Both the position numbers and the translations under genes were made by a program. A DNA stretch of 64,000 bases, taken from a candidate division FCPU426 bacterium. Lineage in GTDB: Bacteria; Oederibacteriota; Muellerivitia; Muellerivitales; Muellerivitaceae. Position 1 is the first letter of the stretch, and every line of letters starts with the position of its first letter. The stretch is from contig CAWCKJ010000003.1 in the NCBI GenBank assembly GCA_963796105.1, forward strand, positions 160,001 to 224,000. The letters run 5' to 3'. The notes beneath the pieces were generated by a model, which was not told the DNA's origin, did no database searches, and saw only the letters and a program-made list of their open reading frames with translations. Below, piece by piece: positions 1-64,000 of this stretch.

Positions 1-2
1 CT

Positions 3-2522
3 CCCAACGTGACGGGAAGCCTTCACATGGGGCACGCTTTGAATGAAACCCTTCAGGACCTGATCGCGCGTTTCAAACGCATGAATGGTTTTAACGTTCT
101 TTGGCTTCCTGGGTGCGACCACGCGGGAATTGCAACCCAGAATGTCGTGGAAAAGGAATTGAAAAAAGAGGGCAAGACTCGACACGACCTTGGCCGTGAG
201 GCCTTCGTGAAACGTGTATGGGATTGGAAAGCGAAATACGGCGCGACCATCATGCGCCAATTAAGAAAACTCGGCTCATCCTGCGACTGGACCCGGGAGC
301 GTTTTACGATGGATGAGGGCCTCTCAAAGGCCGTGCGAAAAGTATTCATATCCCTTTTTAACGAAAAGTTAATTTACCAGGACTATTACCTGATTAATTG
401 GTGCCCCAGGTGCCAAACGGCTCTTTCCGATATCGAGGTGGAACACAAAACCACTCAAGGCAATTTTTACCATATCCGTTATCCCCTTGTTCAGAATCCT
501 AGCGAGGGATTGGAAGTGGCCACCACCAGGCCCGAGACCCTTCTGGGCGATACGGCGGTGGCGGTTCATCCTGAGGATGAGCGTTACTTAGAATTGGCGG
601 GTCAATTCGTCATTCTTCCGCTGGTCAAACGCCAGATACCCATTATCAAGGACGCCTATGTTGACAGGGAATTCGGAACCGGTGTGGTTAAAATCACTCC
701 CGCGCACGACTTCAACGATTTTCAGGTAGGAAATCGCCATAAGCTCGAGCGGATCAATATCCTGAATCCGGATGGAACTTTGAGCAAAGCCGCCGGCGCC
801 TACCAGGGTTTGGATCGGTTTGAGGCCCGAAAAATGGTATTGAAGGATTTGGAAACTCAAGGCCTTCTTCTGAAAACCGTGCCCCATGAACATAACGTGG
901 GCCATTGCTACCGATGCGGAACGGTGGTGGAACCCTATTACTCCAAGCAATGGTTTGTCCGGATGAAGCCATTGGCCGAGAAGGCGCTGGAGGCAGTGGC
1001 AGAGGGCAAAACCAAGTTTGTACCTGAGATATGGCGCGTCGAATATGAGCGATGGCTGGGACAGATTCATGATTGGTGCATCAGCCGCCAGATCTGGTGG
1101 GGCCACCGAATCCCGGTTTATACCTGCAAGCAATGCAATACCCAGGTCGCCGCGGAAGAAACCCCAAATAACTGTCCAAGAGGTCATGCCGGGCCCATGG
1201 AACAGGATCCGGATGTCTTGGACACTTGGTTCTCATCCGGCCTTTGGCCCTTTTCCGCTTTGGGCTGGCCTGAAAAAACCAAGGATTTGGAAATTTTTTA
1301 TCCCACTTCGGTTTTGGTGACTTCCTGGGACATCCTGACCTTCTGGGTGGCCAGAATGATGATGATGGGCTTGAAATTTATGGGAGATGTGCCCTTCCGG
1401 GAGGTTTATATCTACTCCCTCGTGGCGGACGCTGAAGGCAAGAAGATGAGCAAATCCACGGGAAACGTGGTGGACCCGCTTGGCTTGATCGAGCAGTACG
1501 GCACCGACGCCCTGCGTTTTACTTTGACCAGTATCGAGACGAAGCAGAGGTATGTTTCCTTGACCCCTCAAAAACTCGAATCATCCAGGAATTTCGCCAA
1601 CAAACTTTACAACGCCGCTCGCTTTGTCCTGATGGGATTGGCGGACGGCACAGAAGTAAAATCTTTAACAAGAGAGGATTTTCAGAATTTGAAATTAGAG
1701 GACAAGTGGATTTTGACGCGCTTGGCCCAGGTCATTCGGGAAGTAAGCGGGGATTACGAAAAATACCGGGTGGCCGAGCTTTCTCAGACACTTTACCGTT
1801 TTCTCTGGAACGAGGTTTGCGATTGGTACCTGGAAGCAGTGAAACCCAGGCTTTATCTTGATCCCAAGTCGGAGGAGAAGAAGTTAGCCGCCTCGGTGAC
1901 GGTCACGGTTTTGGACGCGGTTCTCCGGCTTTTACATCCGATCATGCCTTTTGTGACCGAGGAATTGTGGCACAAGCTCCCAGGGAAGACCCGAAGTATC
2001 ATGAAGGCATCCTGGCCCGTAGCCTCCGACTATCACGAGAACGAAACGGCCGTCAAGGATTTCGAATTCCTTCAGGAAGTGATCACGGTAATCAGAACCA
2101 GCCGAAGCGAATTAAATATTCCTCCGGGGGCGATGGTGAAGGTGGATGTCCTGGGGAATAAAGAAATCCAAGAAAAAATCATTTCCGGGTTATCACTCAT
2201 TAAATTTTTAGCCCGGGTTGGGGAAATTGGCCCAACTTCAAACCGGCCGATTGTTCCCGCCGCGGTCGCCAAAATTAAAGATTGTGAAATTTTTGTCCTG
2301 CTTGAAAGTTATGTGGATTTGAACAAGGAGATTTCAAAGATAAAAAATGAGATTGAAAAACAATCGAACTACATCAAGTCTATTGAGGCTAAACTCTCCA
2401 ACGAGCAGTTCGTTAAAAAAGCGCCAGCGGGGATGGTGGAGGCCGAAAAAAACAAGATCGACTTGGCCCGAACAAGGATTGAACATTTTGAGGTGAATCT
2501 GCGGCAGATAAACGGGGCATAA
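3..2522 (+). CDS. valS: Valine--tRNA ligase (5' end lies outside the window)
   Basis: PNVTGSLHMGH (HIGH) at the window edge, KMSKS, DWCISRQIWWGH, C-terminal coiled coil. Confidence 0.98.
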   Translation, partial: PNVTGSLHMGHALNETLQDLIARFKRMNGFNVLWLPGCDHAGIATQNVVEKELKKEGKTRHDLGREAFVKRVWDWKAKYGATIMRQLRKLGSSCDWTRERFTMDEGLSKAVRKVFISLFNEKLIYQDYYLINWCPRCQTALSDIEVEHKTTQGNFYHIRYPLVQNPSEGLEVATTRPETLLGDTAVAVHPEDERYLELAGQFVILPLVKRQIPIIKDAYVDREFGTGVVKITPAHDFNDFQVGNRHKLERINILNPDGTLSKAAGAYQGLDRFEARKMVLKDLETQGLLLKTVPHEHNVGHCYRCGTVVEPYYSKQWFVRMKPLAEKALEAVAEGKTKFVPEIWRVEYERWLGQIHDWCISRQIWWGHRIPVYTCKQCNTQVAAEETPNNCPRGHAGPMEQDPDVLDTWFSSGLWPFSALGWPEKTKDLEIFYPTSVLVTSWDILTFWVARMMMMGLKFMGDVPFREVYIYSLVADAEGKKMSKSTGNVVDPLGLIEQYGTDALRFTLTSIETKQRYVSLTPQKLESSRNFANKLYNAARFVLMGLADGTEVKSLTREDFQNLKLEDKWILTRLAQVIREVSGDYEKYRVAELSQTLYRFLWNEVCDWYLEAVKPRLYLDPKSEEKKLAASVTVTVLDAVLRLLHPIMPFVTEELWHKLPGKTRSIMKASWPVASDYHENETAVKDFEFLQEVITVIRTSRSELNIPPGAMVKVDVLGNKEIQEKIISGLSLIKFLARVGEIGPTSNRPIVPAAVAKIKDCEIFVLLESYVDLNKEISKIKNEIEKQSNYIKSIEAKLSNEQFVKKAPAGMVEAEKNKIDLARTRIEHFEVNLRQINGA

Positions 2523-2523
2523 T

Positions 2524-3387
2524 TTGATCAATGAAAAAATCAAAAAACCGATTGCCTTGGATTTGAAATCCGTTAGAAACCTCCTGCTGGACACCCTGCG
2601 TGAGGATGGGGCTTGGAATGATCGGACGACCAAAGCCGTTATTCCCCAGAGCCTCAGGGCTAAAGGAGAGGTCCTGGCCAAGGAATCAGGAATCCTAGCG
2701 GGACTTCCGATCATGGCGGAAATTTACAGGATCCTGGATAAAAGGTGCCGGTTGAAACCTCTTTGCCAGGAAGGGACAAGGTTCCGGCGAGGACAAAAGG
2801 TGGCCATTCTCAAGGGCCCGGCATGCTCCCTCCTTTCAGGGGAGAGGAGCGGGCTGAATCTTTTAAGCCGCTTATCGGGCGTGGCGACTTTGACCAGGAA
2901 GATGAGGGGAATCCTGGGCGTCGACAAGCTTTTTGATACCCGCAAAACCACGCCTCTTTGGAGAGTGCTGGAACGCTACGCCGTGAGTGTGGGTGGCGGA
3001 AACAACCACCGGTTCAACCTAGCGGGCCATGTTCTTTTGAAGGATAACCACTTGAGGCTTGGAGGGGGTGTTTACAACTGCGTCAAAAGCGCCCGGAAAA
3101 AGTACGGCCCCAAGGAATTCATCGAGGTGGAAGTGGAGGATTTTGAAGGCGCAGCGGAAGCCTTGAGGGCGGGAGCCGACATCATCCTAGTGGATAACTC
3201 TTCCCTGGCCCTTCTTAAAAAAATACAAGTGTTGGTCAAGGCAAAGATGGAAATCGAAGTGTCAGGCGGTTTGCGCAGGGACAATATCTTCCGATATAAA
3301 TTTTTGAAAGTGGACCGGTTTTCCTCGGGAGCCTTGACCCATTCAGCAAAAGCGGTCGATTTTTCAATCGAGCTTTATCCCCTTTGA
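2524..3387 (+). CDS. nadC: Nicotinate-nucleotide diphosphorylase (quinolinate phosphoribosyltransferase)
   Basis: DTRKTTP, NHRFNL, LLKDNH, EVEVE, EVSGG motifs. Confidence 0.95.
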   Translation: MINEKIKKPIALDLKSVRNLLLDTLREDGAWNDRTTKAVIPQSLRAKGEVLAKESGILAGLPIMAEIYRILDKRCRLKPLCQEGTRFRRGQKVAILKGPACSLLSGERSGLNLLSRLSGVATLTRKMRGILGVDKLFDTRKTTPLWRVLERYAVSVGGGNNHRFNLAGHVLLKDNHLRLGGGVYNCVKSARKKYGPKEFIEVEVEDFEGAAEALRAGADIILVDNSSLALLKKIQVLVKAKMEIEVSGGLRRDNIFRYKFLKVDRFSSGALTHSAKAVDFSIELYPL

Positions 3388-4208
3388 GATCCCCGAAAGG
3401 AAAGCCTGCTTCATTGACCCCCGAAGCACTCCGGAGGGGCTTGAAGACCGCCTCTTTCGGCAAGATCCTTTTCTGCTTTGACAAGCTGTCTTCTACGAAC
3501 GATCTGGCGCTGGAATTGGCGCGGGGAGGCGCCGAGGAGGGAACCCTCATCGTCGCGGAGGCCCAGACCAAGGGGAGGGGCCGCCAAGGCAGGAAGTGGG
3601 TTTCCACGCCGGGAAAGTCCATCACATTTTCCCTCATTTTGAGGCCGAACCTCCTGGCGGATGAGATGCCTGAAATCACTCTGGCCGCGGCCGTGGCCGT
3701 CGCGAGAACCCTTGAGAAGTGGAATTTCAAACCAACCATCAAATGGCCTAATGATATTCAAATCGCGGGCCGGAAAGTCTGCGGCATTTTGACCGAAATG
3801 GGATCGAAAAAAGATAAAATGGGCCTTGCCGCGGTGCTTGGAATCGGTTTGAACCTGAATCAAACACCCGATGATTTTCCCGAGGAGATCCGGCGGACCG
3901 GCGCAAGCCTCCTGGGCCTGAAGGGCAGGAACATTCCGAGAGTCCGATTTTTCCAGGACCTTCTTTTGCGGCTCGAGGAAGCCTATGCCTGGGTGAGGGA
4001 AAGAAGATTCACCAAAGTTCTTTTTGAATGGAGGAAAAGGGCGTCCACCCTCGGTAAACAGGTCAAAGTTCATCAAGCGCACCGTGTTTTCTACGGCCAG
4101 GTCCTTGATGTTGACGAAAAAGGCGCATTGCTGGTCAGGAACGATTTGGGAATGCTGGAAAGGGTCACATCCGGCGACGTGGAAATCCTGTCGTTGAGGA
4201 AAAGATAG
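3384..4208 (+). CDS. birA: Biotin--[acetyl-CoA carboxylase] ligase, without N-terminal HTH
   Basis: QTKGRGRQGRKW, KWPND, KVCGILTE, GIGLN. Confidence 0.95.
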   Translation: MRSPKGKPASLTPEALRRGLKTASFGKILFCFDKLSSTNDLALELARGGAEEGTLIVAEAQTKGRGRQGRKWVSTPGKSITFSLILRPNLLADEMPEITLAAAVAVARTLEKWNFKPTIKWPNDIQIAGRKVCGILTEMGSKKDKMGLAAVLGIGLNLNQTPDDFPEEIRRTGASLLGLKGRNIPRVRFFQDLLLRLEEAYAWVRERRFTKVLFEWRKRASTLGKQVKVHQAHRVFYGQVLDVDEKGALLVRNDLGMLERVTSGDVEILSLRKR

Positions 4209-4216
4209 GAGATTTT

Positions 4217-4969
4217 ATGTTCTGGTCCGTGGACATCGGGAACAGCCGCGCCGTGTCCGGCTATATGAGGGGCATTCATCCGGTCCGAAAAACCTTTGTC
4301 GAAACCAGCCGCCTTCGGACCCTTTCTGGAGCCCTCCGGTGGGCTAAAGGGCTTCAAAAAAAAGGGCCGGGAGAGGGCTTTATCATCGCGAGTGTGGTTC
4401 CGGCCGTTGATGGAATGGTCCGCATGGCCGTTGAAAAGGCATCGGGCCAAGCCCCGTTTTTCGTGAATCCCCTTAGGAATCCCGGAATATCTATTCATTA
4501 CCGGAAACCCAGGGAGGTTGGTGCCGATCGAATCGTCAACAGCATAGCCGCCAAGAAAATCTTCGGTGCGCCAGTGATTGTCGTGGATTACGGGACCGCT
4601 ACGACTTTCGATGTCGTGGACGGCGGGGGAGCCTATCGGGGGGGCGTCATATGGCCAGGAATAGGCATGTCATTGAAAGCTCTCCACCAGCAAACCGCGA
4701 AACTGCCCCTTGTGACCTTCGCCAAGACCCGAAGCGCGGTTGGGACGACAACTAAGGATGGAATCAGGTCCGGACTATATTTAGGGACTTTAGGAGCGAC
4801 TCGGGAAATTTTATCCAGAATACGGAAACAACTCGGATCGACTGCTCCTGCAGTCGCCACAGGCGGTTTTTGCCGATTGTTCGAGGGAACCGGATTATAT
4901 TCCAGGATTGAGCCGGATTTGACTTTGAAGGGTCTAGCCATGATTTGGAATGAAAGATTCGGGGTTTAG
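4217..4969 (+). CDS. coaX: Type III pantothenate kinase
   Basis: VDIGNS, VGADR, VVDYGTATTFD, ATGG; follows birA. Confidence 0.95.
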   Translation: MFWSVDIGNSRAVSGYMRGIHPVRKTFVETSRLRTLSGALRWAKGLQKKGPGEGFIIASVVPAVDGMVRMAVEKASGQAPFFVNPLRNPGISIHYRKPREVGADRIVNSIAAKKIFGAPVIVVDYGTATTFDVVDGGGAYRGGVIWPGIGMSLKALHQQTAKLPLVTFAKTRSAVGTTTKDGIRSGLYLGTLGATREILSRIRKQLGSTAPAVATGGFCRLFEGTGLYSRIEPDLTLKGLAMIWNERFGV

Positions 4970-5020
4970 AAGCCTGCATCCTTAATGAGAGAGAAGAACT
5001 TTAGGCATAAATTGTAAGCA

Positions 5021-5053
5021 CTGAAAAAGTCTGCGATATACCGACTTTTTCAG
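5021..5053. terminator. Hairpin after coaX, possible terminator
   Basis: 11-bp inverted repeat CTGAAAAAGTC / GACTTTTTCAG. Confidence 0.4.
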
Positions 5054-5254
5054 AAATCATTGAAAATAATCTCATGATTTTCTGTCCAACTTGGTTTGAA
5101 ATCTGATAAAGATAACTGGGCGAGAAAATCCTGGGATCAAAACCTCTCTTGGAAGCTTTATTTTAGTTTTTCAGAGGTTTTAAGTTTATGTGTCGGCCGT
5201 CTAAAAAAAGAAAACTTAGGGGCATACAAGCCGTCCCCGAATCGAGCGTGATTC

Positions 5255-7615
5255 GTGCCAAGTATCGAGGAAGTCGCGGCGGAGGAAGAATTACGCCTGA
5301 GGGAGGAATCCCTCGAAAGACGGCGGAAATTTTCCATTTTCGCAGGAACGTTTTTATTGTTCGGCGGCTGGTTCTACTTCGCAAAAGGCTGGATGAACAG
5401 GGGAAGTTTTTTAATCCTAATTTCCTACCTTTTCTTGCTTCATGCGATGGGGCTAAAAAAATATTTCGAGAAATGGTCCCGTGGAAATTTGCTGTCCGCC
5501 GCTCCGGTTGCGGCTGGCCTGCTCGCACTCTATGAAACAACCCATATCTCACGTTTTTATTGGGGGAAAGACCCATCCTTTTGGCTCGCCGTCCACGCTG
5601 GCGCCGTGGGCGATCCCTTTTGGTCCCCTTTGCCGGTCCTTTTCGGCCAAGCCCTTTGTTTCCTGTTTCCGACCCGGACATTCACGCTTCTTCCCGTCGC
5701 GTCCGCCTTAGTTCTTTCTCTCGCCTCGATCATGGCCCTTGGGGAGTTATTCTGGCAATTGAAATCGCAAAGCATGATCAACAAGGTGATCGCAAGCCTC
5801 CTTTGCATGGCCGTCGGATTCAGCCGCCCATGGTGGGACGCGGGAACAATCGGATCTGGGATGGTCGCGTCCCTGGGGCTTGTTCTTTTCCTGACCCAAA
5901 GGAATCTTCTCAACACGGAGGAAAAACCATGGGACTGCCTTTGGATGATCCTGGGGTTACTTTTCAGCGTGCATCCCCTTTGGGGCTTGTTGGGTCTTTT
6001 CAACCACCTGATCCAGGTGGACCTTCAGGCGAAGGACTTTAAAGTCTCTTGGAGCCCCTTGGCCCTGGGACTCACTCCCTACCTTTGGGTGTATTTCCGC
6101 GCCGGAACCTTTTTCCCGTCCTGGGGCGGAAATCACCCGTTTTATTATTTCGTTAAGGAATGGCGGAGTCTTTGGGATTGGCACCGAGGCACGGATTGGG
6201 ATCCCCTGAACGCGGCCGCGAGTTTCGGTGTAACCCTGGGCGTCTTATTCCTTTTTTTGGTCATTTTATGGATTTTAAACCTCCTGAAATGGAAAGTTGG
6301 CAACCCCAAAATGATCAGAGCCTCAGAGGTATGGATGTGTATTTTCGCCGCCATTTTGTCCTGGATTTCCTCATCCTCCTCCTCGGCGCAAGCGGGGCCC
6401 ACCGCCGTTTGGCTGCCAATGGGATTGGGATGCCTCCTGCTTTCATTCATCGAAAAAGGGATGGAGAGGAAACAAACGTCTTTTCTTTCCGGGACCCGCT
6501 TAGCCGCCGCGAGCGCTCTGATCCTGCTTTTATCCATCGGCCTAGCCTTTCTTCCCGGCCAGTATTTTTTTCGGTCGCAAATGACTTTTGCCGAGCAGCA
6601 CGCGCTGAATCTCCTGAGGGCTTTGAATGAGAAATCCATCCTTGTTTTCCAGGATCCCTTTGAGGCGGCGGCCTGCCGGGAGACGCGCCTCATGGATCCT
6701 CTACAGACCAAGGCCGTTTTTTTGGATGAACGATACTTGGACCGGCGTTGGTACATGGCCCAATGCATTAAAAGCCATCCGGAAGTGATTTTCTCCTCCA
6801 TTCAAGGTTCCCCTGAGGAGGTCGTGAAAAACCTGGCGGAAAATAACCTTCCGGAATGGGACATCCAATGGTCCCGTTCCAGGATGCCGGATGGTTGGAA
6901 GGGCCCGGGAACTTTCCCCACAGTATTAACCCAGGAGTTCACCGGAACGGATCTTGGCACCCAACCCCCCGGGAATATCCAATTTCGCTATGACCTGACC
7001 TCGCTTCCGGACCTGGAAAACAGGTTTTCCGATCCCGCTAACCGGTACATTAGAAGATACTCGGAGGGTTTCAATGAGCTGGGCTTGGCAATGATGGTTT
7101 TGGGGCAGTACTCAGCCGCCATACGTTCCTTTGAAAGGTCGGCCCATTTGAACCCGGGCGACCCGGAACCCCGGAAATCCCTTTTCGGAATATTCGCCCA
7201 GCAAAACATCATGGAGGCTGCCCGCCTGGATTTCGAGAAAACCATCAAGGAGCATCCGGCCCGGATCGAGGGTTTGATGCGCCAATTGGAACAAACGAAG
7301 AACAACCAGGATGAGGTTCAAACTGTCCTCTTGCTCGATCAAATGATCAAGCTGAACCAGGAACTATCCGACGCGCAATTCCATTTGGCGATGATCTATG
7401 AAAAACAAGGCAACATATCCGAGTCGAAATCTCTCTTGGAATCCTCCGTGAAATTAAACCCACAACGATTGGATGCCCAGTTGACTCTTGGACATTTAAT
7501 GGCCAAGTTGGGGAACCGCATCAAGGCAGAGGAGGCTTTTAGGTCCGTTCTCGGCTTGGATCCACAGAATAAAGAGGCCCAAAAGGAACTTTGGAAACTC
7601 TTGAACCAACCGTAA
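5255..7615 (+). CDS. Multi-pass membrane protein resembling a degenerate DUF2723/TMEM260-like GT-C fold, with C-terminal TPRs
   Basis: Many hydrophobic helices; YWGKDPSFW..GDPFWSPLPVLFG and ALNLLRALNEKSILVF..WYMAQ align by eye to DUF2723 motifs; TPR-like C-terminus. Confidence 0.6.
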   Translation: MPSIEEVAAEEELRLREESLERRRKFSIFAGTFLLFGGWFYFAKGWMNRGSFLILISYLFLLHAMGLKKYFEKWSRGNLLSAAPVAAGLLALYETTHISRFYWGKDPSFWLAVHAGAVGDPFWSPLPVLFGQALCFLFPTRTFTLLPVASALVLSLASIMALGELFWQLKSQSMINKVIASLLCMAVGFSRPWWDAGTIGSGMVASLGLVLFLTQRNLLNTEEKPWDCLWMILGLLFSVHPLWGLLGLFNHLIQVDLQAKDFKVSWSPLALGLTPYLWVYFRAGTFFPSWGGNHPFYYFVKEWRSLWDWHRGTDWDPLNAAASFGVTLGVLFLFLVILWILNLLKWKVGNPKMIRASEVWMCIFAAILSWISSSSSSAQAGPTAVWLPMGLGCLLLSFIEKGMERKQTSFLSGTRLAAASALILLLSIGLAFLPGQYFFRSQMTFAEQHALNLLRALNEKSILVFQDPFEAAACRETRLMDPLQTKAVFLDERYLDRRWYMAQCIKSHPEVIFSSIQGSPEEVVKNLAENNLPEWDIQWSRSRMPDGWKGPGTFPTVLTQEFTGTDLGTQPPGNIQFRYDLTSLPDLENRFSDPANRYIRRYSEGFNELGLAMMVLGQYSAAIRSFERSAHLNPGDPEPRKSLFGIFAQQNIMEAARLDFEKTIKEHPARIEGLMRQLEQTKNNQDEVQTVLLLDQMIKLNQELSDAQFHLAMIYEKQGNISESKSLLESSVKLNPQRLDAQLTLGHLMAKLGNRIKAEEAFRSVLGLDPQNKEAQKELWKLLNQP

Positions 7616-7762
7616 CGCAAATTGAGTCCAAAGAACGCCCGAACAATGTACTTTTCCCCCCGCTTGAGTTGAACAGCCGCCTCGGCTGGTCATTGCCTTT
7701 TTCATGGATTTTTTACCGGGCCGGAAAAACGTTAAAATATTGGGCTTTTCCAATATGAGTAT

Positions 7763-7771
7763 TGCTATAAT
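7763..7771 (+). promoter_or_regulatory. Extended -10 promoter upstream of pilT
   Basis: TGCTATAAT matches TGnTATAAT, 40 bp before the ATG. Confidence 0.55.
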
Positions 7772-7811
7772 AGTTTCACTTAACGCTTGGTTGTTTTAAA
7801 CGGGAGCTGGA

Positions 7812-10115
7812 ATGGATCTGCAAGAAATCCTTAATTCCATGGTGAATAAAAAGGCTTCAGACGTCCATTTGAAGGCGGGCGCCCCCCCTCTTTTCCGCAT
7901 TGACGGCGATTTAATCCCCCAAAGTGAAACCATTCTTTCCGCGCAGGAATTGGCGGAAGTCGCGTCTTATTTGATGGATGAGAAGCAGCAAAAACTGTTT
8001 TTCGAGGACCACCACGAGGTCGACCTGGCTTACGCCGTGGAGGGTTTGGCCCGTTTCAGGACGAACGCCATGTGGCAGAGGGGTCTTCCGGAAATCATCA
8101 TGCGGGTTATTCCCCAGATCGTCCCGCGGATTGAGGACATCAACATGCCGACCTCGGTGTTGAAGCAAATCGCCATGGAACCCCGAGGGTTGGTCCTGGT
8201 CACGGGAATAACGGGTTCAGGGAAATCAACCACCCTCGCGGCCCTCATCCACGAGATCAACGTGAACCGCTCCGCCCATATCGTGACCGTTGAAGATCCC
8301 ATCGAGTTTGTCCACCAGGACGCCAAATCCAGCATGACTCAAAGGGAGGTGGGACTAGACACTGAAAACTTTAAAACGGCCTTGAAATTCGTGTTGCGGC
8401 AGGACCCCGATGTCATACTTATCGGGGAAATGCGCGACGTGGAGACGGTCCAGGCCGCCATTACGGCCGCAGAAACCGGCCATTTGGTGTTTTCCACCCT
8501 GCATACTATGGATACCATTCAAACGATAGAGAGAATTTTGGACTTTTTCCCGCCCGATCAGCAAAACCAAATGAGGATCCAGTTATCCAATACCTTGCGA
8601 GCCGTTATCTCTCAACGCTTGGTTTCTAAGGCCGACGGCGCCGGTGTCGTTCCAGCCTGTGAAATCATGGTCGTGACACCCACCATCAAATCCCTTATCG
8701 CCGATGATAAAATCAGCTCGATTCGCGGTTATATCGCGGAGGGTCATAGCCAATATGGAATGCAGACTTTCGACCAATCCTTGATCGAACTGGTTCGAAA
8801 GGGCTTCATTACCCGGGAAAGCGCCATGGAACAGGCCACGTCCCCCAGCGAAATTGATCTTGGGTTGAAGGGGATTTCATCCTCCAAGGCCTCCGCCCAG
8901 TCCTTGATTTCACAAATGGAGACTTCTCAACAAAAAGAGCGGGTTTCCGGCTGGCTAAAGCGGGCGCAGGATCTTTATGAAAGAAGGCGCAATGACGAGG
9001 CAAAAGCGGAGCTAAAACGCATTCTGCAGGAAATGCCGGAACATAAGGAGGCGAACGCGCTGATGGCCCGTTTGCGTGAAATGGAGGACAAAACCGACAA
9101 GAAAAAAGACGCCTCATCCTCGGTTAAAACCGCTCTTCAATTGTACCGGGAAGGCAAGTTCCAGGCCGCTATCCTGGAATTTCAAAAAGCCTTGGAAATA
9201 GACCCGGGAAACAAGCAGGCCGAAGCTTATATCCGCTCCATTCAAACCGAAATGGACAACCGCGTTCGCGCGAGGGAGTTTGTCCAGGCTGGGATGCAGA
9301 AACAACAGCAAAATGACATGGTGTCCGCCCTGAGCCAATTGGAACAAGCGCTCATTTTGGATCCTGATAATGAGCAGGCGCAGGTGCTGCAAAAGGACAT
9401 TAAAAACACTCTTCAAAAGGACCAAGCCAGGGAAAAAGCCAAGGAACAAAACCAAATCGCCATTGATTTATACAAGGCGGGTGATTTACTGGGCGCTCTA
9501 GTCGCATGGAATAAGGCCTATGAGCTGAATTCCGAGCTGGAAGAAGTCTCGCGCTATTTGCAGCAGGGGATCGCCAAACTTCTGTCCTTCGGGGTGGAAG
9601 GGCTTGAGGGAAATCCGGAAACCCAGAACATCCTAGCGCTCTTTGAGCAGGGAGTTCGGAGTTACGTGCGAAGCGATTTCCAGACCGCGATTGAGTTTTT
9701 TAAAAAAGCCCTCGCCAAGGCCGACGGCAACGCCTATTTAAACGCCTACCTGCAAAAGTCCCTGCAGATGGAGGAACAGCAAGTCGAAGAATTGTTCCAT
9801 GAGGGTTTAAAGGCCCAGGAGTCGGGCGACTTGGCCGCGGCGCTAAAAGAGTACAATAAGATCTTGAGGCTCTCGCCGGGGCACCCGGAAACCGTGAAAC
9901 AACTCGGCGTCTTAAAAGCGACGATTCAGCAGAAAACCGAGGCTTTGTACACCGAGGGTAAAGTTTATTTCGACCAGAATGACATGGATAAGGCCGTTCG
10001 TATTTGGGAAAAAATACTTTACCTCGATCCTTCCAATGAACGCGCTAAAAAGAAAATTGAAGAAGCAAAAATCAAAAAAAGCACCTTATCCGGTATCTTT
10101 TCAAAGATAAACTAG
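7812..10115 (+). CDS. pilT: PilT/PilU-family type IV pilus retraction ATPase fused to a ~410-aa TPR region
   Basis: ASDVHL, Walker A GITGSGKST, EDPIE, LRQDPDVILIGEMRD, STLHT, GMQTFDQSL; TPR-like repeats after ~aa 355. Confidence 0.92.
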   Translation: MDLQEILNSMVNKKASDVHLKAGAPPLFRIDGDLIPQSETILSAQELAEVASYLMDEKQQKLFFEDHHEVDLAYAVEGLARFRTNAMWQRGLPEIIMRVIPQIVPRIEDINMPTSVLKQIAMEPRGLVLVTGITGSGKSTTLAALIHEINVNRSAHIVTVEDPIEFVHQDAKSSMTQREVGLDTENFKTALKFVLRQDPDVILIGEMRDVETVQAAITAAETGHLVFSTLHTMDTIQTIERILDFFPPDQQNQMRIQLSNTLRAVISQRLVSKADGAGVVPACEIMVVTPTIKSLIADDKISSIRGYIAEGHSQYGMQTFDQSLIELVRKGFITRESAMEQATSPSEIDLGLKGISSSKASAQSLISQMETSQQKERVSGWLKRAQDLYERRRNDEAKAELKRILQEMPEHKEANALMARLREMEDKTDKKKDASSSVKTALQLYREGKFQAAILEFQKALEIDPGNKQAEAYIRSIQTEMDNRVRAREFVQAGMQKQQQNDMVSALSQLEQALILDPDNEQAQVLQKDIKNTLQKDQAREKAKEQNQIAIDLYKAGDLLGALVAWNKAYELNSELEEVSRYLQQGIAKLLSFGVEGLEGNPETQNILALFEQGVRSYVRSDFQTAIEFFKKALAKADGNAYLNAYLQKSLQMEEQQVEELFHEGLKAQESGDLAAALKEYNKILRLSPGHPETVKQLGVLKATIQQKTEALYTEGKVYFDQNDMDKAVRIWEKILYLDPSNERAKKKIEEAKIKKSTLSGIFSKIN

Positions 10116-10225
10116 ATTCCCTTTTTTGCTTGACGTTTTTGCCACAAACAGTTGTTTTCTTTTCAAGCGTCCATTAAGTTACTGGTGACGCGCAAGCTAC
10201 AAGAGGGGAATTAAAAGGAATTAAA

Positions 10226-10624
10226 ATGAAAAAATTGATCATAGGCATCTTGATATTAATCGGCTTCTTTTTTATGGCCCTTAATACATCCATGCTCGCT
10301 GACCAGGCGTTGAAATGGGTGCAGGAAAATCCCAAGGATCCGCATGCTCCTAAAGTCCTATATGAAGCTGCCCGTTGGTGCGACATCATGGGCGACAATA
10401 AAAAAGCTTTGGAGGTTTATTGGGATCTTTACCAACAATATCCCGGCAGTTCCTCCCTCTGCGCCGCGTCTCTCTATTACAGCGCTCAAATCCAGGTGGA
10501 TACGAGTGTTTCGAAAAAACTCGCGGATCCTTTTTTGAAGATTATATTAGACCAGTATTTTAGCGAGACTGAGTGGGTGGAAAAAGCCAGAAAGTTACAG
10601 GACGAGGTGAATTATGTTCGCTGA
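10226..10624 (+). CDS. Small exported or membrane-anchored TPR-like protein
   Basis: N-terminal hydrophobic segment; helical-repeat pattern (ALEVYWDLYQQYP); 3' end overlaps the next gene. Confidence 0.7.
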   Translation: MKKLIIGILILIGFFFMALNTSMLADQALKWVQENPKDPHAPKVLYEAARWCDIMGDNKKALEVYWDLYQQYPGSSSLCAASLYYSAQIQVDTSVSKKLADPFLKIILDQYFSETEWVEKARKLQDEVNYVR

Positions 10625-11588
10625 AAAGAATAAATATATTGGTTTGGCCGGTTTGGTCTGCCTGATAAGCATGGGTTTGGCTTCATCAGGGATTTGTAAA
10701 ACCACCGAGGGGGAGGATGAAAATGACCACCTATCCCCGCCCCCTACCCCTATATCCGCTGATCGATACCGAAAAATGAATCAGGCGGATCAAGAAAAAT
10801 CCGTTAAAACGCTGAAAACCGCCAAGAAGGAAAAATCGGAAGTTTCATCCGCAACCTCCCCCGCCGCCCAGGTAAGGGCGGGGGATAATATAAGCGTCTA
10901 TTATTTCACGAAAGCTGGTTTTGTAATAACACAGCCATCCCAATTACCTTCATTGGGTAAAGTGGTTGGGGACCTTAGCGAGACGAACGCCTCCGGCCCG
11001 GGCGTTTTAAGTTACAGCCAAGCGAAAAAACCTTATATTGAATATTCCTCCAAGGCTGAGTTAAATATAGACGATTTACTGGTTGTTTATTCGATTTCTC
11101 CGGAAAATATTAATGAACCCGAATCGAATTTTTCCGGTTTTCTGGTTGAAAACAGGGCTATCGTAAAGGTGATTTCTGTCCAAAAGAAGTATTGCCAAGT
11201 GGAGATCGTTAAATCCTTCGTTGCTTTTCACGCGGGAGACCGTGTCCGGCCATACAGCGATGAGCTTCAAAGATGGACAAAGGCTCAAACTAAAAAACCA
11301 CTTCCCTCAAATGAAATCCATTGTTATGTATGCGGTGGAGAGGTTCAAAAAACAGCTTATTCCCAGTCGGATTTCATCATCTTGACCGCCGGCACGAACA
11401 AGGGTGTGGTTGAGGGACAAGTATTTCATCTAAAACAATTAGTTAAGAACGTGGAATTGAGGGAGGATCTTCATGCCTTCCGGGGTTCGGCGCGCGTATT
11501 TTTCGCGGGATCCAATTACTCCATGGCCCAAATTCTTTCCAGCAACGAATCCATCCAAAAAGGGTTTGAGGCGGTTTACAATCCCTGA
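10614..11588 (+). CDS. Exported protein resembling the TsaP/FlgT C-terminal domains (no LysM seen)
   Basis: Signal peptide; GFV...GKVVG...YI and IILTAGTNKGVVEGQVF...AQILSSNESIQKG patterns. Confidence 0.55.
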   Translation: MFAEKNKYIGLAGLVCLISMGLASSGICKTTEGEDENDHLSPPPTPISADRYRKMNQADQEKSVKTLKTAKKEKSEVSSATSPAAQVRAGDNISVYYFTKAGFVITQPSQLPSLGKVVGDLSETNASGPGVLSYSQAKKPYIEYSSKAELNIDDLLVVYSISPENINEPESNFSGFLVENRAIVKVISVQKKYCQVEIVKSFVAFHAGDRVRPYSDELQRWTKAQTKKPLPSNEIHCYVCGGEVQKTAYSQSDFIILTAGTNKGVVEGQVFHLKQLVKNVELREDLHAFRGSARVFFAGSNYSMAQILSSNESIQKGFEAVYNP

Positions 11589-11611
11589 ATCGGAGCCGGA
11601 TTAAGGTTTAA

Positions 11612-12469
11612 ATGGATTCCTTGAAAAACAAAACAGTTGAAGAAGACCCCTTTTTTTTAAAGATTCTTGAACATGTATTGGCCGAAAAAGGATTCGACGG
11701 CACGCATTACAAAATCAATTATATCAAGAGAAGGGTGGCAGTCCGAATGCGGGCATCCGGAACCCGCGATTACTTGGAATATTATCAGGCGTTAAAAAAA
11801 AACCGGGATGAAGTATCACTGCTGTTTGACCGTTTTACCATTCATGTGACGGATTTTTTCAGGGATGCCGAAGTTTACAATTCCATGAAGTTAAAAGTAC
11901 TTCCTGAAATTTTTCGGCAACCGGGATCCAGCCTTAAGATTTGGTGCGCCGGATGCAGCACGGGGCAAGAGCCTTATTCCATCGCCATCACTTTGAGGGA
12001 AAACAGCCCCAAGTACGCGGAGAAGAATATTAAAATCATCGCCACCGATATTGACGATGCCAGCATTCGTTTTGCCGAGCGGGGGACCTATCCCATTGCT
12101 TCACTGAAAAAACTCTCGAGCCAACAAATGAGCAAGTGGTTTTTGAACGAGGGGGAAAAAGCGCGCATATCCCAGGAATTGAGGGACTCGGTAAGGTTCA
12201 AAACGCATGATTTACTTGGACGTTGGGATTCGGATTTTTCGGATTTTAACCTTATATTATGTAGGAATCTCCTTATTTACCTTTCGGCGGTCCGCCAGCA
12301 AAAACTTTATCAAGGGTTTCACAAAGCATTGCGTCCGGATGGGTATTTGATTCTTGGTTTGACGGAAACATTAATGGGCGGGGCTCGTGAATTATTCCGC
12401 TGCGTTGACGTGAAGAACCGAATCTACAAAGTTTGCGGTTCAAAAACGCCTTCTGACAGAGGGGCTTGA
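11612..12469 (+). CDS. cheR: Protein-glutamate O-methyltransferase CheR
   Basis: TDFFRD, IWCAGCSTGQEPYSIA, IIATDID, ILCRNLLIY. Confidence 0.95.
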   Translation: MDSLKNKTVEEDPFFLKILEHVLAEKGFDGTHYKINYIKRRVAVRMRASGTRDYLEYYQALKKNRDEVSLLFDRFTIHVTDFFRDAEVYNSMKLKVLPEIFRQPGSSLKIWCAGCSTGQEPYSIAITLRENSPKYAEKNIKIIATDIDDASIRFAERGTYPIASLKKLSSQQMSKWFLNEGEKARISQELRDSVRFKTHDLLGRWDSDFSDFNLILCRNLLIYLSAVRQQKLYQGFHKALRPDGYLILGLTETLMGGARELFRCVDVKNRIYKVCGSKTPSDRGA

Positions 12470-12475
12470 GGGAAA

Positions 12476-13657
12476 ATGGATAAGGCACAGGATCATATTA
12501 ATCTCGGAACCGCTTTCACTCTTTCTAAACGGTATGACGACGCGATTGTGGAGTTTAAAAAAGCGCTGGTCTTGAGCCCATCGGATGGTGAAATCCTTTT
12601 TCAATTGGGGGGATTATGCACCAATATCGGGAATTACGAGGAAGCTGAGAATTATTACCACGACGCGCTATCCATCAACCCGATGAATTTAAACGCGCAT
12701 TGCAAATTGGGTTTGTTATTGGAAGTCCAGGGCAAGTACCAGGAATCCATACAAGAATTTCAAAAAGCCACTGAATTGAATCCGACTGACGCGGGCCTTT
12801 ACAACAACCTGGGAAATGTCTATTCGAAAATGGGCAGGTATCAGGAAGCCATTGATCAGTTTAAAAAATACACTGGCATCAATCCGAGCAACGCGGAAAT
12901 TTTCTTCAAAATGGGTTTTTCATTTGAACAGTTGGGCAGGCTTGATGAGGCCATCAACTCCTATGAACGAGCTCTAGTCCTAAATCCCCGACACGCGGCT
13001 GTTTACTCCATCCTGGGAAACGCTTACGCGAAAAAAGGGGATTATCAGGAGGCCATATCGCTTTATCAACAGGCCCTTCGATTAAATCCTCAAGAGCCGG
13101 AAGTCCATTTAAAATTGGGGGTGGCCTTCATGTCGCTCGGCCAATACGACAAGGCCTTGTCTGTTTTGGAGGAGGCGCGTCAAAAAAACCCGCAGAATGC
13201 CGAGGTTTATTTGAAGTTTGGGATGATTTACGCGGGCCGCGGCCAGCATGAGGAGGCCATTCAAATGTACCGAAAGGTCATGGAGATTAATCCCCATGAC
13301 GCAAGCGTCCATAATGTCTTGGGTTACATTTATGACCGGCAGGGAGACGCGGAAAAAGCCATGGAGGAATACCGCGCCGCCAAACTCATCAACCCCAATG
13401 ACATATTAATCTTGGATAATCTCGGGAACTTGAATTATAAACAAGGCCATTTTGATGAGGCGGCCCAGGATTTCGAGAGCTTGCTTCAATTGAATCCGCT
13501 GCATAGTGATGCCCACGCGAAGCTGGGAAATGTTTATTTAAAGAAAGGCGAAAAGAACAAGGCCGTCACCCACTGGGAAAAAGCCTTGGAACTTGATCCG
13601 TCCAATGAGATCCTCAAGAACAATTTAAGAATTGTCAAAGGAAGTCCCACGGCATGA
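12476..13657 (+). CDS. TPR repeat protein (about 11 repeats)
   Basis: Consecutive 34-aa units NLG..Y...G.Y.EAI..F.KA..LNP. Confidence 0.92.
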   Translation: MDKAQDHINLGTAFTLSKRYDDAIVEFKKALVLSPSDGEILFQLGGLCTNIGNYEEAENYYHDALSINPMNLNAHCKLGLLLEVQGKYQESIQEFQKATELNPTDAGLYNNLGNVYSKMGRYQEAIDQFKKYTGINPSNAEIFFKMGFSFEQLGRLDEAINSYERALVLNPRHAAVYSILGNAYAKKGDYQEAISLYQQALRLNPQEPEVHLKLGVAFMSLGQYDKALSVLEEARQKNPQNAEVYLKFGMIYAGRGQHEEAIQMYRKVMEINPHDASVHNVLGYIYDRQGDAEKAMEEYRAAKLINPNDILILDNLGNLNYKQGHFDEAAQDFESLLQLNPLHSDAHAKLGNVYLKKGEKNKAVTHWEKALELDPSNEILKNNLRIVKGSPTA

Positions 13658-14292
13658 TGAAGACCCAGGAAAAATCCCTCGGTGAATTATTGCGTCAGGC
13701 TGGGAAAATCACCTCCCGCCAAATTCAAGTGGCGTTATCGGAACAAAAAATAACCCATGAACCCATTGGGAAAATTCTTGTTTCACTTGGTTTTGTGGAG
13801 GAGAGGGATATTTTGCAGGTCATGGAAGGCATGGTGGTATTGACGTTCCGCATGGATAAAGAGCTGTTCGGGGTGGAAACTTTCCGCGCGCGAGAGGTCT
13901 TGAAATACACTGTATTAAAACCATTTGAAAATAAAGTTGGAAATTGGGAAGGGCATCTTGCCCTTCGCGGTGAGGAAATCCCAGTTTTGTCATTCAGGAA
14001 ATTCCTTGAGGTTCCCGCGACGGGTCCCGTGGAACGGAGCTGGTTCATTATCCTTGAGAAAAAGGGGAGGCCTTTCGCCCTTTGGGTGGACGAGGTCAGG
14101 GAAGTAACCCGCTTTAAAATCGATCAAATCGAGCCGGTTCCGCTTTATCTTTTGGGAAAAAAAACAGAATTGTATTATTGTTTAGGTAAAATAAAAGATG
14201 ACCTTTACTCGATCATCAATCCGGATAATTTAGTGGAAGATGTTCCCGAAAAGCCGCCGTTAATTGGAAAAAACCATGCCAGCTCAACCTGA
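13654..14292 (+). CDS. cheW: MshEN-like domain fused to CheW
   Basis: N-terminal SLGELLRQAGKITSRQIQVALSEQ-x5-PIGKILVSLG; CheW fold after aa ~58 (FGVE...REV, LRGEEIPV, LWVDEVREV). Confidence 0.8.
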   Translation: MMKTQEKSLGELLRQAGKITSRQIQVALSEQKITHEPIGKILVSLGFVEERDILQVMEGMVVLTFRMDKELFGVETFRAREVLKYTVLKPFENKVGNWEGHLALRGEEIPVLSFRKFLEVPATGPVERSWFIILEKKGRPFALWVDEVREVTRFKIDQIEPVPLYLLGKKTELYYCLGKIKDDLYSIINPDNLVEDVPEKPPLIGKNHASST

Positions 14293-16486
14293 AACAAAAA
14301 CCATCCGTGAATTAGCCCACGGAAGCGATCAAGGCGACGCGTCCACCCACAATAATTTGGGGGTTTTTTATTATTCCAAGGGCATGTACGCGGAAGCTAT
14401 CAAGGAATTTAAAACTGCGCTTGAGATCGATCCCGAGAACACCCAAGCATTGGAGAATCTGAAGGCCGTCAACCGGCACACGGGCCTTTACGACCGTTCG
14501 ATTGAAGCCTACAAAAAATCGACCCAAATGTTTCCATCGGATTCCGAGGCTAGTTATAACCTCGCCAATTCCTACCGGTATACGGGTCAATATGAAAAAG
14601 CAATCGTTGAATACCAGAAAACCATCGCCTTAAATCCAGAACATCCTTTCGCTAGAAACTACCTTGGTATCACTTACAAGTGCACGGGCCAGTTGGAGGA
14701 GGCCATTAAGGAATTCAAGAAAGCCATCGATGACAACCCCTATTACGCTGATCTTCATAACAATTTAGGCGAGGTTTATTACAAAAAAGCCATGTTGAAT
14801 GAGGCTCTCGTTGAGTTTAAAAAGGCCATTTCTCTTAACCCTGACTATGCCATCGCGCACTACAACTTGAGCTTCGTTTATGGCGATAAGAACATGCTGG
14901 AAGAGGCCGAGAGGGAGTTCAAGAAAGCGGTGGATTTGAACCCTAATTTCGGGCAGGGAGCGCAGGCGCTTTTGTCGATTGAGCGCGCGAAAAGCATGGA
15001 GGAGAAAGTCGCCGAGAAAATCGCTTCCGCCCCCCCCGCTCCCTCCGTGGAAACATACCTTAGTTTAGCGTCCGCTTACAGCGGGAAAGGACTCCTGGAT
15101 GAGGCCATCAGGGAATATAAAAGAGCCATTGAGGCCATGCCGAATGAGGAAAAATCCTACCGGGCTTTGGGTGAAATCTACCTACAGAAGGGCCTGATCG
15201 AGGACGCGTTAATGTCGTTCCAGAAGGCTATCGATATTTCACCCACCGACATCGAGAACTATATACAGCGGGGGATAGCCCTTCGGGAATTGAACCGTTG
15301 CGACGAATCGGTGAGCGAGTTTAAAAAAGCCATAGAATTAACGCAGAATTCCAGCAAGGCTCATTTTGAGATGGGAGTCACCTACTTCAAAATGGGTGAA
15401 ACTGAAAATGCCACGAGGGAAATTAGAAAAGCCCTGGAAATAGACCCTGAGAACGCTGAGGCGCATTATTATCTTGGCGTTTACTATTACAAAGTCAATC
15501 TTTACGACGAGGCCATCCGGGAGATCACCCAGGCCGTGGAGTTGGACGTCTCCATCGCCTCAAGCGCTGAGGCCCTTATTTATTTGGGATTGGCCCTGGC
15601 TGACAAAGGCCGTTTTGAGGAAGCCATCGCAGAGTATAAGAAGGCGATGGAATTGGACCCTAAAAACCCGATTATCCATAATAGTTTGGGAGTGGCCTAT
15701 AAAAACGCCGGAATGATCGATGATGCCATCCAGCATTATCAGAAGGCCATTTCCATCAACCCTCAATACGCCAAGGCCTATAATAATTTGGGAGTTGTTT
15801 ATTTTAAAATGAGCCAATATGAGAAAGCGATCGAAACATTCAAAAAAGCTGTCGAAATAGAGCCGGAATATAAAACGGCTCAAAATAACCTTTCAGTGGC
15901 CATGAAAAAGCGGATCGTTCTTTCCGAGGCATCGGAGGTTTTGATTAAGCAAATTATGGCTGACCCGGAAAATTATGCCTTGCATCAAAACCTCGGCATG
16001 CTTTACAAAAATACGGGGCAACACTCGGAAGCCGTACGCGAGTTCCAGGAAACCATACGCTTGAATCCGAAAAACCGGGAAGCTTTAACCCAACTCGGCG
16101 ACACTCATCTCCTGCTGGGGCATTTGGATGAAGCTGTCAAGGTGCTGGCTAAGGCAATTTCCTGCGACCCTACCCATCCGGACGCGCATATGCAATTGGG
16201 CAAGGTTTATATCCAACGCCAATGGTGGGATGAGGCTTTGGTTGAGTTCAAAAAGAGCCTGGAAGGAAATAAGAATTCCCCGGAGGTATATTATTATCTC
16301 GGCCAAGTCTACCGGTTCAAAGGCTGGTGGGACGACGCCATCCAAAAAATGCAAATGTACCTGGATTCAGCCAATACCGAGGAGGACAAGGTCATACAGG
16401 CCATCGATATCATCCAGCAAATCCAAGTTTGGCGAAAAGAACTCCAAGTTTCCCCGAGCGGGGACAAGGCGAAATATATAAAATAG
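14276..16486 (+). CDS. Large cytoplasmic TPR scaffold (roughly 19-20 repeats)
   Basis: TPR consensus over nearly the whole length; no signal peptide; ATG at 14276 chosen over the upstream TTG. Confidence 0.9.
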   Translation: MPAQPETKTIRELAHGSDQGDASTHNNLGVFYYSKGMYAEAIKEFKTALEIDPENTQALENLKAVNRHTGLYDRSIEAYKKSTQMFPSDSEASYNLANSYRYTGQYEKAIVEYQKTIALNPEHPFARNYLGITYKCTGQLEEAIKEFKKAIDDNPYYADLHNNLGEVYYKKAMLNEALVEFKKAISLNPDYAIAHYNLSFVYGDKNMLEEAEREFKKAVDLNPNFGQGAQALLSIERAKSMEEKVAEKIASAPPAPSVETYLSLASAYSGKGLLDEAIREYKRAIEAMPNEEKSYRALGEIYLQKGLIEDALMSFQKAIDISPTDIENYIQRGIALRELNRCDESVSEFKKAIELTQNSSKAHFEMGVTYFKMGETENATREIRKALEIDPENAEAHYYLGVYYYKVNLYDEAIREITQAVELDVSIASSAEALIYLGLALADKGRFEEAIAEYKKAMELDPKNPIIHNSLGVAYKNAGMIDDAIQHYQKAISINPQYAKAYNNLGVVYFKMSQYEKAIETFKKAVEIEPEYKTAQNNLSVAMKKRIVLSEASEVLIKQIMADPENYALHQNLGMLYKNTGQHSEAVREFQETIRLNPKNREALTQLGDTHLLLGHLDEAVKVLAKAISCDPTHPDAHMQLGKVYIQRQWWDEALVEFKKSLEGNKNSPEVYYYLGQVYRFKGWWDDAIQKMQMYLDSANTEEDKVIQAIDIIQQIQVWRKELQVSPSGDKAKYIK

Positions 16487-16493
16487 GGGCACA

Positions 16494-16832
16494 ATGAAAC
16501 TACTTCTTTGCATCATTCCTCCCAAAAAGATCGAGCAAGTCAAAAAAGCATTGTGGGAAGCGGGAGTCAGGGGTGTTACGCTATCGGAAGGGTCGGGCTA
16601 TGGATATCAAAAGGTCCAAGTCGATTCAGTCCGCGGGACGGATTATAAAGTACAGTATCAGGAACGTATCCGTTTGGAAATTGTTTTGCCGGATGAGGAT
16701 GTTGAAAAGGTCATTGAGCTGCTGCTTGAAAACATCCGGACTGGGAGGATCGGCGACGGAAAAATTTTTGTTATTCCGGTCGAGGAAGTTGTGCGGGTGC
16801 GGACTGGCGAAAGAGGGGAAAGCGGTTTGTAA
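16494..16832 (+). CDS. P-II family signal transduction protein, atypical
   Basis: 112 aa; G35-x-G37-x-Q39-K40, R47-G48, Y51, TGRIGDGKIF, RVRTGE. Confidence 0.95.
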   Translation: MKLLLCIIPPKKIEQVKKALWEAGVRGVTLSEGSGYGYQKVQVDSVRGTDYKVQYQERIRLEIVLPDEDVEKVIELLLENIRTGRIGDGKIFVIPVEEVVRVRTGERGESGL

Positions 16833-16912
16833 ACCGGGTTGAACCGGCCGGATTCGCGGGCATTTGCCTCAATTGATGATCGAAAATGTGATTTCCTTAA
16901 GAGGAGGATAGA

Positions 16913-17275
16913 GTGGCCCAACGTGTTTTAATCGTGGATGACGCCTCGTTCATGCGGATGATGCTGAAAAATATCTTAGCCGGTGCGGGTTATGAGATAG
17001 CCGGAGAGGCTGAAAACGGCGCGAAAGCGATTGAGCAGTATATGGCCTTGAAGCCGGATTTAATCATCATGGACATCATCATGCCTGAAATGGGGGGCAT
17101 CGACGCGGTCCGGCAAATCATCAAGAACGTACCGAACGCGAAGATCCTTATTTGCAGTTCCATGGGCCAGCAATCCTTAGTGGTTGAGGCCATCCAAGCC
17201 GGGGCAAAAGACTATATTGTGAAACCATTCCAACCCTCTAATGTGCTGGAAGCGGTTAAAAAAGCGTTGGCCTGA
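16913..17275 (+). CDS. cheY: Response regulator CheY
   Basis: IVDDASFMR, MDIIMP, YIVKPF. Confidence 0.95.
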   Translation: MAQRVLIVDDASFMRMMLKNILAGAGYEIAGEAENGAKAIEQYMALKPDLIIMDIIMPEMGGIDAVRQIIKNVPNAKILICSSMGQQSLVVEAIQAGAKDYIVKPFQPSNVLEAVKKALA

Positions 17276-17331
17276 TAAAGGGTTTTTTGATCCAGTCTGA
17301 ATGAAAAACTCCGGAATAAGGGGTAAACCTT

Positions 17332-17967
17332 ATGGGCAAGGAATTCGAGTCGTTCTCGGAACTTCAACTTGACGCTTTGAGGGAAATTGGAAACGTGGGA
17401 GCGGGTAACGCCGCGACGGCCCTTTCGCAAATGGTCGGCCAGCCCATTGAAATGTCTGTGACGAGAGTCAAGGTCCTGCCCACGGAAGAAATAGCGAAAT
17501 TCCTGGGCGGCATGGAAAAAAACGTGGCCGCTGTGTACTTGCCCATATACGGTGATATCTCAGGCGTGGTACTTATCTTTTTTCCCATCGAGATCCTTCC
17601 GGGCCTAGCGGTATTTTTACTTCAAAAAGAAATCACGAGTTCCGATCTTAACGAGTTGGACCGCTCGGCCATCAAGGAATTGGGCAGTATCCTGACGGGC
17701 GCCTATTTGAGCGCCCTGTTCCGTTTTATCCAGGTCCAAATGATCCATGGCGTCCCGACCCTCGTGGTGGATATGGCCCAAGCCATCCTGGACACGGTCT
17801 TGGTGGATCTGGAGCAAAAAGAGGAGATTGCGATAGTGATTGAAACGGAGTTTTTGGAAAAGGAAAGGAAAATAACAGGCAGCTTTTTTCTTTTACCCGA
17901 AACCGGCGCCTTGGAAAGGTTTTTTGCCTCATTTTCCAAATCCTTTGGATCTTCCGGTAATGCATGA
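17332..17967 (+). CDS. cheC: CheY-P phosphatase CheC
   Basis: DALREIGNVGAGNAATALS; second site SAIKELGS. Confidence 0.93.
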   Translation: MGKEFESFSELQLDALREIGNVGAGNAATALSQMVGQPIEMSVTRVKVLPTEEIAKFLGGMEKNVAAVYLPIYGDISGVVLIFFPIEILPGLAVFLLQKEITSSDLNELDRSAIKELGSILTGAYLSALFRFIQVQMIHGVPTLVVDMAQAILDTVLVDLEQKEEIAIVIETEFLEKERKITGSFFLLPETGALERFFASFSKSFGSSGNA

Positions 17968-18445
17968 AACCGATTGGGTTGTAGGAATCGCCGAAATCAG
18001 GACGGCTAAAAGCCCGGACCGGCTTGTGGCCTATGGCTTAGGCTCCTGTGTCGGTATCGCGTTATATGATCCCCTCCTCAAACTGGGAGGTTTGGCGCAC
18101 CCCATGCTGCCCTCGAGCCGGTTTCATCCATTGTCAAAATCCAAGGGAAAATTCGTGGACTCGGCACTTGAGGAGCTTATTCATCAAATGGTGGGGGAGG
18201 GAGGTGAAATAAGCCGATTTCAAGCCAAACTGATCGGTGGCGCGAACATGTTTAACTCTATCATAAAAACACCTCTCACCATTGGTGTCCGCAACGCGAT
18301 GGCGGCCAGGGAGGTACTGGGAAACCGCCAAATATCGATCGTCGGGGAGGAAGTAGGCGGAACCCAAGGCCGGACCGTTTATTTCTCATTGTCTGATGGG
18401 ATGGCGCAAATCCGGAAGTTTAACCAAGAGGATGTGCGTATTTAA
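17960..18445 (+). CDS. cheD: Chemoreceptor glutamine deamidase CheD
   Basis: GLGSCVGIALYD, GGLAHPMLP, AKLIGGANMF, GGTQGRT. Confidence 0.95.
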   Translation: MHETDWVVGIAEIRTAKSPDRLVAYGLGSCVGIALYDPLLKLGGLAHPMLPSSRFHPLSKSKGKFVDSALEELIHQMVGEGGEISRFQAKLIGGANMFNSIIKTPLTIGVRNAMAAREVLGNRQISIVGEEVGGTQGRTVYFSLSDGMAQIRKFNQEDVRI

Positions 18446-18582
18446 TTCAAGCGACTGTTAAGGGAAAACCTTTTTTCGGCTGTAGGGTTTGCGGGGGATC
18501 AAAACCCATTTGAACTTTTGTTGATTTTTCGTTTATTCGAATAAACTTTGCCGCTCAACCAGGATTATTGGGGAAAAATCAA

Positions 18583-19089
18583 ATGACGATGGACAATTCA
18601 AGCGAAACACAAACGTTAGACTTGGCCGCTGGACAAAATCAAGTGATTGTTTTTGAGCTTTCGGGATGTTTGTTCGGATTGGATATCCTGCAGGTTCTTG
18701 AAATTATCCGTTTGGTAGAGATGACATTAGTCCCCAAGACGCCAGCGTTCTTAGAGGGGATCATTCACTTGAGGGGAAAAATCATTCCGGTCATGGATTT
18801 GAAAAAACGCTTTGGTTTGCCGCTTGCTGATTATTGCCAGGAAAGCCGGATTCTTATCGTGCAATGGCAAGATCAAACGATGGGTTTTTTAGTGGACAAG
18901 GTATTGGAGGCAGGCCGTGTTTTTTCGAAGTCGGTCATTCCGGTGAAGGAGCCCATTCTCGACATAAACCCTATTTATCTGGAGGGCCTCATAAGCTGGA
19001 AGGGAAAAACGGTTTTGATGATCAAGCTGGAAAAAGTTTTTTGGGCTGAAAAGTGGAAGGGAAATTCTGAATACGAAATGAATATTTAG
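18583..19089 (+). CDS. cheW: Coupling protein CheW
   Basis: FGLDILQVLEII, LEGIIHLRGKIIPVMDL, GFLVDKV. Confidence 0.93.
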   Translation: MTMDNSSETQTLDLAAGQNQVIVFELSGCLFGLDILQVLEIIRLVEMTLVPKTPAFLEGIIHLRGKIIPVMDLKKRFGLPLADYCQESRILIVQWQDQTMGFLVDKVLEAGRVFSKSVIPVKEPILDINPIYLEGLISWKGKTVLMIKLEKVFWAEKWKGNSEYEMNI

Positions 19090-19102
19090 GAGGAGTGGAC
19101 CT

Positions 19103-19465
19103 TTGACCTACCGCGTCTTATTTGTCGACGATTCGTCTTTCATGCGCACCATATTGAAAGGTATCATCCTGAAGGAACCTTATGTTCTGGCGGGGGAAGC
19201 CTCAAACGGAAAAGAGGCCTTGGAAATTTTTAAGCGTGAGAATCCGGATCTCATCACGATGGATATTGTTATGCCGGAGATGGATGGCATTGAAACCGTG
19301 CGTCAAATACGGGAAATTAAACCTGACGCTAAAATTATTATGGTGAGCGCCATGGGCCAGCAGAGCATGGTCATTGAGGCCATTCAGGCGGGAGCGAGAG
19401 ATTTCATCATCAAGCCCTTCCAGCCGCCGCGCGTCCAAGAAGCCTTGAAAAGAGTCATGGGTTAA
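19103..19465 (+). CDS. cheY: Response regulator CheY (second copy)
   Basis: FVDDSSFMR, MDIVMP, FIIKPF; TTG start with AGGAGGAG RBS. Confidence 0.95.
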   Translation: MTYRVLFVDDSSFMRTILKGIILKEPYVLAGEASNGKEALEIFKRENPDLITMDIVMPEMDGIETVRQIREIKPDAKIIMVSAMGQQSMVIEAIQAGARDFIIKPFQPPRVQEALKRVMG

Positions 19466-19500
19466 GATTCTGGAACACATAATAATTTTAAAGGAATCTC

Positions 19501-20610
19501 ATGCCCAGTGAATTGATTCCGCCGGTACGAGTTCTTGTCGTGGACGACTCGTTTTTTATCAGGAAAATGTTATCTGAAATTCTCGGGGCGGCTGGAAACA
19601 ATATTATAGTGGTGGATACGGCTCAAGATGGGATCGAGGCCATCCATAAACTGAAAACACTCAAACCGGACGTGATTACGCTTGATGTGGAGATGCCCAA
19701 ATTAAACGGCATTGATACGCTGGAACGGATCATGAGTGAGAATCCGACTCCGGTAATTATGCTTTCGAGCCACACCGGAAAAGGAATGGAAATCACGCTT
19801 CGCGCCCTTGAAATCGGGGCGGTCGATTGCGTTTTAAAACCATCGGCAAAGCCGATGGTGGATTTAAGGGGCATCGAGCGTGAATTGATCGAAAAAATAA
19901 GAATGGCCGCCCTTTGCCGTCCCCGCCACGGTTTATTGTCTTTTGGGGGAATAGCGGCCGACGTTTTAAGGCCTGTGCCGGAGAAATCATCGCTCCCCAA
20001 TATGAGTAAAGCCGTTGCCGAGCGGCCCGCGAAGTTTTTAGTCGCCGTCGCCTCGTCGACGGGCGGTCCGAGGGCCTTGAATGAGCTTTTTTCGAAGATC
20101 GAACCGGAGCCCGCCACTTCCTTTCTCATTGTCCAGCATATACCGGTCGGGTTTACAAAGGCTTTGGCGAAAAGGCTTCAGGAAATCAGCGCCATGAAAA
20201 TCACCGAGGCGGCAAACGGTGAGATGATTCTAGCGGGTCACGCATATGTGGCGCCAGCCGGGAATCATTTAACGGTTGAGGGGAACCCCGGCCATTTCAG
20301 GTTTATCTTGAATGATTTACCCCCGCATTTGGGGGTAAAACCTTCCGCGGATATCCTCATGATTTCCGTGGCGCGAGCGTCGGGTAACCAGTGCGCGGGT
20401 GTGGTTTTAACCGGGATGGGCCATGATGGCACCGCGGGATTAAGGGAGATCCGTTCCGCGGGAGGCAAAACTTTCGCCCAGGACGCCGACAGTTGCGTGG
20501 TTTACGGCATGCCGAAATCCGCTTATGAATCGGGGGTCGTGGATCGCCAATTGACTTTGGACCGCATGGCGATAGAGTTGAACGCCTTAGCCGGGGGATT
20601 AAAAGATTGA
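19501..20610 (+). CDS. cheB: Methylesterase response regulator CheB
   Basis: REC domain plus ASSTGGP, VQHIP, LTGMGHDG catalytic motifs. Confidence 0.96.
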   Translation: MPSELIPPVRVLVVDDSFFIRKMLSEILGAAGNNIIVVDTAQDGIEAIHKLKTLKPDVITLDVEMPKLNGIDTLERIMSENPTPVIMLSSHTGKGMEITLRALEIGAVDCVLKPSAKPMVDLRGIERELIEKIRMAALCRPRHGLLSFGGIAADVLRPVPEKSSLPNMSKAVAERPAKFLVAVASSTGGPRALNELFSKIEPEPATSFLIVQHIPVGFTKALAKRLQEISAMKITEAANGEMILAGHAYVAPAGNHLTVEGNPGHFRFILNDLPPHLGVKPSADILMISVARASGNQCAGVVLTGMGHDGTAGLREIRSAGGKTFAQDADSCVVYGMPKSAYESGVVDRQLTLDRMAIELNALAGGLKD

Positions 20611-20717
20611 CACCTTCAATTGACCGGCTGATTTCAGACCCCGGCCAAGCGGCGACCTGAAGGGTCGTCCCGTAACCGGAGGGTTTATTTGTATTTAAGC
20701 TTTTTGGAGGATGGGCC

Positions 20718-22799
20718 GTGAAAGAAATGGAATATAAAGAAATCTTTCTTAATGAGGCGAGGGAATATTTGTCCAATCTCAATAACTCCCTCGTGATTTT
20801 AGAGAAGGATCCGAGCCAACAAGAGGCTATCCGGGAAATATTCCGTGTCGCCCATACCTTGAAAAGCATGTCCGCGACCATGGGCTACGAGCCCATGTCT
20901 AGGCTCACGCACCAAATAGAATCCGTCATGGAACCCATCCGTTCGGGCTTGAAACCCCTTTCCCCCAAATTGGTTGACGCTCTTTTTATCTGTTTGGACC
21001 AACTTGAGGCTTGGGTCAAGGCCCTCGAGACCCAGGATGAGATTATTGAGGAGGGCTTGGAAGAAAAAATCAAAATGCTCGCGGATAACGGCGGGGAAAA
21101 CCCCGTTGACTTTTTCCCGGCAACCGAGGAAACGCGCCCCCTTAAGGAAACTGATCTTTTCAAATTAACAGAGTCCGAGGAGGAAGTTATCTCCCAAGCG
21201 CGGATGAGCGGTTTTTACGTTTACCAGATTAAAATCGAGCTGGACCCGGAATGCGTTTTTAAGGAAGCGAGGGCCTTTCTGGTGCTTCGGAATGTCAATG
21301 AACTCGGCGAAATTGTCAAATCCAGCCCCTCGTCGAAGGACTTGGAAAAAGCCAAATTTGACAGGGAGTTTTATTTGATTGTGGTTTCGGAGAAGACCCA
21401 GGAAATAATGAAAAGCGCGATCATGGGAATTTCTGAAATTCGGCAAGTGTTTGTTGGGGAATACCATCCCGGGTTGAAAACCGAGAGGGGGGATTCGCTT
21501 CACGATGCGGAGTTATCCCGCAAAGATATCAAGCGTGATGACGCCCATTTGCCTGAGGAAAAATCGTTCAATCTTCCCACTGTCAGGGTCCACACGTCAA
21601 AATTGGACAAACTCATGGCTCTCGTCCAGGAACTCATGATCTCGAAAAGCCGTTTTGAGCAAATTATCCATACACGGGATTTGAAAGAACTCAATGACCC
21701 CCTCTCCAGGTTAAGCTTTGTCACCGATGAGCTGCAGGATGAAATCATGAAAGTGAGGCTCATCCCGGTGAAACATATTTTTGAGAGGTTTCCCCGCATG
21801 GTCCGGGACCTGTCGAAAACCCTCGACAAAAAAATAAACCTGGAAATCGAGGGCGCGGAAGTGGAGCTGGACCGCTCCGTCATCGACGAAATCAGCGAAC
21901 CCATCGTTCACTTGCTTCGTAACGCCATCGACCATGGCATCGAGAATTCTGAGGTGCGAATCAAGGAAAGGAAAGAGGCTTTTGGCACTATCCGTCTTCA
22001 AGCCAAGCGGGACCGGTCTTATGTGGTCATTTCCGTGACCGATGATGGAAGAGGGATCGATCCGGAAAAGGTGCGCCTGACCTCTATCGCCAAGGGGCTG
22101 GTCTCGGCGGAAGAGGCCGGCAAAATGACCGACGAGGAGGCCCTGCGGTTGATCTGTCTCCCGGGCTTTTCCACGGTGGAAAATCCCACGGAGATCTCGG
22201 GGCGCGGAGTCGGGGTGGAAGTCGCCAAAACCAGGGTGGAGGCGATGGGAGGGAGTTTCAAGATCATCAGCCGGAAAAACCAGGGAACCACAATGATTCT
22301 CCGCTTCCCGTTGACTTTAGCTATCATCAAGGTCCTATTCGTGAAATGCCTCGAGGAAACATTCGCGATCCCGGTCGCGAGCGTAGTGGAAACGATTGAT
22401 TTGACCCAGGCGGAAATTAAGGTCGTGCAGCAGCAGGAAACATTTGTCCTGAGGGACGAAGTCATCCCTATATACCAGCTTTACGAATTGCTGGATTTGG
22501 ACGGGAAATCCGCCGCCAAAGAGCCGGCTGAATATGAGTCCCTTATAGTCGTGGAGGTGGGAGACTCAAGAATCGGCATTAAGGTTGACCTTGTTTTGGG
22601 CCAGCAAGAAGTTGCTATAAAATCGCTGGATAAGACTTTAAAGGGCATCAGGGGATATTCCGGGGCGACTATTTTAGGGAATGGGAGAATCGCCCTCGTT
22701 TTAGACGTGAACGGGTTAGTGGAAGACCTTAAGGATCGGCGGCTCAGGCTGGAATTCCCATTGCTTAAGAAAGGAGACTCCCATGCTGCCCAATCTTGA
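20718..22799 (+). CDS. cheA: Histidine kinase CheA
   Basis: HPt FRVAHTLKSMS, P2 domain, HLLRNAIDHG, DDGRG, GRGVG, C-terminal CheW domain. Confidence 0.97.
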   Translation: MKEMEYKEIFLNEAREYLSNLNNSLVILEKDPSQQEAIREIFRVAHTLKSMSATMGYEPMSRLTHQIESVMEPIRSGLKPLSPKLVDALFICLDQLEAWVKALETQDEIIEEGLEEKIKMLADNGGENPVDFFPATEETRPLKETDLFKLTESEEEVISQARMSGFYVYQIKIELDPECVFKEARAFLVLRNVNELGEIVKSSPSSKDLEKAKFDREFYLIVVSEKTQEIMKSAIMGISEIRQVFVGEYHPGLKTERGDSLHDAELSRKDIKRDDAHLPEEKSFNLPTVRVHTSKLDKLMALVQELMISKSRFEQIIHTRDLKELNDPLSRLSFVTDELQDEIMKVRLIPVKHIFERFPRMVRDLSKTLDKKINLEIEGAEVELDRSVIDEISEPIVHLLRNAIDHGIENSEVRIKERKEAFGTIRLQAKRDRSYVVISVTDDGRGIDPEKVRLTSIAKGLVSAEEAGKMTDEEALRLICLPGFSTVENPTEISGRGVGVEVAKTRVEAMGGSFKIISRKNQGTTMILRFPLTLAIIKVLFVKCLEETFAIPVASVVETIDLTQAEIKVVQQQETFVLRDEVIPIYQLYELLDLDGKSAAKEPAEYESLIVVEVGDSRIGIKVDLVLGQQEVAIKSLDKTLKGIRGYSGATILGNGRIALVLDVNGLVEDLKDRRLRLEFPLLKKGDSHAAQS

Positions 22800-23397
22800 T
22801 GACTTGACTTTGGCCCAGCTGGACGCGTTGAAGGAAGTCGGCAATATAGGCGCGGGCCATGGAGCGACAGCCCTATCCCAGCTCCTGCGTAAAAAAATAT
22901 TGATTACGGTCCCCAAGGCGAATGTCCTGCCGATCGAGGATGTGCCGAAATTAATGGGGGATCCCAATACCCTGGTGGCCGGCTTGATCTTGAATATTCT
23001 CGGCGACGCGACCGGTAAGATCATTCTTTTGTTCCCCCGGGACTCGGCCCTGCATTTGGCGGATTTGCTGTTAAAACAGGAAATCGGGACAAGCATGATC
23101 CTGACCGAAATGGGGCACTCCGCCATCAAGGAGGCCGGGAATATCCTTACGGGGGCTTACTTAAGCGCGTTAAACGAGTTTTTGGGAATGCTCTTGTTGA
23201 TTTCCGTTCCCACCCTGGTGTTTGACATGGCTGGGGCTCTTTTGAGAACCATCACCCAGGGGATGGAAGATGTCACGAAAGTCATTTGCATAGAAACCCA
23301 ATTTATTGACGCGAACGAGGTGGTGGCGGGATATTTTATTTTGGCCCCGGACGCGACATCCTTGAGGGCCATATTCCAGGCCATAAAGCTGAAATAA
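22783..23397 (+). CDS. cheC: CheC phosphatase (second copy)
   Basis: DALKEVGNIGAG and SAIKEAGNIL. Confidence 0.93.
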   Translation: MLPNLDDLTLAQLDALKEVGNIGAGHGATALSQLLRKKILITVPKANVLPIEDVPKLMGDPNTLVAGLILNILGDATGKIILLFPRDSALHLADLLLKQEIGTSMILTEMGHSAIKEAGNILTGAYLSALNEFLGMLLLISVPTLVFDMAGALLRTITQGMEDVTKVICIETQFIDANEVVAGYFILAPDATSLRAIFQAIKLK

Positions 23398-23623
23398 ACT
23401 TTTTTCACGGTATTCCTAAAAATTTATTCTTAGACTGATGGAAATAAAGGGTTTATGAATGTTTTATATATTCAATCATCTTGAGCCATTTCAATTTCAC
23501 GCTTTTTAAATTAAACTCAAATTCAATAAACGAAAACACGATTCACCGGTAATTCATTGTTATGATTTTAAAAATATTTCGCGCGCGATCAAGCATTCAG
23601 GATCAATAAACCAGAAGGCATTC

Positions 23624-24706
23624 ATGATCTCCAACCAAATCATAGCGGCAAAAATCCAAATGTCCTTGAATCAATCAAAGTTGAATAGGACCCATTTAGT
23701 ATCCTGCTGCAGGGAAATTCTTGATAATTTCAAGTTCGACAGTGTTTTTCTTTGCCACTCCCCTTCGCCTGAGGCCGAATTGAAAAAAATCGCTTTTGAG
23801 GGCAAGGAAGAGATCATGGACGCCTGTATTTACCGCCTGGGAGTGGAAGAAAGGCTGGCCTTGACGAGGCTTTCGTATAAGACCTACACGGATATTACCG
23901 GAAAGCCCCTGTTCAATAAATCGGGGTCATTGAGGATTCAAAAACCCAACAGCGGGATTTACTTGGTCCATTTTCAGCCCAATAAGGATTTTTTAATATT
24001 CGGCTGCGCTCACCAGGAGCCGAGGACTTATGACTCATCCATCCTGAACGACTTGATCAGCGTTTGGAACTCGACAAAAGAAGGTTTGTGCGACGCGGCG
24101 CGGAAGGTACAAGGCTTGCCGGCGGACAATATAAAAAACTCGAGTCCGAATCCCCCGGCCCAAACTACGCAGACGAATTTGGATTTGAAATTGCCTGCTC
24201 CGCCATCAAGCCCCTTGAAAAACAAGCACCGTAAACCAGCGCTTCTGGTGGATGAGGTCACTAAACTGTTCAACAAGGATTATTTTGAGGATTGCCTGGC
24301 CATCGAGGTGGAAAGGGCGAAAAGGTACTCCAGGAATCTCAGCCTTTTGTTTTTAAGCGTGACGCCTTTGAGTCAAACGGCCCAAAACGAGAATGAAATA
24401 GCCCTTCAAATTTCGGAGATCCTTTCCCTGAGCCTGCGCCGGGTGGACGTGATTTGCAGGCTGGAAAAAAACAAATACGCCTTGATATTGCCTGATACCT
24501 CCACCAGTACCTATGGGACCATCGCGAAGCGTATTTTCAAGCATTTCAAGGAGGTGATGGGGGCAACCCCTCCCGTGTTCATCAACGTCAGCGCGTCGTC
24601 CTACCCGAAACACGCCGATAATCACCTCTCCTTGCTGCAAAATACCGAAAAACTTTTAACTCAGGCTAGAACCGCGGGCCCGAATAAGGCGGTCCTGCCG
24701 GAATAA
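23624..24706 (+). CDS. Degenerate GGDEF-domain protein with N-terminal GAF-like region
   Basis: DEVTKLFNKDYF..EVERAKRY; LRRVDVICRLEKNKY has the RxxD I-site but EKNKY in place of GGDEF. Confidence 0.8.
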   Translation: MISNQIIAAKIQMSLNQSKLNRTHLVSCCREILDNFKFDSVFLCHSPSPEAELKKIAFEGKEEIMDACIYRLGVEERLALTRLSYKTYTDITGKPLFNKSGSLRIQKPNSGIYLVHFQPNKDFLIFGCAHQEPRTYDSSILNDLISVWNSTKEGLCDAARKVQGLPADNIKNSSPNPPAQTTQTNLDLKLPAPPSSPLKNKHRKPALLVDEVTKLFNKDYFEDCLAIEVERAKRYSRNLSLLFLSVTPLSQTAQNENEIALQISEILSLSLRRVDVICRLEKNKYALILPDTSTSTYGTIAKRIFKHFKEVMGATPPVFINVSASSYPKHADNHLSLLQNTEKLLTQARTAGPNKAVLPE

Positions 24707-24740
24707 CGGGTTTTATGGAAAAATCCAAGGATTTTAGGAT

Positions 24741-25853
24741 ATGGATCATCGTCAAGTTCTTCTCGCGCTTCACCTGACTGGGGTTGTGGGTCCCAGAAGG
24801 TTGCGCTCCTTAAAAGAATCCTTCGAGAATCTCGAGGACGTATTCGGGGTCTCCGAGGAAAAACTCTTATCCCTCCAGGATTGGATCCCCTCCGCCGCGA
24901 AAAAACTCCTGAGCTTAAAAAACCCGGAAGAACGGGTGGAGCGGGAATTAAAAGAGGCGGATGAAAATCAAGTGGATGTGGTTGTGGAAGGGGAGGATGA
25001 TTTTCCCAAAACATACGAGAATCTTTATGATCCCCCTTTTGTTTTATGGAGGAAGGGCCGGTACCAGCCGGAGGACGTGAACGCGGTCGGGGTGGTGGGA
25101 TGCCGGAAACCCTCGCCCTATGGAAGACACGCGGCTCTTCATCTTTCTGAGGGCATCGCGCGGGCCGGTTACACGGTGGTTTCAGGCTTGGCGAGGGGCA
25201 TCGACTCCTTCTCGCATATCGGGGCCTTGAGATACCCAAGGGGAAGAACGATCGCCTTCTTGGGGAGCGGCCTTTTGAACCTATATCCACCTGAGAACGA
25301 CAAGCTGGCCTCGGAAATCATTGAACGCGGGGCCCTATTCAGCGAATACCCCCTGCGCTCAAAACCGCTCGCGCTTCATTTCCCACAGCGAAACCGACTC
25401 ATCAGCGGGGCCTCCCGGGGGGTTGTGGTGGTGGAGGCAAAGAAGGACAGCGGGACTTTCATCACCGTGGACCATGCCATTGACCAGGGAAGGCCTGTTT
25501 TCGCTGTGCCCGGCCCCATTGATCATCCCCAATCCGAGGGGACCCATTCCTTGATCCAGCAGGGCGCGAAACTCGTCACCTGCGTCGAGGATATTTTGCA
25601 CGAGTTCCAGGACCGCAAGGCTGAGGCGCTTTACCGGTCGCGAAAAACGAGTGAAACCCCGCAAGCCTCGTTGAATGACCTGGCCGGGGATGAGAAGTTA
25701 GTTTTGGAAAAAATCTCGCACAATCCAACGCATGTCGATTCATTGGCGAGGGAATCACAGCTCCCTTTAAGAAAACTGAATGAACTGCTTTTAATGTTGG
25801 AAATGAAGGGTTTTATTCAACAAACCCCCGGTCATTGTTATTTCAGAATTTAA
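24741..25853 (+). CDS. dprA: DNA-processing protein DprA
   Basis: VSGLARGID, FPQRNRLISG, VFAVPG, C-terminal winged helix. Confidence 0.96.
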   Translation: MDHRQVLLALHLTGVVGPRRLRSLKESFENLEDVFGVSEEKLLSLQDWIPSAAKKLLSLKNPEERVERELKEADENQVDVVVEGEDDFPKTYENLYDPPFVLWRKGRYQPEDVNAVGVVGCRKPSPYGRHAALHLSEGIARAGYTVVSGLARGIDSFSHIGALRYPRGRTIAFLGSGLLNLYPPENDKLASEIIERGALFSEYPLRSKPLALHFPQRNRLISGASRGVVVVEAKKDSGTFITVDHAIDQGRPVFAVPGPIDHPQSEGTHSLIQQGAKLVTCVEDILHEFQDRKAEALYRSRKTSETPQASLNDLAGDEKLVLEKISHNPTHVDSLARESQLPLRKLNELLLMLEMKGFIQQTPGHCYFRI

Positions 25854-25914
25854 AAAATATATTTACCCCGGATATAAATTTCATTCCAGTCTGACCCTCC
25901 TTTTTCCCGGAAAC

Positions 25915-25943
25915 TTGACAAAATCTTGACCAGTGCCTATTCT
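25915..25943 (+). promoter_or_regulatory. Sigma70-type promoter of topA
   Basis: TTGACA-17 bp-TATTCT. Confidence 0.6.
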
Positions 25944-26003
25944 TGCCCTTCAAAAGGGACCCCGGAAAATCCCCGCTAATAAATAAAAATTCAGGAACAC
26001 TTC

Positions 26004-28349
26004 GTGACAAAAGCGAAAAAAGTAAAAAAAGTCTCAATGAAAAAATTGGTGATTGTCGAGTCGCCTTCCAAGGCCAAGACCATCAATAAGTATCTCGGGT
26101 CCGATTTTTTAGTTTTAGCGTCCAAGGGCCACTTGATTGACCTTCCTAAAAGCAAGCTGGGCGTCGATTTGGAAAATAATTTCGAGCCCCTTTACATCAA
26201 CATCCGCGGTAAAGCCCCCATTATCAATGAGCTCAAAAAAGCCTCCCAAAAAGCCTCTGTCGTCTATCTCGCGACGGACCCCGACCGGGAGGGGGAAGCC
26301 ATTGGATGGCACATCAAGAACTTTTTATCCGCGTTAGCCATCACGCCCCCCATGTACAGGCTCCGCTTGAATGAGATCACCAAGAACGCCATCGAGGCCG
26401 CGATCGAGAAACCTGATGAGATGAACATGAATATGGTCAACGCCCAGCAAGCCAGGCGGGTGTTGGACCGGTTGGTGGGTTACGGCATTTCTCCCATACT
26501 TCAAAGCACTATCCGCAGAGGCCTTTCAGCCGGCCGCGTCCAATCCGTCGCCCTTCGGCTTATCTACGAGCGGGAAAAGGAGATCGAGGGTTTCAAGCCT
26601 GTCGAGTATTGGAGCCTGGAAGCCGATTTCTTGACAGACGATGGAAGACTCATCCGGACCAAGCTTTCCAAGGTGAACGGTGAAAAGCCGGACTTGAAGA
26701 CGCAGGAGGAAACCCTCAACCTGATCAAGCGTTTGGAGGGGGTTGATTTCAAGGTTTCTGCTGTTCTTCACCGGGAGAAATCAAAAAAACCGCCCATGCC
26801 TTTCACGACCTCCAAACTCCAGCAAGAGTCCTATAAAAGGCTTCATTTTGGAGCCCGAAAAACCATGTCAATCGCCCAGGGTTTGTATGAGGGTGTGGAA
26901 ATAGGGGAATCGGGGCCTGTTGGCCTTATCACTTATATGAGGACGGACTCCCGCCGGCTCTCGCCTGAATTCAAGGCGGAAACATCAAAATATATAGGCG
27001 AAACCTACGGCGAGAAATACCTGGGACCCGGCGACCGGGATACCTCCAGCAAGGGAAAGATCCAGGACGCCCATGAGGCCATACGGCCCACGTCCATCTA
27101 TAGAAGCCCGGATAAAATGAAGCCATTCCTGACCCCGGAACAATTCAAGCTTTACCAGCTGATTTGGGAGGATTGTTTGGCTAGCCAGATGGCTAACGCG
27201 CTTTACCGGGAAACCACTATTGAAATAAGCGGCGGGGAAGCCCTTTTCCGGGCGACCGGCACCGAGACTCTTTTTGAGGGTTTCACCAAGGTTTATGAGG
27301 AAGCCGCCGATGAGGATAAGAAGCCTGAGAATTCGGAGGCTGATGAGACTGAAGAGGTAAACCCAAACAAGCTATCGGGAATTGAGGAAGGGCAGGATAT
27401 GGAGTGGAAAGAACCCATACCTCAACAGCATTTCACCCAGCCTCCCCCCAGGTTTACTGACGCCTCCATGGTGAAAACTTTGGAAGAGCTGGGGATCGGA
27501 AGGCCTTCCACCTACGCCCCCACGCTTGAAACCATCCAAGCCCGGCACTACGTTAAAAAAGATGGCGGAAGGTTTTTCCTGGAGGAATTGGGAAACCTGG
27601 TATTGGGCCTTTTGCTGAAAAATTTCCCTCAAATTTTGGAATACGCCTTTACCGCCAAAATGGAATCGGAATTGGACCAGGTGGAATCGGGCGACAAGGA
27701 ATGGCGGAAAATCATCGGGGAATTTTACGAGCCCTTCAAGGGAACCTTGGCTGAGGCCGAGAAATTAATGGGCGAGGAGAAATCGAAAATCGAGCAGGTG
27801 ACGGATATCCCCTGCGAAAAATGCGGCCAACCCATGATCGTGAAGTGGGGGCGGCACGGCAAATTCCTCGCTTGCTCAAAATATCCCGAGTGCCAGTCCA
27901 CCAAAAGCCTGAAGGAGACCTCCGATGGCTCCATTCAAGTGGATACGGACGTTATAACTAACGAGAAATGCCCGAAATGCGAAAGCCCTATGGTCGTCAA
28001 AATGGGACGGTTCGGGAAGTTCCTGGCTTGCTCGAAGTACCCGGAATGCAAGACGGCCAAGCCCATCTCCCTCAATATCCCGTGCCCGCTGGGCTGCGGG
28101 GGGGAAGTGGTGACCCGGCGCGCGTTCAGGGGCACGGTATTTTACGGTTGCAACAAATACCCCGCCTGCCAATTCCGCTCCTGGAACAAGCCGGTCCTTC
28201 GGCCTTGCCCGCAATGCAACAACCCTTTTCTGGTGGAAAAATACACAAAGACACTAGGGGCCCATATTTCCTGCCCGAACAAGGAATGCGAATATAAGGA
28301 ATTTCCGAAAACAGAGGAAGGCCCTGTCGCCCAGCCCACCGCTACGTAA
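26004..28349 (+). CDS. topA: DNA topoisomerase I with C-terminal zinc ribbons (start may be ATG 26037)
   Basis: IVESPSKAKTI, ATDPDREGE, SAGRVQS, LITYMRTDS, GIGRPSTY, C4 ribbons. Confidence 0.98.
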   Translation: MTKAKKVKKVSMKKLVIVESPSKAKTINKYLGSDFLVLASKGHLIDLPKSKLGVDLENNFEPLYINIRGKAPIINELKKASQKASVVYLATDPDREGEAIGWHIKNFLSALAITPPMYRLRLNEITKNAIEAAIEKPDEMNMNMVNAQQARRVLDRLVGYGISPILQSTIRRGLSAGRVQSVALRLIYEREKEIEGFKPVEYWSLEADFLTDDGRLIRTKLSKVNGEKPDLKTQEETLNLIKRLEGVDFKVSAVLHREKSKKPPMPFTTSKLQQESYKRLHFGARKTMSIAQGLYEGVEIGESGPVGLITYMRTDSRRLSPEFKAETSKYIGETYGEKYLGPGDRDTSSKGKIQDAHEAIRPTSIYRSPDKMKPFLTPEQFKLYQLIWEDCLASQMANALYRETTIEISGGEALFRATGTETLFEGFTKVYEEAADEDKKPENSEADETEEVNPNKLSGIEEGQDMEWKEPIPQQHFTQPPPRFTDASMVKTLEELGIGRPSTYAPTLETIQARHYVKKDGGRFFLEELGNLVLGLLLKNFPQILEYAFTAKMESELDQVESGDKEWRKIIGEFYEPFKGTLAEAEKLMGEEKSKIEQVTDIPCEKCGQPMIVKWGRHGKFLACSKYPECQSTKSLKETSDGSIQVDTDVITNEKCPKCESPMVVKMGRFGKFLACSKYPECKTAKPISLNIPCPLGCGGEVVTRRAFRGTVFYGCNKYPACQFRSWNKPVLRPCPQCNNPFLVEKYTKTLGAHISCPNKECEYKEFPKTEEGPVAQPTAT

Positions 28350-28457
28350 CTGATTTAACAGCGGTTTCAGTGATCCGTTTAATGGATCGGTAAAAAACAA
28401 GAGTTAGATACATCAAGTGAAGAAGAAAAACCTTCGAGAACAAAGGTATTTTTGCCT

Positions 28458-28607
28458 GTCATTGCGAACCGCGAACTTTGCGGTGAAGCAACCTAAGTTC
28501 ATGGATGGTTTAAAGCTGTGGATTTTGCCAAGGGTAATAATTTTTTTTAAACTGGGGTTGCTTCGTCATAATCACCCCGCTATTCGCGGGGCATTTCTCG
28601 CAATGAC
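28458..28607. repeat. REP/REPIN-like nested palindromic element
   Basis: GTCATTGCGA / TCGCAATGAC outer arms, GAAGCAACC / GGTTGCTTC inner arms, a side hairpin in each arm. Confidence 0.8.
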
Positions 28608-28715
28608 GAAATAGTCGATACCCATGGGTTTTGAATTTCATCTAATTTTGAAGATGGTCCAAAATTTTAAGATATCTAGTTTTTACAAATAATTTTCGTT
28701 TTTTAAAGGCATGAC

Positions 28716-29579
28716 ATGAAAGACTCCATCCGGAAAGCCCAAATACTGGTTGAGGCTTTTCCTTACATCCGCCAATGGTTCGGGGCCACCGTGGTCGTAA
28801 AATACGGGGGCAGCACCCGCGCTGGGGCTGAGGAATTAAAGACAACCCTTCAAGACATTATTTTGATGAAGTTCGTCGGGATGAGGCCGGTCGTGGTCCA
28901 TGGGGGTGGAAAGGACATTACGCGCCTAACTGAAAAATTGGGAATCCATTCCCAATTCGTGGACGGACTGCGTGTTACTGATTTGCCGACCATGGAAGTG
29001 GTCGAGATGGTGCTCGGCGGAAAAATCAATAAAGAGTTGGTCAGCATGATCCACCATCTTGGCGGGCAAGCGGTCGGGCTGTCGGGGAAAGACGGCGCCA
29101 TGCTGGAGGCTTCCAGGGTGACCTCCAAAACCGGGAAAGATATCGGCTTTGTGGGAAAAGTCTCTAAGGTGAATACGGCCATATTAGAGATCCTGGATAA
29201 GGAGCAATTCATTCCCGTTATCGCACCCTTAGGGTTGGGAAAAGACGGCAACACTTATAACATCAACGCGGATGAGGCCGCAGGCGCAATCGCCGGGGCT
29301 TTGAAAGCCGCGAAACTAGTTTTTTTAACCGATGTTCCCGGCATCTGCAAGAATAAAGAAAACCCCAAAAGCCTCCTTTCAACCGTGAAAGTGAAGGATG
29401 TGGTAAAGCTCATCAAGTCGGGGGTGATTGAGGGGGGAATGATTCCGAAAGTAGAGGCTTGCCTTTCGGCCCTGAAGTCGGGGGTGAAGAAAACCCACAT
29501 TATCAACGGAACTCTTTCACACGCTTTATTATTGGAAATTTTCACCCCTGAGGGTGTTGGAACCGAAATAATACCGTAA
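28716..29579 (+). CDS. argB: Acetylglutamate kinase
   Basis: VVKYGG, VHGGG, GLRVT, YNINAD, GGMIPKV. Confidence 0.97.
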   Translation: MKDSIRKAQILVEAFPYIRQWFGATVVVKYGGSTRAGAEELKTTLQDIILMKFVGMRPVVVHGGGKDITRLTEKLGIHSQFVDGLRVTDLPTMEVVEMVLGGKINKELVSMIHHLGGQAVGLSGKDGAMLEASRVTSKTGKDIGFVGKVSKVNTAILEILDKEQFIPVIAPLGLGKDGNTYNINADEAAGAIAGALKAAKLVFLTDVPGICKNKENPKSLLSTVKVKDVVKLIKSGVIEGGMIPKVEACLSALKSGVKKTHIINGTLSHALLLEIFTPEGVGTEIIP

Positions 29580-29640
29580 CATTCCCGCAATCCCGGATTT
29601 ATTCAACCGCTTGATAGTTACCCGCCCTAAATTCTACCTG

Positions 29641-29682
29641 TGGTATAATCACGCTCGTGGCAAAATCTACAACAGGTTGAGG
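29641..29682 (+). promoter_or_regulatory. nrdR extended -10 plus possible NrdR box
   Basis: TGGTATAAT at 29641-29649; CTACAACAGGTTGAGG at 29667-29682 partly fits acaCwAtATaTwGtg. Confidence 0.5.
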
Positions 29683-29690
29683 TTCAAAAC

Positions 29691-30149
29691 ATGAAGTGCC
29701 CTTTCTGCGGACATCAAGAAGATAAAGTGATGGATTCAAGGCCCAGCAAAGGCGGGTCAGCGATCCGACGTAGGCGTGAATGCCTTAAATGCGAGAAACG
29801 CTTCACGACTTACGAGCAAATCGAGGAAATCCTTCCCATGGTCGTCAAGAGAGACGGCCGCCGTGAGCCTTTTGACCGTTTGAAGATCGTCGCCGGTATC
29901 AGAAAAGCGGTAGAGAAGCGGCCTGTTTCGTCCGAAAGGATCGAAGCTTTGGTTGATGATATCGAGAATAATCTCATGGAGAGGACAGCCAAGGAAATCA
30001 ATTCCACGGAAGTTGGCGAAATGGTGATCCGAAGACTGCAAGACCTGGATGACGTGGCCTACGTCCGCTTTGCCAGCGTTTACCGCCAATTCAAGGATAT
30101 CAACGCCTTTATGGACGAAGTCAAGAAACTCTTGGCACGACGATCCTGA
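29691..30149 (+). CDS. nrdR: Transcriptional repressor NrdR
   Basis: MKCPFC, IRRRREC..C..RFTTYE, ATP cone, [10 protein letters not shown]. Confidence 0.98.
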
Positions 30150-30389
30150 GTTATTCCCGCAATTTCAATTCTGTTTTTTTGATTACCTTAAAGGCACTAT
30201 CAATATTCATTGTCTTAACCGTGTGGCGCTTGCGCCCAATTAAGTTGCCGCTGGTTTTAAATTGTTAAACTATGTAGTTTCCCCTACAGGGTTTTTGTGG
30301 CTCCAAAGGAACCTGTGGTAATTTTTTTATTTATTAGTAGTTCTTATTCCGTTTAAATCTCATTTAAAACAAAATGAAAGGTTGATTCT

Positions 30390-31700
30390 ATGGCGAATGT
30401 TTTTCCATTTCGGGGACAGCGTTACCAGTTAAATTCCTTTTCTAACTTGGGAAAGGTTCTAGCCCCGCCTTACGATGTGATCACACCTTCCCAGAAAAAA
30501 GAACTCCAGGCTTCCAGTCCCTATAACGTCATCCGGCTCATTCTTGGAAACCCCAGCCATGAAACCCATAAGAACGCTGATTATTCAGGCTCAGGAAAAA
30601 CTTATTCCGCCTGGAAAAAATCAGGCATCCTGAAAAGAGATGGGGAACCATCCATTTATATTTACCAACAGTCTTTTCTCATCAACAAGCGGTTGTTCAA
30701 AAGAACCGGATTTATCGGTTTGTCGAAGTTGACCCCCTTCGGGCAAAAAAAAGGCGGCATACTGGCTCATGAGCATACATTGAGCGGGCCCAAGGCAGAC
30801 CGCTTGCGCCTTATGAAAGCCGCCCACGCGAATTTCAGTTGTATCTTTTCACTCTATCCGGACAAAAACGGGGTTGGTAAACTTCTTGCGAATATGACAG
30901 CCCATAAACCTGATACCATCGTTGAATTTCCGAAGGGAGTGAATAACTGGGTCTGGAAAGTTTCAGATGCCAAGTGGATCAACGAATTGCGGAAAAAAAT
31001 TAAAAACCAGACTTTATTCATCGCCGATGGTCACCATCGCTATGAAACGGCGCTCAATTACCAAAGTTTCAGGTCCGTGGGCAGGAAGTATAAAATCGGA
31101 ACTGAACCCTTTGATTTCGTCATGATGATGTTCGTTGCGATGGAAGATCCTGGTTTGGTAATTCTGCCGACCCACCGGATGCTTCCGAAAGAACTGGTGA
31201 AATCCCCAGCTTCACTGCTGAGTTATATTTCCTCCATTGGGGAAGTGACCCAATACAAGGGTAACCTGACCGGATTGGGCCCTTGGAATTGGATGAAAAG
31301 CTTGGGGAAAAAGAAAATCACTTTGGGTCTTTCCTTTGACGGGAAAAAACTTTATGCCATCCAATTCAATGAAAGGATATTGCAATCACCCTTGTTGAAA
31401 GATGCTTCCGCCGCCCAAAAAAAATTGGATGTCACTTTTCTGCACAGCCTGATCCTCGAACCTTTTTATGGCATCACCCGGGAAAAGGTTGAAAAGGAAT
31501 TGTCTTTTACCAGTAAGGCTGAAGAGGCGGTGGAACAGCTGAGGAAAAAGAAATTCGGGTCGGTTTTTTTCTTGAATCCGACCCGGATCGAGCAACTGAG
31601 GGAAGTGGCAATGAATAGGGAGCGTATGCCCCAAAAATCCACGTACTTTTATCCCAAACTCGTCACAGGCCTGGTTTTTAATGATTTGGATTCGTTTTGA
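30390..31700 (+). CDS. DUF1015 family protein
   Basis: APPYDVI, HEHT, IADGHHRYETA, ILPTHR, MPQKSTYFYPKL. Confidence 0.92.
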   Translation: MANVFPFRGQRYQLNSFSNLGKVLAPPYDVITPSQKKELQASSPYNVIRLILGNPSHETHKNADYSGSGKTYSAWKKSGILKRDGEPSIYIYQQSFLINKRLFKRTGFIGLSKLTPFGQKKGGILAHEHTLSGPKADRLRLMKAAHANFSCIFSLYPDKNGVGKLLANMTAHKPDTIVEFPKGVNNWVWKVSDAKWINELRKKIKNQTLFIADGHHRYETALNYQSFRSVGRKYKIGTEPFDFVMMMFVAMEDPGLVILPTHRMLPKELVKSPASLLSYISSIGEVTQYKGNLTGLGPWNWMKSLGKKKITLGLSFDGKKLYAIQFNERILQSPLLKDASAAQKKLDVTFLHSLILEPFYGITREKVEKELSFTSKAEEAVEQLRKKKFGSVFFLNPTRIEQLREVAMNRERMPQKSTYFYPKLVTGLVFNDLDSF

Positions 31701-31721
31701 AAGGCTGTTGAAAAGGCACGG

Positions 31722-31781
31722 CCTGTCCCCTGAAGTTGCTTGTCTATCGAAGCTTTAGCGAAGGTAGATAACGGAAGGGGA
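31722..31781. repeat. Small nested REP-like palindrome
   Basis: TGTCTATC-GAAGCTTTAGCGAA-GGTAGATA inside TCCCC...GGGGA. Confidence 0.55.
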
Positions 31782-31834
31782 TCAACCCCTCCTATATCAA
31801 ATATAATCTTTTTAAAATTGTTGGAGCATAAGTC

Positions 31835-32374
31835 GTGAGGTTTAAGAATTTAAGCCGTAAAAATATTCCTAAAGAGCTTTGGTATTCATTGGCAGCCGGT
31901 ATGAATTTGAATTCTGTTCTTCCTGGATCTATAAACGATAGTTATATGTATGGGCCTTACAATAAGTTGAGTGTTCGAATAAATCCCGAGCGAAACAAAC
32001 CTCAAGGCGAGATAGTCGAATGTGGGGCTTACACTTATGGAAAAATATATTTATACCCGTGTTGTAATTGTACGATTAGATTTTTAACACAAGTTTTCTT
32101 GCACGAACTTCATCACGCTTGGGTTCATCAATATCATCCAGACATTCACTCCAAAGAAAAAGATAGTAAACAAGCTGAATTTTTTGCTGATGCTGGATTT
32201 AAAGTATTGGGTGGAAAAATTCGGCCAAAAAATGTTTGCGGAAGTTATGAATTAAACATCCAAGATGCATTAAAGCGTATCGACAAATTCTTGGAGTTTT
32301 CAAAATCTCTTACTAGGCGGAATAGTAAAGACGTTTTAAAATGGAGCCATAGGAATAAGTCGGCTTTTGCTTGA
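31835..32374 (+). CDS. Hypothetical HExxH metallopeptidase-like protein
   Basis: FLHELHHAW with a downstream acidic helix (EKDSKQAEFFA); visibly AT-rich; GGAG RBS. Confidence 0.6.
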   Translation: MRFKNLSRKNIPKELWYSLAAGMNLNSVLPGSINDSYMYGPYNKLSVRINPERNKPQGEIVECGAYTYGKIYLYPCCNCTIRFLTQVFLHELHHAWVHQYHPDIHSKEKDSKQAEFFADAGFKVLGGKIRPKNVCGSYELNIQDALKRIDKFLEFSKSLTRRNSKDVLKWSHRNKSAFA

Positions 32375-32734
32375 GAACTCTATTTATTGTTCAGTTTAGG
32401 CTATTGACGGGACTTAAAATAGAACCTTGAAAGTTCACCTTTTAATCAGTGTGGGCCGCCTTTCTTGTGTTTTTAACGATTAATTTTTCCTGCGAAGCAT
32501 CAACCTCTTACTGAAAATCCTGATTATTTTCGAAAATTTACAATTTAAAACTTAAAATTACATTGTTATCGGTCTCTCCTGCCCATATATCCAGGAACCT
32601 TAACCCAGGGGGTGCACACCAACCCAATATTGGGATCTCTCAACCCAGTTTCAGAGGGATAAACCGCCCACATTTTCGTCGTCCAGGGTAGGTTTCCGTC
32701 GTACGTTGAAGTGGTTTCTATTGGGCGTTAGGGA

Positions 32735-32820
32735 GTAAGTCGGGCAGTAAGCCAGTAAGTCGGGTGGTAAGCCGGTAAGTCGGGCGGTAAGCTGGTAAGT
32801 CGGCCGGTAAGCCGGTAAGT
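32735..32820 (+). repeat. Tandem array A: 20-bp unit, about 4.3 copies
   Basis: Consensus GTAAGTCGGGCGGTAAGCCG. Confidence 0.95.
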
Positions 32821-32846
32821 CTCAGGAACTCTGGAATCAGGGGCAT

Positions 32847-33130
32847 CAACCCAGTTCCAAAGCCGGGAACCAGTTCTGCAGAGGCCCACAACCCAGTTCC
32901 AAAGCCGGGAAACAGTTCTACGGAGGCCTGTAACCTAGTTCCAAAGCCGGGAAGCAGTTCTACGGAGGTCCGCAACCCAGTTCCAAAGCCGGGAACTAGT
33001 TCCACGGAGGCCCCCAACCCAGTTCCAGAGCCGGGAACCAGTTCCGCGGAGGTCCGCAACCCAGTTCCAAAGCAGGGTACCAGATCCCCGGAGACCCACA
33101 ACCCAGTTCCAAAGCCAGGAACCAGTTCCA
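32847..33130 (+). repeat. Tandem array B: 42-bp unit, about 6.7 copies
   Basis: Approximate consensus CAACCCAGTTCCAAAGCCGGGAACCAGTTCYRCGGAGGYCCR; units start at 32847, 32889, 32931, 32973, 33015, 33057, 33099. Confidence 0.95.
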
Positions 33131-33173
33131 GAGTTCCGGGGTTTTCGGATTCTCGAGTTCCCATGCTTCCGGG

Positions 33174-33293
33174 CTAGTTCTCGGGTTCTCGGATAGTTCT
33201 TGGGTTCCCGGTTAGTTCTCGGGTTCTCGGCTAGTTCTCGGGTTCTCGGCTAGTTCTCGGGTTCTCGGCTAGTTCTCGGGTTCTCGGCTAGTT
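33174..33293 (+). repeat. Tandem array C: 19-bp unit, about 6.3 copies
   Basis: CTAGTTCTCGGGTTCTCGG; the last three full copies are identical. Confidence 0.95.
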
Positions 33294-33543
33294 GGAGGCT
33301 CAACCCAGTACAACCCAGTATGGGTGGGCTCTACCCAGTATGGGAGGCGGCAACCCAGTACAACCTAGTATGGGGTGGTTCAACCCAGTATTGGAGGCTA
33401 GCAACCCAGTACAACCCAGTATGAGAGGGCTCAACCCAGTATTGGAGGCTGGCAACCCAGTACAACCCAGTATTTGGAAAACCCTCAACCCAGTATTGGA
33501 GGCCCCAACCCAGTACAACCCAGTATGAGAGGGCTCAAACCAG
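33292..33543 (+). repeat. Tandem array D: 50-53-bp unit, about 4.8 copies, built from 14 CAACCCAGTA-type cores
   Basis: Units start at 33301, 33351, 33402, 33453, 33506, each beginning with a doubled CAACCCAGTA. Confidence 0.95.
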
Positions 33544-33575
33544 AGAGAAACAGGGGTCAGGCCATCATTCATCAC

Positions 33576-33603
33576 TTTACAAATAGTGTGAGTTGTTTAC
33601 AAT
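33576..33603 (+). promoter_or_regulatory. Putative promoter overlapping the left TIR, probably leaderless transcript
   Basis: TTTACA-16 bp-TACAAT ending 6 nt before the ATG; no Shine-Dalgarno. Confidence 0.55.
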
Positions 33604-33609
33604 GCCCTA

Positions 33610-34548
33610 ATGCCAAGGCCTAAACGGATCCATTATGAAGGGGCGGTTTACCATGTAACCTCGCGCGGTAATGAACGGCGAAAGATTGTTATGAATGACG
33701 CCGACCGCTGGATGTTTATTCGGTTATTGGGGGAAATGGTTGAAGAGAATGGTGTGTTATGTCACGCTTGGGTATTGATGGATAATCATTACCATTTGAT
33801 GCTGGAAACCCCAAGCGCGAATTTATCAACAGCCATGAAACATTTAAACGCCCAATACACACAAAAATTCAATAAAAAGCATTATCGGAATGGGCATTTG
33901 TTCCAGGGGCGGTATAAGGCCATTATTGTGGAGAAGGACAGTTATTTAAAGGAATTAAGCCGGTATGTGGTATTGAATCCGGTAAGGGCCCGGATGGTAA
34001 AACACCCCAAAGACTGGAAGTGGAGTAGTTACCGGGCGACAGCGGGATTTGATAGGGCGGAAAAATGGCTGGAAGTGGACTGGTTATTAGGGCAGTTTGG
34101 AAAGGAAAGAAAAAAGGCGCAAAAATCATACAGGACTTTTGTGGAAGAGGGGATGGGGAAGAAAGAAAAGCCTTGGGATGATTTGTATTCGCGTATATAC
34201 CTGGGTGGTAAGGAGTTTTTGGAAAAAGTCCACGAAGTAGGGCAACGTCACAAACATTTGGATGTACCGAAATATCAGAAACACGTGGTAAAGCAAGATC
34301 CGAAAGAAGTGCTGGAGAAAGTAGGAAGAATGTATGGTGAAAAAGCGGAGGAAATATTGAGGGCAGGCAAAAGGGAGTCGGAAGCCCGGGATATGGCGAT
34401 ATATTTATTAAAGAGAAAATCAGGAATGAGTTCCAAGGCGATAGGAATGAAGATGGGGGTGGGGGAAAGCGCGGTGGGAAACCGATTGATGAAGATCAAA
34501 AAAAAGTTGGCGGAAGACAAAAAGTTTGCGCAAAAGCTGATAAAGTGA
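33610..34548 (+). CDS. REP-associated tyrosine transposase-like protein (Y1_Tnp) with C-terminal DnaA_C-like HTH
   Basis: YHVTSRGN, HUH MDNHYHL, GHLFQGRY, RYVVLNPVRA, WKWSSY; C-terminal ARDMAIYLL..SGMSSKAIG..MG. Confidence 0.93.
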   Translation: MPRPKRIHYEGAVYHVTSRGNERRKIVMNDADRWMFIRLLGEMVEENGVLCHAWVLMDNHYHLMLETPSANLSTAMKHLNAQYTQKFNKKHYRNGHLFQGRYKAIIVEKDSYLKELSRYVVLNPVRARMVKHPKDWKWSSYRATAGFDRAEKWLEVDWLLGQFGKERKKAQKSYRTFVEEGMGKKEKPWDDLYSRIYLGGKEFLEKVHEVGQRHKHLDVPKYQKHVVKQDPKEVLEKVGRMYGEKAEEILRAGKRESEARDMAIYLLKRKSGMSSKAIGMKMGVGESAVGNRLMKIKKKLAEDKKFAQKLIK

Positions 34549-34691
34549 TGAATGATGGCCTGACCCCTATGTTTACTCATCGACCATTAAAGCTTTGCCC
34601 TTTCCCTTTACAAATCATAACTTACTTCCATTTTCTAATTTTAGAACTTCTCTAAAAACCGTGAACTGTCAAACATCTTTGGAGGATTTGA

Positions 34692-35747
34692 ATGAAAAAA
34701 GAAAAAAGTGTTCGTTTAATAATTAATTTTGCTTTGTCGGTTTTAGTTTTGATGTACTCATTTATTATTAGTCATGCCGCTTCCGACTCGATCAGCTTTA
34801 CCAAAAAAGAAATCGCGTTTTTCAAATGGGGAGATGGTGAAAAAGAAATTAAATTGAACAAAATTACACATAAAACGATCGATAGAAGCAAGGGTGTGAC
34901 CCAAACATCCGAAGATTTCTTATGGCCAAGTGCCATTGTAGTTGATGGCAACGACAGTATTTATTTAAATGGTGGTAATGGACAAATTTTTATTATTTCA
35001 TCGGATGGTAGTTCGATTAAGACGGTTAGCGCGAAAAAAACTGGCGGTTTAGTGGAAGTCGATGGAGATGGGAATATATATGGTACGTATAGCAAAAAAG
35101 GTGAACCCTTGGGATTTATCCGCACCAAGCCTGATGGGACACAAGAAGTTTATAAGAATTTTGATCTAGGATATGTGGAAAATGAGATCGCCTATCCTAT
35201 AAGCAATAAAGCGATGAGCGGAAATCAACCCATAACCTTTTCTAATATAGGCGACAAGGCGGAAAAACTTCCACCACATTTATTATCTCGCGATGGAGAA
35301 GTTGATTTAGGAAAATTAATGGACGGTAAATCTTTCGTAATTCACACAAGAAAAATTAATAAGCACTTAAAAAAAATAAATCGAAGGATCGATGCCGATA
35401 AAATCTTGATTGAAGTCGAAGAGAAAGACGGCATGCCACCCCGACCGCAATTTCTGGGGATCGACGACAATGGGAATTCTTATTTTCTTTGTGGTTATCA
35501 TGGAGGGTGGAATAGCTTAGTGCCTTGGAAAGAAACGTACATAATGGCTTATTCACAGACGGGTCAGAAACTCGCCGAAATTCCAATTGATCCCGATTAT
35601 TTTGACAAGCACGTGGGTTTGGCTGAATGCCGGATAGATATTCATGGGAATCTGTTTCAAAGTTGGGCGTCCAAGGATGGAGTACATATTTTTAAATGGA
35701 CAAAAATCAAAAATGAAGCAAATGCTTCGGAGGGATTAATCGCATGA
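34692..35747 (+). CDS. Secreted beta-propeller-like hypothetical protein, paralog 1
   Basis: Signal peptide; repeated xDxxGNxY blade-like motifs; similar to the next gene. Confidence 0.75.
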   Translation: MKKEKSVRLIINFALSVLVLMYSFIISHAASDSISFTKKEIAFFKWGDGEKEIKLNKITHKTIDRSKGVTQTSEDFLWPSAIVVDGNDSIYLNGGNGQIFIISSDGSSIKTVSAKKTGGLVEVDGDGNIYGTYSKKGEPLGFIRTKPDGTQEVYKNFDLGYVENEIAYPISNKAMSGNQPITFSNIGDKAEKLPPHLLSRDGEVDLGKLMDGKSFVIHTRKINKHLKKINRRIDADKILIEVEEKDGMPPRPQFLGIDDNGNSYFLCGYHGGWNSLVPWKETYIMAYSQTGQKLAEIPIDPDYFDKHVGLAECRIDIHGNLFQSWASKDGVHIFKWTKIKNEANASEGLIA

Positions 35748-36736
35748 GAATAAAATTTTTACAATTGAATTTGACCTTGCTGGTTGTGACTTTTGTTTTT
35801 CATTCCGTCCTCGCCCAATCGAATTCACCCATTAGTTTCACCAAAAAAGAAATTGCGTTTTTAAAATGGGGTGACGGTAGAAATGAAGTGAAGTTGAACA
35901 AAACTAAACATAAGTTGATCGATAGAAGTAAAGGCGTAACAGAAACAAAAGAATTTGTTTCTTGGACGCGGGATATAAAAATTGACGGTAATGACAACAT
36001 TTATTTCCGTGGCGGAAATGACAAGATTTTTATTGTTTCCTCAGATGGAAGTTCGATTAAAACGATCAGCGCGAAAAAGACGGGTGGATTAATGGATGTT
36101 GATGATGACGGTGATATTTTTGCCCCTTACCACAAAATAGGCGAACCAGAGGGTTTTATACGCACCAAGCCTGATGGAACGCAAGAAGATTTCAAACATT
36201 TCAGTGCAAACTATATGGAAAACGGTATTGCTTATGACATAAATAAAAATAAGGCGATAACCATAGCCGACAAAGGCGACCAGCCTGAGAAACTCCCACC
36301 GCGTTTGTTCTCTCGTGTGGGTGAAGTCGATTATGGAATAAATGCCGGGGGTGAATTGTGCACGATTTACACGAAAAAAATTAATAAACATTTGAAAAAA
36401 ATAAATCAAAAGATTGATGCGGATAAAATCCATATAAAGGTCGAAGAAAAAGACGGCATGCCACCTCGATCACAATTTCTTGGGATTGACGACAATGGCA
36501 ATTCTTATTTTTTGTGCGGTTATTATGGAGGACGGAATAGCTCAGTGCCTTGGAAAGAAACATATGTCATGGTTTATTCCCAGACTGGCCAAAAACTCAC
36601 CGAAATACCGGTTGATACCGATTATTTTGACAAACAATTGGTTTGGACTGAATTCAAGATAGATATTCACGGGATGCTGTTTCAAATGTGGACATCCGAG
36701 GATGGGATACATATTTTTAAATGGACAAAAAATTAG
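35744..36736 (+). CDS. Secreted beta-propeller-like hypothetical protein, paralog 2
   Basis: Shared identical blocks ISFTKKEIAF, GFIRTKPDGTQE, QFLGIDDNGNSYFLCGY; ATGA overlap with paralog 1. Confidence 0.75.
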   Translation: MRIKFLQLNLTLLVVTFVFHSVLAQSNSPISFTKKEIAFLKWGDGRNEVKLNKTKHKLIDRSKGVTETKEFVSWTRDIKIDGNDNIYFRGGNDKIFIVSSDGSSIKTISAKKTGGLMDVDDDGDIFAPYHKIGEPEGFIRTKPDGTQEDFKHFSANYMENGIAYDINKNKAITIADKGDQPEKLPPRLFSRVGEVDYGINAGGELCTIYTKKINKHLKKINQKIDADKIHIKVEEKDGMPPRSQFLGIDDNGNSYFLCGYYGGRNSSVPWKETYVMVYSQTGQKLTEIPVDTDYFDKQLVWTEFKIDIHGMLFQMWTSEDGIHIFKWTKN

Positions 36737-37089
36737 GTTTTTATTTAATCGCGATTTTCTTTTGGCTGAAGAGTTCGATTGCTTATCCACAATCGGGCCT
36801 GCCAACGCCTGTTGCCGCTGCTTCTGTTTACGTCACACTCAGCACCAATTTTAATGTGAGTGCTAAGACTGGTTCTGTTCCGATTATTGATTTATTAACC
36901 AATGCTTATAATGATAGCCCTAATGTAACTCTTTTGGACCCTCCCCCACCTTTTGATCTGAACGCTTATCTGAAAGCCAACCCTGGCGTCCCATCATTCC
37001 CGGTGATCGTCCAAATGCCTTTAGAAACTTATGTCAAGGGGGTAGTGTCACAGGAAATAGGAGTACCTCAAACGGGGATAATCCAGTAA
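36721..37089 (+). pseudogene. Truncated secreted SpoIID/LytB-like protein
   Basis: Signal peptide; MPLETYVKGVVSQEIG resembles the start of a SpoIID domain, then a stop 10 codons later. Confidence 0.55.
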
Positions 37090-37230
37090 CAGATGGGATA
37101 TTCCAATCACAAACTGAGATATTCCAGTCTCAAACGCCGATATGCCAGCCGGGTTACCTGCTGGCAGGCGCTGGCATCCTTGCTGGCAGAAGCTTGTACC
37201 CTTGCTGGCATAAGGCTGGGGCCCTGCCCG
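37067..37230 (+). repeat. Degenerate tandem repeats: ~21-bp unit x ~3.5, then ~22-bp unit x ~3
   Basis: GGGGATAATCCAGTAACAGA / TGGGATATTCCAATCACAAAC / TGAGATATTCCAGTCTCAAAC; then CYTGCTGGCA at 37157, 37179, 37201. Confidence 0.7.
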
Positions 37231-37364
37231 CAGGTGTTTGGGTCCTCGGTGTTTACTAAATTCCATGAATCCCCCATATTCTGCAGCCAAGTGCTATTTT
37301 AGCTAGGTGTGCTTCAAAATAAGTTTTCAGCGGTACCCTGAAGCAGGAAAAGGCAGGTGAAATC

Positions 37365-37778
37365 ATGAAATTTCTGACAGAACACCTATGGTTCAATACC
37401 AAGAAGCACCGGGAATACATCAACATCACCCCGGATGTGGAAAAGGCCGTAAGGAAAAGCGGCATAAAAGAGGGCATGGTGCTGGTATCCGCCATGCATA
37501 TTACCGCGGGGGTTTACGTGAATGACGCGGAGGACGGGCTGATCGAGGATATCGATGAGTGGCTTGAAAAGCTGGCCCCCTTCCGCCAGGATTACCGGCA
37601 CCACCGGACCGGTGAAACCAACGGGGATTCGCACTTGAAGAGCATGCTTGTCCACCACCAGGTGATCGTGCCGGTGACGGATGGAAAATTGGATTTTGGG
37701 CCCTGGCAGCAGGTTTATTACGCCGAGTTTGATGGGCAGAGGAAGAAGAGATTGATCATCAAAGTGATGGGGGAATAA
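37365..37778 (+). CDS. yjbQ: YjbQ/UPF0047 family protein
   Basis: [33 protein letters not shown]. Confidence 0.93.
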
Positions 37779-37870
37779 ACGTTTAAAAAAGCTTTCACCA
37801 CAGGTCCCCTTGGGACCACAGGGGCACAAGAAGGAACAAACCAATAAAACGTCTCACGTTACAGTTTTTA

Positions 37871-38095
37871 GCCACAGATTCATGGGATTTAAAGAAATTT
37901 CAGATCGTGACAAAGGCTTTGCCTTTGCGCCCGTCGGGCGATATGGCCAAGTCCACGGGCCTCGGAAAAATAGATTTTCCCGGAGGCCGACGGCATTGGC
38001 CATCTAACGCGATCATTAGTTTTTTTTCAGTATTTATTATCCGTCTTTCATTCTGCTGATTTGTATTTATCCCCTGCATCTCCTGAATCTGTGGC
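37871..38095. repeat. Palindromic MITE/REP-like element
   Basis: GCCACAGATTCA / TGAATCTGTGGC ends; inner stems ATGGCCAA / TTGGCCAT and GGCCTC / GAGGCC. Confidence 0.6.
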
Positions 38096-38138
38096 AAAAG
38101 ATTTGGTCTTTATTGGTCAATTTTGAATGGAGGTTTAA

Positions 38139-38435
38139 TTGGAATCATCGAAGCCGGAATTTGAGAAATACATATTCGTCTGCGTCAATGAAAGGCCCTC
38201 GGGAGAGCGGGTTTCCTGTGGGGGCTCGGGTTGCGGCAAGGAATTGGCCGCCCGGCTCAAGGACGAAGTGAAAAAGGCCGGGTGTGCCGGCAAAATCCGG
38301 GTCTCGAAATCCCAATGCCTGGATGTCTGCGAGGAGGGGCCGAACGTCCTTCTGTATCCAGATAATACCTGGTTTAAAAATGTGGATCTGGACGATATCC
38401 CCGCCATCCTTGCAAAAGCGGGAATCCAGCCCTAA
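38139..38435 (+). CDS. Thioredoxin-like [2Fe-2S] ferredoxin
   Basis: FVCVNER..SC..SQCLDVCEEGP..YPDNTW; GGAGG RBS. Confidence 0.9.
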   Translation: MESSKPEFEKYIFVCVNERPSGERVSCGGSGCGKELAARLKDEVKKAGCAGKIRVSKSQCLDVCEEGPNVLLYPDNTWFKNVDLDDIPAILAKAGIQP

Positions 38436-38468
38436 AGTAGTCCTGTTGATTGGAATTTTATGGAAAGT

Positions 38469-38811
38469 GGGGGTGACCGGTTTCGACTGGGGAACTGAAC
38501 TTTTGGATGCGTGTCGAGGCGCCATCGCTCGTCAAACATGGCAACGGTTTAACTGCCGACAATCAGTTAGCTCTCGCCGCTTAAAGCGGCTAGCGTTTTA
38601 CCCTTGATGCCTATTAGGGGGATAGAACGTAAGCAGTAGGCTGGTCCGGATCAGGGTTGCTCCACCGATGGACGGACGAGAACCAATGGGGCTGGCTCTC
38701 CGCCGGCCGCTCGGGAGCGAGCGGGGGGCGAGACTCTTTCCTGAGCTACGCACGTAGTATCCATAACGGAGGTTTTTCAGGACGTGGGTTCGATTCCCAC
38801 CACCTCCACCA
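38469..38811 (+). ncRNA. ssrA: tmRNA; tag reading frame 38555-38584 encodes ADNQLALAA*
   Basis: 5' GGGGGTGACCGGTTTCGAC; 3' GTGGGTTCGATTCCCACCACCTCCACCA; acceptor stem pairs; tag ends LAA. Confidence 0.97.
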
Positions 38812-38944
38812 TTTTAAAAATAAAGATTTGAACCCTCGGAATGCACTGCCATTCGTTGCGGTGCGAATGGCTCGGGAAAACAGGCGTTTTCCCGGCTGTT
38901 CAGAGGGGTACACAGGGGGTTTTTCCCATGTGAGCGCGGAGCGC

Positions 38945-38974
38945 GGGTTCTATTCCCACCACCTCCACCATTTT
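38945..38974 (+). repeat. Direct repeat of the tmRNA 3' end (att-like)
   Basis: 29/30 match to 38786-38815. Confidence 0.9.
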
Positions 38975-39026
38975 TGCCCGCCATAATTATTATGACGCCG
39001 TTTCAAACCTTCCAGCAGGATTTTAA

Positions 39027-39875
39027 ATGGGAAATTATTTTTTTATAACTAAAAGATTTGTGTTCCTCTTTTTTCTATTGGCCGTTGGGAAGGCTTTTTC
39101 GGATGATCTCATTAGTGCAGGATATGGCCTTCCGTCTTATTCCAAAAAAGAACTTCAGGCCGCCTTGGCAAAAATACCCCCTCAGGCCAAGAAAATAATC
39201 GAAAAAGCCGTTGCACCTGGATCTCTCGAAAAGCTGGAATGGATTGAGAAGGTTCTCCACGGGAGTCAGGCGATCCTAGCCCGGGTAACGAAAATCCGCG
39301 ATCCTGATGAGGACGCGGCGGTGGGTGATGCTTACGTCTATTTCCTGATCGAAATAACCAAGGGAAAATCCTTTCTGTGGAAATGGCCCAACAAAGAGCA
39401 GTCAAGGTTTTTAAAATGGCCGACCAATTGGTATCCCAAGGAATCCTTCATGGTACCGTTTTACGGTTTTGTGGAAGACGCCGCTTTCAACGACCATCAT
39501 CTTGATTTTTACATCAATTTCGACAGGAACAACCAAACGGCAAAAAGATACTATTTCCGGTTTATTCCAGGAAAGGGGGTTTACCTTGTTCTGGCTTGTC
39601 CCGAAGTCATGGAGGAACCGATGCGGGAAAATGAAGTCATTTTGAAAAAACGGAACATTTATGAAAGTAATTCCGAAATCATTCCCGAGGAGACCGGTCG
39701 GTTAAGGGTGGTGACCCAGACCGAGGAGGGGACTCTTTCACTTGATCCTGATCCCCAAAAAGCCGCTGCCCAATCCATCAAACACGTCACTAAGCAAACT
39801 TCAGAATATCGGTGGGCTGAAACTAAGCAAATGTATGAGTTGGCGGGGACGCCTGTCACTCAAACGAGCCAATGA
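39027..39875 (+). CDS. Secreted hypothetical protein
   Basis: 282-aa ORF with signal peptide (..VGKAFS-D); no family recognised. Confidence 0.65.
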   Translation: MGNYFFITKRFVFLFFLLAVGKAFSDDLISAGYGLPSYSKKELQAALAKIPPQAKKIIEKAVAPGSLEKLEWIEKVLHGSQAILARVTKIRDPDEDAAVGDAYVYFLIEITKGKSFLWKWPNKEQSRFLKWPTNWYPKESFMVPFYGFVEDAAFNDHHLDFYINFDRNNQTAKRYYFRFIPGKGVYLVLACPEVMEEPMRENEVILKKRNIYESNSEIIPEETGRLRVVTQTEEGTLSLDPDPQKAAAQSIKHVTKQTSEYRWAETKQMYELAGTPVTQTSQ

Positions 39876-39993
39876 TCCATACCTATTTTTATTAACGGCC
39901 AAAATATAAAACCCGCTTCATGCCTTGCTTTCCTTGAAAACCCATCCCTAGTATTACCCCGCATGGAAGTTATAAAAGATAAGGGGGGGTGTA

Positions 39994-40665
39994 ATGAAAA
40001 TCGGAATTATTGGATCAGGTGTAGTGGGTCAAACCTTGGGGTTCAAGTTGGTGGAATTGGGGAACGACGTGGTTTTAGGAACGAGAGACCCGCGAAAGCT
40101 GGATGAAAAAAAGAATATGACAGGAAGCCTGAAGGATTGGCTGGAGAAAGTTCAAAACAAGGCAAAAGTAGCCACTTTTCAAGAGGCCGCGATCCATGGG
40201 GAAATTCTCATCAATGCCACCCACGGGCAGGCATCGGTCCAAGCCCTTCAAATGGCCAACGCGGGCCAGGTAGGCGCTAAAGTCCTGATAGATACGGCCA
40301 ATGAATTGGATTTCAGCAAGGGCATGCCTCCGGGAGTCCTTGCCGGCCAAACCCGCTCGGTGGCCGAGAACATTCAAAACACTTTTCCCAATCTCAAAGT
40401 GGTCAAGTCCCTTAATACCATCTCGGCGCCCGTGATGATCAACCCCAAATCAGTTAAGAACGGGGATCATACGATTTTTATGGCAGGTAACGACAAGGAT
40501 GCCAAGGCTAAAGTCGCTGAACTTCTCAAGTCCCTTGGTTGGACGGATATTTTGGATTTAGGGGATATTTCCGCCGCCAGGGGGCCCGAAATGTACCTGG
40601 CGCTGTGGGTTCGTTTATACGGATCCCTTCAGAATGGCATGATCAACATCAAGGTTCAGCGTTAA
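39994..40665 (+). CDS. NADPH-dependent F420 reductase-like oxidoreductase
   Basis: IGIIGSGVVG, LIDTAN, VVKSLNT, AGNDKDAK. Confidence 0.9.
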   Translation: MKIGIIGSGVVGQTLGFKLVELGNDVVLGTRDPRKLDEKKNMTGSLKDWLEKVQNKAKVATFQEAAIHGEILINATHGQASVQALQMANAGQVGAKVLIDTANELDFSKGMPPGVLAGQTRSVAENIQNTFPNLKVVKSLNTISAPVMINPKSVKNGDHTIFMAGNDKDAKAKVAELLKSLGWTDILDLGDISAARGPEMYLALWVRLYGSLQNGMINIKVQR

Positions 40666-40723
40666 TAGAGGGGCCATTCATTCAAGAAAGCTTTTTCACG
40701 AAGTAAAGCCATTCTTATTCATG

Positions 40724-40757
40724 AAAAGGACCCCGATTTACGGGGTTCTTTTTGTTT
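40724..40757 (+). terminator. Rho-independent terminator
   Basis: AAAAGGACCCCG-ATTTA-CGGGGTTCTTTT with T-rich tail. Confidence 0.75.
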
Positions 40758-40863
40758 ATGCGCCGATCAATGTGGAATATTCCTTCAGGCCGTAACGGGT
40801 TATACTCAACCGGTGTCAATTTAGACCCAATTCTCCAAATCCCAGAAAGAAGCGATTAATCCC

Positions 40864-42522
40864 ATGAAAATGGATACGGACTGCGCGGTGATCGGGGCGG
40901 GTTTCGCGGGTTGTTCCGCCGCCTTAGAACTTGCCGACGCGGGCTATCAGGTGGATCTATTCGTAAAAGGGAAATTGGTCATTGATTCCGCCAGCACCCT
41001 TACGGCCGGGGGATTGGCCGCCGTATCGGATGAAGCGATCCGAAACCAGGGGGATTCCTACGAGGCGCACCTGAAGGATACCCTCGAAGCGGGAAAAGAA
41101 CTTAACGACGAAAAAATCGTGAAATTCTGCGTCGAGCGTTTCCATTCGGATGTGATCGAGTGGCTAATCGGGCAGGGAGTGCGTTTCGACCAGTCCCATC
41201 ACCAATATGACCTGTACAAGGAAGGCGGGCACTCCGCGAAAAGAATATTTCACGTGGAAGACGAGACGGGAAAACATGTCATGGCTGTCCTGAGCGAAAA
41301 GGTCAGGAAACATCCCAAAATCAAGGTTCATGAAAAGCACATCGCGATCGACGTCATCACGAAGAACAAGTTCCTCAAGTTGCCCGGCAAGGATGAGTGC
41401 GTCGGGATCTATGTCTATGATATCGAGAAAAACCAAGTGAAGGCCGTGTCGAGCAAGTCGGTCTTCCTGGCCACAGGCGGGCTTGGAAAGGTCTTCCTAT
41501 ACACCTCGAACCCCGACGCGGCGAGCGGGGACGGGTTCGCCATAGCCTATCGCGCGGGTCTTCCCCTGGCCAATATGGAATTCATCCAATTCCATCCCAC
41601 GGTCTTTTATGACGAGCAAGCGGATAGCCCCGAGCGGAGATACCTCTTCACGGAGGCTCTGAGGGGGGAAGGCGGCTTCTTGAAGCTTCACAGGGATGAC
41701 AAGGAAGATTTCGCCCTGAAATACAACCCGCAAGGCTCGAAGGCCACGAGGGATATCGTGACAAGGGCCGAAGACATGGAAATGCGGAAGAACGGCTTGA
41801 AACATGTCTGGCTTGACTGTGCGAAGATCCCGGAAGAAAGGCTCAAAAAGGATTTTAGGAACGCTTATGAATTCTGCTTGAAAAAGGGGATCGACATGGC
41901 GAAAGCCCCTATTCCCGTAGTTTACGCGGTCCACTACTCGAACGGGGGCGTCTTGGTGGATGAAAACAGCGAAACTGGATTGATGAACCTGTACGCCCTG
42001 GGGGAGGCATCTTATACGGGCCTTCACGGGGCCACGAGACTCGCTAGCAATTCTGCCCCCGAGTGCTTGTTGTTTGGAAGGCTATCCGCCAAGCACTTCA
42101 TCAAAAACAAGGGCCGGAATAAGAACCACGTTGTCCCCGATTGGGATACCGGAAGGGCCAAGGAAACAAAAGACCCCACCACTATCAGCTGTTACTGGGA
42201 AATCACCCGTAAAACCATGACCCTTCTTTGCGGGATCGCACGGACGGAAGAGAGACTATGCGCCGCGAAGGACGTGTTGTCCGCCCTCAAGAAGAACATC
42301 AACAGCGATTATTGGAATTATGTCGTAACCAAGGAGTTCCTGGAGGCGAGGAATCTTGCGGACGTTGCGAACATCGTATTGAACAGCGCCTTGGCGAGAA
42401 AAGAAAGCAGGGCTTGCCACTACCGGGAAGACTATCCGCAAAGTGACGTGAAATACCTCGGAATAACGGTCATCAAGAGGGACGAAGAGCCAAGAATTGA
42501 AAACATCAAACGTCCTTCTTAA
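40864..42522 (+). CDS. nadB: L-aspartate oxidase
   Basis: GAGFAG, EGGHSAKRIFH, EFIQFHPT, TEALRGEG, GLHGATRLASNS, ESRACHYREDYP. Confidence 0.93.
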   Translation: MKMDTDCAVIGAGFAGCSAALELADAGYQVDLFVKGKLVIDSASTLTAGGLAAVSDEAIRNQGDSYEAHLKDTLEAGKELNDEKIVKFCVERFHSDVIEWLIGQGVRFDQSHHQYDLYKEGGHSAKRIFHVEDETGKHVMAVLSEKVRKHPKIKVHEKHIAIDVITKNKFLKLPGKDECVGIYVYDIEKNQVKAVSSKSVFLATGGLGKVFLYTSNPDAASGDGFAIAYRAGLPLANMEFIQFHPTVFYDEQADSPERRYLFTEALRGEGGFLKLHRDDKEDFALKYNPQGSKATRDIVTRAEDMEMRKNGLKHVWLDCAKIPEERLKKDFRNAYEFCLKKGIDMAKAPIPVVYAVHYSNGGVLVDENSETGLMNLYALGEASYTGLHGATRLASNSAPECLLFGRLSAKHFIKNKGRNKNHVVPDWDTGRAKETKDPTTISCYWEITRKTMTLLCGIARTEERLCAAKDVLSALKKNINSDYWNYVVTKEFLEARNLADVANIVLNSALARKESRACHYREDYPQSDVKYLGITVIKRDEEPRIENIKRPS

Positions 42523-42585
42523 ATGGAAAATGGGCAAGGTCACTTTTGTTTATGGCTGTGTTGAAGTAAAAAAAGGAGTGTTGGC

Positions 42586-42987
42586 ATGGCAAGCAGCAAG
42601 ACGAATAAAATTCTCTTTTGGGTTTTCTCGCTTTTATTTATTTTGCCCACCGCCGGGTCGGGGATTATTGAGCTTTTTGCAAGCCCATCCGAGCAGGTGG
42701 CGCAAATGTTGAAGATGTTGGGTTATCCGCTTTATCTTTCGAGAATACTGGGTTTCGCTAAATTGATGGGAGCCCTGGCGATTTTGACTGGGCGGATTCC
42801 CCGGATGAAAGAATGGGCCTACGCCGGTTATAGCTTCATGCTTTTGGGAGCGGCCGCTTCCCATTTACTGGCAGGCGACTATACCCACGCTCCAATTCCT
42901 TTGATTGTTTTCATCATACTGCTCATTTCGTATTATTTTTCTAATAGGGTGTTTCCGCACTCATCCCAGCCTTTTTCCATCAAGTGA
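42586..42987 (+). CDS. DoxX-like membrane protein
   Basis: LGYPLYL..ILGFAK, KEWAYAG, AAASH. Confidence 0.88.
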   Translation: MASSKTNKILFWVFSLLFILPTAGSGIIELFASPSEQVAQMLKMLGYPLYLSRILGFAKLMGALAILTGRIPRMKEWAYAGYSFMLLGAAASHLLAGDYTHAPIPLIVFIILLISYYFSNRVFPHSSQPFSIK

Positions 42988-43332
42988 TAGGGGGAGCAGC
43001 ATTGATTAGAGCTGTCTTTAATTGATTTTTCCTTTCGCAAATAAAATCTCGCTCTCTAGATAAATAATTCTTTGTCATTCAATTTTATTGAATAGACTCA
43101 AGGAATTTTTGAAACCGATTGCTTATAAAACACTTTCTCGTTAAAACCCGTTTGGTGTCCAAAGAGACTTTTCAACGCGGAATTCCAACCGGCTCAGTCC
43201 CCAAAACCGTCCATCCGGTAAAACCGGGGAATTCATTTCCCGGAATCACCAGGGAATTTAAACTTTGCAAAGGATAGGCCTTTTGTTAAACTACGACCTA
43301 ATTTATTCCATCTTTTAAAAAGAGGTTATTAA

Positions 43333-44430
43333 ATGAAATCAATAAAAATTCTGACTGCTGGCTTGATTCTTTCATTCACGGCGCAATGTGTCCTAGCGGT
43401 TGGGCCTACATACGTAAAAGACAACATCGCCGCATCCGCAAGTTGGACCAAGGACAATAGTCCTTACGTCCTCCAAAACGATATTACCGTCATAAAGGGA
43501 GCGATTCTCACGATCGACCCCGGAGTGGAAGTGCAATTCTCGACGCCTCCCACCGCGAAATCCGGCAAGGAACCCAATCTAGTCATCCAGGGTGGAATTA
43601 AAGCCGTTGGAAATTCCACTACGCCGATCTCATTCGTTCCCTCAGTCGCGGGTGGTTATTGGGGAGCCATTTATTTTTATACTAGTGACCCGGCTAATTC
43701 CGTCCTTCAGGGCTGCTTGATCAAGGGCGGGCACATTGTTTGCAACGGTTCCTCGCCAAACATTTCCCAGTGTTCCATTTATGGCGGAAAGAGCGGAGTC
43801 GAGATCGCGGTCAATTCCTCGCCGCAAATCATCAATAACCGAATCACCGCGAACCAATACGGCTTGATTCTTTTGGACGCGACCGCCAACCCGGTCATTT
43901 CCAAAAATGAGATTTACAATAACAACTATGGCATTTACTTTAAGGATTTCGGAACCCCCACCCTGTCCGATAACAAAATTTACAACAACCTGAAATACAA
44001 TCTCGTGAATTATTCCCCGAAACCCCTTTCCATGCCGAACAACGATTTCAAGTCAACGGACGCAGCGGCGGTCGCGAGGTCCATTTATGACGGGGCTAGC
44101 AATCCCGTATATGGCAAGTTGACTGTGACGCCCTTTGCCGGCGCCGTTGTTGAGGCCGCCGGTTCAACGGTGAATGCCGCGGCTAATCCGTTGGTTTCCA
44201 CAAATATTCCGCCATTGCCCACTCCGGTGGCGTCCACTGCCGTTGCGGTCGCTTCCGCTCCGCAGGCGAAACCCGTGATCCAAGAAGAGGACTTTTGGAG
44301 CTACGGAAGGCCTTTTGACGCCATGAAAGTGAGCAATTTGGAGCAGGGAAAATCACAATCTTCCGGCGTGGTCAAAATCCTTGCGGTCGGGGCTACCGCC
44401 GTGGTTACGGCTGTCCTTTTGTTCCTGTAA
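43333..44430 (+). CDS. Exported right-handed parallel beta-helix protein with C-terminal hydrophobic segment
   Basis: Signal peptide; WTKDNSPY..LTIDPGVEV; repeated P.I..N.I..N..GI; C-terminal hydrophobic helix. Confidence 0.85.
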   Translation: MKSIKILTAGLILSFTAQCVLAVGPTYVKDNIAASASWTKDNSPYVLQNDITVIKGAILTIDPGVEVQFSTPPTAKSGKEPNLVIQGGIKAVGNSTTPISFVPSVAGGYWGAIYFYTSDPANSVLQGCLIKGGHIVCNGSSPNISQCSIYGGKSGVEIAVNSSPQIINNRITANQYGLILLDATANPVISKNEIYNNNYGIYFKDFGTPTLSDNKIYNNLKYNLVNYSPKPLSMPNNDFKSTDAAAVARSIYDGASNPVYGKLTVTPFAGAVVEAAGSTVNAAANPLVSTNIPPLPTPVASTAVAVASAPQAKPVIQEEDFWSYGRPFDAMKVSNLEQGKSQSSGVVKILAVGATAVVTAVLLFL

Positions 44431-44450
44431 TATTCCCGCGAAAAAGACAT

Positions 44451-44492
44451 TGAGTTAGCCTCCAGGTCATTGAGGTTAACTCATTTCTTTTT
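44451..44492 (+). terminator. Rho-independent terminator
   Basis: TGAGTTAGCCTC / GAGGTTAACTCA followed by TTTCTTTTT. Confidence 0.7.
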
Positions 44493-44658
44493 GATCACGT
44501 GGATATTCAATTTTGTCCTAATTAAACAAAACATTCGAACAGTTCAATTTATAAAAGAACTATTCATATAACCATTAAGTAATATCCGTTCAATATTGGA
44601 CGGAACTTATAATGTATCACAAGAGAATAATAGTTGTCGCAAAAGGCGGAATATCATA

Positions 44659-45036
44659 ATGACTCCTTCTTTCAACGAAAAGCGAATGACCCCCCGTTAT
44701 CCAGTGAGAATACCCCTGCGCTTAAGGCTGTTGAAATCACCCATGGGGGAAAAAATGGAGGCTCAGCTTCACAACGGGAATAATTTAATGTCCGACATCG
44801 GAAGAACCGGATTTTTTTTGACCACCAAAAATTATTTCGAGATCGAATCCATCCTGGAAGTTGAGTTTCCTTTGGAAGAATTAAAAGAAGTGGTGCGAGC
44901 TGAAGTGGAGATCGTCAGGGCGAATAACCAGAATTTTCCCCACCATGGACGGTATGAATACGGCCTTCAATTTAACTCCATGCATCCGCACTTCAGGGAA
45001 GTCATAGAGAAATACCTAAAATTAATCAGCGGTTGA
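44659..45036 (+). CDS. Stand-alone PilZ domain protein
   Basis: EKRMTPRY (RxxxR), DIGRTG (DxSxxG variant), YGLQF. Confidence 0.85.
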   Translation: MTPSFNEKRMTPRYPVRIPLRLRLLKSPMGEKMEAQLHNGNNLMSDIGRTGFFLTTKNYFEIESILEVEFPLEELKEVVRAEVEIVRANNQNFPHHGRYEYGLQFNSMHPHFREVIEKYLKLISG

Positions 45037-45131
45037 CGCCTCTTTGGGGTTTTTAGGCGTAATATTGCCTCGGATGTTGTTCTTGTATTCCCCCCGTGTT
45101 AAAATCACGCTTATTTTTCAAAGGAGTTTCC

Positions 45132-45644
45132 ATGCGTTTCATCATGATGGTTTGCCTGTTTATGGCTGTGTCCATTTCTCACGCCAGGGATTTCAAGGTC
45201 GCGACGGTTGATTTGAAAAAAGTTTTCAACGAATACCCCGGCAAGAAGAGCGCCGATTTGAAAATGAAGGATCTGATTCAAGAGAAACAGCAGGAATTAG
45301 CGCCCTTGAAAAAAGAATTGGAAAAGCTCCAGGGGGAATTGAGCAGTTCCAGCTCGGTTTTGTCCAAAAAGGAAAAGAAGGAAAAAACCTATATTTTCCA
45401 GAAAAAAATGGACGACTTTACCAAACAGCAAACCCAAATGCAGTCGGACCTGGCCGACAAAGACACTGAAATGACCCAGAAACTCCTGGACAAGATCAAG
45501 GTCATTATCGGGAAAATCGCGAAGGATAAAAACGTGGATCTGGTGATGGATTCGGACAAAACCGTTTTCGCCAAGGACTCCGTGGACCTGACCGACGATG
45601 TTTTAAAGTCCTACAAGGACTTGCCCTTGGATTCCGACAAATAA
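45132..45644 (+). CDS. skp: Periplasmic chaperone Skp/OmpH
   Basis: KVATVD..VF, coiled coil, DLTDDVL; directly upstream of lpxD. Confidence 0.92.
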   Translation: MRFIMMVCLFMAVSISHARDFKVATVDLKKVFNEYPGKKSADLKMKDLIQEKQQELAPLKKELEKLQGELSSSSSVLSKKEKKEKTYIFQKKMDDFTKQQTQMQSDLADKDTEMTQKLLDKIKVIIGKIAKDKNVDLVMDSDKTVFAKDSVDLTDDVLKSYKDLPLDSDK

Positions 45645-45666
45645 GAGTAAGAAGCGAAAAATACCT

Positions 45667-46710
45667 ATGAGCGCCTCCATCAGCTTGAGTGATTTGGCCT
45701 TGAAGATAGGCGCTTCTTTTACGGGCGACGGATCAATGCTCTTAAAAGGCGTGGCGCCGTTGGATACGGCGAAAGAGGGCGACTTAACTTTTATCACCAA
45801 TCCCCGCTACGCGAAACACGCCGGCGCCACCCAGGGCTCCTGCATCCTCTGCGACAAAGAAATACCCGGAGTCCAAAAATCCTTTCTTTTAGCTCCCAAT
45901 CCCTACGCGGCTCTCGCGCGCATTATCGGTGTTTTTTTCCCCAAGCAAATCATTGAACCGGGTGTACATAACGGCGCTTGGATTGATTCCTCCGCTTCCA
46001 TTCATCCCGAGGCATGTGTTTTTCCCGGAGTGTATATAGGGGCAAGGGCGAAAGTGGGACGCGGAACTATTTTGTATCCCGGGGTTTTCCTGGGCGAAGA
46101 CACGATCGTGGGGGAGGACTGTATTTTTTACTCGAATGTCACGGTCCGGGAAAAATGCATTGTGGGGAACAGGGTCATTTTCCAACCGGGAGTTGCCATT
46201 GGGGCTGACGGCTTCGGTTTCGCTCCTGAAAAGGAAACCTACGTCAAAATCCCGCAAGTGGGGAATGTGATTATCGAGGATGACGTGGAGTTGGGTTCCA
46301 ATACCTGCGTGGACCGGGCCGCCTTGGGTTCCACAAGAATTGGAAAAGGCACGAAAATCGACAATCTTGTCCAGATCGGGCACAACGTTGTGATCGGCAA
46401 AAACACGATCATTGTGTCCCAAACCGGCATTTCCGGCTCGACCCAGGTCGGCGATCATGTTTTGATGGGCGGGCAGGTCGGTCTAGCGGGCCACATAAAA
46501 ATAGGGGATCATGTGACTTTGGCCACGAGAACGGGAGTCATGGAGGATATCCCGGAGAAAGGCGTTTATTGGGGGTCGCCCTCCATCGACATGACCACTG
46601 AAATGAAAAATGTCGCGGCTTACCGGCAGCTTCCGGCGCTCGTCAAACGCGTCCGGCAATTGGAGAAAACCATCGAGGCTTTACGCGGCGGGAAATCCAT
46701 TGAAAAGTGA
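45667..46710 (+). CDS. lpxD: UDP-3-O-acyl-glucosamine N-acyltransferase
   Basis: IGADGFGF, IPQVG, KIDNLVQIGHN, hexapeptide repeats. Confidence 0.97.
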   Translation: MSASISLSDLALKIGASFTGDGSMLLKGVAPLDTAKEGDLTFITNPRYAKHAGATQGSCILCDKEIPGVQKSFLLAPNPYAALARIIGVFFPKQIIEPGVHNGAWIDSSASIHPEACVFPGVYIGARAKVGRGTILYPGVFLGEDTIVGEDCIFYSNVTVREKCIVGNRVIFQPGVAIGADGFGFAPEKETYVKIPQVGNVIIEDDVELGSNTCVDRAALGSTRIGKGTKIDNLVQIGHNVVIGKNTIIVSQTGISGSTQVGDHVLMGGQVGLAGHIKIGDHVTLATRTGVMEDIPEKGVYWGSPSIDMTTEMKNVAAYRQLPALVKRVRQLEKTIEALRGGKSIEK

Positions 46711-48028
46711 ACCGGGGTCTCGAAGGCAGAGGACAATCGCCCAAGAAGTAACCTTTGAGGGAACGGGTCTTCACACCGGCCATTATTGCCGGGTCCGGGT
46801 TATCCCGGCTCCCCCGGAAAGCGGTCTATATTTCTTTCGGACGGATCTCCAAGCCCGCATTCCTGTCTCGCCTGATTTTGTGACGAGCACCTCTCGGGGA
46901 ACGTCCCTCACCGGGGAAAAGGGAGCCTCCGTTCATACTATCGAGCATTTCCTCGCGTCAATCGCCGGGGCCGGCTTCAACAACCTACGTGTGGAATTGG
47001 ATTCTGATGAAATGCCCATTTTGGACGGAAGCGCTGAATCTTACACTAAAGAGTTCGCGAAAGTTGGCGCCATAGAACAAAAAGCAGTGGTTCATCCGCT
47101 GATCCTTGATGAGCCGCTGGAATTTAGTTTTGGCGAGGTGACCGTTAAAGCGGAACCGGCTGATGGACTCTATTTAGATGTTTACACTTCTTTTCCATAT
47201 CCAGGTCTGGAAAACCAGCGATTCCTTTTCACGCTTGAGGATGGTTCTTTTGCCAAGGAGCTATCCCGGGCGAGAACTTTTTGTTTTGAGGAAGAAGTGG
47301 AACAACTTCGCGAGAAGGGTTTAATCAAGGGAGGCAGCCTTGACTGTGCCCTTGTCATCGGCAAAAAAGGCGTCTTGAACGGGCCGATGCGTTTTGACGA
47401 TGAAATTGTCAGGCATAAGACCCTGGATTTGCTGGGGGATTTGATGCTGTTAAACCGCCCATTACAGGCGAAAATTACAGTTAGAAAAGCCGGGCATCGG
47501 ACGCATGTTGAGTTGGTAAAAGCGATTTATAAAAGATTTTCAAAGGAGGAAAGAGTGAATTCCAATCCAAAGGCCCCAAAAACGATGGATATTGTCGCGA
47601 TCCAAGGGATCTTGCCCCACCGGTACCCTTTTTTACTTGTGGACCGCGTCCTGGAGGTTGAACCTTATAAAAGGGTAGTGGCCATTAAAAACGTGACTGC
47701 CAACGAATCGTTTTTCCAAGGGCATTTCCCCGGGCATCCCATCATGCCTGGTGTTTTGGTCATCGAGGCGATGGCCCAGGCTGGGGGAATTTGTTTCCTT
47801 TGCGACGACCAATCCGGGAAAATGCTTTACCTAGCCGGGGTGGATAAAGCCCGCTTCCGCAAACCCGTGCTGCCGGGGGACCAAATTCGGTTTGAGATAG
47901 AAGTATTAAACATCCGCTCGAAAATAGGTAAAATCGCCGGGAAGGCCATTATCGACGGTCAAGTGGCTTGTGAGGCTGAATTAACCTGCGCCATCATTGA
48001 GCGGGGTGATAATAAAGGAGTCTCGTAA
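46700..48028 (+). CDS. lpxC: Bifunctional LpxC deacetylase / FabZ dehydratase (start approximate)
   Basis: [35 protein letters not shown]; then [30 protein letters not shown] in the same frame. Confidence 0.96.
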
Positions 48029-48029
48029 A

Positions 48030-48815
48030 ATGCCGGATGAACCCATAAAAATTCATCCAACAGCCATCGTTCATCCCAAGGCTCGATTAGAAAATGGGGT
48101 GGTGATAGGCCCCTTTTCCATCGTGGATGAGCATGTCAGTATCGGCGAGGGCACAGTCGTAGGGGCGAATTGCTTTATCACGGGACATACACAGATCGGA
48201 AAACGCAACCGGTTTTTCACGGGAGCCATCATCGGAAGCGAGCCCCAGGATGTGAAATACCATGGCGAGGAAACTTGGCTGATGATTGGAGATGAAAATC
48301 TCATACGTGAATATGTCACCATTAACCCCGGCACAGGCGAGGGAACGAAAACGATCATTGGGAACGATAACTGGCTCATGATCCAAACCCATGTGGGCCA
48401 TAATTGCGTCATCGGGAGCCATGTGAAAATGGCTAACCTGGTCACGTTGGGAGGCCATGTTCAAATTGACGAATACGCCACCATCGGAGGGGCCACCGCC
48501 ATCCATCAATTTGTCCGGGTCGGGCGCCATGTCATGCTCGGCGGGGGTTACAGGGCAGTTCAAGATGTTACTCCCTTTATGATAGCGGGAGACGAGCCGC
48601 TTAAAATTTATGGCGTGAACCAAATCGGTTTGGAACGCAACGGATTCCAGAAGGAAACAATCGACTTATTGAAAAAAGCGCACAAAGTCGTATTCAGGAA
48701 AAATTTAACCCTCAAAGAAGCCCTTTCCGCGCTTGCCGCTGACTTTCCCCAAACGGAAGAGATCAAATGCTTAATGGAGTTTCTCTCTTCCTCCACCCGC
48801 GGAATTGTGCGGTAA
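48030..48815 (+). CDS. lpxA: UDP-N-acetylglucosamine acyltransferase
   Basis: IHPTAIV, PQDVKY, IREYVTI, HVGHNC, IHQFVRVG. Confidence 0.97.
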   Translation: MPDEPIKIHPTAIVHPKARLENGVVIGPFSIVDEHVSIGEGTVVGANCFITGHTQIGKRNRFFTGAIIGSEPQDVKYHGEETWLMIGDENLIREYVTINPGTGEGTKTIIGNDNWLMIQTHVGHNCVIGSHVKMANLVTLGGHVQIDEYATIGGATAIHQFVRVGRHVMLGGGYRAVQDVTPFMIAGDEPLKIYGVNQIGLERNGFQKETIDLLKKAHKVVFRKNLTLKEALSALAADFPQTEEIKCLMEFLSSSTRGIVR

Positions 48816-48820
48816 AATCC

Positions 48821-49630
48821 ATGCCAGCCATAAAACCATTAGGCCTGATCGCCGGGTCCGGAGATCTTCCCCTGGAGTTTGCCCGACAAGCCAACGAACG
48901 GGGCTTTTCCCTTGCCATCGTAGCCCTCAAAAGCTGTTCCTCGCCTCTGTTGCGCCGATACAGCGAGGAAATAACCTGGATTTCGATCGGACAGCTTGGA
49001 AAGCTTATTTCTTTTTTCAAAAAAAAAGGCATTCATAAAATCGCCCTTCATGGAAAAGTGAAACACTCCAGTTTTTTTCAAAACATCAAATTCGACTTGA
49101 AAGCCTTAAACTTATGGATTCGCGCGGAGGATAGATCGGGCGAGGGTTTGATGAAGATCCTGGCAGACGAATTAGGAAAATACCGGATTGAGGTTTTGGA
49201 TGGCAGATTTTTAATGGATAATTTCCTGACTCCAAAGGGCCTATTAACTAAAACGAAAACCACTTCCGCTGAAAGAATGGATATTCAATCCGGGCTTCAA
49301 AAAGCCCGTTTGTTGGCCCGTTCGGGAATCGGTCAGTCCTTGGTTGTCAAGCAAGGGGCGGTTGCCGCCGTGGAAGGAATGGAAGGAACGGATGAAATGA
49401 TATCTCGGGCCGGAAAATGGGCTGGAAAAGGGGCGATCGTGGTGAAGGTAGCCAGCCCCAGGCAGGATTGGCGCTTCGATGTCCCGACGATCGGCCCGCG
49501 AACCATTCAATGCCTACTTAGGGCAAAAGCGCGCGGGATAGTCCTTGAGTCTGGAAGGTCTTTTTTGCTGAACCGCGACAAAACCCTGGAAATAGCGGAC
49601 CGGAATAAAATTTTCATAGAAGCGGTTTAA
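48821..49630 (+). CDS. lpxI: UDP-2,3-diacylglucosamine diphosphatase LpxI
   Basis: LGLIAGSGDLP, IGQSLVV, AVEGMEGTD, QDWRFDVPTIG. Confidence 0.93.
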   Translation: MPAIKPLGLIAGSGDLPLEFARQANERGFSLAIVALKSCSSPLLRRYSEEITWISIGQLGKLISFFKKKGIHKIALHGKVKHSSFFQNIKFDLKALNLWIRAEDRSGEGLMKILADELGKYRIEVLDGRFLMDNFLTPKGLLTKTKTTSAERMDIQSGLQKARLLARSGIGQSLVVKQGAVAAVEGMEGTDEMISRAGKWAGKGAIVVKVASPRQDWRFDVPTIGPRTIQCLLRAKARGIVLESGRSFLLNRDKTLEIADRNKIFIEAV

Positions 49631-49686
49631 TGATCATGTCTTCCGGCGGGAATTGGGATCGGTCTTGATGGTTTTTTTTATTAAAA

Positions 49687-50775
49687 TTATTGATTTTTCC
49701 GGATCAGCAAAAGCGGCCCACCGATCGCGAAAATAATATTCATGGTCCACATGGAGTAAAAAGGGGTCAAAAACCCCGAGTAGCCTAATTCCTCCCCGAT
49801 TTGCATACCGCCAAGGTAGAAAAAAGCCACCAAGATGCAAATCCCCAGGCTGAACATGACACCGCTGTATTTTCCCATGCCCCATCCCCAGGGAACCCCC
49901 AGAACCGCCAATATGACGCAACCAAATGGGAAAGCCAATTTTTTATGCAGAATCACCAATTCCTTGTGGCAATCGGACCCGTTTCGCCTGAGTTGCTGGA
50001 TGTAAGTGACCAATTCAGGGAGATTGAGTTCGCCTGCTTCTTTTTGTTCCTTTAAAAAATCCGAGGGCTTTTCCGGAAGATCAAAGGGCCTTCGGTCGAA
50101 GGACTCCGAGGTCACCTCAATATCCGCGTTATTAAAAGCGCGGTAATATCCGTCGTAAAAAACCCATCTTCCTTTCTCATATTTGGCGCTTTTGGCGTCA
50201 ATCCTGGATTTCAATTGAACACCGGATTGGAAATCCAAAACAAGGACATCCTTCATGGTTTGACCCAAACCGTCAAAAGAGCCGATGTGGTAAATTTGGT
50301 TGTTGGCGCCCCTTAATGAAATGTTTTGCCTGGAAGTGTCCAAGGATGCTTCAGGTTGTTTTTCGATTTCCACGACTTTAGCGTGGTGCATCATCCGGGT
50401 GGTTTTAGGAACAACCAGCTCATCGAAAGCGATGCTGATCAAACAGACGATTAATCCGCAGAAAAATAAAGGAACGGCCACCATGAAAATATGAACCCCG
50501 CCCGCCCGCATGGCCAAGAGCTCATTGGTTTTTGCCAGCCCCCCCAACGCGAAAAGCACGGCGAATAGGACCGCCAATGGAATAATCCGTATCAGAAGCT
50601 CTGGAATTTGAAGCGTGAAATATTTAACGGCTAAAAGAATACCCGGTTTATGATCCATAATCAGTTTCATGTCGTTGAAAACCTGGATAATGAGTATGAC
50701 CACCGAAAAAAACATCAAGGCCATGAAAAAAGGCTTTAAAAATTCCCTAAGGATGTAGCGAGTGATGATTTTCAA
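49687..50775 (-). CDS. lptG: LPS export permease LptG
   Basis: RYILREFL, NELLAMRAGG; LptF/G topology; downstream of lptF. Confidence 0.88.
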   Translation of the reverse strand: MKIITRYILREFLKPFFMALMFFSVVILIIQVFNDMKLIMDHKPGILLAVKYFTLQIPELLIRIIPLAVLFAVLFALGGLAKTNELLAMRAGGVHIFMVAVPLFFCGLIVCLISIAFDELVVPKTTRMMHHAKVVEIEKQPEASLDTSRQNISLRGANNQIYHIGSFDGLGQTMKDVLVLDFQSGVQLKSRIDAKSAKYEKGRWVFYDGYYRAFNNADIEVTSESFDRRPFDLPEKPSDFLKEQKEAGELNLPELVTYIQQLRRNGSDCHKELVILHKKLAFPFGCVILAVLGVPWGWGMGKYSGVMFSLGICILVAFFYLGGMQIGEELGYSGFLTPFYSMWTMNIIFAIGGPLLLIRKNQ

Positions 50776-50851
50776 GAGGCGACCTTTTTAATCAAGATTT
50801 TCACGCCGGTTTTATCATTGGCGACGACAAATGCCCCTCGAAACATTGAGG

Positions 50852-52003
50852 TTAGCCAATTCCCGGAATCCGAATTCTGTTTAAATTCCAGCGAAATCTA
50901 AAAGCTGAATGTTCATTTATCACAAGGTAAAAGAGGAGAAAACCCGTCAGGACTATAAACCCATTAGCCCACCAAAGCCCAAAATAGGGGCTGACAGTTC
51001 CTCTTTGGCTTAAGGCTTCACCTAAAAAAAACATGAGATAATAAAGGAAAATCATGACAATTCCCAAAACGAAAGCGATAAAGCCCTTTGAACGAACCCA
51101 GAGCCCGAGAGGTGCGCAAAGCCAAGTGAGCGCCAGGCAGGCGAAGGGAAGCGACCATCTTTTTTGCAATTCAACTTGGACATAATTCCTCCGGGTCGCG
51201 TCGGTGGTACTGGCGATTTCCTGCACAAGCTCTTGAAAATTCATTTCCTCAAAGTCTTTTTTCACGTCAGCGATCCGGGCCAATTGATTTTCCAGCTTGA
51301 GCCGGATGACATATTCGTCGAAATAAAGGCGGTTATACGTGTTGTAATTGGTGTTATTCCACATCATAACCCCATTATGAAGCTGGAAAAAGAGCTGATA
51401 GTTTTTAGCATCGTTGACCAAGTTTCCAGTCTTAGCAATGGTAGTTTGAAGGGGATCCTTGGGGGTGAATCGGTTGAACATTTTCACGTTGGAAAAATTT
51501 CCGTCCGGGTCCTGCTGATCTATGAAAAATTGATAACCCTCGAAAAGATCGATGAAAACCCTTTCCCGGATCGCCACGTTGGCCCGGTTTTGTATGATTT
51601 TAAAGTGGATTTTCTTGAATGTGGTATTGGCCGCCGGAAGGATTTTATCATTGAAAAAGATCATCACTCCGGTCATGAGCAGGCCGAAAAGAAGAACAGG
51701 GCCGATCAAGCGGAATAAATGCACGCCGCTGCTTTTGAACGCCGTGACTTCCATGTCGGAACTCATACGGCCGAAATTCAAGAGAACGGCCATCATTAAT
51801 GACATCGGGACGGTCAAGGAAAGAACAAAGGGAATCAAACTAACGTAAAGAAGAAGAATATCGCCGAGAGGGACTTTTTTATTCACGAACAAGTCCAAAA
51901 GTAAAAAAACCTTATTCGTCATGAAAATGAAGGTCAGGATGAAAACGCTTAAGGCAAATGGGGGTAATGTTTCCTTTAAAACATAGCGGTAAACCGTTTT
52001 CAA
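50852..52003 (-). CDS. lptF: LPS export permease LptF
   Basis: RYVLKE, FGRMSSDMEVTAFKSSG, ELQKRWSLPFAC. Confidence 0.88.
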   Translation of the reverse strand: MKTVYRYVLKETLPPFALSVFILTFIFMTNKVFLLLDLFVNKKVPLGDILLLYVSLIPFVLSLTVPMSLMMAVLLNFGRMSSDMEVTAFKSSGVHLFRLIGPVLLFGLLMTGVMIFFNDKILPAANTTFKKIHFKIIQNRANVAIRERVFIDLFEGYQFFIDQQDPDGNFSNVKMFNRFTPKDPLQTTIAKTGNLVNDAKNYQLFFQLHNGVMMWNNTNYNTYNRLYFDEYVIRLKLENQLARIADVKKDFEEMNFQELVQEIASTTDATRRNYVQVELQKRWSLPFACLALTWLCAPLGLWVRSKGFIAFVLGIVMIFLYYLMFFLGEALSQRGTVSPYFGLWWANGFIVLTGFLLFYLVINEHSAFRFRWNLNRIRIPGIG

Positions 52004-52288
52004 TTCTGAACCTTTAATTTTTTTAAAGTATAACCAGGTTTTCTGGTTTTGTAACCCGTTGGATAGGGCTCGGGAGTCAAAATAAAACTATACCTATTCT
52101 TTTTTTTACCTGTCTAGAGAAATAACCTCATCCAGGGGAAAGATTTGTACCGCAATATTCATAGTTAGAGATCATTTTTTAATCAATGTTTCTCCCATTG
52201 GGCTCTGGTAAACGACAGTTGAGTCTTTGGAAACGGCTCTTTAGACTTTGAATTAATGGCTTGAAATTGAAGAAGTTAAAATAGTTTT

Positions 52289-55200
52289 ATGGGGAATTTC
52301 CTGAATATTTTGGTAACGATTCTAAGCGAGATGGGTAAAACAATGTCCTTTTTCACTGAATCTCGCCATGTTTCCCTGACACCAGGGAATAAAATCATTG
52401 GTTTTGACCGAAAGGGAAAGCGAAAATATTTCAAAACAATAAACATTGAATATTTAGTCCCAATGTCACTTTTAATGGGTATTTCAATAATGCTTTTCAA
52501 CCCCAAGCCGGGTTGGAGCCAAGCGGCCACCAACCCGGTCCCGACCGTTTCAACGACTTCAAATGGAACTCCGGCGTCTTCGGCTTTAGCCCCGCTGACC
52601 CCTGATCAGGAAATTCAAATATTAGAAGCGATCGACGCGCAGTCAAACAGCACATCAGCTATTTCGGCCAGTTCCGAAAATCCATTACCCGCCGTTTCGT
52701 CCACTAAACCGCAACAGGCGCAACCCATCGGGGCTAAAACCCCTGAAATGAACGGGAATACCACCACACCCACCGCCGTGGTGACTGGGCCTCCCCCCAT
52801 TCCCACGGGATTAAATGACCTCATCCTGAAAGAAGGGGTCTATCTTTCCTGGAACTCGGCTCCGCCCGGGTCTCCCATCGTAGGTTACAACGTTTATAGG
52901 TCGAACCAGCCTGGGACCGGCTACCAGATGGTCAACTTGAAACCCCTCAACGTGGCATTTTTCCTTGATGGCCCTCCCAATAGCCTGAACCCTCCTAAAA
53001 ATGGCGAAACCTATTTTTACGTGGTCGCATCCATTGATGCCCAGGGAAACGTGAGCCCCTATTCGGAGGAAATATCGGCACAGCCCCAGGGAATGCAATA
53101 CGCGGCCGCCACGGAGGAAGCCACCCCGGTTCCAACACATCAAAAAGAAGAAGAAAAAACATTAAACATCCCTGAAAGCAAGCTTATCAACCTTCAATTG
53201 CCGGCGGACACACAGCTCTCCATCCAGGGCTATAAGAAAATAGAGGTCCAGCTTGGTTTTCAAACCTTTAACCGTCCCCAGACTATCAATGGACTTAGCA
53301 ACTCCCAAAACACACAGCTAGTCAACCAGGAGTTGGTGGTCAATCTTGATGGCAAGGTCGGGAAAAATGTGGATATACACGTGGACTACAGCGACGTCAA
53401 CCGCGCGGGAGGCGTGGATCAGAGCAAACAGGAAATCTCCATCGCCTACCATGGTGACGAAAATAGCCCGGTGCAAGAAGTTGATTTCGGTGATCTTCAG
53501 CTTCTGCTTCCCAACACTGAATTCGCTGGATTCAGCAAACAGCTTTTCGGCCTTCAGGCCAAGCTGAAGTTTGATAATTTCAAAATGACGACTTTTTTCG
53601 CCCAAACGAAGGGAATTTCCGAGACGAAGGTGTTTACCGGAAATTCTTCACAAGTCGATAAAACATATAACGATATCGATTACATAAGACAAAAATATTA
53701 TCTTCTGACTAAAAAACCTTATCCCAACGGCTCTACCACCATCAACGTTGCCGATTTACCAAAGCCAAATTCCGAACAAATTTGGGTTAATCCTAGCAAT
53801 GGTTCCACTGCATTTCCATCCGGCCCCAATTACATCGGCTATTTTCAACATTGGCTCCCGGGAAGGGACTATACGGTGGACTATACAACCGGAGTTATTA
53901 CATTTATCACGGGGCTGTCTAGTACAGCGCAGATTGCAATAGGTTATAACGATCAAACCGGTCAAAAATATGGATTAAACGATATCAACAATATCGCTAA
54001 TATCTTATCTCAACCGTCTTCCTTATTGATGAACCCCAATGGTCTCATTGACGATACCCATGTTCTAATAAAAAACAATGACAATACCAGCAGTCCCTTT
54101 TACATGGTGGATTATTATGATTTGGGCCACGACAAGATTATTCCGCCAAACCAAGACCCAAATTTCTTGTTGGAGATCATTGACCAAGGGACCAACAACG
54201 TCCTTCAAGAAATGTCAAATGGGCCTATCAGTTATTATGTCAATCAGGATTTAAATCTCTTATCTGTCTATAACGCTAACAACGATTCAGTCTCCTATAC
54301 AACAACATCGAATGGCACGGCAGTTACAGTCCAGGGAAATTTCGAGGAAAGGGCTTTTGTTGATTCATCCGATCCGGCCCTGGGAACCAGTATCAATGGG
54401 ATTTATAATGAAAACACGGTTCCTACCAGCTTAAAGCGTATTCATATTCGTTATAAAACCCAATTAAACTTTTATTCATTGAACCGGTTTAACATTATCA
54501 AGGGAAGCGAGGCGGTATATCTGGATGGCAGGCGATTGCGCCGGGATGTGGATTACACCATTGATTACACCTCGGGTTTTTTGGACTTTGTCGATAAAAG
54601 CATTTTACGGACTGACAGCCAGGTGGTGGTGACCTATGAGTACTCACCTTTTGGATCTTTCGCGCAGGAAAACATCTTGGGGGCAAGGGCTGAATACGAT
54701 CTCACGGACCATTTTTTTGTGGGATCAACATTTCTTTACAGCTCCACGCAAACTCCAATCGACCAGCCCCAGATTGGTTCAACTCCCAACTCTCTCACGC
54801 TCCTAGACGCTGACGCAAAATATGATTTAGGGTCGGAGGACGTTCAATCTCTAACTGGTCTAATTCCGGGTTTGGCTGATTGGAAACCCCCTGTCGCCGT
54901 GAAACTTTCCGGGGAAGTGGCTGAAAGCTTTTTCGACCCCAATAGCTACAATGCCGAAGGAGAAACGGGTGTGGCCATGCTTGACAGCATGGAGGGAATC
55001 GACAACGTGATCGGCCCGAACTTGAACGCCACCAATTGGATCGCTTCTTCTCCCCCTCTAGCAGTTCCGGCCTATTTGCCCATTACCGTTTGCGATGGAA
55101 GTTGTACTGTTTCTACTAATAACCGGATTCGTTTTATGAACCAAGACGATACCCAGTACTTACAAACTCTTCCCGCAACCGTTACAGGCATTAATGGGGC

Positions 55201-58200
55201 TGGTGGACATCTTTATCAACAGACGGGAAACGCGACCGATGAGGTATCGGTTTTAATGATTCCTTACGCGAACCTTAATAACCAAAAATGGGGTGGGATT
55301 CGGCAAATTCTCTCGACCTCAGGTGAAGACCTTTCTACTACCACCTTCCTTCAAGCCTGGATCTACAACGATAATCCCGCCAATGACAAATGGGTTATGG
55401 TTGATTTTGGGATAATGGATGAAGCTGTGGCTGGCCTGAGTTCGGGAGCTACAATTGAAAATGAATGGGTCTCCAACGGTGGAACGCCGGTTTGGGACGA
55501 TTATGGGATTCCAGCTTATTATTCAAATATTGTGGGAGCCCTAGGAGTCACATTACCGGCTATAGGAGGCCCGAATAGCTCTTCGAATTATATATCCAAT
55601 GAGAACAACACCTCCACTCAAGAGGGCGCTAGAAATCTGATAAATGATACTGAAGACGTCAATGCAAACGGCAATTTGGATGGAAATGACCAATATTTTG
55701 AGTATGGTATCCGCGCCAATTGGAGCGGCTGGAAATTGGTTAAAATTCCAGTGAATTTTTCCGCGGTGCCTGGCCAGAATACAACCGACGAGGGTGTCGA
55801 TTATTTTTACAACGTTGTTGGGGCAGCCAGTTCCGCTTTGATCCGGGAAATCAGGCTATGGGTGACGGGGGCAAGTCCCGCACCCATTTCGGGCTATTTC
55901 CTTGTGGATAGTATCGGTTTTACCCACAACTTATGGCAGGATCAGGTGGATCCCAATGCCAACTTGACCCAAGGCGTGACCGTCAACACTTCCAAATTTG
56001 ACGCAACTTCCATCAGCCAAATCCAGGATTCAGCTTACCAACCGACTCAGAGGTTTATAGTCCTACAGGAAGGCCAAAACCAGAATACGGTGCTGGAGAA
56101 CGAAAAATCCCTCCGGATCACCTATAACCTCTCAACGGCGGATATGTACGTCACCAACATTCCTGGACCTGTATCAGAAGTTTCAGAACCCGATTATTAT
56201 TGCACTCGTTCCTTTGGACAAGGTCTTGATCTGACCGACTACCAGAACCTGGCCTTTGACCTGAATGTGAGGACGGCGGTTGATCCGGGGGAAATTCTTT
56301 TTATCCGTTTGGCCAATGATCAACTTGATTATTACCAATACAACGTGCCCCTTGTTTCGGGAGGGGGATGGCAAACCATTTCCCTACTGATTGACGGTTC
56401 ACAAGGCAACCGCCAGACAGTGGGGACTCCATTTATTAACCGAACAGCCCAGATCTCAATCGGCATTATCTCGCCCAACCCTGTCCCGGGGGGTACCAAG
56501 GAACTTTGGATCGATAATTTACGGACGAACAATCCTAACCAAAGATCTGGCCTGGCCAGGAGAGCCAACGCCGCTGTGATCCTTGGCAATAATTTCGCGA
56601 CTTTGAACGGGCGTTATCGGGAAGTGGATTCCGGCTTTACCGAGATGGATCAAACCTCCACTCATTTCCAACATTCAAAGCAATTGGGGGCGGATTATTC
56701 CTCCAGCGGGATCAAGCTTTTCGGACAGCCCCTGGCAACCCAGGCTTCCTACACCGTCCAAGATCTTACAACCGAGCAGGATTTGCTTCAAAACCCCTAT
56801 TACAGTCCCTTGCCCAATACCCACACGGAAAATGCGACTGGGAGCATTAGCTACACCAAGGATCTTGGCACTTCCTACGGAAAAATAACAAACTTAAGAC
56901 TTTCAGGCAGTTCCAACTACGAAGATGACGAGTATCAACCAGCTTACTTGACCCAACCCGGAATACAGGGCGACACGACCAAAACCGATCAAACATATAC
57001 ATTGGCTTCCACCTATGACGCGCCGCTTAAGTTATTCAATCTTCCAATTGGTACCAATCAATTGAACGGCACTTATACGCTTACCCATGACACCCAGGAT
57101 TTCGGATTTAACACTTTCGCGCCTTATGACCGCACTACAAAAACCCAAACTTACGGATGGATCAACACAACTGAAATCCTCAAGAATCTCGTGTTTACTC
57201 CCGGTTATACATTTTCCGAAACTGACGCGAAAGGTAACACTAATTCACCAGGTATCGCGGGTGGAGTGGGTGATTACACGACATTCCAGGATAGGTACCA
57301 ACCGAAGGGTGGGCTTGTTTTCCGTGGGATTCCAGGCATGATTCCCTCGATCGATTATTCCGGGAGCAACCAATACGACTATGAATCCTTTCCTGATGGC
57401 CCACGTTTCAACAACGCGAACAATTTCAATAGTTCCCTGAACCTGACTCCTGGTTCCTGGCTGACGTTGTTTCAAAAAGCGAATCTCACGGTCTTTGCCG
57501 GATTGACGGAAAGCGCCACTTCCTCAGTGCCGGATTTCACCCTCATTCCACCGCTCACCTTCAGCCAAAAATGGCTCATTAATCCGCCTTTTGGAGTCGC
57601 CCTGAACGCCACAGAGTCAACCTCCAAACAGTTGAACATGAGCTTTAAAATTTTCGATTTTTGGGACGTTAAACCAACCGGTTCCTGGACGAATCAACTG
57701 AGCCTTTTATCCAAGGGATCCAATGCAGTTTCGCAGGAGGGAAGAACGATGGGGGGAACCACCGTTTATAATCATCCGATCCTTTCGTTACCCCTGATCA
57801 AATTCAACCTTACTTCCGCGCAATTCCAGTTCACTCACACCGACAATACTCAATACGACAGCAGTGGTTCCGGGATACCCGCCAACCAAACTTATAGCGA
57901 TCTCTATTCTGTTACGCTGCCTTACGAAATTAACAAAAAAGCCCAAGGCAACTTTCATTACCAACTCACAAAGGGTTTTCAAAATGTCAGCGATTTAATA
58001 ACCAATCAGTACGACTCCCTGTTTTCGCTGGAATATGACCAGAAATTTCTGGAGAATCAATATCTCCACATACCCTTTACCAATTGGAAGATCAAATTTA
58101 CCCAGGCCTTGGAATTTCGAGCAACTTTCACCCGCGAATGGGTCGATAACGAGTCTTTATATGTCACGAATGTACTCAAAACCGAGCGCTATCGGGGACA

Positions 58201-58342
58201 GATCGATCTTAATTACAATGCTTTGAAGAATTTGCGTGTCGGTCTTACCTTGGCTTATGAAAATTTTAACAATATCGAGCCAAACCCCAATCTGGGCTAC
58301 AATTTAATCCAAGTAAATCTTTCAGCCGAGGCGAGATTTTGA
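52289..58342 (+). CDS. SprA/Sov-like giant outer-membrane beta-barrel with an N-terminal FN3 domain (true start may be downstream)
   Basis: NQELVVNLDGKVG..VDY, EVDFGD..L..QLFGLQ, GSEAVYLDG..L.RDVDYTIDYTSG, DTEDVNANGNLD; C-terminal Phe. Confidence 0.75.
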   Translation: MGNFLNILVTILSEMGKTMSFFTESRHVSLTPGNKIIGFDRKGKRKYFKTINIEYLVPMSLLMGISIMLFNPKPGWSQAATNPVPTVSTTSNGTPASSALAPLTPDQEIQILEAIDAQSNSTSAISASSENPLPAVSSTKPQQAQPIGAKTPEMNGNTTTPTAVVTGPPPIPTGLNDLILKEGVYLSWNSAPPGSPIVGYNVYRSNQPGTGYQMVNLKPLNVAFFLDGPPNSLNPPKNGETYFYVVASIDAQGNVSPYSEEISAQPQGMQYAAATEEATPVPTHQKEEEKTLNIPESKLINLQLPADTQLSIQGYKKIEVQLGFQTFNRPQTINGLSNSQNTQLVNQELVVNLDGKVGKNVDIHVDYSDVNRAGGVDQSKQEISIAYHGDENSPVQEVDFGDLQLLLPNTEFAGFSKQLFGLQAKLKFDNFKMTTFFAQTKGISETKVFTGNSSQVDKTYNDIDYIRQKYYLLTKKPYPNGSTTINVADLPKPNSEQIWVNPSNGSTAFPSGPNYIGYFQHWLPGRDYTVDYTTGVITFITGLSSTAQIAIGYNDQTGQKYGLNDINNIANILSQPSSLLMNPNGLIDDTHVLIKNNDNTSSPFYMVDYYDLGHDKIIPPNQDPNFLLEIIDQGTNNVLQEMSNGPISYYVNQDLNLLSVYNANNDSVSYTTTSNGTAVTVQGNFEERAFVDSSDPALGTSINGIYNENTVPTSLKRIHIRYKTQLNFYSLNRFNIIKGSEAVYLDGRRLRRDVDYTIDYTSGFLDFVDKSILRTDSQVVVTYEYSPFGSFAQENILGARAEYDLTDHFFVGSTFLYSSTQTPIDQPQIGSTPNSLTLLDADAKYDLGSEDVQSLTGLIPGLADWKPPVAVKLSGEVAESFFDPNSYNAEGETGVAMLDSMEGIDNVIGPNLNATNWIASSPPLAVPAYLPITVCDGSCTVSTNNRIRFMNQDDTQYLQTLPATVTGINGAGGHLYQQTGNATDEVSVLMIPYANLNNQKWGGIRQILSTSGEDLSTTTFLQAWIYNDNPANDKWVMVDFGIMDEAVAGLSSGATIENEWVSNGGTPVWDDYGIPAYYSNIVGALGVTLPAIGGPNSSSNYISNENNTSTQEGARNLINDTEDVNANGNLDGNDQYFEYGIRANWSGWKLVKIPVNFSAVPGQNTTDEGVDYFYNVVGAASSALIREIRLWVTGASPAPISGYFLVDSIGFTHNLWQDQVDPNANLTQGVTVNTSKFDATSISQIQDSAYQPTQRFIVLQEGQNQNTVLENEKSLRITYNLSTADMYVTNIPGPVSEVSEPDYYCTRSFGQGLDLTDYQNLAFDLNVRTAVDPGEILFIRLANDQLDYYQYNVPLVSGGGWQTISLLIDGSQGNRQTVGTPFINRTAQISIGIISPNPVPGGTKELWIDNLRTNNPNQRSGLARRANAAVILGNNFATLNGRYREVDSGFTEMDQTSTHFQHSKQLGADYSSSGIKLFGQPLATQASYTVQDLTTEQDLLQNPYYSPLPNTHTENATGSISYTKDLGTSYGKITNLRLSGSSNYEDDEYQPAYLTQPGIQGDTTKTDQTYTLASTYDAPLKLFNLPIGTNQLNGTYTLTHDTQDFGFNTFAPYDRTTKTQTYGWINTTEILKNLVFTPGYTFSETDAKGNTNSPGIAGGVGDYTTFQDRYQPKGGLVFRGIPGMIPSIDYSGSNQYDYESFPDGPRFNNANNFNSSLNLTPGSWLTLFQKANLTVFAGLTESATSSVPDFTLIPPLTFSQKWLINPPFGVALNATESTSKQLNMSFKIFDFWDVKPTGSWTNQLSLLSKGSNAVSQEGRTMGGTTVYNHPILSLPLIKFNLTSAQFQFTHTDNTQYDSSGSGIPANQTYSDLYSVTLPYEINKKAQGNFHYQLTKGFQNVSDLITNQYDSLFSLEYDQKFLENQYLHIPFTNWKIKFTQALEFRATFTREWVDNESLYVTNVLKTERYRGQIDLNYNALKNLRVGLTLAYENFNNIEPNPNLGYNLIQVNLSAEARF

Positions 58343-58355
58343 AAATGGATATTTT

Positions 58356-61300
58356 ATGAAAACGCTGATAAATCCAAAACTCGGAATTTTCTTTTGCGCA
58401 ATGAACTTTTATTATTATTTGTGTGCCGCCTTTTTTATTTTGGGTTCCTTACGCGGAAGTTTATACGCGCAACTTCCACCTCCTGGGGGTTTAACAGGTA
58501 ATGTGGCTAATGGGGCCGTTACATTGCAATGGTTACCCATTCCGAGTGCATCACCTACTGCCTATTTTATTTACCGGTCATTGGTTGAAAATACAGCTAC
58601 TATGACTGACACTCCGCCTTCTACCCCAAGTTCCCCGGAGTCGCCCATTGATACCTTTACCATCACCCCGACCCCGTCACCAATTACTTCTGTATTGGCG
58701 GGAACGTCAAGTTACATCGATTATCAAGTTACAAATGGACGCACTTATCTTTATCAAGTAAATGCGATAGATATCTCCGGGTTAGGTTTTCCCGCTTCGG
58801 TTTTAGTAATACCTTACGGTCCTGCGGAAGCAATCACGCAATTAACCATTCAAAATAACCAACATTCCGGCGCGTTGGATTTGTACTGGGGTATTCCTTC
58901 GTCGACATATCCTGTTTCCATTTACCAAATATTTAGATATGACGTAACGACTACACCGATATTCACTCCCACTCTCACGAACACACCGTCAAATACCCCC
59001 ATGGCCATTATGCCGCCCCCTCAGCTCACCCCATGGAATACCCCCACAAATTCTTACACCCCAACGAAAACGTCTACATTTACAGTCACTGACACCCCAA
59101 CATATACTCCGACTGGGACTAGGTCGCCGACCAGCACCCCCACCAATCTTTTTCCCGCTTCCGCCGTTTTGACTTTAAATCCCAATCCGATCGCAATTAC
59201 TTCCGACAATACTTATTCCGATATACCGGTTCCATCTTCGGAAAATTATTTTTATGTGGTTCAGGCGGTGGACTCCCAGGGAAATCCCGGCCTTTTGCCA
59301 ACCTATGCGGCTGGCCCTGCAGGCGTCAAATACAACCTACCACCAGACCCTCCCGTTTTAATGGGATTTGTTCCGGTTACCCCGACTCCAACTTATGGGG
59401 TACAACTTTATTGGAACGGGCCATTGGCTTCCGAAGGAGTGACTGTTTATACTTTAATTTCAAACGAAACACCAATCGCCACATTTACAACACCCTCGCC
59501 AACCATGGGCTATCTTGATTTTAAGATTACCGAATCAAACAATTCAGGCAATCCTACGACCTATCAAGTTGTGGCATCCAGCGCAGTTACTTCAAGCAAT
59601 TCTAATCCCATACAATTAAGTATTAGTAAATCTTCTTTATCCGGCCAACCAACGGTTATTCCAGTCGTCACAGCAAATGCCGTCAGTTTATCCTGGTCTG
59701 ACGGCGTAACAGGCACCTATGGTTTAGCTGGTTATTGGATATTCAAGGCTTTAAATGGATATCCGGGTACGACTGGGTTATCGCCCACTCCGACACCCAT
59801 CGCAACTGTTCTTGAAACTGCTACTCCGAACCTGGTTTATTCTTGGGTGGACGCACCGACACCCGTTAATCATATGGGTTATTGGGTACAACCTTTTGAT
59901 AATGCTCTCACGGGCGGAATTATTGGTACCCCGACTATCCTCAATTTGGCACCCACCCCTGTTTCAACTGTAAGCGCTGTAAACGTCGTGGGAGGGAATA
60001 ATCAAGTGAATGTGAGTTGGTCCGGAAATGCCGGTCCTGGTTTTTTTGGAACGCCTGCAAATTACGTAATATACAGATTCTATTCAACTCCTACTCAAAC
60101 CCCAACTCTCACGAGTATCGCTACGGTGGGATATACACAAAATAACTTTAACGACTTCATTCTTGTTGTTACCGCTAATCCACAAGTGGAATACCAAGTG
60201 GGTGTAGTAGATGCCTTTGGAAACACTTCGGATTTGACGGCAATCTCGAACCCTGTGACTACTTCCAATCTTGGCCTGCCATTACAACCAACCGTTTTGC
60301 CCTTGGCCGGGGCCACCAATTCTTTACTTTACTCCTGGATTCAAAACCCTCAGTCGGACCAGGTTGATAGTTATTATTTGTTTGGGCAGGATTGGCCCAC
60401 TCTGACTGCTACTACTACCCCTACCCCAGTGGTAAATTTAGTCCCATCCCCAACTATGTCCTATTCAAACCCCGGGAGTTCCTGGAGTTCATCGATTTTT
60501 TATCTTTTAGCTCATAATTCCGTGGGTTACAGCAAACCAGCGACCTTGTCCGGCATTCCAGTGCCTCCTTACCAAGTAACTGCGATACCCACTTCTAGCC
60601 AGCAAGTACTGGTTACATGGAACTTAATACCTACACCAAACGCCAAAACAGCTGTGGATGGATTTAATATTTACCGTTCCAACATTTCAGGCGCTGAATT
60701 TGTTTCGATAGGGAATGCCTCTCCTGCTCAAACCAATTTCATTGACCCAAATGCCCAACCTGGAAAAAATTATTTTTACCGGGTCACCGCAAAGGGCCAT
60801 GATGTGATTGGGGATGAATTATCCGAAAGCCCGCTTTATCCCACACCAGTCGCGGAAGCGGGTTTTTACAGCTGGCCCAGCACGCCGATGGGTTTGAGCG
60901 CCCAAGGGGGGATCAACCAGACAACCCTTTACTGGTCATACAATCCCACGGACGAATTCGTGACGGATTATTTAATATATAAGAACGGTAACCTGACGCC
61001 TGTTTTAACGGTCATGGCAACTTTATCACCCACCAACACCCTTGCGCCAGCCTCTCCGTCCCCCACTGCCACGATTACCCCGACACCTAATTTAACCCCG
61101 CTCCAGACGCAAACCGCGACCATTACTCCAAGCCCGACTCCAACCGGATATTACGTCACCCTACCAGACAATGCGGCCCAGGAATCTTCTTATCAAATAG
61201 TCGCTCAAAATATTCAGGGATTCAGCACTCCGTCAAACACAGTCTCTATTTTATGCGATCCAATCATCAATCCAACCGCGGGGTTAACCCCTCCGCAAGG

Positions 61301-63212
61301 ATTTACGCCAACCCCAAAAGCCACACCTGCTTATCCACCTGTAGTTTGGATTTCCGGAATTACATATCCAGGGGTCGTCACTGGTTATGTAATTTATAGG
61401 TCTAGCGATCCCAGTTTCCCTTCCAACAATACTCCAATTACAAATGTCACGGGTCCGGTGTCATTTATTCCTGATAATGGGGCAGTCTCGGGTTATACAA
61501 ATTACTATGAACTTTTAGCTAATGACACCAATCATATAAGCGTCAATCCGTTGCCAGGAACGGCCCCTGTGGTTTCCGTTGATGTTTGGCCAAACGTCCC
61601 CTCAAGCATGGCCTGCCAGCCAGCCAGCACATCAATAAACCTATCCTGGGCTGCCCCTATAGGAAACCTCGTTATTACGGGATATGAAATCCACCGCAGT
61701 ACCTGTCCAACCTGCCCCCAGACATTGTTGGCCACTGGCGTTTCCAAACCTACTTATCAGGACAACTTGGCGACGCCCCGCGTTCCATATTTTTATGAAG
61801 TCGATTCAGTGGCCTCAAACGGTCTTACGAGCGCTCAAAGCTCCGCTTCGGGTCTCGCTGTGTCTCCCGTATCATTGCAAAACACCCCATATGCCGCATC
61901 CAACAACCTGAATTGGTCGCCGGTTTCCGTTGCCACGCCTAGCAATATCACCGGATATGTTGTCTATCGAATGACTTTGCAAAATCCCGCCACCCAAATA
62001 CCCGTTTCTTTCACTTCTATATCGCCACTTTTGGAAGGAATCAATAATACGGTTTATGCTGATATTAATGTTACAGAAGCCACAACTTATGCTTATGAGG
62101 TGGCGCCGGCCGCATTGAATCCTGCCGGAGGCTATATTTTGGGTCCCTTCTCAAATGCCGTGACTCAATCGGTCTTTCCACAACCAGTGGCGGATTTGGA
62201 AGCCGCTTCAGGGGATGGAATTGTTCAATTGCGGTGGGATTACCAGGGAACAGCGGATAACGCCTTTACTTACACCATCATGCGGAAGCTTGGGGCCGCG
62301 CCGGATATCGACTATCAGGTTCTCAAATCTGGTTTTTCTGGGATCAATTACACTGACTCCCCTGTTCAAAACAAAACATTTTACGATTACGAAGTTATAG
62401 CCGCGGACGCGAATGGGCAGGCCTCAACAGCGCAATACGTAACCGCGTTACCGGCCAAACCGCCAATCGTCACTGATACCGCCGTTAGTTTGAGCCAAAG
62501 CCAAGGAGGAACAATCCAGGGAAACACCTTGATATGGTCTGCGGCTAATATGATGGTGACTGTCATAAATAATGGGGTGACTAGCGTCACTAGCAATGTC
62601 GAAAATTTTGACCCGGCTAACATGTATCCATTAGGGGGTTATTTGCTGTCTCGTTCCACCGACGGGGGTGGAATTTATACTTATACCCATATTATTTCCG
62701 CGCCGACACCCTCCAGCGGGGCAACAATAGGGCCGGCGGCAGTCACTTATTTTGACCCGGTCCAATTGGTTCAGGGAAACACGAATACTTATTTAATCCA
62801 AGCGTTCGACGCACCTCCTGATTTACCGCTTCCACTGGCGCAGGCTGTCACCCAAAGTTGGGTGCACCTTTCAAATTATAATTTGGTTACAGCGTATCCA
62901 CTGAACGCCGGAGCGGCTTTGGACCTAAACGCCATTCGTCCATTCGGCACCGCTACCAAAGTACACATTCGGTTTGTGGTCACGACACCCGGAAATGTGA
63001 ATATCAAGGTGTATGCCCTGAACGGTACTTTCATCAAGGAGTTGGTCAACCGATGGTTTACCAGCGGTGTTTATGGAACGCCTGATAGTCCTTATCCCTT
63101 GATTTGGGACGCTCGTAATATGAACGGGACTTTAGTGGCTTCCGGGGTTTATCTGATTACGGTTGAGGTTAACGGCCACCAGGAAATAGACAAGATCGCC
63201 GTCATCAAATAA
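58356..63212 (+). CDS. Large secreted FN3-repeat, Pro/Thr-rich protein with FlgD-Ig/T9SS-type C-terminal domain
   Basis: Signal peptide; repeated L.W..Y.IYR..Y.D..Y.Y.V.A units; TPTxTPT linkers; C-terminal VNIKVY..G..IKEL..WDARN..G..VASGVYL..KIAVIK. Confidence 0.85.
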   Translation: MKTLINPKLGIFFCAMNFYYYLCAAFFILGSLRGSLYAQLPPPGGLTGNVANGAVTLQWLPIPSASPTAYFIYRSLVENTATMTDTPPSTPSSPESPIDTFTITPTPSPITSVLAGTSSYIDYQVTNGRTYLYQVNAIDISGLGFPASVLVIPYGPAEAITQLTIQNNQHSGALDLYWGIPSSTYPVSIYQIFRYDVTTTPIFTPTLTNTPSNTPMAIMPPPQLTPWNTPTNSYTPTKTSTFTVTDTPTYTPTGTRSPTSTPTNLFPASAVLTLNPNPIAITSDNTYSDIPVPSSENYFYVVQAVDSQGNPGLLPTYAAGPAGVKYNLPPDPPVLMGFVPVTPTPTYGVQLYWNGPLASEGVTVYTLISNETPIATFTTPSPTMGYLDFKITESNNSGNPTTYQVVASSAVTSSNSNPIQLSISKSSLSGQPTVIPVVTANAVSLSWSDGVTGTYGLAGYWIFKALNGYPGTTGLSPTPTPIATVLETATPNLVYSWVDAPTPVNHMGYWVQPFDNALTGGIIGTPTILNLAPTPVSTVSAVNVVGGNNQVNVSWSGNAGPGFFGTPANYVIYRFYSTPTQTPTLTSIATVGYTQNNFNDFILVVTANPQVEYQVGVVDAFGNTSDLTAISNPVTTSNLGLPLQPTVLPLAGATNSLLYSWIQNPQSDQVDSYYLFGQDWPTLTATTTPTPVVNLVPSPTMSYSNPGSSWSSSIFYLLAHNSVGYSKPATLSGIPVPPYQVTAIPTSSQQVLVTWNLIPTPNAKTAVDGFNIYRSNISGAEFVSIGNASPAQTNFIDPNAQPGKNYFYRVTAKGHDVIGDELSESPLYPTPVAEAGFYSWPSTPMGLSAQGGINQTTLYWSYNPTDEFVTDYLIYKNGNLTPVLTVMATLSPTNTLAPASPSPTATITPTPNLTPLQTQTATITPSPTPTGYYVTLPDNAAQESSYQIVAQNIQGFSTPSNTVSILCDPIINPTAGLTPPQGFTPTPKATPAYPPVVWISGITYPGVVTGYVIYRSSDPSFPSNNTPITNVTGPVSFIPDNGAVSGYTNYYELLANDTNHISVNPLPGTAPVVSVDVWPNVPSSMACQPASTSINLSWAAPIGNLVITGYEIHRSTCPTCPQTLLATGVSKPTYQDNLATPRVPYFYEVDSVASNGLTSAQSSASGLAVSPVSLQNTPYAASNNLNWSPVSVATPSNITGYVVYRMTLQNPATQIPVSFTSISPLLEGINNTVYADINVTEATTYAYEVAPAALNPAGGYILGPFSNAVTQSVFPQPVADLEAASGDGIVQLRWDYQGTADNAFTYTIMRKLGAAPDIDYQVLKSGFSGINYTDSPVQNKTFYDYEVIAADANGQASTAQYVTALPAKPPIVTDTAVSLSQSQGGTIQGNTLIWSAANMMVTVINNGVTSVTSNVENFDPANMYPLGGYLLSRSTDGGGIYTYTHIISAPTPSSGATIGPAAVTYFDPVQLVQGNTNTYLIQAFDAPPDLPLPLAQAVTQSWVHLSNYNLVTAYPLNAGAALDLNAIRPFGTATKVHIRFVVTTPGNVNIKVYALNGTFIKELVNRWFTSGVYGTPDSPYPLIWDARNMNGTLVASGVYLITVEVNGHQEIDKIAVIK

Positions 63213-63224
63213 TAAAATATCCAT

Positions 63225-63992
63225 TTGGTTAAGTTTGATGGGCTCATCATGATTTTCAACCCAAGAAATCTTATCCGTGATTATTTGACCGACTTCATCT
63301 TTCCGAAAGTCTGTCAAAATTGCGGAAATTATTTCAAGGAAGGATTGTCCAATATTCTTTGCCGATCTTGTTTCGATTCCATTCTCCCCTACGAAGATCC
63401 CGTTTGCAATCATTGCGGTGTTTCTCTGCCCATAAGAGGATTTGAGTCCGCCGTCAATATCAGATGCCGTGATTGCGGCGAAGGGAATTATCATTTGGAT
63501 TTTGTCCGTTCCTTGGGTGCTTATGAGGGCCCCATTCGAATCATCCACCACGCCTTCAAGTTTGAGGGGATGGAAAGACTTAAAACGCCGGTCGCTGATA
63601 AAATAGTTAAACATGTGCCTCATTTTTTTTGGAATAACGTGGAGGCCTTAGTGCCAGTTCCTCTTAGCTCCGAAAAGGAAAGGGAAAGAGGATATAATCC
63701 CTCTGATTTGCTGTCAGAAGAAATTTCGCGTAGAATCGGCATACCCGTAATAAAGATCTTGCGAAAAGTTAAACCCACGCCTCCCCAAATGTCGTTAGAA
63801 AGAACTGAACGTTTGAAAAACCCCCGGAACGCTTTCGCTATTGATAATTCAATGATGATGCCAAAGAAAATTATAATGATTGACGATGTTTATACGACAG
63901 GATCGACTTTGGAGGAATGCGCTCGAATTTTAAAAATGTCCGCTGATATTTGGGTTGGCGCTCTTGTTTTCGGGCGCACTCCCCGTCGTTGA
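63225..63992 (+). CDS. comF: ComF family phosphoribosyltransferase with double zinc ribbon
   Basis: CxxC x4, VPVPL, ERGYN, IDDVYTTGSTL. Confidence 0.93.
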   Translation: MVKFDGLIMIFNPRNLIRDYLTDFIFPKVCQNCGNYFKEGLSNILCRSCFDSILPYEDPVCNHCGVSLPIRGFESAVNIRCRDCGEGNYHLDFVRSLGAYEGPIRIIHHAFKFEGMERLKTPVADKIVKHVPHFFWNNVEALVPVPLSSEKERERGYNPSDLLSEEISRRIGIPVIKILRKVKPTPPQMSLERTERLKNPRNAFAIDNSMMMPKKIIMIDDVYTTGSTLEECARILKMSADIWVGALVFGRTPRR

Positions 63993-64000
63993 TTGCGGCA

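Follow-up and report, generated by a model that had tools for sequence, protein, structure and literature searches.

An F1-like chemosensory gene cluster with a P-II, TPR and MshEN-CheW insert and type IV pilus neighbours in a candidate phylum bacterium

The window, the whole 64-kb stretch of DNA analysed here, comes from an uncultured soil-dwelling bacterium and carries a chemosensory gene cluster joined to genes for P-II, TPR and c-di-GMP-type proteins and to a pilus ATPase gene. None of the 52 ORFs scanned in it with Pfam/NCBIfam belongs to an MCP or flagellar family, as the first-pass annotation had stated, and every MCPsignal, FHIPEP and FliM match of a genome-wide search fell outside it. 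Which receptors would serve this pathway, and what would it control? On balance we lean, with slightly better than even confidence, towards an F1 pathway with genome-encoded MCPs and a phylum-specific insert, whose output is untied to flagella and is likely the type IV pilus.

The gene run and its F1-like core

The run comprises 17 co-directional genes on the + strand, with intergenic distances of -44 to 227 nt and four overlaps. Both the coordinates and the gene identities given by the first-pass annotation agreed with the Pfam and NCBIfam calls, for which NCBIfam models were used with their own cut-offs. Because the whole gene order is kept in 6/6 close loci and the CheR-to-CheB order in seven more distant genomes of the phylum (related genomes, which are not independent samples), this arrangement is not due to chance. 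The CheR-to-CheB order is also kept in genomes G094, G066 and G001.

The core consists of the CheR methyltransferase (11612..12469; PF01739, 1.5e-52, and PF03705), CheY1 (16913..17275; PF00072), CheC1 (17332..17967; PF04509, two stretches), CheD (17924..18445; PF03975), the plain CheW2 (18568..19089; PF01584, 3e-29), CheY2 (19103..19465; PF00072), CheB with REC and methylesterase domains (19501..20610; PF01339, PF00072), CheA (20718..22799) and CheC2 (22783..23397; PF04509, two stretches). CheA is built as P1-P2-P3-P4-P5 (Hpt, P2 at 3e-24, H-kinase_dim, HATPase_c, CheW), with a single Hpt and with no receiver domain among its Pfam domains. At the level of sequence, the P2-bearing CheA, two CheC, CheD, CheR and CheB support an F1-like core, and the F1 type proposed at first pass was borne out by the P2 domain, CheC and CheD. 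Among NCBIfam models, CheA matched CheA_Halo best (503 bits, against 329 bits for the E. coli type); haloarchaeal models gave the top scores for CheA and both CheYs, yet these scores stayed under the models' cut-offs. Against solved structures, CheA scored 348 bits with the CheA chains 3ja6_C and 1b3q_A, which are its nearest solved relatives, and 292 bits with 6s1k_A; for CheW, the nearest solved relative is Thermoanaerobacter CheW 2qdl. The strings ASSTGG, QHIP and GHDG are present in CheB, Cys42 with HPMLP as well as the His59 motif in CheD, and the expected strings in CheR. These patterns, which we take to be the catalytic motifs (triad-like in CheB), do not come from a curated model, and to that extent the three enzymes keep their catalytic motifs as first proposed.

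In the Wuichet-Zhulin classification, Thermotoga maritima and Bacillus subtilis have chemotaxis systems of the F1 class. The present cluster resembles these systems in its P1-P5 CheA including P2, in CheW, CheY, CheB, CheR, CheC and CheD, and in MCPs scattered over the genome. Unlike them, it has an additional CheY and an additional CheC, carries TPR393, MshEN-CheW, TPR740 and P-II between cheR and cheY, adjoins pilus genes and is retained in flagellum-less genomes. Known F1 systems are flagellar or archaellar, which counts against the reading preferred here. Archaeal Che is F1-derived and acts on the archaellum, a type-IV-pilus-like motor, via the adaptor CheF. It likewise combines CheC and CheD with an F1 core, and it controls a machine based on a PilB/PilT-superfamily ATPase, not a flagellum; the host here, however, is a bacterium, and the pilus link is a putative one.

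A four-gene insert between cheR and cheY

The novel part is the insert of four tightly packed genes between cheR and cheY, a phylum-specific accessory module. TPR393 (12476..13657), a cytoplasmic protein of 393 aa with 11 TPR_1/TPR_2 stretches in Pfam, starts 7 nt past cheR, and its stop overlaps the start of MshEN-CheW (13654..14292), which is followed by the large TPR740 (14264..16486; 740 aa, TPR by Pfam) and the P-II paralogue (16494..16832; PF00543, 2e-26). Full-length MshEN-CheW was found in 64/99 genomes of the candidate phylum, with one further cut copy (65 in total), and the linkage of P-II, TPR and a c-di-GMP-type module to che, noticed at first pass, proved to be a conserved insert in several families of the phylum. 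In the six close loci, identity is 71-88% for TPR393, TPR740, P-II and CheY1, whereas CheR, CheD, CheW2, CheA and CheB reach 38-62%; CheY1 (81-88%) is among the best-conserved genes, CheC2 reaches 79-85%, and TPR393 shows 71-78% versus 49-57% for CheR. TPR393 was present in every cluster-bearing locus examined. TPR740 (74-77% in close loci, 40-58% in other families) was not found in the three loci examined in one family, f3. A profile search with TPR393 gave 79 loci, about 27 of which join CheR, TPR393 and MshEN-CheW, their labels being unclassified or Goldiibacteriota, some Spirochaetia and one Methylomirabilis; no che neighbours occurred at the other ~50. In this search, the insert did not turn up beside che genes elsewhere.

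The che-linked P-II is one of seven P-II genes in the genome and forms a separate orthologue group. Its identity is 67-90% within the order and 45-52% in other families, where the orthologues still lie within the che cluster. The remaining P-II paralogues of the genome are 35-43% identical to it, and second-best copies in relatives reach at most 46%. The nucleotide-binding B-loop and the C-terminal Arg residues are invariant in 14/14 orthologues, Lys58 is replaced by Arg, and Gln39 is not conserved in all families. The P-II trimer would report ATP/ADP and perhaps 2-oxoglutarate. A link between P-II, c-di-GMP and taxis behaviour is also described in the excerpted text of PMC7646526 for Azospirillum brasilense, where P-II binds c-di-GMP enzymes (the general GlnZ a cyclase and a phosphodiesterase) and aerotaxis and flocculation are affected. 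Unlike GlnZ as presented there, the paralogue studied here is dedicated and encoded within a che operon.

Residues 9-58 of MshEN-CheW match the NCBIfam model NF053729 ('c-di-GMP_motif, MshE-related') with 57.7 bits (cut-off 38), and the module is followed by a CheW domain. The fold predicted by AF2 (pLDDT 81) superimposes on CheW 2qdl (rmsd 1.9 Å, 137 columns) and on the c-di-GMP-bound GSPII-B of PilF, 8pdk_A (rmsd 1.0 Å, 52 columns, 36% identity), and also matches MshE 5htl_B. In its 53 residues, its four-helix fold and its score over the cut-off, this receptor-like module resembles MshEN/GSPII-B of MshE and PilF (PDB 5htl, 8pdk). The excerpted text of PMC5013675 describes MshEN as a two-motif domain with 24+5+24 spacing, motif 1 of which begins with Arg or, relaxed, [RKPN]. 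The spacing is kept here with the exact 5-residue spacer, whereas motif 1 begins with Ser; Arg and Lys occupy two hydrophobic positions. Fusions of MshEN to CheA, CheX and REC are reported in that excerpt, and CheW, the partner in the present protein, has 0 occurrences in the paper's main text. At loci L084 and L085, the MshEN part is lost and the protein starts at residue 45.

The last gene of the run encodes a degenerate GGDEF protein (23624..24706; PF00990, 2e-13), which is kept at the cluster end within the family and order. Its motif position reads EKNKY with no GG[DE]EF, and the RxxD site (RRVD) is retained five residues upstream. Two other families carry an HD_5-type gene upstream of cheR.

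From these parts we infer the following binding steps. Within a chemosensory pathway that is complete for the F1 type (P2-bearing CheA, CheW, two CheY, CheB, CheR, two CheC and CheD), MshEN-CheW would take the place of a CheW in the array of receptors and kinases and render the coupling c-di-GMP-sensitive. The TPR proteins would tether P-II and MshEN-CheW to the array or to CheR, and the degenerate GGDEF protein would be a further c-di-GMP-binding part.

Receptors and methylation substrates

The first-pass annotation had taken the pathway to be truly receptor-less, with the TPR proteins as substrates of CheR, CheB and CheD and with cytoplasmic signals in place of MCP input. The lack of an MCP gene in cluster and window fits this idea, as does the better conservation of the TPR proteins compared with the enzymes. 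However, the genome-wide MCPsignal search returned four MCP genes, and the homologous cluster of 3/3 Pfam-tested distant relatives carries its own MCP between cheD and cheW. These in-cluster MCPs share the architecture of a 422-aa MCP of the host genome (C3:272353-273621) and are 38-39% identical to it over nearly the full length; as to loss or gain of the in-cluster gene, the comparison is unrooted. An ad hoc methylation-site pattern matched 3 sites in one MCP and 1 in another, whereas the four TPR proteins, MshEN-CheW and P-II had none. The five flagellum-less relatives checked encode 1-7 MCPs each, and two CheW domains plus a P5 domain make sense, to our knowledge, only with receptors.

A pathway of the receptor-less kind is thus highly improbable: functionally, the cluster cannot be called receptor-less, and there is no support for the TPR proteins as methylation substrates. 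Because the genome has four MCPs and the clusters of relatives include one, CheR, CheB and CheD would have ordinary substrates, and the pathway would be served by ordinary transmembrane MCPs whose genes lie elsewhere in the genome. Besides the MCPs, the genome encodes a complete flagellar locus and a further CheA cluster. MCPs together with flagella had been named beforehand as speaking against the receptor-less reading, and both were found; the other part of that expectation, an unconserved linkage, was not borne out, the P-II/TPR/che linkage being conserved.

Pilus neighbours and the output of the pathway

Upstream of cheR, pilT-TPR (7812..10115) encodes a PilT/PilU-family hexameric ATPase (residues 1 to ~350) with a ~400-aa C-terminal TPR tail. 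It matches TIGR01420 with full coverage (457.8 bits, cut-off 319.1), contains Walker A, EDPIE and HLVFSTLH, reads TIKSLIAD at the AIRNLIRE position, and is 76-92% identical to its relatives within the family. A small TPR-like protein of 132 aa, predicted to be exported (10226..10624; weak TPR_14 and YbgF matches, N-terminal hydrophobic leader), is conserved beside a TsaP-like exported protein without a LysM domain (10614..11588). The latter gave no Pfam match. Because a profile of ten orthologues matches M. xanthus TsaP 3jc8_Ta (E 6e-18) and 6ve2_O (1.2e-6), the TsaP-like label of the first pass holds for the non-LysM part.

In the 99%-complete relative G013, PilT-TPR, the small TPR gene and the TsaP-like gene retain the same neighbours on both sides, and the entire che block is absent. 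The fusion occurs in 0/11 genomes of one family that retains the che insert, and in several other families it is found on a different contig or at a distance of 580 kb. Because each unit persists without the other in these cases, neither needs the other; they were lost independently, and PilT-TPR is a separate pilus module neighbouring the che block. The pilT linkage is therefore weaker than first claimed, though adjacency and recurrent pilus neighbours stand. In distant families, the gene immediately before cheR is a TsaP-like homologue, or an HD-type gene stands between the two (hhalign probabilities 98.5% and 98.3%), and one of these homologues matches TsaP by itself (E 3e-7). PilT, an AMIN-type secretin, CheA, CheC and a PilM-like gene fall within ~15 kb in flagellum-less G066, PilT is ~10 kb from CheA in G030, and at 5 loci cheC is followed by a PilM-like gene. 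Genes of the type IV pilus (TsaP-like, PilT, PilQ, PilM-like) are thus found beside the pathway in two different arrangements.

Pil-Chp of P. aeruginosa and Frz/Dif of M. xanthus are chemosensory systems that control pili or gliding. The present pathway resembles them in standing beside pilus genes and in pairing TPR with CheR, which FrzF does as a CheR-TPR fusion (PMC3447774, excerpted text). It differs in its single-Hpt, P2-bearing CheA without a receiver, in having CheC and CheD, in the absence of an in-cluster MCP from this family and in TPR393 being a separate gene.

A flagellar marker is present in 53/65 MshEN-CheW genomes, and 12/65 lack both FlhA and FliM. Seven of the 12 are at least 90% complete (G001, G030, G060, G062, G064, G065 and G066); in six of these the orthologous CheA is the only CheA, and G060 has one more. 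G066 is 100% complete in 8 contigs. G001 belongs to the window's own genus, and all its cluster genes are intact (57-93% identity). Where gene order was checked (G001, G030, G066), the pathway is kept. A non-flagellar output is credible, since the pathway survives in relatives devoid of both FlhA and FliM and has genes of the type IV pilus as recurrent neighbours. The output would not be tied to flagella, and the likeliest target in the flagellum-less relatives, possibly also here beside the flagellar switch, would be the type IV pilus machinery. Of the F1-like core repurposed for pilus control, as first proposed, the core, the conserved P-II/TPR/MshEN wiring and a credible non-flagellar output remain, without the receptor-less part; pilus control is plausible but unproven.

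The locus might also be no more than the operon for flagellar chemotaxis, of the F1 type and with its MCPs scattered over the genome. The TPR proteins, MshEN-CheW and P-II would then tune swimming, the pilus genes would be conserved but uncoupled neighbours, and retention without flagella would be unrelated or residual. We consider this unlikely, though it deserves real weight: the core is F1-like, the host has its flagellar locus and a FliM with an N-terminal CheY-binding-type peptide, most module-bearing genomes have a flagellar marker, this CheA is the only one in flagellated G010 and G025, and the independent losses of PilT-TPR and the che block agree with it. It sits poorly with the seven near-complete genomes that retain the pathway without FlhA and FliM, and with pilus genes in two arrangements. 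Moreover, 12 flagellated genomes of the phylum have no CheA at all; therefore flagella can do without a Che pathway in this phylum. The divergent FliM of G036, the one f10 genome looked at, lacks the CheY-binding peptide although the f10 family keeps the module.

Less probable still is an alternative cellular function, in which the CheYs, the dead GGDEF protein, the PilM-like ATPase and P-II would govern how the cell behaves at surfaces in response to c-di-GMP (adhesion, biofilm, cell polarity) instead of steering a motility organelle. Retention without flagella would suit it, as would the several c-di-GMP parts (MshEN-CheW, the RxxD-bearing GGDEF protein, HD_5 genes in relatives) and the A. 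brasilense P-II described above. TPR beside CheR recalls the CheR-TPR fusions that the excerpted text of PMC3447774 assigns to ACF pathways. Against it, CheC, CheD and a P2-bearing CheA are motility-type features, and both response regulators are single-domain CheYs, those of ACF clusters being typically multidomain in the same excerpt. CheR and TPR393 are, furthermore, separate genes, and TPR393 has 11 TPR_1/TPR_2 stretches versus ~2 repeats in the CheR-TPR fusions.

Gene run and chemosensory class

An ORF listing and Pfam/NCBIfam scans confirmed the co-directional gene run that the first-pass annotation had proposed at 7812-24706. The run begins with a PilT-family ATPase bearing a TPR tail (PilT-TPR), a small TPR-like protein, a 324-aa protein, CheR and a 393-aa TPR protein (TPR393). 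It continues with a CheW with a 60-residue N-terminal extension (MshEN-CheW), a 740-aa TPR protein (TPR740) and P-II, and ends with CheY, CheC, CheD, CheW, CheY, CheB, CheA, CheC and a weak GGDEF protein. The finer labels of that annotation (an MshEN domain on CheW, a TsaP-like protein, a dead GGDEF and catalytic motifs) also hold. The flanking genes are housekeeping genes, namely valS, nadC, birA and panK upstream and dprA and topA downstream. Because the che block lies between the same housekeeping genes (panK, dprA, topA) in relatives, a recently imported island was ruled out, while conserved synteny in more than 20 genomes ruled out an assembly artefact or chance clustering. Scanning of 5000-24999 gave 20 promoter and 27 terminator sites versus 21 and 32 expected, and these counts thus carry no information on operon structure.

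According to Pfam, CheA comprises Hpt, P2 (PF07194, 3e-24), H-kinase_dim, HATPase_c and CheW domains, corresponding to P1-P5. CheC and CheD occur together with CheB and CheR (Pfam/NCBIfam), a gene content like that of the F1 class. The Tfp class (Pil-Chp-like) differs in having a ChpA-type CheA with several Hpt domains and a C-terminal receiver, as well as a PilJ-type MCP in the cluster, whereas the CheA of the window has one Hpt plus P2 without REC, and its cluster has no MCP. CheB, CheD and CheR carry motif strings that are presumably catalytic. CheR-TPR fusions of the FrzF/WspC type, which PMC3447774 ties to non-flagellar pathways, consist of one polypeptide with about two repeats. In contrast, CheR and TPR393 have an ORF each, with 7 nt between them in the window, none of the loci examined has them fused, and TPR393 has 11 TPR_1/TPR_2 stretches (Pfam).

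The insert with MshEN-CheW, TPR proteins and P-II

The extension of MshEN-CheW matched NCBIfam NF053729 ('c-di-GMP motif, MshE-related') with 57.7 bits against a cut-off of 38. The AlphaFold2 model (pLDDT 81) consists of four helices followed by a CheW fold. The latter superposes on 2qdl with 1.9 A, and the helices superpose on c-di-GMP-bound PilF GSPII-B (8pdk_A) with 1.0 A (52 columns, 36% identity) and also on MshE (5htl_B). Two 24-residue motifs with a 5-residue spacer, the standard arrangement in PMC5013675, are present in the alignment. In that paper, each motif has a conserved first residue Arg, relaxed to [RKPN], plus hydrophobic positions. All 13 of the 13 orthologues start motif 1 with Ser or Thr, immediately preceded by Lys or Arg, and the window protein has Arg and Lys at two of the hydrophobic positions of this motif. 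The first residue of motif 2 is Pro or Lys and its last is Met. Fusions of MshEN to CheA, CheX and REC are listed in PMC5013675, and CheW is absent from its main text; a term search of a CheW-domain survey (bioRxiv 10.1101/2022.05.07.491037) returned none of T2SSE, MshE, c-di-GMP and TPR.

A profile search detected full-length MshEN-CheW in 64 of the 99 genomes of the phylum and, in one more genome, a copy truncated where its contig ends. The best 150 matches of the profile among protein representatives were mostly multi-CheW proteins, with at least four full-length and one partial two-domain representatives among them. The MshEN-CheW alignment is nowhere conserved enough to seed a related-locus search, and with a single distant orthologue such a search returned only its own record and one chance match.

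The P-II protein scored 92.7 bits with PF00543 (cut-off 25). Its residues T83, G84, G87, D88, G89, K90, R101 and R103, which make up the nucleotide-binding B-loop and the C-terminal Arg, are invariant in 14 of 14 orthologues and place it in the P-II fold family. As it reached 97 and 95 bits with the NCBIfam models for GlnB and GlnK, whose cut-offs are 181 and 202, it is not an equivalog of either. Gln39 and Lys58 are presumably the 2-OG-binding residues; Lys58 is replaced by Arg in most orthologues and Gln39 by His or Arg in some families, and the T-loop varies between families. There are seven P-II genes in the window's genome, and the che-linked copy forms its own orthologue group.

All cluster genes are kept in order in six close loci. 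Across these loci TPR393, TPR740, PilT-TPR, P-II, the first CheY and the second CheC are 71-88% identical, while CheR, CheD, the second CheW, CheA and CheB reach 38-62%; the sister species gave the same contrast between these two groups. The neighbourhood search also bore out the proposed linkage of P-II, TPR and che genes in related genomes, as seven genomes of other families keep the order CheR, TPR393, MshEN-CheW, (TPR740), P-II, CheY, CheC, CheD, ..., CheB. TPR740 is missing in the three loci of family f3 examined, where P-II lies directly 3' of MshEN-CheW. The TPR393 profile, run over 185,579 species genomes, found 80 loci, 79 of which were compared. CheR, TPR393 and MshEN-CheW stood together in about 27 of these 79, labelled as unclassified, as 'Goldiibacteriota/Goldbacteria', or as Spirochaetia and Methylomirabilis MAG records, and the last two labels are probably mistaken. 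Among the 79 loci compared, profile matches in other phyla had no che neighbours. In the atlas, the closest clusters carry the labels Ca. Goldiibacteriota and candidate division FCPU426. A unit of only small TPR-like, TsaP-like, CheR, TPR393 and MshEN-CheW was seen at L096:7596-11792 and also in the loci L094 and L098, with neither P-II nor CheY within 10 kb of it in these MAGs.

The GGDEF protein of the window gave no match to the GG[DE]EF motif, the position of which reads EKNKY, and RxxD is kept five residues upstream. In families f8 and f23 a HD_5/HD (HD-GYP-like) gene absent from the window lies between the TsaP-like gene and cheR (L031:3825-5204, L051:4707-6116), and it is another c-di-GMP-related part of the cluster in these relatives. 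A stand-alone PilZ protein is encoded at 44596-45036 of the window.

Receptors and flagella

The assembly of the window's genome (4.98 Mb, 16 contigs) is 96.8% complete. The cluster had been described as receptor-less; a genome-wide HMM search revealed four MCPsignal genes, all of them outside the window. In more distant members of the phylum, cheD and cheW of the homologous cluster are separated by a gene for an MCP of about 425 aa (3 of 3 ORFs scanned), and a fourth ORF, not among these three, has the same size and place. The in-cluster MCPs align nearly full length, at 38-39% identity, with a 422-aa MCP whose gene (C3:272353-273621) lies some 88 kb downstream of the che cluster, with a narrow margin for one of the three (222 vs 218 bits for the second-best MCP). 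Two MCPs of the window's genome align gap-free with those of the relatives' clusters. A second CheA belongs to a CheX-CheA-CheW-MCP-RR-RR cluster on contig C2, the MCP of which aligns over a stretch 28 residues shorter than that of the other MCPs. The in-cluster MCP may have been lost from the che cluster or gained by it; in both cases, CheR, CheB and CheD have ordinary substrates. The TPR proteins had been suggested as substrates of these three enzymes. An ad hoc regular expression for methylation sites matched two MCPs but no TPR protein, which is weak evidence. The second cluster, at about 9251-15252 of L010 (G000:C2:255000-274999), contains no CheR or CheB; its CheA gave no P2 match and has its Hpt at residues 148-233, and its MCP has 535 aa.

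Flagellar genes, of which the window has none, did turn up in its genome. A 35-kb locus holds flgBCFGHI, fliEFGHIJLMNOPQR, flhABF, motAB, fliA, flgMN and fapA. Flagellin_N (PF00669) was not found in this genome, though it has a full complement of flagellar genes for basal body, export, motor and regulation, and the flagellin may be divergent or unassembled.

Although F1 systems are normally flagellar, this co-occurrence is not general in the phylum, as FlhA and FliM are both missing from 12 of the 65 genomes that encode MshEN-CheW. Seven of the twelve are at least 90% complete (G001, G030, G060, G062, G064, G065 and G066). G001 belongs to the genus of the window, and G066 is 100% complete in 8 contigs and has a flagellated sister, G036. 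The orthologous CheA is the only CheA in six of these seven, G060 having one more. Each of five aflagellate genomes checked has 1-7 MCPs, and the cluster genes are intact in the three examined (G001, G030, G066). Conversely, no CheA is detectable in 12 flagellated members of the phylum, including G013 (99% complete) and G029 (a single contig). This distribution argues against a purely flagellar role of the pathway.

The FliM of the window's genome keeps an N-terminal CheY-binding-type peptide, as do 9 of 9 type-1 FliM of cluster-bearing genomes and 11 of 11 examined from cluster-less genomes, 9 of which have no CheA and still keep the canonical peptide. Since it is present with or without the cluster, the peptide gives no information on pathway output. 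The phylum also has a second, divergent flagellar type (FliM 33-72 bits, FlhA about 810-830 bits), and the one divergent FliM read, that of G036 (L073, G036:C2:964848-966205), is without this peptide.

Pilus genes and the output of the pathway

PilT-TPR scored 457.8 bits with TIGR01420 (pilT_fam; cut-off 319.1), and Walker A, Asp box and His box are present. The position of AIRNLIRE, which we take to be the motif of canonical PilT, reads TIKSLIAD. Further PilT-like genes of this genome lie on contigs C10 and C4, with a PilT and PilQ cluster on C10. A profile built from the 324-aa protein together with nine of its orthologues matched M. xanthus TsaP (3jc8_Ta, E 6e-18, chain residues 139-345) and also 6ve2_O (E 1.2e-6), while the protein has no LysM domain and no Pfam family at E up to 0.01. 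In several families a TsaP-like gene is directly upstream of cheR, or of the HD_5 gene and then cheR. The aflagellate G066 encodes in one stretch PilT, an AMIN-type secretin, aroC, two genes, CheA, CheC and a 713-aa PilM-like protein, and PilT is about 10 kb from CheA in G030. An actin-fold (PilM/FtsA-like) protein of 704-726 aa is found 3' of cheC at five loci from four families (f2, f3, f8 and f10), namely L033:1643-3769, L031:17754-19868, L032:17773-19950, L034:330-2510 and L053:11697-13838. The window's genome has no orthologue of it, the sole match being 23-26% identical on contig C12. One PilM-like copy gave weak ThiS and ubiquitin-like matches in its C-terminal half.

The proposed linkage to pilT stood only in part. 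PilT-TPR does adjoin the che block in the window, but the link to the fused gene is loose across the phylum. None of the 11 genomes of family f10 has the fused PilT-TPR, and 10 of these 11 encode full-length MshEN-CheW. Several other families carry the fusion at a genomic site away from the che cluster. In G013 the order is panK, TPR786, one gene, PilT-TPR, small TPR, TsaP-like, dprA and topA, and the entire che block is gone between those genes.

The best-supported reading is an F1-type pathway with dispersed MCPs and a phylum-specific input or scaffold module. In the proposed binding scheme, MshEN-CheW would probably take a CheW site in the array and bring c-di-GMP sensitivity, P-II may add ATP/ADP and possibly 2-OG sensing, and the TPR proteins would hold the parts of the module together. 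The dead GGDEF with its RxxD and the HD_5 genes of relatives would add to the c-di-GMP theme. c-di-GMP reaches chemotaxis via PilZ proteins, CheY-like proteins or receptor tails, and we know of no P-II protein that is part of a chemosensory array. Literature searches returned no paper on a che operon with a P-II gene, nor any on MshEN-CheW. P-II acts on c-di-GMP enzymes and on aerotaxis in Azospirillum, according to PMC7646526.

The output of the F1-type pathway is not bound to flagella, with type IV pili as the foremost candidate. The pathway may have a dual role, for flagella and pili, in the flagellated genome of the window, or it may serve an alternative cellular function. In its fullest form, the proposal is that a bacterial F1 pathway exchanged the flagellum for the type IV pilus as its target, with a receptor array in which a c-di-GMP-binding CheW and a dedicated P-II trimer are held by TPR scaffolds, so that taxis would be gated at the array, and not at the motor, by the level of the second messenger and by energy or carbon status. 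We put this forward tentatively and consider it rather unlikely as a whole; the archaeal link of F1 to the archaellum would be a parallel to such a move. A conserved, phylum-wide operon with P-II and MshEN-CheW in an F1 core offers a protein set for testing 'metabolic gating of taxis' in vitro, and an F1 pathway kept in aflagellate, piliated bacteria bears on how chemosensory classes switch output.

Upstream of PilT-TPR lies the gene of a 786-aa protein (5255-7615 of the window), the TPR repeats of which are confined to its last 200 residues and which is probably unrelated to the che system; in relatives an extra TMEM260-like O-mannosyltransferase-type gene lies between the two (L015:2284-4053). 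Elsewhere in the window, the segment 31835-39875 has a lower GC content (0.39 at 34001-36000) and contains an IS200-like transposase gene as well as about ten ORFs that matched no Pfam family. Two adjacent giant ORFs at 52289-58342 and 58356-63212 (2017 and 1618 aa) matched no Pfam family at E up to 1e-5. A fused LpxC-FabZ gene (46610-48028) lies inside a lipid A cluster.

Follow-up and report, generated by a model that had tools for sequence, protein, structure and literature searches.

A P-II protein of a separate clade, probably an adenine-nucleotide sensor, embedded in a chemotaxis-type operon of an uncultured bacterial phylum

Introduction

P-II proteins rank with the most widely distributed and most thoroughly studied sensors of metabolism. 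They are usually associated with nitrogen genes, and their known targets, in nitrogen and carbon metabolism, comprise enzymes, transporters and regulators of transcription.

For the canonical 2-oxoglutarate (2-OG) site, K58 is described as salt-bridged to the C5 carboxylate of 2-OG, the substitutions K58N and K58M being reported to abolish binding (PMC6908673), and Q39 is given as a ligand of Mg (PMC3198391). R9 is described as making an electrostatic contribution to the site with no hydrogen bond (PMC4282546). An earlier interpretation of the DNA letters, hereafter the sequence-only reading, had taken the contacts of canonical P-II residues with 2-OG as established; by these accounts, this is roughly right. 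Pocket residues do not predict 2-OG binding, since GlnK2 of A. fulgidus (Af-GlnK2) is reported to bind none despite a near-identical pocket (PMC3198391). Together with SbtB, which has N58, GlnK2 provides a described precedent for keeping adenine-nucleotide binding without 2-OG sensing (PMC6908673, PMC3198391).

Two further systems connect P-II proteins with signalling: GlnB is reported to bind the kinase NtrB (PMC6978683), and GlnZ of Azospirillum brasilense is reported to bind a diguanylate cyclase, a phosphodiesterase and a histidine kinase and to affect aerotaxis (PMC7646526). In both precedents, as far as these accounts go, it is a general P-II that acts in trans. A full-text search of the literature accessible outside subscription journals returned no paper on a P-II gene within a chemotaxis operon.

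The locus described here lies in a stretch of 64,000 nucleotides (the window) from a candidate division FCPU426 bacterium. Its P-II is of the same length as canonical P-IIs, such as E. coli GlnB and GlnK, S. elongatus PII, A. brasilense GlnZ and Aquifex 2eg1, is colinear with them and has the same fold, with identical nucleotide-binding residues in the B- and C-loops and with Q39 and Y51 shared by the clade to which it belongs. Unlike canonical P-IIs, it lacks K/R9, F11, R38, G41, H42, Y46 and K58, is encoded in a che operon and not beside amtB, glnA or nif, falls into a separate clade and occurs in a genome without GlnD. As in the case of GlnB and NtrB, the P-II is encoded with, and plausibly acts on, a two-component phosphorelay (PMC6978683); the kinase here is, however, CheA, a candidate target with a weak mirror-tree signal. 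The association of a P-II with motility behaviour and c-di-GMP resembles GlnZ, as a GGDEF-domain protein closes the operon, yet GlnZ is described as a general, canonical P-II that is trans-acting and 2-OG-responsive (PMC7646526), whereas here a dedicated paralog lies within the operon itself. SbtB and GlnK2 differ in turn from the clade of the window protein in their transport contexts (bicarbonate and ammonium transporters), and their sequences are not close.

The P-II gene and its operon

The P-II gene (16494-16832, forward strand) is an open reading frame with an ATG start encoding 112 aa, and its product matches Pfam PF00543 over residues 1-106 with 92.7 bits (cut-off 25). The best solved relative is the Aquifex P-II 2eg1, to which it aligns colinearly and without gaps over residues 1-111 (E 1.6e-33), and the best relatives of solved structure are all P-II. 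In an AF2 model (mean pLDDT 78.6, with the T-loop at a low confidence of ~55), the secondary structure follows the ferredoxin-like beta-alpha-beta-beta-alpha-beta pattern with the T-loop between strands 2 and 3, i.e. the element order of P-II, and the PDB matches listed by Foldseek for this model are exclusively P-II chains (TM 0.66-0.71, ~0.68). Scores against the NCBIfam equivalog models for GlnB/GlnK, i.e. NF008111 and NF007946, reach 95.5 and 97.2 bits and stay below both cut-offs (202 and 181, respectively), and the DarA/PstA c-di-AMP receptor model NF058593 gives 13.9 bits (cut-off 140; E 0.055), which does not indicate membership. By these models and by the predicted fold, the protein belongs to the P-II family proper, without being a GlnB/GlnK equivalog.

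The B-loop reads T83-G-R-I-G-D-G-K-I-F92 and the C-terminal motif R101-V-R-T-G-E106; the ligand-site residues are P9, Y38, Q39, V41, Y51 and R58, residues 46-51 are VRGTDY, and K and R occupy positions 11 and 85. The residue assignments of the sequence-only reading, i.e. P9, Y38, V41 and R58 alongside a kept B-loop, C-loop, Q39 and Y51 in a colinear protein of 112 aa, thus all read as it had given them. The conserved residues point to a homotrimer that probably binds ATP/ADP in its inter-subunit clefts. The gene is under strong purifying selection, with a dN/dS of 0.043 in the comparison with its closest orthologue, synonymous sites being saturated relative to the remaining orthologues.

Pfam and NCBIfam models resolve the neighbourhood into one long series of genes, all on the forward strand. 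It is headed by a PilT-family ATPase with a C-terminal TPR arm (PilT-TPR, 7812-10115), followed by two conserved ORFs of 132 and 324 aa that are without a family match (10226-11588), the methyltransferase CheR (11612-12469), the 393-aa TPR protein TPR1 (12476-13657), CheW1, i.e. a CheW domain with an N-terminal extension (13654-14292), and the 740-aa all-TPR protein TPR2 (14264-16486). Then come the P-II, with its rewritten T-loop, W21/R26, R58 and canonical nucleotide-binding loops, and the receiver CheY1 with D9, D10, D54 and K104 (16913-17275). CheC1, CheD, CheW2, CheY2 and CheB follow in this order (17332-20610), succeeded by CheA and then CheC2 (20718-23397), and a GGDEF-domain protein (23624-24706) marks the end of the conserved block. 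The N-terminal extension of CheW1, of ~60 aa, is without a Pfam match.

The P-II gene begins 7 nt after the end of TPR2 at 16486 and is separated by 80 nt from the start of CheY1 at 16913, so that its reported position, 7 bp behind a giant TPR gene and in front of a cheY, agrees with the coordinates. This spacing suggests that P-II is co-transcribed with its neighbours. A promoter and terminator scan gave counts at the level of chance and reported no forward-strand site in 16440-16920. Neither amtB nor glnA was found among 51 of the 53 called window ORFs of at least 90 aa that were scanned (the other two being of 91 and 109 aa), in line with what had been noted before. Downstream of the GGDEF gene lie dprA, topA and then argB (28716-29579), 11.9 kb from the P-II gene. 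A link to argB had been raised with the caveat of coincidence; the distance is right and the link is most likely coincidental, as dprA and topA intervene and the protein has K11 and R85 in place of F11 and E85, the residues given as contacting NAGK (PMC6908673). ArgB was accordingly dropped as a target.

In the whole genome (16 contigs, 4.98 Mb), there are seven P-II matches. The six others all carry K/R9, G41 and K58: one adjoins glnE, two each follow amtB, one is a C-terminal fusion to an amino-acid permease adjoining glnA, and two lie beside an OmpL-like porin (BBP2) and a CitMHS_2-type transporter (L101; G000:C4:1453787-1457910). Because of these six canonical P-IIs elsewhere in the genome, the che P-II is an extra, specialised copy. 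A GlnD model search of the genome gave only a weak match, to glnE (21.5 bits, cut-off 519), i.e. no GlnD, the modifier of GlnB/GlnK at Y51.

The permease fusion (AA_permease_2 with a canonical P-II domain) is 652 aa long and encoded on the reverse strand at L101:5201-7159, i.e. G000:C4:1451200-1453158, and long open frames of ~640-690 aa resembling it surround the P-II matches of many relatives. No fused che-type P-II was present among nine longer proteins at E <=1e-20, all of which combine an ordinary-type P-II (<=51 % identity) with Amt, GlnD-type, aminotransferase or GS domains.

Conservation in close relatives and across the phylum

A search of 5.8 billion proteins returned ~77 clusters with 65-90 % identity to the window P-II, below which identity falls sharply to <=54 % with the onset of ordinary P-IIs. 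Among 67 full-length representatives of this clade, W21, R26, Q39, V41, Q42, D50, Y51, Q56 and R58 are invariant (67/67), as are the B-loop and R101/R103, while position 9 holds S, P, A, T or N, K/R being absent there, and position 11 is K/R. Orthologue-bearing loci fetched from family f1 and the same order keep TPR2-PII-CheY1 in every case (20/20), with a P-II identity of 68-90 %, and the order of the whole operon is kept as well as far as the contigs reach. Best conserved among the operon products of these loci are P-II, CheY1, CheC2, the TPR proteins and PilT-TPR; CheR, CheA, CheB, CheD and CheW2 are less conserved (34-73 %). Four family-f1 genomes without the P-II had no match in a CheC2 search either.

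A search of metagenome contigs by the clade alignment, which was seeded on motifs common to all P-IIs, returned only ordinary P-IIs (<=54 %). About 29 further metagenomic P-II clusters are of the W21/R26 type (P0082, P0132, P0145, P0146 and P0284-P0307), several of them with P, G or E at position 39 or K/Q at position 58.

For the phylum as a whole, a profile built from more distant relatives sharing W21 was run on 99 genomes and gave matches in 49 of them (E <=1e-33), while a CheY1-type gene was found in 72; four further CheY matches (G027, G050, G052 and G053) are part of another che system. On inspection of the fetched loci, 66 of the 69 genomes with a CheY1-CheC-CheD block had a P-II as the immediate upstream neighbour of CheY1, and these 66 represent some 16 of the 23 families coded. 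There are three exceptions: in G087 and G088, the block stands without a P-II and the entire front module is absent, with recR, ybaB and dnaX upstream instead, and in G093 (L251, G093:C36) the order is CheR-TPR1-CheW1-CheY1-CheC-CheD, TPR2 and P-II both being absent. The comparison shows CheR, TPR1, CheW1, usually TPR2, and then P-II to be the front module of an F1-like CheA/W/Y/B/R/C/D operon.

A P-II phylogeny combined with gene neighbourhoods, which the sequence-only reading had proposed as a check, separated 66 che-embedded P-IIs from 118 ordinary P-IIs in a maximum-likelihood tree (SH-aLRT 94.4; quick search of 112 columns, with a poorly resolved inner structure). The 66 sequences stem from 65 genomes, as G069 has two copies, and three rows were left out, i.e. 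the permease-fused paralog and L071, both with long branches, and P0082, whose context is unplaced. We define the che-embedded clade by a position directly upstream of CheY1-CheC-CheD, the absence of K/R9 and of F11, a hydrophobic residue 38 and the grouping in the tree, and the window P-II has all of these features. It had been noted that the proposal of a special P-II would fall if this were the only P-II of its genome and grouped with ordinary GlnB/GlnK; it is one of seven and belongs to the separate clade. Tree and gene order together show the che-embedded P-IIs to be one monophyletic subfamily and a fixed part of a predicted che-type operon across this uncultured phylum.

The two copies of G069 (L212 and L213, on contigs C7 and C222) both have G39 instead of Q, and their T-loops differ in length.

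These data bear directly on whether the P-II is merely a nitrogen regulator hitch-hiking in the operon and functionally unconnected to the che genes. P-IIs do act in trans on many targets, and many nitrogen-related P-II targets are encoded elsewhere in the genome, but a place between CheW1/TPR2 and CheY1 kept in 66 of 69 genomes from ~16 families, the loss of P-II along with either the operon or its front module, the separate clade and the six canonical P-IIs already at hand make hitch-hiking extremely improbable. A P-II fixed in a che-type operon suggests that a behaviour pathway receives the cell's energy or nutrient state as a direct internal input, and a monophyletic P-II kept in such an operon through the phylum's whole history would extend the outputs of the P-II family to behaviour and signalling arrays.

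Ligand-site residues

As a reference, we used 111 ordinary colinear P-IIs of 112 aa, drawn from the matches nearest to the query. Position 9 is K in 89 and R in 18 of these, position 38 is R in 87 and Q in 18, G41 is present in 109 and K58 in all 111, with Y46 in 107 and E50 in 105; position 11 in ordinary P-IIs is F. In a library of 1.84 billion proteins, the best 150 representatives at 50 % identity carry K at position 58 in 145 cases, R in four and Q in one.

In the che-embedded P-IIs, G24, G35, G84, D88, G89, K90, R101, R103, T104 and E106 are present in all 66, G37 and E62 in 65, T83, G87 and F92 in 64 and R85 in 63, and the nucleotide-binding residues fall within this invariant or near-invariant set. 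Conversely, K/R at position 9, F at position 11 and R at position 38 are each found in 0/66; position 38 is Y in 34, I in 12, F in 11, V in six, L in two and M in one. Position 39 is Q in 44, H in 12, E in four, R in three and G in two, with one gap, G41 is left in only five and Y51 in 42. Position 58 is R in 47, K in 15 and Q in four, and the pair of Q39 and K58 occurs jointly in 10/66.

We read the conserved function of the che-embedded family as adenine-nucleotide binding, and on this residue pattern its members are most likely ATP/ADP sensors. The earlier prediction that ATP/ADP binding is retained is borne out to the extent that the nucleotide-binding loops, from which such binding would be expected, are invariant in the clade. 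Judged from the same alignment, the subfamily does not conserve canonical 2-OG sensing in the Mg-ATP/Q39/K58 mode. For the window's own clade, which keeps Q39 and has R58, 2-OG sensing may survive in a changed form or may be lost.

A protein of this kind might still be a 2-OG sensor, with R58 replacing the K58 salt bridge and Q39 ligating Mg, in which case the operon would respond to the C/N status rather than just to energy charge. The invariance of Q39 and R58 in the window's clade (67/67) would fit such a role, as would the alternation of K and R at position 58 within one genus, which suggests that a basic residue matters there, and the binding of GlnZ to c-di-GMP enzymes is described as 2-OG-responsive (PMC7646526). 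On the other side, K58 appears to be normally irreplaceable, being present in 111/111 ordinary P-IIs and in 145/150 representatives, and within the family G41 is nearly always gone, K/R9 always, and Q39 in 22/66. We regard continued 2-OG sensing as rather doubtful.

R58 had also been listed among the altered residues that led the sequence-only reading to propose a different effector. G089 and G090, two species of the same genus, have K58 and R58, respectively, so that R58, considered in isolation, argues only weakly for a new function, and we dropped it as a marker. Nor is there any other sign of a new ligand; across the family the Q39/K58 pair decays, and R58 by itself is a conservative swap. 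The notion of a rebuilt pocket (no K9; Y38, V41 and R58) that binds another carboxylate or a cyclic dinucleotide could appeal to the clade-specific, invariant residues around the T-loop's base, i.e. Y38, V41, Q42, Q56, R58 and R60, and to SbtB, a P-II-like relative with other ligands (PMC6908673). It is countered by the distance of the DarA c-di-AMP receptor score from its cut-off and by the fact that the pocket residues differ among the che-embedded lineages, for which relaxation or co-evolution with a partner fits better than a new conserved ligand site, and we consider it improbable.

The che-embedded lineage seems to have shed the ligands of 2-OG and kept the nucleotide site, which would make it a natural case of a chemosensory pathway reading an internal state. 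The natural variants, i.e. K58, R58 or Q58, Q39, H39 or E39, and T-loops of several lengths, could serve to dissect 2-OG sensing from partner choice.

Partners, mechanism and output

Clues to a partner come from covariation of the P-II with its operon. TPR2 is encoded immediately upstream of P-II in 57 loci and is absent in family f3, where P-II abuts CheW1 directly (four loci). The segment from G37 to residue 58 has 19-20 residues in these four f3 P-IIs and 21-25 in the 57 TPR2 loci, 55 of which have exactly 22, and the T-loop is conserved within each lineage and different between lineages. The T-loop shortening in f3 and the joint loss in G093 are independent of each other, and both hint at a link of TPR2 with P-II and its T-loop.

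A second clue concerns helix 1. W21 and R26 co-occur in 34/34 sequences, which form one tree group with weak support, and in 0/32 of the others. The carriers make up precisely families f1, f2, f3 and f14, in which PilT-TPR heads the operon as far as the contigs extend, and the ~4-13 kb fetched upstream of CheR showed no PilT ATPase domain in 12/12 loci of seven other families. This correlation of W21/R26 with PilT-TPR is a single evolutionary event; the TPR2 and PilT-TPR correlations each trace back to one or two events in the evolution of related genomes. Both residues are presumably surface-exposed on helix 1, because their positions vary in ordinary P-IIs.

The neighbour on the downstream side is always CheY1, and no other protein of the operon is conserved as well (62-94 % identity across the phylum). 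Mirror-tree partial correlations, which are exploratory and non-independent, were 0.35 for CheA, 0.34 for CheD, 0.30 for CheC2, -0.19 for TPR2 and -0.31 for the GGDEF protein; they do not favour TPR2 as a partner, and we gave them little weight. A complex prediction for TPR2, CheY1 and P-II had a score of 0.01, with the mark at 0.32, and counts for neither side. We rank TPR2, via the T-loop, first among the candidate partners, followed by CheA, by analogy with GlnB and NtrB, and by PilT-TPR, via W21/R26.

On balance, we lean towards a P-II dedicated to this pathway, in which the nucleotide state sets the T-loop and docking on an operon partner lets the energy state gate signalling. The protein would form the usual trimer with ATP or ADP in the inter-subunit clefts, and nucleotide occupancy would determine the conformation of the lineage-specific, internally invariant T-loop. 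The latter, together with the derived W21/R26 pair on helix 1, would dock on an operon-encoded partner, through which the cellular energy state would come to gate the signalling of the pathway.

It is tempting to go further and to speculate that the P-II is the pathway's intracellular input, that ATP/ADP occupancy makes a rigid T-loop engage and release the TPR2 scaffold, and that in the PilT lineages the W21/R26 patch also retains the PilT-type ATPase by its TPR arm, the energy state then directly gating both CheA signalling and pilus retraction. We hold this detailed scheme to be possible and, on present evidence, rather unlikely as a whole; if true, it would amount to a receptor-independent metabolic input to the chemosensory array.

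As for the output, the rest of the genome contains four MCP genes, a second CheA and one FliG. The reading of the operon as the flagellar system was dropped as a generalisation, since operon and FliG occur apart: in G030 and G066 (100 % complete each) the operon includes the P-II and there is no FliG_C match at E <=1e-10, and G013 (99 % complete) and all five family-f5 genomes have FliG and no operon. The description of the protein as a motility-dedicated P-II therefore stands as to its tie to the che pathway, which synteny and the monophyletic clade support, and does not extend to the output. In the PilT-bearing lineages, a motility output via type IV pili is plausible.

Other features of the window

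Elsewhere in the window, two giant ORFs of 2017 and 1618 aa lie adjacent to each other on the forward strand (52289-58342 and 58356-63212), neither having a Pfam match at E <=1e-5. The same strand also encodes a stand-alone PilZ-domain ORF (44596-45036) and a REP-associated tyrosine transposase (33610-34548).

Follow-up and report, generated by a model that had tools for sequence, protein, structure and literature searches.

The window analysed here is a 64,000-nt stretch from a candidate division FCPU426 bacterium (C3:160001-224000; positions without a contig prefix refer to the window). It carries an IS-like element of ~1,028 bp on the plus strand (33547..34574), comprising an outer imperfect AAACA(W) extension of the inverted repeat, two 28-bp terminal inverted repeats (TIRs) and a gene. 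The left TIR (AGGGGTCAGGCCATCATTCATCACTTTA; 33552..33579, plus strand) has the tip GGGGTCAG, which fits GGGGWSAS, and the right TIR (34541..34568, minus strand) is of a plain variant without a hairpin insert. The 28-nt arms are 100% complementary, and with the imperfect outer extension included the inverted repeats reach ~33 bp. The TIR pair is the only strong inverted repeat of this copy, whose flank does not fold, and no second distant TIR that would make 33547-37068 a composite unit was found within the window. A promoter-like site, TTTACA-16-TACAAT (33576..33603, plus strand), lies within the left end and stops 6 bp short of the start codon; it agrees with the consensus at 10 of 12 positions and is a pattern match only. 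The gene (33610..34548, plus strand), the only one of the element, would encode a single-strand DNA endonuclease of 312 aa with a RAYT-like Y1/HUH domain at residues ~4-143 and a DnaA-domain-IV-like helix-turn-helix (HTH) at residues ~224-310.

The protein matches Pfam Y1_Tnp (E 2.3e-13), in agreement with the first-pass annotation of this DNA, made from the sequence alone, which had read an HUH transposase within perfect TIRs. It scores 86.9 bits against NCBIfam REP_Tyr_transpos (cut-off 80) and 17.1 against transpos_IS200 (cut-off 55); with perfect TIRs present and the IS200 model far below its cut-off, an IS200/IS605 identity was rejected. The sole PDB match is E. coli TnpAREP 4ER8 (E 0.0012), in an alignment that pairs HyH of MDNHYHLM with HmH and RYVVLNPV with DYIYINPV. 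Similarity to Bac_DnaA_C (E 8e-5, residues 232-289) is significant but, at 23 bits, below the Pfam cut-off of 31.5 bits, and three DnaA equivalog models cover residues ~224-310 with their C-terminal ends (best E 3.2e-6).

TIRtrons, their TIRYT proteins and the GGGGWSAS tip were defined by Di Nocera et al. 2013 (PMC3733652). In the classification of Quentin et al. 2018 (PMC6006769) they correspond to subclass 2.1 of the TnpA-REP-like Y1 HuH proteins, a subclass that has a C-terminal HTH. Judged from its sequence, the element belongs to this known but little-studied type: it has a RAYT-type core, TIRs with a GGGGWSAS tip and a probable C-terminal HTH, the latter as the sub-threshold similarity given above, and it lacks REP-like palindromes at the window copy. 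It resembles the TIRtrons of these reports, as far as they describe them, in joining a RAYT-like HUH and Tyr domain to a Bac_DnaA_C-like HTH, in a gene lying ~30-60 bp inside GGGGWSAS-tipped TIRs, and in the solo, dimeric and grouped TIR copies found elsewhere in the genome. The TIRYT identity that the first-pass annotation had suggested is borne out by the published definition.

Megablast of the genome returned seven full-length TIRtron copies with a protein identity of 97-100%, the window copy being C3:193552-194574. Y1 matches number 22 in all, made up of the seven intact copies, one partial copy and diverged paralogs. The ends of the copies are conserved and their flanks differ; nearly every end reads, inward, RAACAA and then WGGGGTCAGG. 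Moreover, 4 of 8 near-identical copies carry a 25-nt insert in the right TIR (CACTGCCACACGCTGCGGAGCGTGTGG), which gives a perfect hairpin with a 9-bp stem. The literature on TIRYT elements gives their activity as unknown (PMC3733652, PMC6006769). With seven intact copies at this level of identity, the present element behaves as an active IS, and the window copy is intact and appears recently active. As far as those accounts describe TIRtrons, it differs from them in clearly multiplying as an IS, with several diverged subfamilies besides the intact copies, and in the hairpin that half of the copies bear in one TIR.

Upstream of the element, four tandem arrays are stacked one after another, their units being 20, 42, 19 and 51 bp long. 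Tandem Repeats Finder (TRF) places the block at 32735-33543 (809 bp), leaving a gap of 8 bp to the left TIR. A non-repeated head (32641..32690, plus strand) holds one copy of CAACCCAGT and the 16-nt word GATAAACCGCCCACAT at 32658-32673. A 46-bp stretch of it (32639-32684) recurs at C11:130157-130113 (93% identity) and C4:1266385-1266429 (91%). Array A (32735..32821) consists of 4.3 copies of the 20-bp unit GTAAGTCGGGCGGTAAGCCG (TRF score 139, 89% matches; autocorrelation 0.90 at lag 20). Array B (32847..33130) has 6.8 copies of a 42-bp unit, each opening with CAACCCAGTTCCA (score 400; autocorrelation 0.86 at lag 42), and 54 nt across the junction into it (32806-32859) are found again at C11:130082-130029 with 91% identity. 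Array C (33172..33293) repeats the 19-bp unit GGCTAGTTCTCGGGTTCTC 6.4 times (score 216, 93% matches). Array D (33292..33543) has 5.0 copies of a 51-bp compound unit (score 330) built of three CAACCCAGTA words at spacings of 10, 20 and 21 bp, and its last unit is cut within the word (CAAACCAG). All four arrays are on the plus strand. A second small array with 21-bp and 22-bp units lies 2.5 kb downstream (37069..37219, plus strand; C3:197069-197219), directly upstream of a conserved junction (37223-37273) and a UPF0047 gene (37365-37778; Pfam UPF0047, E 5e-40).

The word CAACCCAGT occurs 19 times in the window, always on the plus strand and always within 32641-33524, against a shuffle mean of 0.27 (0/100 shuffles reach 19). 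Read from the sequence, GGAGGC-N1-3-CAACCCAGT is common to arrays B and D and AGTTC to B and C, and CAACCCA at 32621 and CAACCCAGT at 32641 stand ahead of the arrays. Most of what the first-pass annotation had reported of the block is confirmed by these measurements: an array length of ~810 bp, units of 20, 42, 19 and 50-53 bp, an end about 10 bp before the TIR, the shared words, those ahead of the arrays, and copies that all face one way. It had also set CRISPR aside, and we rule out a CRISPR array here, as the units are contiguous and have no unique spacers. The genome does have genuine CRISPR arrays, but at other positions (C2:363775-366962 and on C16). Folded as single-stranded DNA, array D does no better than its shuffles (z +1.54), on which ground hairpin-forming arrays were rejected, and a search of Rfam over 31800-37400 gave no credible family (single match, E 0.96). 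An assembly artefact, the outcome that would have undone the observation, is not the source of the arrays: their words form 15 clusters in the genome, and an array of this kind was assembled independently in a sister species (G001). One short contig from a public DNA run also matches 32608-32819 without any difference, although that run may be the source sample.

The four window arrays are one locus of a genus-restricted family of ~75 non-coding mosaic array loci. The catalogue, which depends on the TRF thresholds and on an intergenic map from a crude longest-ORF heuristic, holds 92 non-coding array loci (34,141 bp, 0.69% of the genome) that merge into 75 compound loci. Arrays are 100-1,400 bp long and composed of head-to-tail direct repeats. 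The genome-wide count of CAACCCAGT that had been proposed as a check gave 240 copies against 37 of a reversed control, and the same array types stand at many loci without a TIRtron. At least five unrelated word families are present, and the words include CAACCCAGTA, GGTAAGYCGG, GTTCTCGG, GGAACYC and GATAAMCCGCCCACAT. TRF and word searches find the type of array D at C3:495332-496051, C3:594576-594913, C3:597531-597815, C4:378979-379455, C6:193931-194660, C11:130147-130372, C11:132905-133269, C12:172993-173441 and C12:175977-176464. Periods of 42-44 bp account for 25 of the 92 arrays and periods of 50-53 bp for 15, with autocorrelation peaks at lags 21-22, 43, 52, 86 and 104. Word spacings cluster at ~21, 43 and 52 bp, equal to 2, 4 and 5 helical turns. 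These spacings, and the conservation of the 16-nt word in two species, are indirect hints of protein binding, and our best guess is that the arrays are putative phased binding sites for one or more sequence-specific DNA-binding proteins other than TIRYT.

The arrays are independent of the element and older than it. Most arrays lie away from Y1 genes: by hand count, 68 of the 75 loci are more than 300 bp from any of them, and at only 7 loci is one of the 22 Y1 matches found within that distance. Those lying within ~300 bp of an array are three elements of the main family (C3:193610, C3:664976, C11:133326) and four paralogs (C7:99799, C4:1266512, C6:194914, C2:159145). Conversely, 4 of the 7 full TIRtron copies are without an adjoining array. 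The near-identical copies that do adjoin arrays adjoin different ones, with the left end in the window and with the right end at C3:664976 and on C11. Arrays and element share no more k-mers than shuffled controls; of the two terminal 80-bp stretches, one has a single 7-mer in common with the arrays and the other has none. Lastly, IS21-type elements sit inside arrays with target-site duplications, and so the arrays existed first.

Comparison with relatives agrees with this. Allowing at most one mismatch, the 16-mer GATAAACCGCCCACAT has 73 copies here and 111 in G001, while each of 39 other relatives has 0-1 and the reversed control gives none; Y1 matches are nevertheless present in 26 of those 39. 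The array words are restricted to one genus, whereas the TIRYT gene family is widespread. At the orthologous site of G001, upstream of its UPF0047 gene, there is a compound array that includes the same 19-bp unit, and no TIRtron. Array C is conserved there (L042 4307-4498 aligns to 33122-33293 at 75-85% identity), the array A word is present in the opposite orientation (CTTACCG units), and the compound array abuts the UPF0047 junction and gene (L042 4535-4585 and 4683-5165, aligning at 88-90%). Synteny with G001 is kept up to 31800 and resumes at 37223. As G001 lacks both the ORF at 31835-32374 and the segment 34575-37068, no simple comparison of a filled with an empty site can be made for the window copy.

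The closest TIRtron copy of G001 (88% identity) lies in a 16-kb stretch that is free of arrays, and the TIRtrons of relatives adjoin no array of this type in 11 of 11 cases. Across 79 distant TIRYT loci from other phyla, stacked short-period arrays adjoin the gene only at L128 (a Ca. Uabimicrobium record); other nearby repeats are the element's own end duplications or long-period repeats. For the copies at C3:664976 and on C11, flank searches of G001, G002 and G006 gave only paralogous or weak matches. Among short contigs from four of five public DNA runs (two studies), none spans the boundary between an array and the element, no joints were seen, and the loose ends of such contigs correspond to other genomic copies of the TIRtron; no RNA run was listed as containing this DNA. 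Neither the G001 flank searches nor the public-run contigs revealed an empty-site allele of any TIRtron copy, so the order of events at the window junction is inferred rather than seen.

TIRtron ends do spawn short tandem duplications: among 90 loci of relatives, TRF detects units holding GGGGWSA at 21, and ~18-19 of these were judged genuine. Examples in this genome are a 16-bp unit repeated 2.1 times (C6:194853-194885), tandem solo TIRs (C3:535033 and C3:535077) and a doubled 120-bp right end (C4:1338687-1338925). The units consist of the TIR tip and its flank, unlike those of arrays A-D.

Arrays are nonetheless visited by particular insertion sequences. An IS end lies near an array in 3 of 7 TIRtron copies (within 30 bp) and, within 100 bp, in 7 of 12 copies of IS21-a, 4 of 5 of IS21-b and 4 of 10 of an IS3-type family, families being assigned by Pfam; the copies may not all be independent events, and joint duplication of array and IS would inflate these counts. 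Control families give 2/30 (IS1595-a), 0/24 (IS1595-b), 0/20 (IS1380-like) and 0/9 (IS4/5), or 2/83 pooled. Arrays make up ~5% of intergenic DNA, and under a conservative null of a random intergenic point P is 0.004 for the TIRtron, 1.5e-6 for IS21-a, 5.6e-5 for IS21-b, 0.002 for IS3 and 0.96 for the pooled controls. Moreover, repeats of 700 bp or more directly adjoin 28 of the 75 array loci, whereas random placement gives 8.3 +/- 2.5 (maximum 18 in 300 trials). Four of the five IS21-b copies sit inside array units, in three word families, with 5-7-bp target duplications (TTGTAC, ACAAC, GTTGC, CTCTGGA). Thus both a family-specific excess and insertion into pre-existing repeats, as expected of a hot spot, are seen; for the TIRtron it is the excess, in a small sample of three adjoining copies. 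This enrichment means that the adjacency is not pure chance. Of the link between element and arrays that had been proposed, this enrichment and the short duplications at TIRtron ends survive, whereas an origin of the arrays from the element is not supported.

We consider it probable that two independent things stand side by side in the window, a TIRtron and older arrays, the latter being preferred or preferentially retained sites of certain IS families. The TIRtron would have transposed to the point where array D gives way to the DNA upstream of ORF 34692, and arrays would serve in the same way the two IS21-type families and the IS3-type family. The attraction may be a common physical state of the arrays that is seen by target-selecting proteins, candidate states being phased protein binding, bending, or fork pausing that exposes single strands. 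Attraction by one shared sequence does not fit, because IS21-b has inserted in arrays of three word families. At each of the three array-adjoining TIRtron copies the array is on one side only, and in the window a unit is cut in mid-word. Simple insertion into an array does not predict such one-sidedness, which needs edge retention or later rearrangement; insertions within an array are flanked by direct repeats and might be easily lost, so that those at the edge would persist. More speculatively, the phased arrays could form a genus-specific nucleoprotein or DNA-structure state on which IstB-assisted IS21, IS3 and the ssDNA-dependent Y1 TIRtron all home in, a proposal that we hold only tentatively. 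If true, the arrays would be chromosomal "landing pads" soaking up insertions away from genes, a tandem-array counterpart of REP hot spots recognised by state and not by sequence.

Alternatively, arrays may be neutral, dispensable DNA that tolerates insertions, so that adjacency reflects survivorship or chance. They are non-coding and the gaps that hold them show neither promoter-side nor terminator-side bias (16 convergent, 15 divergent and 44 tandem of 75, against 408, 475 and 1,610 for all gaps), and only three TIRtron copies are involved. However, the 83 full-length control copies fit the intergenic null, whereas the four associated families exceed it. We regard an absence of targeting as unlikely.

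A further possibility is that the arrays serve the TIRYT family as its own substrate for binding or dispersal, and that the protein binds, maintains or spreads them in trans, in the manner of RAYTs and REPs. Y1 elements of several subfamilies lie at the seven loci within ~300 bp of arrays, and this genome combines the most Y1 matches of the 41 genomes searched with a large CAACCCAGT expansion. The C-terminal HTH, in the account of Quentin et al. (PMC6006769), does not fit the TIR motif. Because Y1 elements in general are over-represented near arrays, the protein family and the arrays might be functionally linked. Nevertheless, the number of unrelated word families is hard to square with one sequence-specific protein, and DDE-type IS21 and IS3 associate with arrays equally or more strongly. 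Moreover, Y1 matches and array words do not go together: G001 has only 4 Y1 matches for its 111 16-mers, while G006 has 14 Y1 matches, no 16-mer and CAACCCAGT at background level (17 against 25 for the reversed control). We think this reading improbable, and one form of it, the earlier suggestion of iterons for the element's HTH, runs against the many TIRtron copies without an array, here and in relatives, the single array-bearing locus among 79 distant ones and the confinement of the array words to one genus.

Finally, that the arrays were produced at the left end by successive rounds of HUH nicking and re-synthesis, as first proposed, is largely refuted and highly improbable. In its favour, TIRtron ends do form short duplications and only 8 bp separate the block from the TIR. 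Against it, no TIR sequence is present in arrays A-D, identical types occur at many loci and at the G001 ortholog without the element, most copies lack an array, those that have one adjoin different arrays at different ends, and the IS21-b target duplications prove that arrays pre-exist insertions.

Returning to arrays as preferred or preferentially retained sites, a precedent is found in REP sequences, which Tobes & Pareja 2006 (PMC1525189) describe as hot spots of certain IS elements. As there described, dispersed non-coding intergenic repeats capture particular IS families and not others, which is also seen here. In contrast to the palindromic 20-40-bp hairpins of REPs and BIMEs, the present arrays are head-to-tail with helical-turn spacing, and the families caught include IS21-type, IS3-type and Y1 TIRtron elements. 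Any recognition cannot depend on a single motif, because the sequence varies from array to array. The resemblance to REP-RAYT and REPIN-RAYT systems is confined to the RAYT-type catalytic domain: RAYT genes are single-copy, domesticated and REP-flanked, whereas this gene is multi-copy, mobile and TIR-flanked. Moreover, with all words on one strand, no hairpins, an array on one side of the gene and not both, and nothing shared with the element ends, we rejected the arrays as the equivalent of REPs.

Plasmid iteron and centromere-like arrays, such as the twelve 43-bp repeats of F sopC and the 22-bp iterons of R6K, are closer in form, being direct repeats of ~20-43 bp in strict phase as expected of arrays of protein-binding sites. 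They differ in that here ~75 chromosomal loci are involved, with several word families stacked per locus, and no rep or par gene was seen beside the window locus.

Three unrelated transposition chemistries thus converge on the same non-coding tandem arrays, which four other IS families ignore. If targeting is by DNA state and not by sequence, this is relevant to the ways in which bacteria limit the damage done by IS elements and to site choice by target-selecting proteins. It also carries a caution, as a transposase that touches repeats may be two independent genome-wide families meeting, and not cause and effect. This genome is a good natural system for studying how a TIR-bounded HUH element moves, since the seven intact copies are nearly identical, their ends are clear, one TIR variant bears a hairpin and the TIR tip is often duplicated. 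In orientation relative to GC skew, which is noisy locally, 12 of 16 Y1 elements were concordant, 3 discordant and 1 ambiguous.

The four tandem arrays that the first-pass annotation had described beside a TIR-bounded ORF were all recovered with TRF. They abut one another at 32735-33543 in the order A (20 bp, 4.3 copies), B (42 bp, 6.8 copies), C (19 bp, 6.4 copies of the unit GTTCTCGG) and D (51 bp, made up of 10+20+21, 5.0 copies). Next to them lies a 312-aa ORF (33610-34548) enclosed by a perfect inverted repeat of 28 nt (arms 33552-33579 and 34541-34568). The sub-motifs reported as common to the arrays are legible directly in the window, and the word CAACCCAGT occurs 19 times in the 64 kb (0.27 expected), always on the + strand and within 32641-33524. 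The final unit of array D is interrupted mid-word at the element, reading CAAACCAG up to the break and AGAGAAACA-GGGG beyond it. A small array remnant (37069-37219) abuts a conserved junction also present in the sister species and precedes a UPF0047 gene (37365-37778); the element and three ORFs (34692-37089) separate it from the main arrays. Two of these ORFs (34692-35747 and 35744-36736) are tandem paralogs of 351 and 330 aa, ~65% identical, with hydrophobic N-termini and no Pfam match. Their sole other paralog in this genome (29% identity) is at C6:80251-81216 (C-numbers denote contigs; C3 carries the window), 2.4 kb downstream of another copy of the element. Upstream of the arrays, an ORF of 179 aa (31835-32374) without a Pfam match contains a HELHH stretch, a possible HExxH metalloprotease motif, and is missing from the syntenic place in the sister species.

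The 312-aa protein matches Y1_Tnp in Pfam (E 2.3e-13) and, over residues 4-139, REP_Tyr_transpos in NCBIfam (86.9 bits against a curated cut-off of 80). Among solved structures, sequence comparison gives only E. coli TnpAREP (4ER8, E 0.0012) as a relative, and the alignment pairs both the HUH and the tyrosine region. The last 80 residues give Pfam matches to Bac_DnaA_C and Sigma70_r4_2, both below threshold, and residues ~224-310 align with the C-terminal end of NCBIfam DnaA models. Di Nocera et al. (2013, PMC3733652) introduced 'TIRYT' for RAYT-like genes that lie between TIRs and 'TIRtron' for the whole unit, gave the motif GGGGWSAS, and already noted TIRs occurring as dimers and in groups. 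Quentin et al. (2018, PMC6006769) equate TIRYTs with subclass 2.1, having a C-terminal HTH of Bac_DnaA_C, HTH_23 or HTH_28 type and no REPs. The TIRYT identity given in the first-pass annotation is correct, since the catalytic domain, the DnaA-like C-terminal similarity, the TIRs and their tip (GGGGTCAG) all fit these published definitions; the element adds a new member to an already described kind.

In this genome of 4.98 Mb (16 contigs) there are 22 matches to the protein: seven full-length intact copies at 97-100% identity, one partial copy, and members of diverged subfamilies (46-69%). From either end inward, almost all copies read RAACAA|WGGGGTCAGG, so that the inverted repeat continues imperfectly for another ~5-6 nt outward and the unit measures ~1,028 bp (33547-34574 in the window). 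The copies have flanks with no relation to one another, as would be expected of independent transposition events, and judged by its copies the TIRtron is both multi-copy and active. The Y1 gene family is present in 28 of the 41 genomes searched, this one counted. A 25-nt insert with a 9-bp-stem hairpin sits inside the right TIR of four of eight near-identical copies (the window copy is without it) and could be the 'subterminal hairpin' otherwise missing from this HUH family. The 22-nt perfect hairpin (9-bp stem, 4-nt loop) is found only inside TIRs, at ~12 sites where it separates the GGGGTCAGG tip from the inner ATCATTCATCAC portion, including right TIRs at C3:664976, C4:1409137, C11:133326 and C12:332367 and left TIRs at C4:1266492, C4:1325150 and C6:194888. 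At C12:185167 it is flanked by both tips alone, forming a minimal REP-like palindrome. Six pairs among the 22 matches join elements or fragments of different subfamilies at most 3.6 kb apart (C4:1337329/1337841, C6:194914/195689, C12:329379/332367, C7:96228/99799, C11:133326/134327 and C4:1409137/1412181), a pairing which suggests that Y1 elements insert beside one another's ends.

The arrays belong to a much larger family. Genome-wide TRF gave 568 merged repeat loci; setting aside CRISPRs, repeats internal to ISs and loci embedded in long ORFs leaves 92 non-coding array loci (34,141 bp, 0.69% of the genome), which group into 75 compound loci. Periods of 42-44 bp account for 25 of the 92 arrays and those of 50-53 bp for 15, and length-weighted autocorrelation peaks at lags of 21-22, 43, 52, 86 and 104, multiples of ~10.5-10.75 bp. 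In the window B (42) and D (51) fit this phasing, with A (20) and C (19) slightly short. The loci are mosaics of common words, among them the 16-mer GATAAMCCGCCCACAT, CAACCCAGTA and CAACCCAGT, and of common junctions: a 46-bp head (within 32639-32684) and its junction into array B recur on C11 and C4 at 91-93% identity. Across the genome CAACCCAGT occurs 240 times in 15 clusters (reversed control 37), an expansion essentially confined to this genome among the relatives searched. With one mismatch allowed, GATAAMCCGCCCACAT has 73 copies here (one of them at 32658-32673), 111 in the sister species and 0-1 in each of 39 other relatives, whose assemblies are mostly fragmented so that repeats collapse and absence is weak evidence; the reversed control gave 0. 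Its copies are typically 42-43 bp apart, and it looks like a candidate conserved protein-binding site. The arrays do not favour divergent, convergent or tandem gene gaps, nor do they have any potential to fold as single strands, and an Rfam search of the array region gave no credible match. Within a literature search on TIRYT and REP/IS-target topics, they are apparently an undescribed, genus-restricted family of phased mosaic tandem arrays.

Other repeats abound in this genome. About 416 kb (8%) is taken up by repeats ≥500 bp long that are ≥90% identical; among them are an IS1380-like family with 20 copies and two IS1595-type families with 30 and 24. Long ORFs contain another 233 tandem-repeat loci (117 kb), many with units rich in ACC/CCC/ACA-type codons on one strand. 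Another family, of 75-76 bp with internal dyad symmetry, occurs at C2:112809, C2:120340-121189, C2:158387 and C3:732524; its array at C2:158387-158993 lies 152 bp upstream of a Y1 paralog of 69% identity (C2:159145).

In the sister species a compound array occupies the orthologous site, directly upstream of the UPF0047 gene. It has the 19-bp GTTCTCGG unit, 75-85% identical to array C, and CTTACCG words, which are the word of array A inverted. No TIRtron is present at this site, and the closest TIRtron copy of that species (88% identity) is free of arrays throughout the 16 kb inspected.

A causal link between element and arrays is not supported. The first-pass annotation had proposed nicking and re-synthesis at the element end, and one part of this stands, namely that TIRtron ends are prone to short tandem duplication. 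Among 90 loci from other genomes, 21, across several phyla, have TRF units with GGGGWSA at the element ends, of which we judge ~18-19 genuine; examples are units of 15-16 nt repeated 3.9 times and of 11 nt repeated 9 times. Such end repeats (L024, L026, L029, L051, L056, L065, L075, L086, L088, L091, L098, L104, L110, L112, L113 and others) comprise 2-9 copies of 8-46 bp, each unit consisting of the TIR tip GGGGTCA and a few bases from its flank, and further cases in this genome are C6:194853-194885, C3:535033/535077 and C4:1338687-1338925. Therefore, nicking or re-synthesis may occur near TIRtron ends. However, these products carry the TIR tip and arrays A-D do not.

That the element makes the arrays is made unlikely by array loci without Y1, only 7 of 75 lying within 300 bp of any Y1 match by our count, by the sister-species array and by the lack of common sequence: element and arrays have no more 7- to 10-mers in common than shuffled controls, and the terminal 80 bp of the element gave one 7-mer and none. 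Moreover, near-identical copies meet different arrays by different ends, the window copy by its left end, C3:664976 by its right end (a GGAAC-type array) and C11:133326 by its right end (a D-type array). The reading of the arrays as iterons for the C-terminal HTH is not supported either, as four of seven full-length copies have no array within 500 bp, none of 11 TIRtron loci in relatives has one of this kind within 1.5 kb, and among 79 more distant loci, stacked arrays of short period adjoin the gene in L128 alone. We conclude that the arrays are older than the TIRtron and independent of it.

Certain IS families, the TIRtron among them, are over-represented at arrays. With IS identities taken from Pfam and the independence of copies judged by inspection of flanks only, we compared a whole-genome null with a conservative one, which confines insertion points to the intergenic 14.4% of the genome as mapped by a longest-ORF heuristic. 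Three of seven TIRtrons lie within 30 bp of an array (P 1e-4 and 0.004, respectively), as do, within 100 bp, 7/12 copies of IS21-type a (6e-10 and 1.5e-6), 4/5 of IS21-type b (6e-7 and 5.6e-5) and 4/10 of an IS3-type family (2e-5 and 0.002). Four control families gave 2/30 (IS1595-a), 0/24 (IS1595-b), 0/20 (IS1380-like) and 0/9 (IS4/5-type) ends near an array, or 2/83 pooled (conservative P 0.96). Repeats of at least 700 bp abut 28 of the 75 array loci, against 8.3 ± 2.5 under random placement. The IS21-type b copies prove directly that transposons insert into arrays already present, because four of five sit inside array units with target duplications of 5-7 bp. The arrays hit represent three different word families, which suggests that the recognised feature is not one sequence, and two of the insertions split D-type arrays, the type found in the window. 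The closest described phenomenon is that of REP sequences as IS hot spots, as outlined in PMC1525189. Unlike REPs, the arrays here consist of direct repeats that are phased and vary in sequence, and three different chemistries are represented among the elements they catch.

The best explanation of the adjacency is that an active TIRtron inserted at an array already in place, one of this family of IS landing sites. The window copy would have transposed to the boundary between array D and the 5' region of ORF 34692, drawn by a physical state common to the arrays, for instance bending, fork pausing or the binding of proteins in phase. Insertions at the edge would persist, because insertions inside arrays are flanked by direct repeats and would be easily deleted. 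In all three array-adjacent TIRtron copies the array is on one side only, a number (n=3) that is not statistically telling. The unit of array D cut mid-word would fit insertion into a unit, the other side having since been lost or rearranged. The window and C11 copies are both collinear with their arrays, and joining the left array flank of the former (33520-33551, ending CAAACCAG) to the right flank of the latter (C11:133260-133296, starting CGTGGGGGCT) would yield a unit of D type, canonical in length and with three differences. This complementarity could reflect one target position in the unit, or exchange between two copies.

Follow-up and report, generated by a model that had tools for sequence, protein, structure and literature searches.

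Can a SprA-type translocon exist, and export proteins, in a bacterium outside the Bacteroidota and without the motor that drives the known system? The available portions of three papers place the T9SS in the Bacteroidota or the FCB superphylum only (PMC11205867, PMC11611037, PMC7906972), and the accessible text of two others presents it as reliant on a motor, driven by protons, that draws complexes of carrier and cargo away from SprA (PMC10994853, PMC12635249). Within the retrievable part of the T9SS literature, we found no paper linking SprA or the T9SS to Firestonebacteria, Goldbacteria or Elusimicrobiota. The locus analysed here lies in a 64,000-nucleotide stretch of contig CAWCKJ010000003.1 (assembly GCA_963796105.1), called the window below, and comprises a pore gene, P0001, and a partner gene, P0002. 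In our reading, to which we assign a probability of about 0.6, the pair belongs to a type-9-like export pathway that works without the known motor and has a conserved co-encoded cargo or partner.

P0001 is a homolog of SprA/Sov

P0001 (52289..58342, + strand) encodes a giant outer-membrane protein of the SprA/Sov family, with 2017 aa from the first ATG in the ORF list and a translation that ends in ...SAEARF, with a terminal Phe. Orthologs align only from about residue 51-173, so the true start possibly lies downstream of the first ATG. Read from the translation, a signal-peptide-like hydrophobic stretch at residues ~57-78 (...GWSQA/ATNP; 52457..52522, + strand) is followed by an S/T/P-rich linker at residues ~79-167. 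Behind the linker stands an N-terminal FN3 domain (residues 168-274; 52790..53110, + strand), which is matched at E 3e-22 by a custom HMM built from the FN3 domains of P0002; the P0001 ortholog profile matches solved FN3 domains as well. The region of direct sequence homology to SprA, delimited by TIGR04189 and hhalign, occupies residues ~306-1469 (53204..56695, + strand). This layout agrees with the first-pass annotation, made from the sequence of the window, which had noted a 2017-aa protein with SprA-like motifs and a terminal Phe, and with a Pro/Thr linker and an FN3 domain at its N-terminus.

The homology to SprA is seen with profiles. TIGR04189 scores 207.6 bits against P0001 (E 2.2e-61), a margin of just 7.6 bits over its curated cut-off of 200, and matches in four collinear stretches (model 95-261, 588-789, 1072-1330 and 1393-1486); the same search finds P0001 to be the sole SprA-like locus of the host genome. 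Single-sequence phmmer of P0001 against the PDB gives no match, and an ortholog profile is therefore needed. Pfam gives no match to P0001 at E 0.1, SprA_N included, and a search for related loci with the single P0001 sequence returned 30 pattern matches and 0 relatives. The profile of 21 P0001 orthologs matches the PDB SprA chain 6H3I_A at E 5.6e-47 (profile 256-1357 against chain 142-1563). Furthermore, hhalign against three Bacteroidota SprA proteins gives a probability of 100 and E 4.7e-50 over 1058 columns (profile columns 264-1376 against Bacteroidota SprA 154-1583), with the match beginning at P0001 residue 313, past the linker and FN3.

Unlike the central region, the C-terminal third (56696..58339, + strand) is unrecognisable as Bacteroidota SprA by sequence. 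Specifically, hhalign of P0001 1400-2017 against Bacteroidota SprA 1560-2382 yields a probability of 2% and E 0.022, that is, no direct similarity, and an iterated profile of this third reaches PF14349-bearing SprA of intermediate lineages, a connection that carries a risk of profile drift. We therefore turn to the fold, using an AF2 model of the last 1200 residues (818-2017; pLDDT 79.3, pTM 0.47). Foldseek of this model places SprA chains in the top four positions (E 2.9e-38 to 3.1e-32), the next match being at 1.9e-5. VIA-align superposes model residues 6-1200 onto SprA 784-2401, with 1024-1054 residues aligned, and pairs P0001 residues 825-2017 with SprA 786-2401; its Z of ~16 for SprA, at an rmsd of ~12 Å, is tied by generic barrels. 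The fragment model has ~26 long β-strands within the last 615 residues of P0001, ending in the terminal Phe, and we take this third as the predicted wall of the barrel. P0001 is a real SprA/Sov homolog, and the SprA-like barrel suggested at first pass is matched by both the HMM and the Foldseek searches.

P0001 resembles SprA/Sov of Flavobacterium johnsoniae (PDB 6H3I, 6H3J, 8GL6, 8GL8) in being a giant outer-membrane protein with a C-terminal aromatic residue and in co-occurring with CTD tails and PorV-family barrels. Unlike the Bacteroidota SprA proteins (2382, 2367 and 2454 aa), it is shorter by about 350-440 residues and carries the extra S/T/P-rich linker and FN3 at its N-terminus. Its close relatives are labelled 'hypothetical protein' in public records, and the assignment gives these ~2000-aa 'hypothetical' proteins a name.

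SprA-like proteins, CTD tails and PorV/PorQ-family barrels occur across the phylum

The host is an uncultured soil bacterium outside the Bacteroidota and the FCB group. In a SprA tree, built with FastTree only, with local SH-like support and an arbitrary root, the host SprA falls in one clade with records titled Ca. Firestonebacteria, Goldiibacteriota and Coatesbacteria, all three placed by NCBI among the 'Bacteria candidate phyla', outside the FCB group. TopA is uninformative as a taxonomic marker, its nearest relatives being soil MAGs at ~80% identity and then Firmicutes at ~45%. SprA-like proteins are present in 94 of the 99 genomes of the phylum and in 59 of the 60 high-quality ones, at one locus per genome among the matches listed, where extra rows are fragments of one gene. 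CTD tails are found in 99/99 of these genomes, and the PorV/PorQ family model NF033709 scores over its cut-off in 99/99 as well.

The host genome contains 48 TIGR04183 matches, 47 of them over cut-off. The tails lie at the ends of their proteins: in 46 of the 48 the stop codon follows 2-20 residues later, in one it follows 26 residues later, and one has no stop codon in the stretch read. NF033709 gives 18 matches in the same genome, the best at 175 bits against a cut-off of 90, and the best match of the PorV equivalog NF033710 is 67.5 bits against a cut-off of 250. Of 14 PorV-like loci, four follow a CTD gene of the same orientation, starting no more than 300 bp behind it. The PorV/PorQ family alone is not diagnostic of a T9SS, because NF033709 also matches the control genome of Bacteroides thetaiotaomicron, which to our knowledge has no T9SS.

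Searches for the motor, hub and sortase

With HMMs trained on Bacteroidota, on which all absence calls given here rest, GldM was found in 0/99 genomes of the phylum and not in the host genome (nothing at E 0.001-0.01), and GldN in 0/99 at E 0.01. GldL was over cut-off in 0/99 and not found in the host genome, with five matches of ≤20 bits across the 99. Among the Bacteroidota positive controls, GldM was recovered in 3/3, GldL in 3/3 and GldN in 5/5. GldK, counted at E 1e-25 or above its cut-off, was found in 0/99, a figure without a Bacteroidota control; in the host genome the GldK model gives generic FGE-sulfatase matches only (≤63 bits against a cut-off of 350). The GldK-like matches are generic enzymes of ~280 aa; similar enzymes match in B. 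subtilis, Caulobacter and Methanosarcina, too. For PorW/SprE the searches picked up nothing but TPR noise (59.9 bits, cut-off 250), and the controls match in 12/14 genomes. The PorU model matches the host genome in its CTD part only (positions 962 and beyond, ≤37.5 bits against 420), and PorU-type Peptidase_C25 occurs in 8/99 genomes of the phylum and in 0/31 of the host's family. In addition, GldM was found in 0/10 SprA-bearing genomes titled Elusimicrobia/-ota, Goldiibacteriota, Aerophobetes, Coatesbacteria or Praeruminimicrobium.

Unlike the Bacteroidota T9SS, then, P0001 stands in a genome and phylum that show no GldLM, GldKN or PorW/SprE, and in a family that shows no PorU. The system could nevertheless be a canonical T9SS, in which analogues of GldL/M/K/N, PorW and a sortase exist and have diverged past Bacteroidota-trained HMMs. 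SprA itself is barely over its cut-off, and profile comparison fails to detect its C-terminal third; further drift in other parts is therefore conceivable. The search tool also overlooked SprA in one of five Bacteroidota genomes, and the host genome contains FGE-sulfatase-type proteins with weak GldK matches. However, models of the same kind find SprA, the PorV family and CTDs in 94-99 of the 99 genomes, in which GldM and GldN leave nothing and GldL next to nothing at the thresholds given above, and the GldK-like proteins are generic enzymes. Furthermore, candidate motor genes were found beside SprA in none of the 11 related loci scanned. We regard divergence of a complete canonical system as distinctly unlikely.

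The first-pass annotation had supposed a divergent or minimal T9SS in a host other than a Bacteroidota member, and both parts of this proposal stand: SprA, CTD tails and the PorV family are present, GldKLMN were not found, the host has no FCB placement, and no canonical T9SS set was found in the 99 genomes. It had also reported that neither gldKLMN nor porV lies in the window. For the Gld genes this extends to the whole genome, but for PorV it does not, as the 18 PorV/PorQ-family matches in the genome attest.

P0002 is a conserved companion of SprA

P0002 (58356..63212, + strand) starts with ATG after a gap of 13 bp (58343-58355) and encodes a secreted FN3-array protein of 1618 aa, as judged from the ORF list, the translation and FN3 matches; its length and its place 13 bp behind the pore gene are those first annotated. 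A putative signal peptide was read by eye at residues 1-38 (...SLYA/QLPPP). A custom HMM detects ~12-13 FN3-like units with P/T-rich linkers in residues 40-1504; Pfam fn3 reaches E 2e-4 and 22 bits, under its cut-off of 25, and FN3 entries of the PDB match too. The protein ends in ...ASGVYLITVEVNGHQEIDKIAVIK.

Alignment of 16 orthologs and AF2 modelling delimit a conserved core of FN3, FN3 and CTD (residues 1274-1618; 62175..63209, + strand), which is the only part of the partner common to the phylum. The AF2 model of the core has a pLDDT of 86.7 and matches FN3 structures with Z 12-14 and an rmsd of ~2 Å over ~90 residues, in Foldseek and VIA lists that are filled by FN3 arrays and cover core-model residues 1-243. 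The smallest form of the partner, in genome G026, has 332 aa. P0002 is a conserved companion of SprA and no chance neighbour: a strong match to the partner core is present in 73/99 genomes of the phylum and lies directly downstream of SprA in 58 of these 73, across 16 families. Being adjoined by an FN3-CTD gene in this way sets the P0001-type pore apart from Bacteroidota SprA. In one genome (G029), the gene order is SprA, partner and a PorV/PorQ-family barrel.

The C-terminal sorting-type domain of P0002 (residues 1524-1618; 62925..63209, + strand), ending ...WDARNMNGTLVASGVYLITVEVNGHQEIDKIAVIK, is matched by a profile of 41 TIGR04183 tails from its own genome at E 1.4e-13 and 49 bits, in line with the CTD-type tail proposed at first pass. 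TIGR04183 itself gives no match to P0002 at E 0.1, and the tail is not among the 48 matches of the genome; the model matches 6/16 partner orthologs at E 0.01 or better. The P0002 tail is weakly matched by the PorZ, PorU and M6i models at their CTD ends. Across the partner orthologs, the PorZ model finds 14/16 tails with its CTD end (weak matches, best E 1.2e-5, tail only), the PorU model finds 7/16 in the same way, and FlgD Ig-like models find 12/16. Like type A CTD cargo (TIGR04183/Por_Secre_tail), the P0002 tail sits at the very C-terminus and has endings of the G-x-Y and K-x-x-x-x-K type. Unlike PorZ and PorU, whose retained CTDs are docked on PorQ and PorV, P0002 has neither propellers nor a PorU peptidase upstream of the tail. 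Judged by its sequence, the tail is probably a divergent type-A-like CTD.

By analogy with PorZ and PorU on PorQ and PorV, P0002 might instead belong to the translocon as a fixed subunit (a cap, a plug or an attachment module, say), held by a retained CTD and FN3-FN3 contacts. Its CTD would then sit on a PorV/PorQ-like barrel and its FN3 on the FN3 of SprA. Conservation of the FN3-FN3-CTD base alone, down to the minimal form, is consistent with such a role, as are the match of the SprA FN3 to the partner FN3 profile and the larger share of tails found by the PorZ model, at its CTD end, than by the general cargo model, although the PorZ matches are weak and confined to the tail. In four families (f4, f11, f12 and f13), moreover, all 13 genomes are without a strong partner match, and their SprA matches set in at profile positions 127-234; as the N-terminal FN3 region (~107-211) starts earlier, part or all of the SprA FN3 lies outside the match. 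These cases could reflect a single loss, and in a further family (f10) 8/11 genomes keep the FN3 on SprA without a strong partner match. We consider a fixed subunit unlikely and favour P0002 as a candidate cargo. Separately, co-evolution of SprA-FN3 loss with partner loss was rejected as a statistic, as the four families may form a single clade and the eight f10 genomes break the pattern.

Gene neighbourhood of the pore gene

An lptG/lptF pair lies divergent from P0001 (49687..52003, - strand; Pfam LptF_LptG E 5.5e-86 and 1.5e-79), and of the 11 related loci scanned, six likewise have LptF/LptG beside SprA. On the other side, the P0001-P0002 pair is followed by a comF-like gene (63225..63992, + strand; Pfam DZR_2 E 4.5e-9), with ComF-family genes at the same place in five related loci (L108, L110, L120, L123 and L126). 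Besides lptF/lptG, the envelope-biogenesis genes of the window include skp-lpxD-lpxC/fabZ-lpxA-lpxI, and BamA is found near SprA in another related locus (L117).

This envelope-biogenesis neighbourhood speaks for a different role, in which the SprA-like barrel would serve outer-membrane biogenesis or integrity with no exit of CTD proteins, and the tails would merely dock on PorV-like barrels. The nearly universal presence of SprA-like genes, at one locus per genome among the matches listed, would suit such a housekeeping function, as would the resemblance of partner tails to FlgD Ig-like models and the lack of a detected motor. In contrast, essentially all genomes of the phylum combine SprA with CTD tails and PorV-family barrels, the combination known from T9SS organisms, and the gene directly behind SprA so often encodes a CTD protein. 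In addition, we know of no other function for any SprA homolog. We judge a housekeeping role without export distinctly unlikely as well, and return to the reading of P0001 and P0002 as parts of an export pathway.

A proposed export pathway

In this proposed pathway, the uncultured non-FCB phylum would have a native type-9-like system, with P0001 as its outer-membrane translocon. The substrates would be proteins that combine a Sec signal peptide with an Ig-like sorting domain at the C-terminus; from the periplasm they would pass into the SprA-like barrel, where carrier barrels of the PorV/PorQ family would take them over, and they would then exit to the cell surface. The pathway would dispense with GldLM as motor, GldKN as hub and PorW/SprE, and in the host's family with a PorU-type sortase as well; since these parts were not found, the extraction step, which costs energy in Bacteroidota, would be powered differently or not at all. 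To judge from the gene content, the CTD tails are probably not cleaved by the known enzyme. P0002 would be co-transcribed with the pore as its conserved dedicated cargo, forming a long FN3 stalk, probably glycosylated, that is held at the surface by its FN3-FN3-CTD base. A search of sequencing runs listed no RNA run that contains the locus, and a single DNA run shared 0.06 of the sequence words. In Bacteroidota with the motor removed, according to the accessible text of one study, substrates stay trapped on SprA (PMC10994853), so that a pathway lacking the motor would require a mechanism without known precedent.

It thus appears that pore, carriers and dozens of cargo proteins with tails are retained across a whole phylum, with the known energy chain not detected. 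Whether a SprA translocon can work without GldLM, and what would substitute for the extraction step, become testable questions, for which the conserved FN3-CTD partner is a concrete handle in experiments. The locus also bears on the origin of the T9SS: did the pore come first and the motor later? A wider reading would make SprA and cargo-specific PorV/PorQ-like carriers a self-sufficient ancestral export machine, older than the GldLM/GldKN chain and native to broad non-FCB phyla (Firestone/Goldii/Coates, Elusimicrobiota and others), with the FN3-FN3-CTD partner as a fixed subunit that docks on the FN3 of the pore and either replaces motor-driven extraction or gates the pore. We offer this reading tentatively and think it rather doubtful as a whole; if it were true, the motor of the Bacteroidota would be a later add-on, linked to gliding. 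In the SprA tree, whose root is arbitrary, the Firestone/Goldii/Coates clade is sister to the Elusimicrobiota clade.

P0001 is a SprA homolog with an additional FN3 domain

P0001 (52289..58342) and P0002 (58356..63212) are both encoded on the + strand and are separated by 13 bp in the ORF list of the window. The ORF list and translations confirm the two products as the first-pass annotation had described them, one of 2017 aa with a terminal Phe (...SAEARF) and one of 1618 aa ending in ...ASGVYLITVEVNGHQEIDKIAVIK.

P0001 is a true SprA homolog. It matches NCBIfam TIGR04189 (Sov/SprA) with 207.6 bits (cut-off 200, E 2.2e-61), a thin margin over the curated cut-off, in four collinear stretches covering model positions 95-1486 of 2319 and residues ~306-1469. 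P0001 has no match in Pfam and, as a single sequence searched with phmmer, none in the PDB; A1, a profile built on 21 host-phylum orthologs, matches the solved SprA 6H3I_A (E 5.6e-47) and aligns with three Bacteroidota SprA over 1058 columns in hhalign (probability 100, E 4.7e-50). Residues ~1400-2017 show no direct similarity to Bacteroidota SprA (probability 2%). A profile of the last third reaches SprA of Elusimicrobiota and Aerophobetes (E 1e-20 to 1e-8), and three further rounds lead to PF14349-bearing proteins, one named SprA by its source; this possible link is weak, because iteration can drift.

The barrel model covers a fragment, residues 818-2017 of 2017 (AF2, pLDDT 79.3, pTM 0.47), and ~26 long strands are seen within its final 615 residues. 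SprA chains make up the top four Foldseek matches (E 2.9e-38 to 3.1e-32), with the next match at 1.9e-5, bearing out the SprA-like barrel of the first-pass annotation. VIA-align places model residues 6-1200 on SprA 784-2401 with 1024-1054 residues aligned, at a Z of ~16 (rmsd ~12 Å) that is tied with ordinary barrels covering 250-440 residues only. Compared with Bacteroidota SprA (2367-2454 aa), P0001 is shorter, and its N-terminus has two additions, a linker rich in S/T/P and an FN3 domain at residues 168-274, both anticipated on the first pass. Public records label its close relatives 'hypothetical protein'.

P0002 is an FN3 array with a putative sorting domain

P0002 is an FN3 array and, from its sequence, probably secreted; its tail is a putative sorting domain, as had been proposed. 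It carries a signal peptide, assigned by eye from the translation, and ~12-13 FN3-like units with P/T-rich linkers between them; FN3 matches are also found in Pfam and the PDB. The C-terminal sorting domain (CTD), residues 1524-1618, is assigned by a profile of 41 non-redundant TIGR04183-positive tails from the same genome, which matches P0002 with an E of 1.4e-13 and also the tails of 15 of 15 partner homologs. On P0002 itself, TIGR04183, the curated type A model, has no match at E 0.1. The PorZ model has weak matches at its CTD end to 14 of the 16 partner orthologs; Pfam FlgD_ig matches 12 of them, the CTD end of the PorU model seven and TIGR04183 six. AF2 models the C-terminal 345 residues (pLDDT 86.7) as three beta-sandwich domains, the first two being FN3 (VIA, Z 12-14).

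The partner is conserved next to SprA

All 11 loci from the host's own family and order have a full-length P0002 homolog (35-65% identity) as the next gene after SprA, while other families have only the last 100-340 residues of P0002 in common. The minimal partner is a 332-aa protein composed of a signal peptide, FN3, FN3 and CTD. A search of the 99 genomes of the host's phylum with A2, the FN3-FN3-CTD core aligned from 16 orthologs, found 73 with a strong match (E ≤1.2e-49), and we compared the positions of these matches by hand with those of SprA. Specifically, 57 share contig and strand with SprA and are ≤6 kb downstream of it, one (in G015) begins beside SprA and is truncated by the end of its contig, 13 are on other contigs of fragmented assemblies, two are in genomes without a SprA match, and none of the 73 is on SprA's contig but distant. 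The 58 adjacent cases are spread over 16 of 23 families.

That the partner is instead a fixed subunit of the pore is a reading we consider unlikely. A strong match is absent from 26 of 99 genomes, namely all of families f4, f11, f12 and f13, eight of 11 in f10, and G063, G023, G065, G014 and G085. G023 has a weaker match (9e-41) that is not adjacent to SprA. In f4, f11, f12 and f13 the SprA matches start at profile positions 127-234, so the N-terminal FN3 region (~107-211) is partly or wholly outside the match.

The host phylum keeps a SprA-like protein, putative carriers and tails

The host genome (4.98 Mb, 16 contigs, 96.8% complete) contains one SprA locus, 48 TIGR04183 matches (47 above cut-off) and 18 PorV/PorQ-family matches (best 175 bits, cut-off 90); the PorV equivalog model has no match at cut-off (67.5 bits versus 250). 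Of the 48 tails, 46 end 2-20 residues before the stop, one ends 26 before, and one has no stop within the stretch read. By coordinates, a CTD gene on the same strand ends no more than 300 bp ahead of four of the 14 PorV-like loci. In these pairs, located outside the window at C12:80610-81595, C4:571357-572690, C4:1232039-1232781 and C6:120230-121128, the CTD ORF ends 141-273 bp ahead of the barrel gene, which suggests cargo-specific carriers or anchors. Models of the motor proteins GldL and GldM and the hub protein GldN have no match in this genome, that of the hub protein GldK has generic FGE-sulfatase matches only (≤63 bits versus 350), that of the sortase PorU is matched in its CTD part only, and that of PorW/SprE yields TPR noise only.

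The phylum shows the same pattern. SprA-like proteins are present in 94 of 99 genomes (59 of the 60 of high quality), and CTD tails and the PorV family in all 99. GldM and GldN are found in none, GldK in none at E 1e-25, and GldL in none above cut-off. These absence calls, like those for the host, rest on HMMs; in Bacteroidota genomes found by probe search, which served as controls for models other than GldK, GldM was recovered in 3/3 and, in a repeat, 2/2, GldL in 3/3, GldN in 5/5 and SprA in 4/5, one genome being missed. GldL has five matches in the phylum, each ≤20 bits. We regard a canonical motor that is present but diverged as quite unlikely. Two cases caution against absence calls with very long models: G100 (Sphingobacterium) has no SprA match to TIGR04189 although GldL, GldM and GldN are present, and at G101:C1:1628869-1635775 a SprA match is interrupted by stop codons. 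A Peptidase_C25 (PorU/gingipain-type) domain occurs in eight of 99 genomes (f7, f10, f16 and f23; e.g. G030:C2:433497-434387) and in none of the host's family, so a sortase-like enzyme is predicted in a minority of the phylum.

The close relatives of the host are soil MAGs. In a FastTree phylogeny of 47 SprA sequences, with the root set arbitrarily on three Bacteroidota, the host-phylum sequences form a single clade of 23 (support 100) that includes records titled Ca. Firestonebacteria, Goldiibacteriota and Coatesbacteria and three titled 'Spirochaetia'. Under this root, its sister is Elusimicrobiota plus Aerophobetes (support 100). NCBI places Firestonebacteria, Goldiibacteriota and Coatesbacteria under 'Bacteria candidate phyla', outside the FCB group, in accordance with the earlier suggestion of a divergent or minimal type 9 secretion system (T9SS) in a non-Bacteroidota host. 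GldM is absent from ten of ten SprA-bearing genomes titled Elusimicrobia/-ota, Goldiibacteriota, Aerophobetes, Coatesbacteria or Praeruminimicrobium, and GldN from the two of these searched for it.

The locus as a probable type-9-like export core

Four papers describe T9SS as confined to Bacteroidota or the FCB superphylum (PMC11205867; PMC11611037; PMC7906972; PMC5445135), and a component phylogeny covers Bacteroidetes classes only (PMC7323717); in the portions of the literature available to us, we found nothing linking T9SS to Elusimicrobia, Firestonebacteria or Goldbacteria. The predicted translocon described here is a SprA of full size that carries an FN3 of its own and has an FN3-CTD protein as its syntenic partner. 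Its phylum lies outside the FCB group; no known type 9 motor or hub was detected there, and the sortase was undetected in most genomes.

In F. johnsoniae, according to two studies, the cargo CTD binds PorV loops within the SprA pore, and hub-relayed GldLM energy is needed to extract the PorV-cargo complex through the lateral opening (PMC10994853; PMC12635249). By comparison, the host has retained the pore together with numerous carrier-type barrels and tails, but no energy chain was detected; we therefore read the locus, with a probability of about 0.6, as a type-9-like export core without a recognised motor, P0002 being its conserved, probably co-transcribed cargo. Extraction would occur spontaneously or be powered by an as yet unrecognised source, and P0002 may form a long surface stalk with its FN3-FN3-CTD base as anchor. 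For the host system we infer transport, anchoring, co-transcription and glycosylation.

Genomic neighbourhood

lptF/lptG lie upstream of P0001 on the opposite strand, followed further upstream by skp, lpxD, an lpxC-fabZ fusion, lpxA and lpxI; a comF-like gene lies downstream of the pair. LptF/LptG flank SprA in six of 11 scanned loci, as in the window. A non-secretory envelope role, which these neighbours might bring to mind, is improbable beside the many tails and carrier-type barrels, and we retain the export core as the preferred reading. In G029 the gene order is SprA, partner and a PorV/PorQ-family barrel, and a gene for a 640-aa YD-repeat/RHS-like protein (L119:8522-10441) lies directly upstream of SprA. 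Several genera of the family have two extra genes between lptF and SprA (at L108:14812-16862, at L110:15125-17307 and correspondingly in further genera), which code for a 249-aa response regulator of the LytTR type and an unknown protein of 435-479 aa; this insertion is absent from the window's genus. The LpxC-FabZ fusion (46610-48028) is a single ORF with LpxC and FabA/FabZ-like domains, within the skp-lpxD-lpxC/fabZ-lpxA-lpxI block immediately upstream of lptFG and SprA. The remainder of the window contains valS, a che operon, a PilT-TPR gene, dprA, topA and tmRNA. A 312-aa ORF with an IS200-like Y1 transposase domain (33610-34548), followed by three ORFs without a Pfam match, lies where GC is low (0.39 at 34001-36000).
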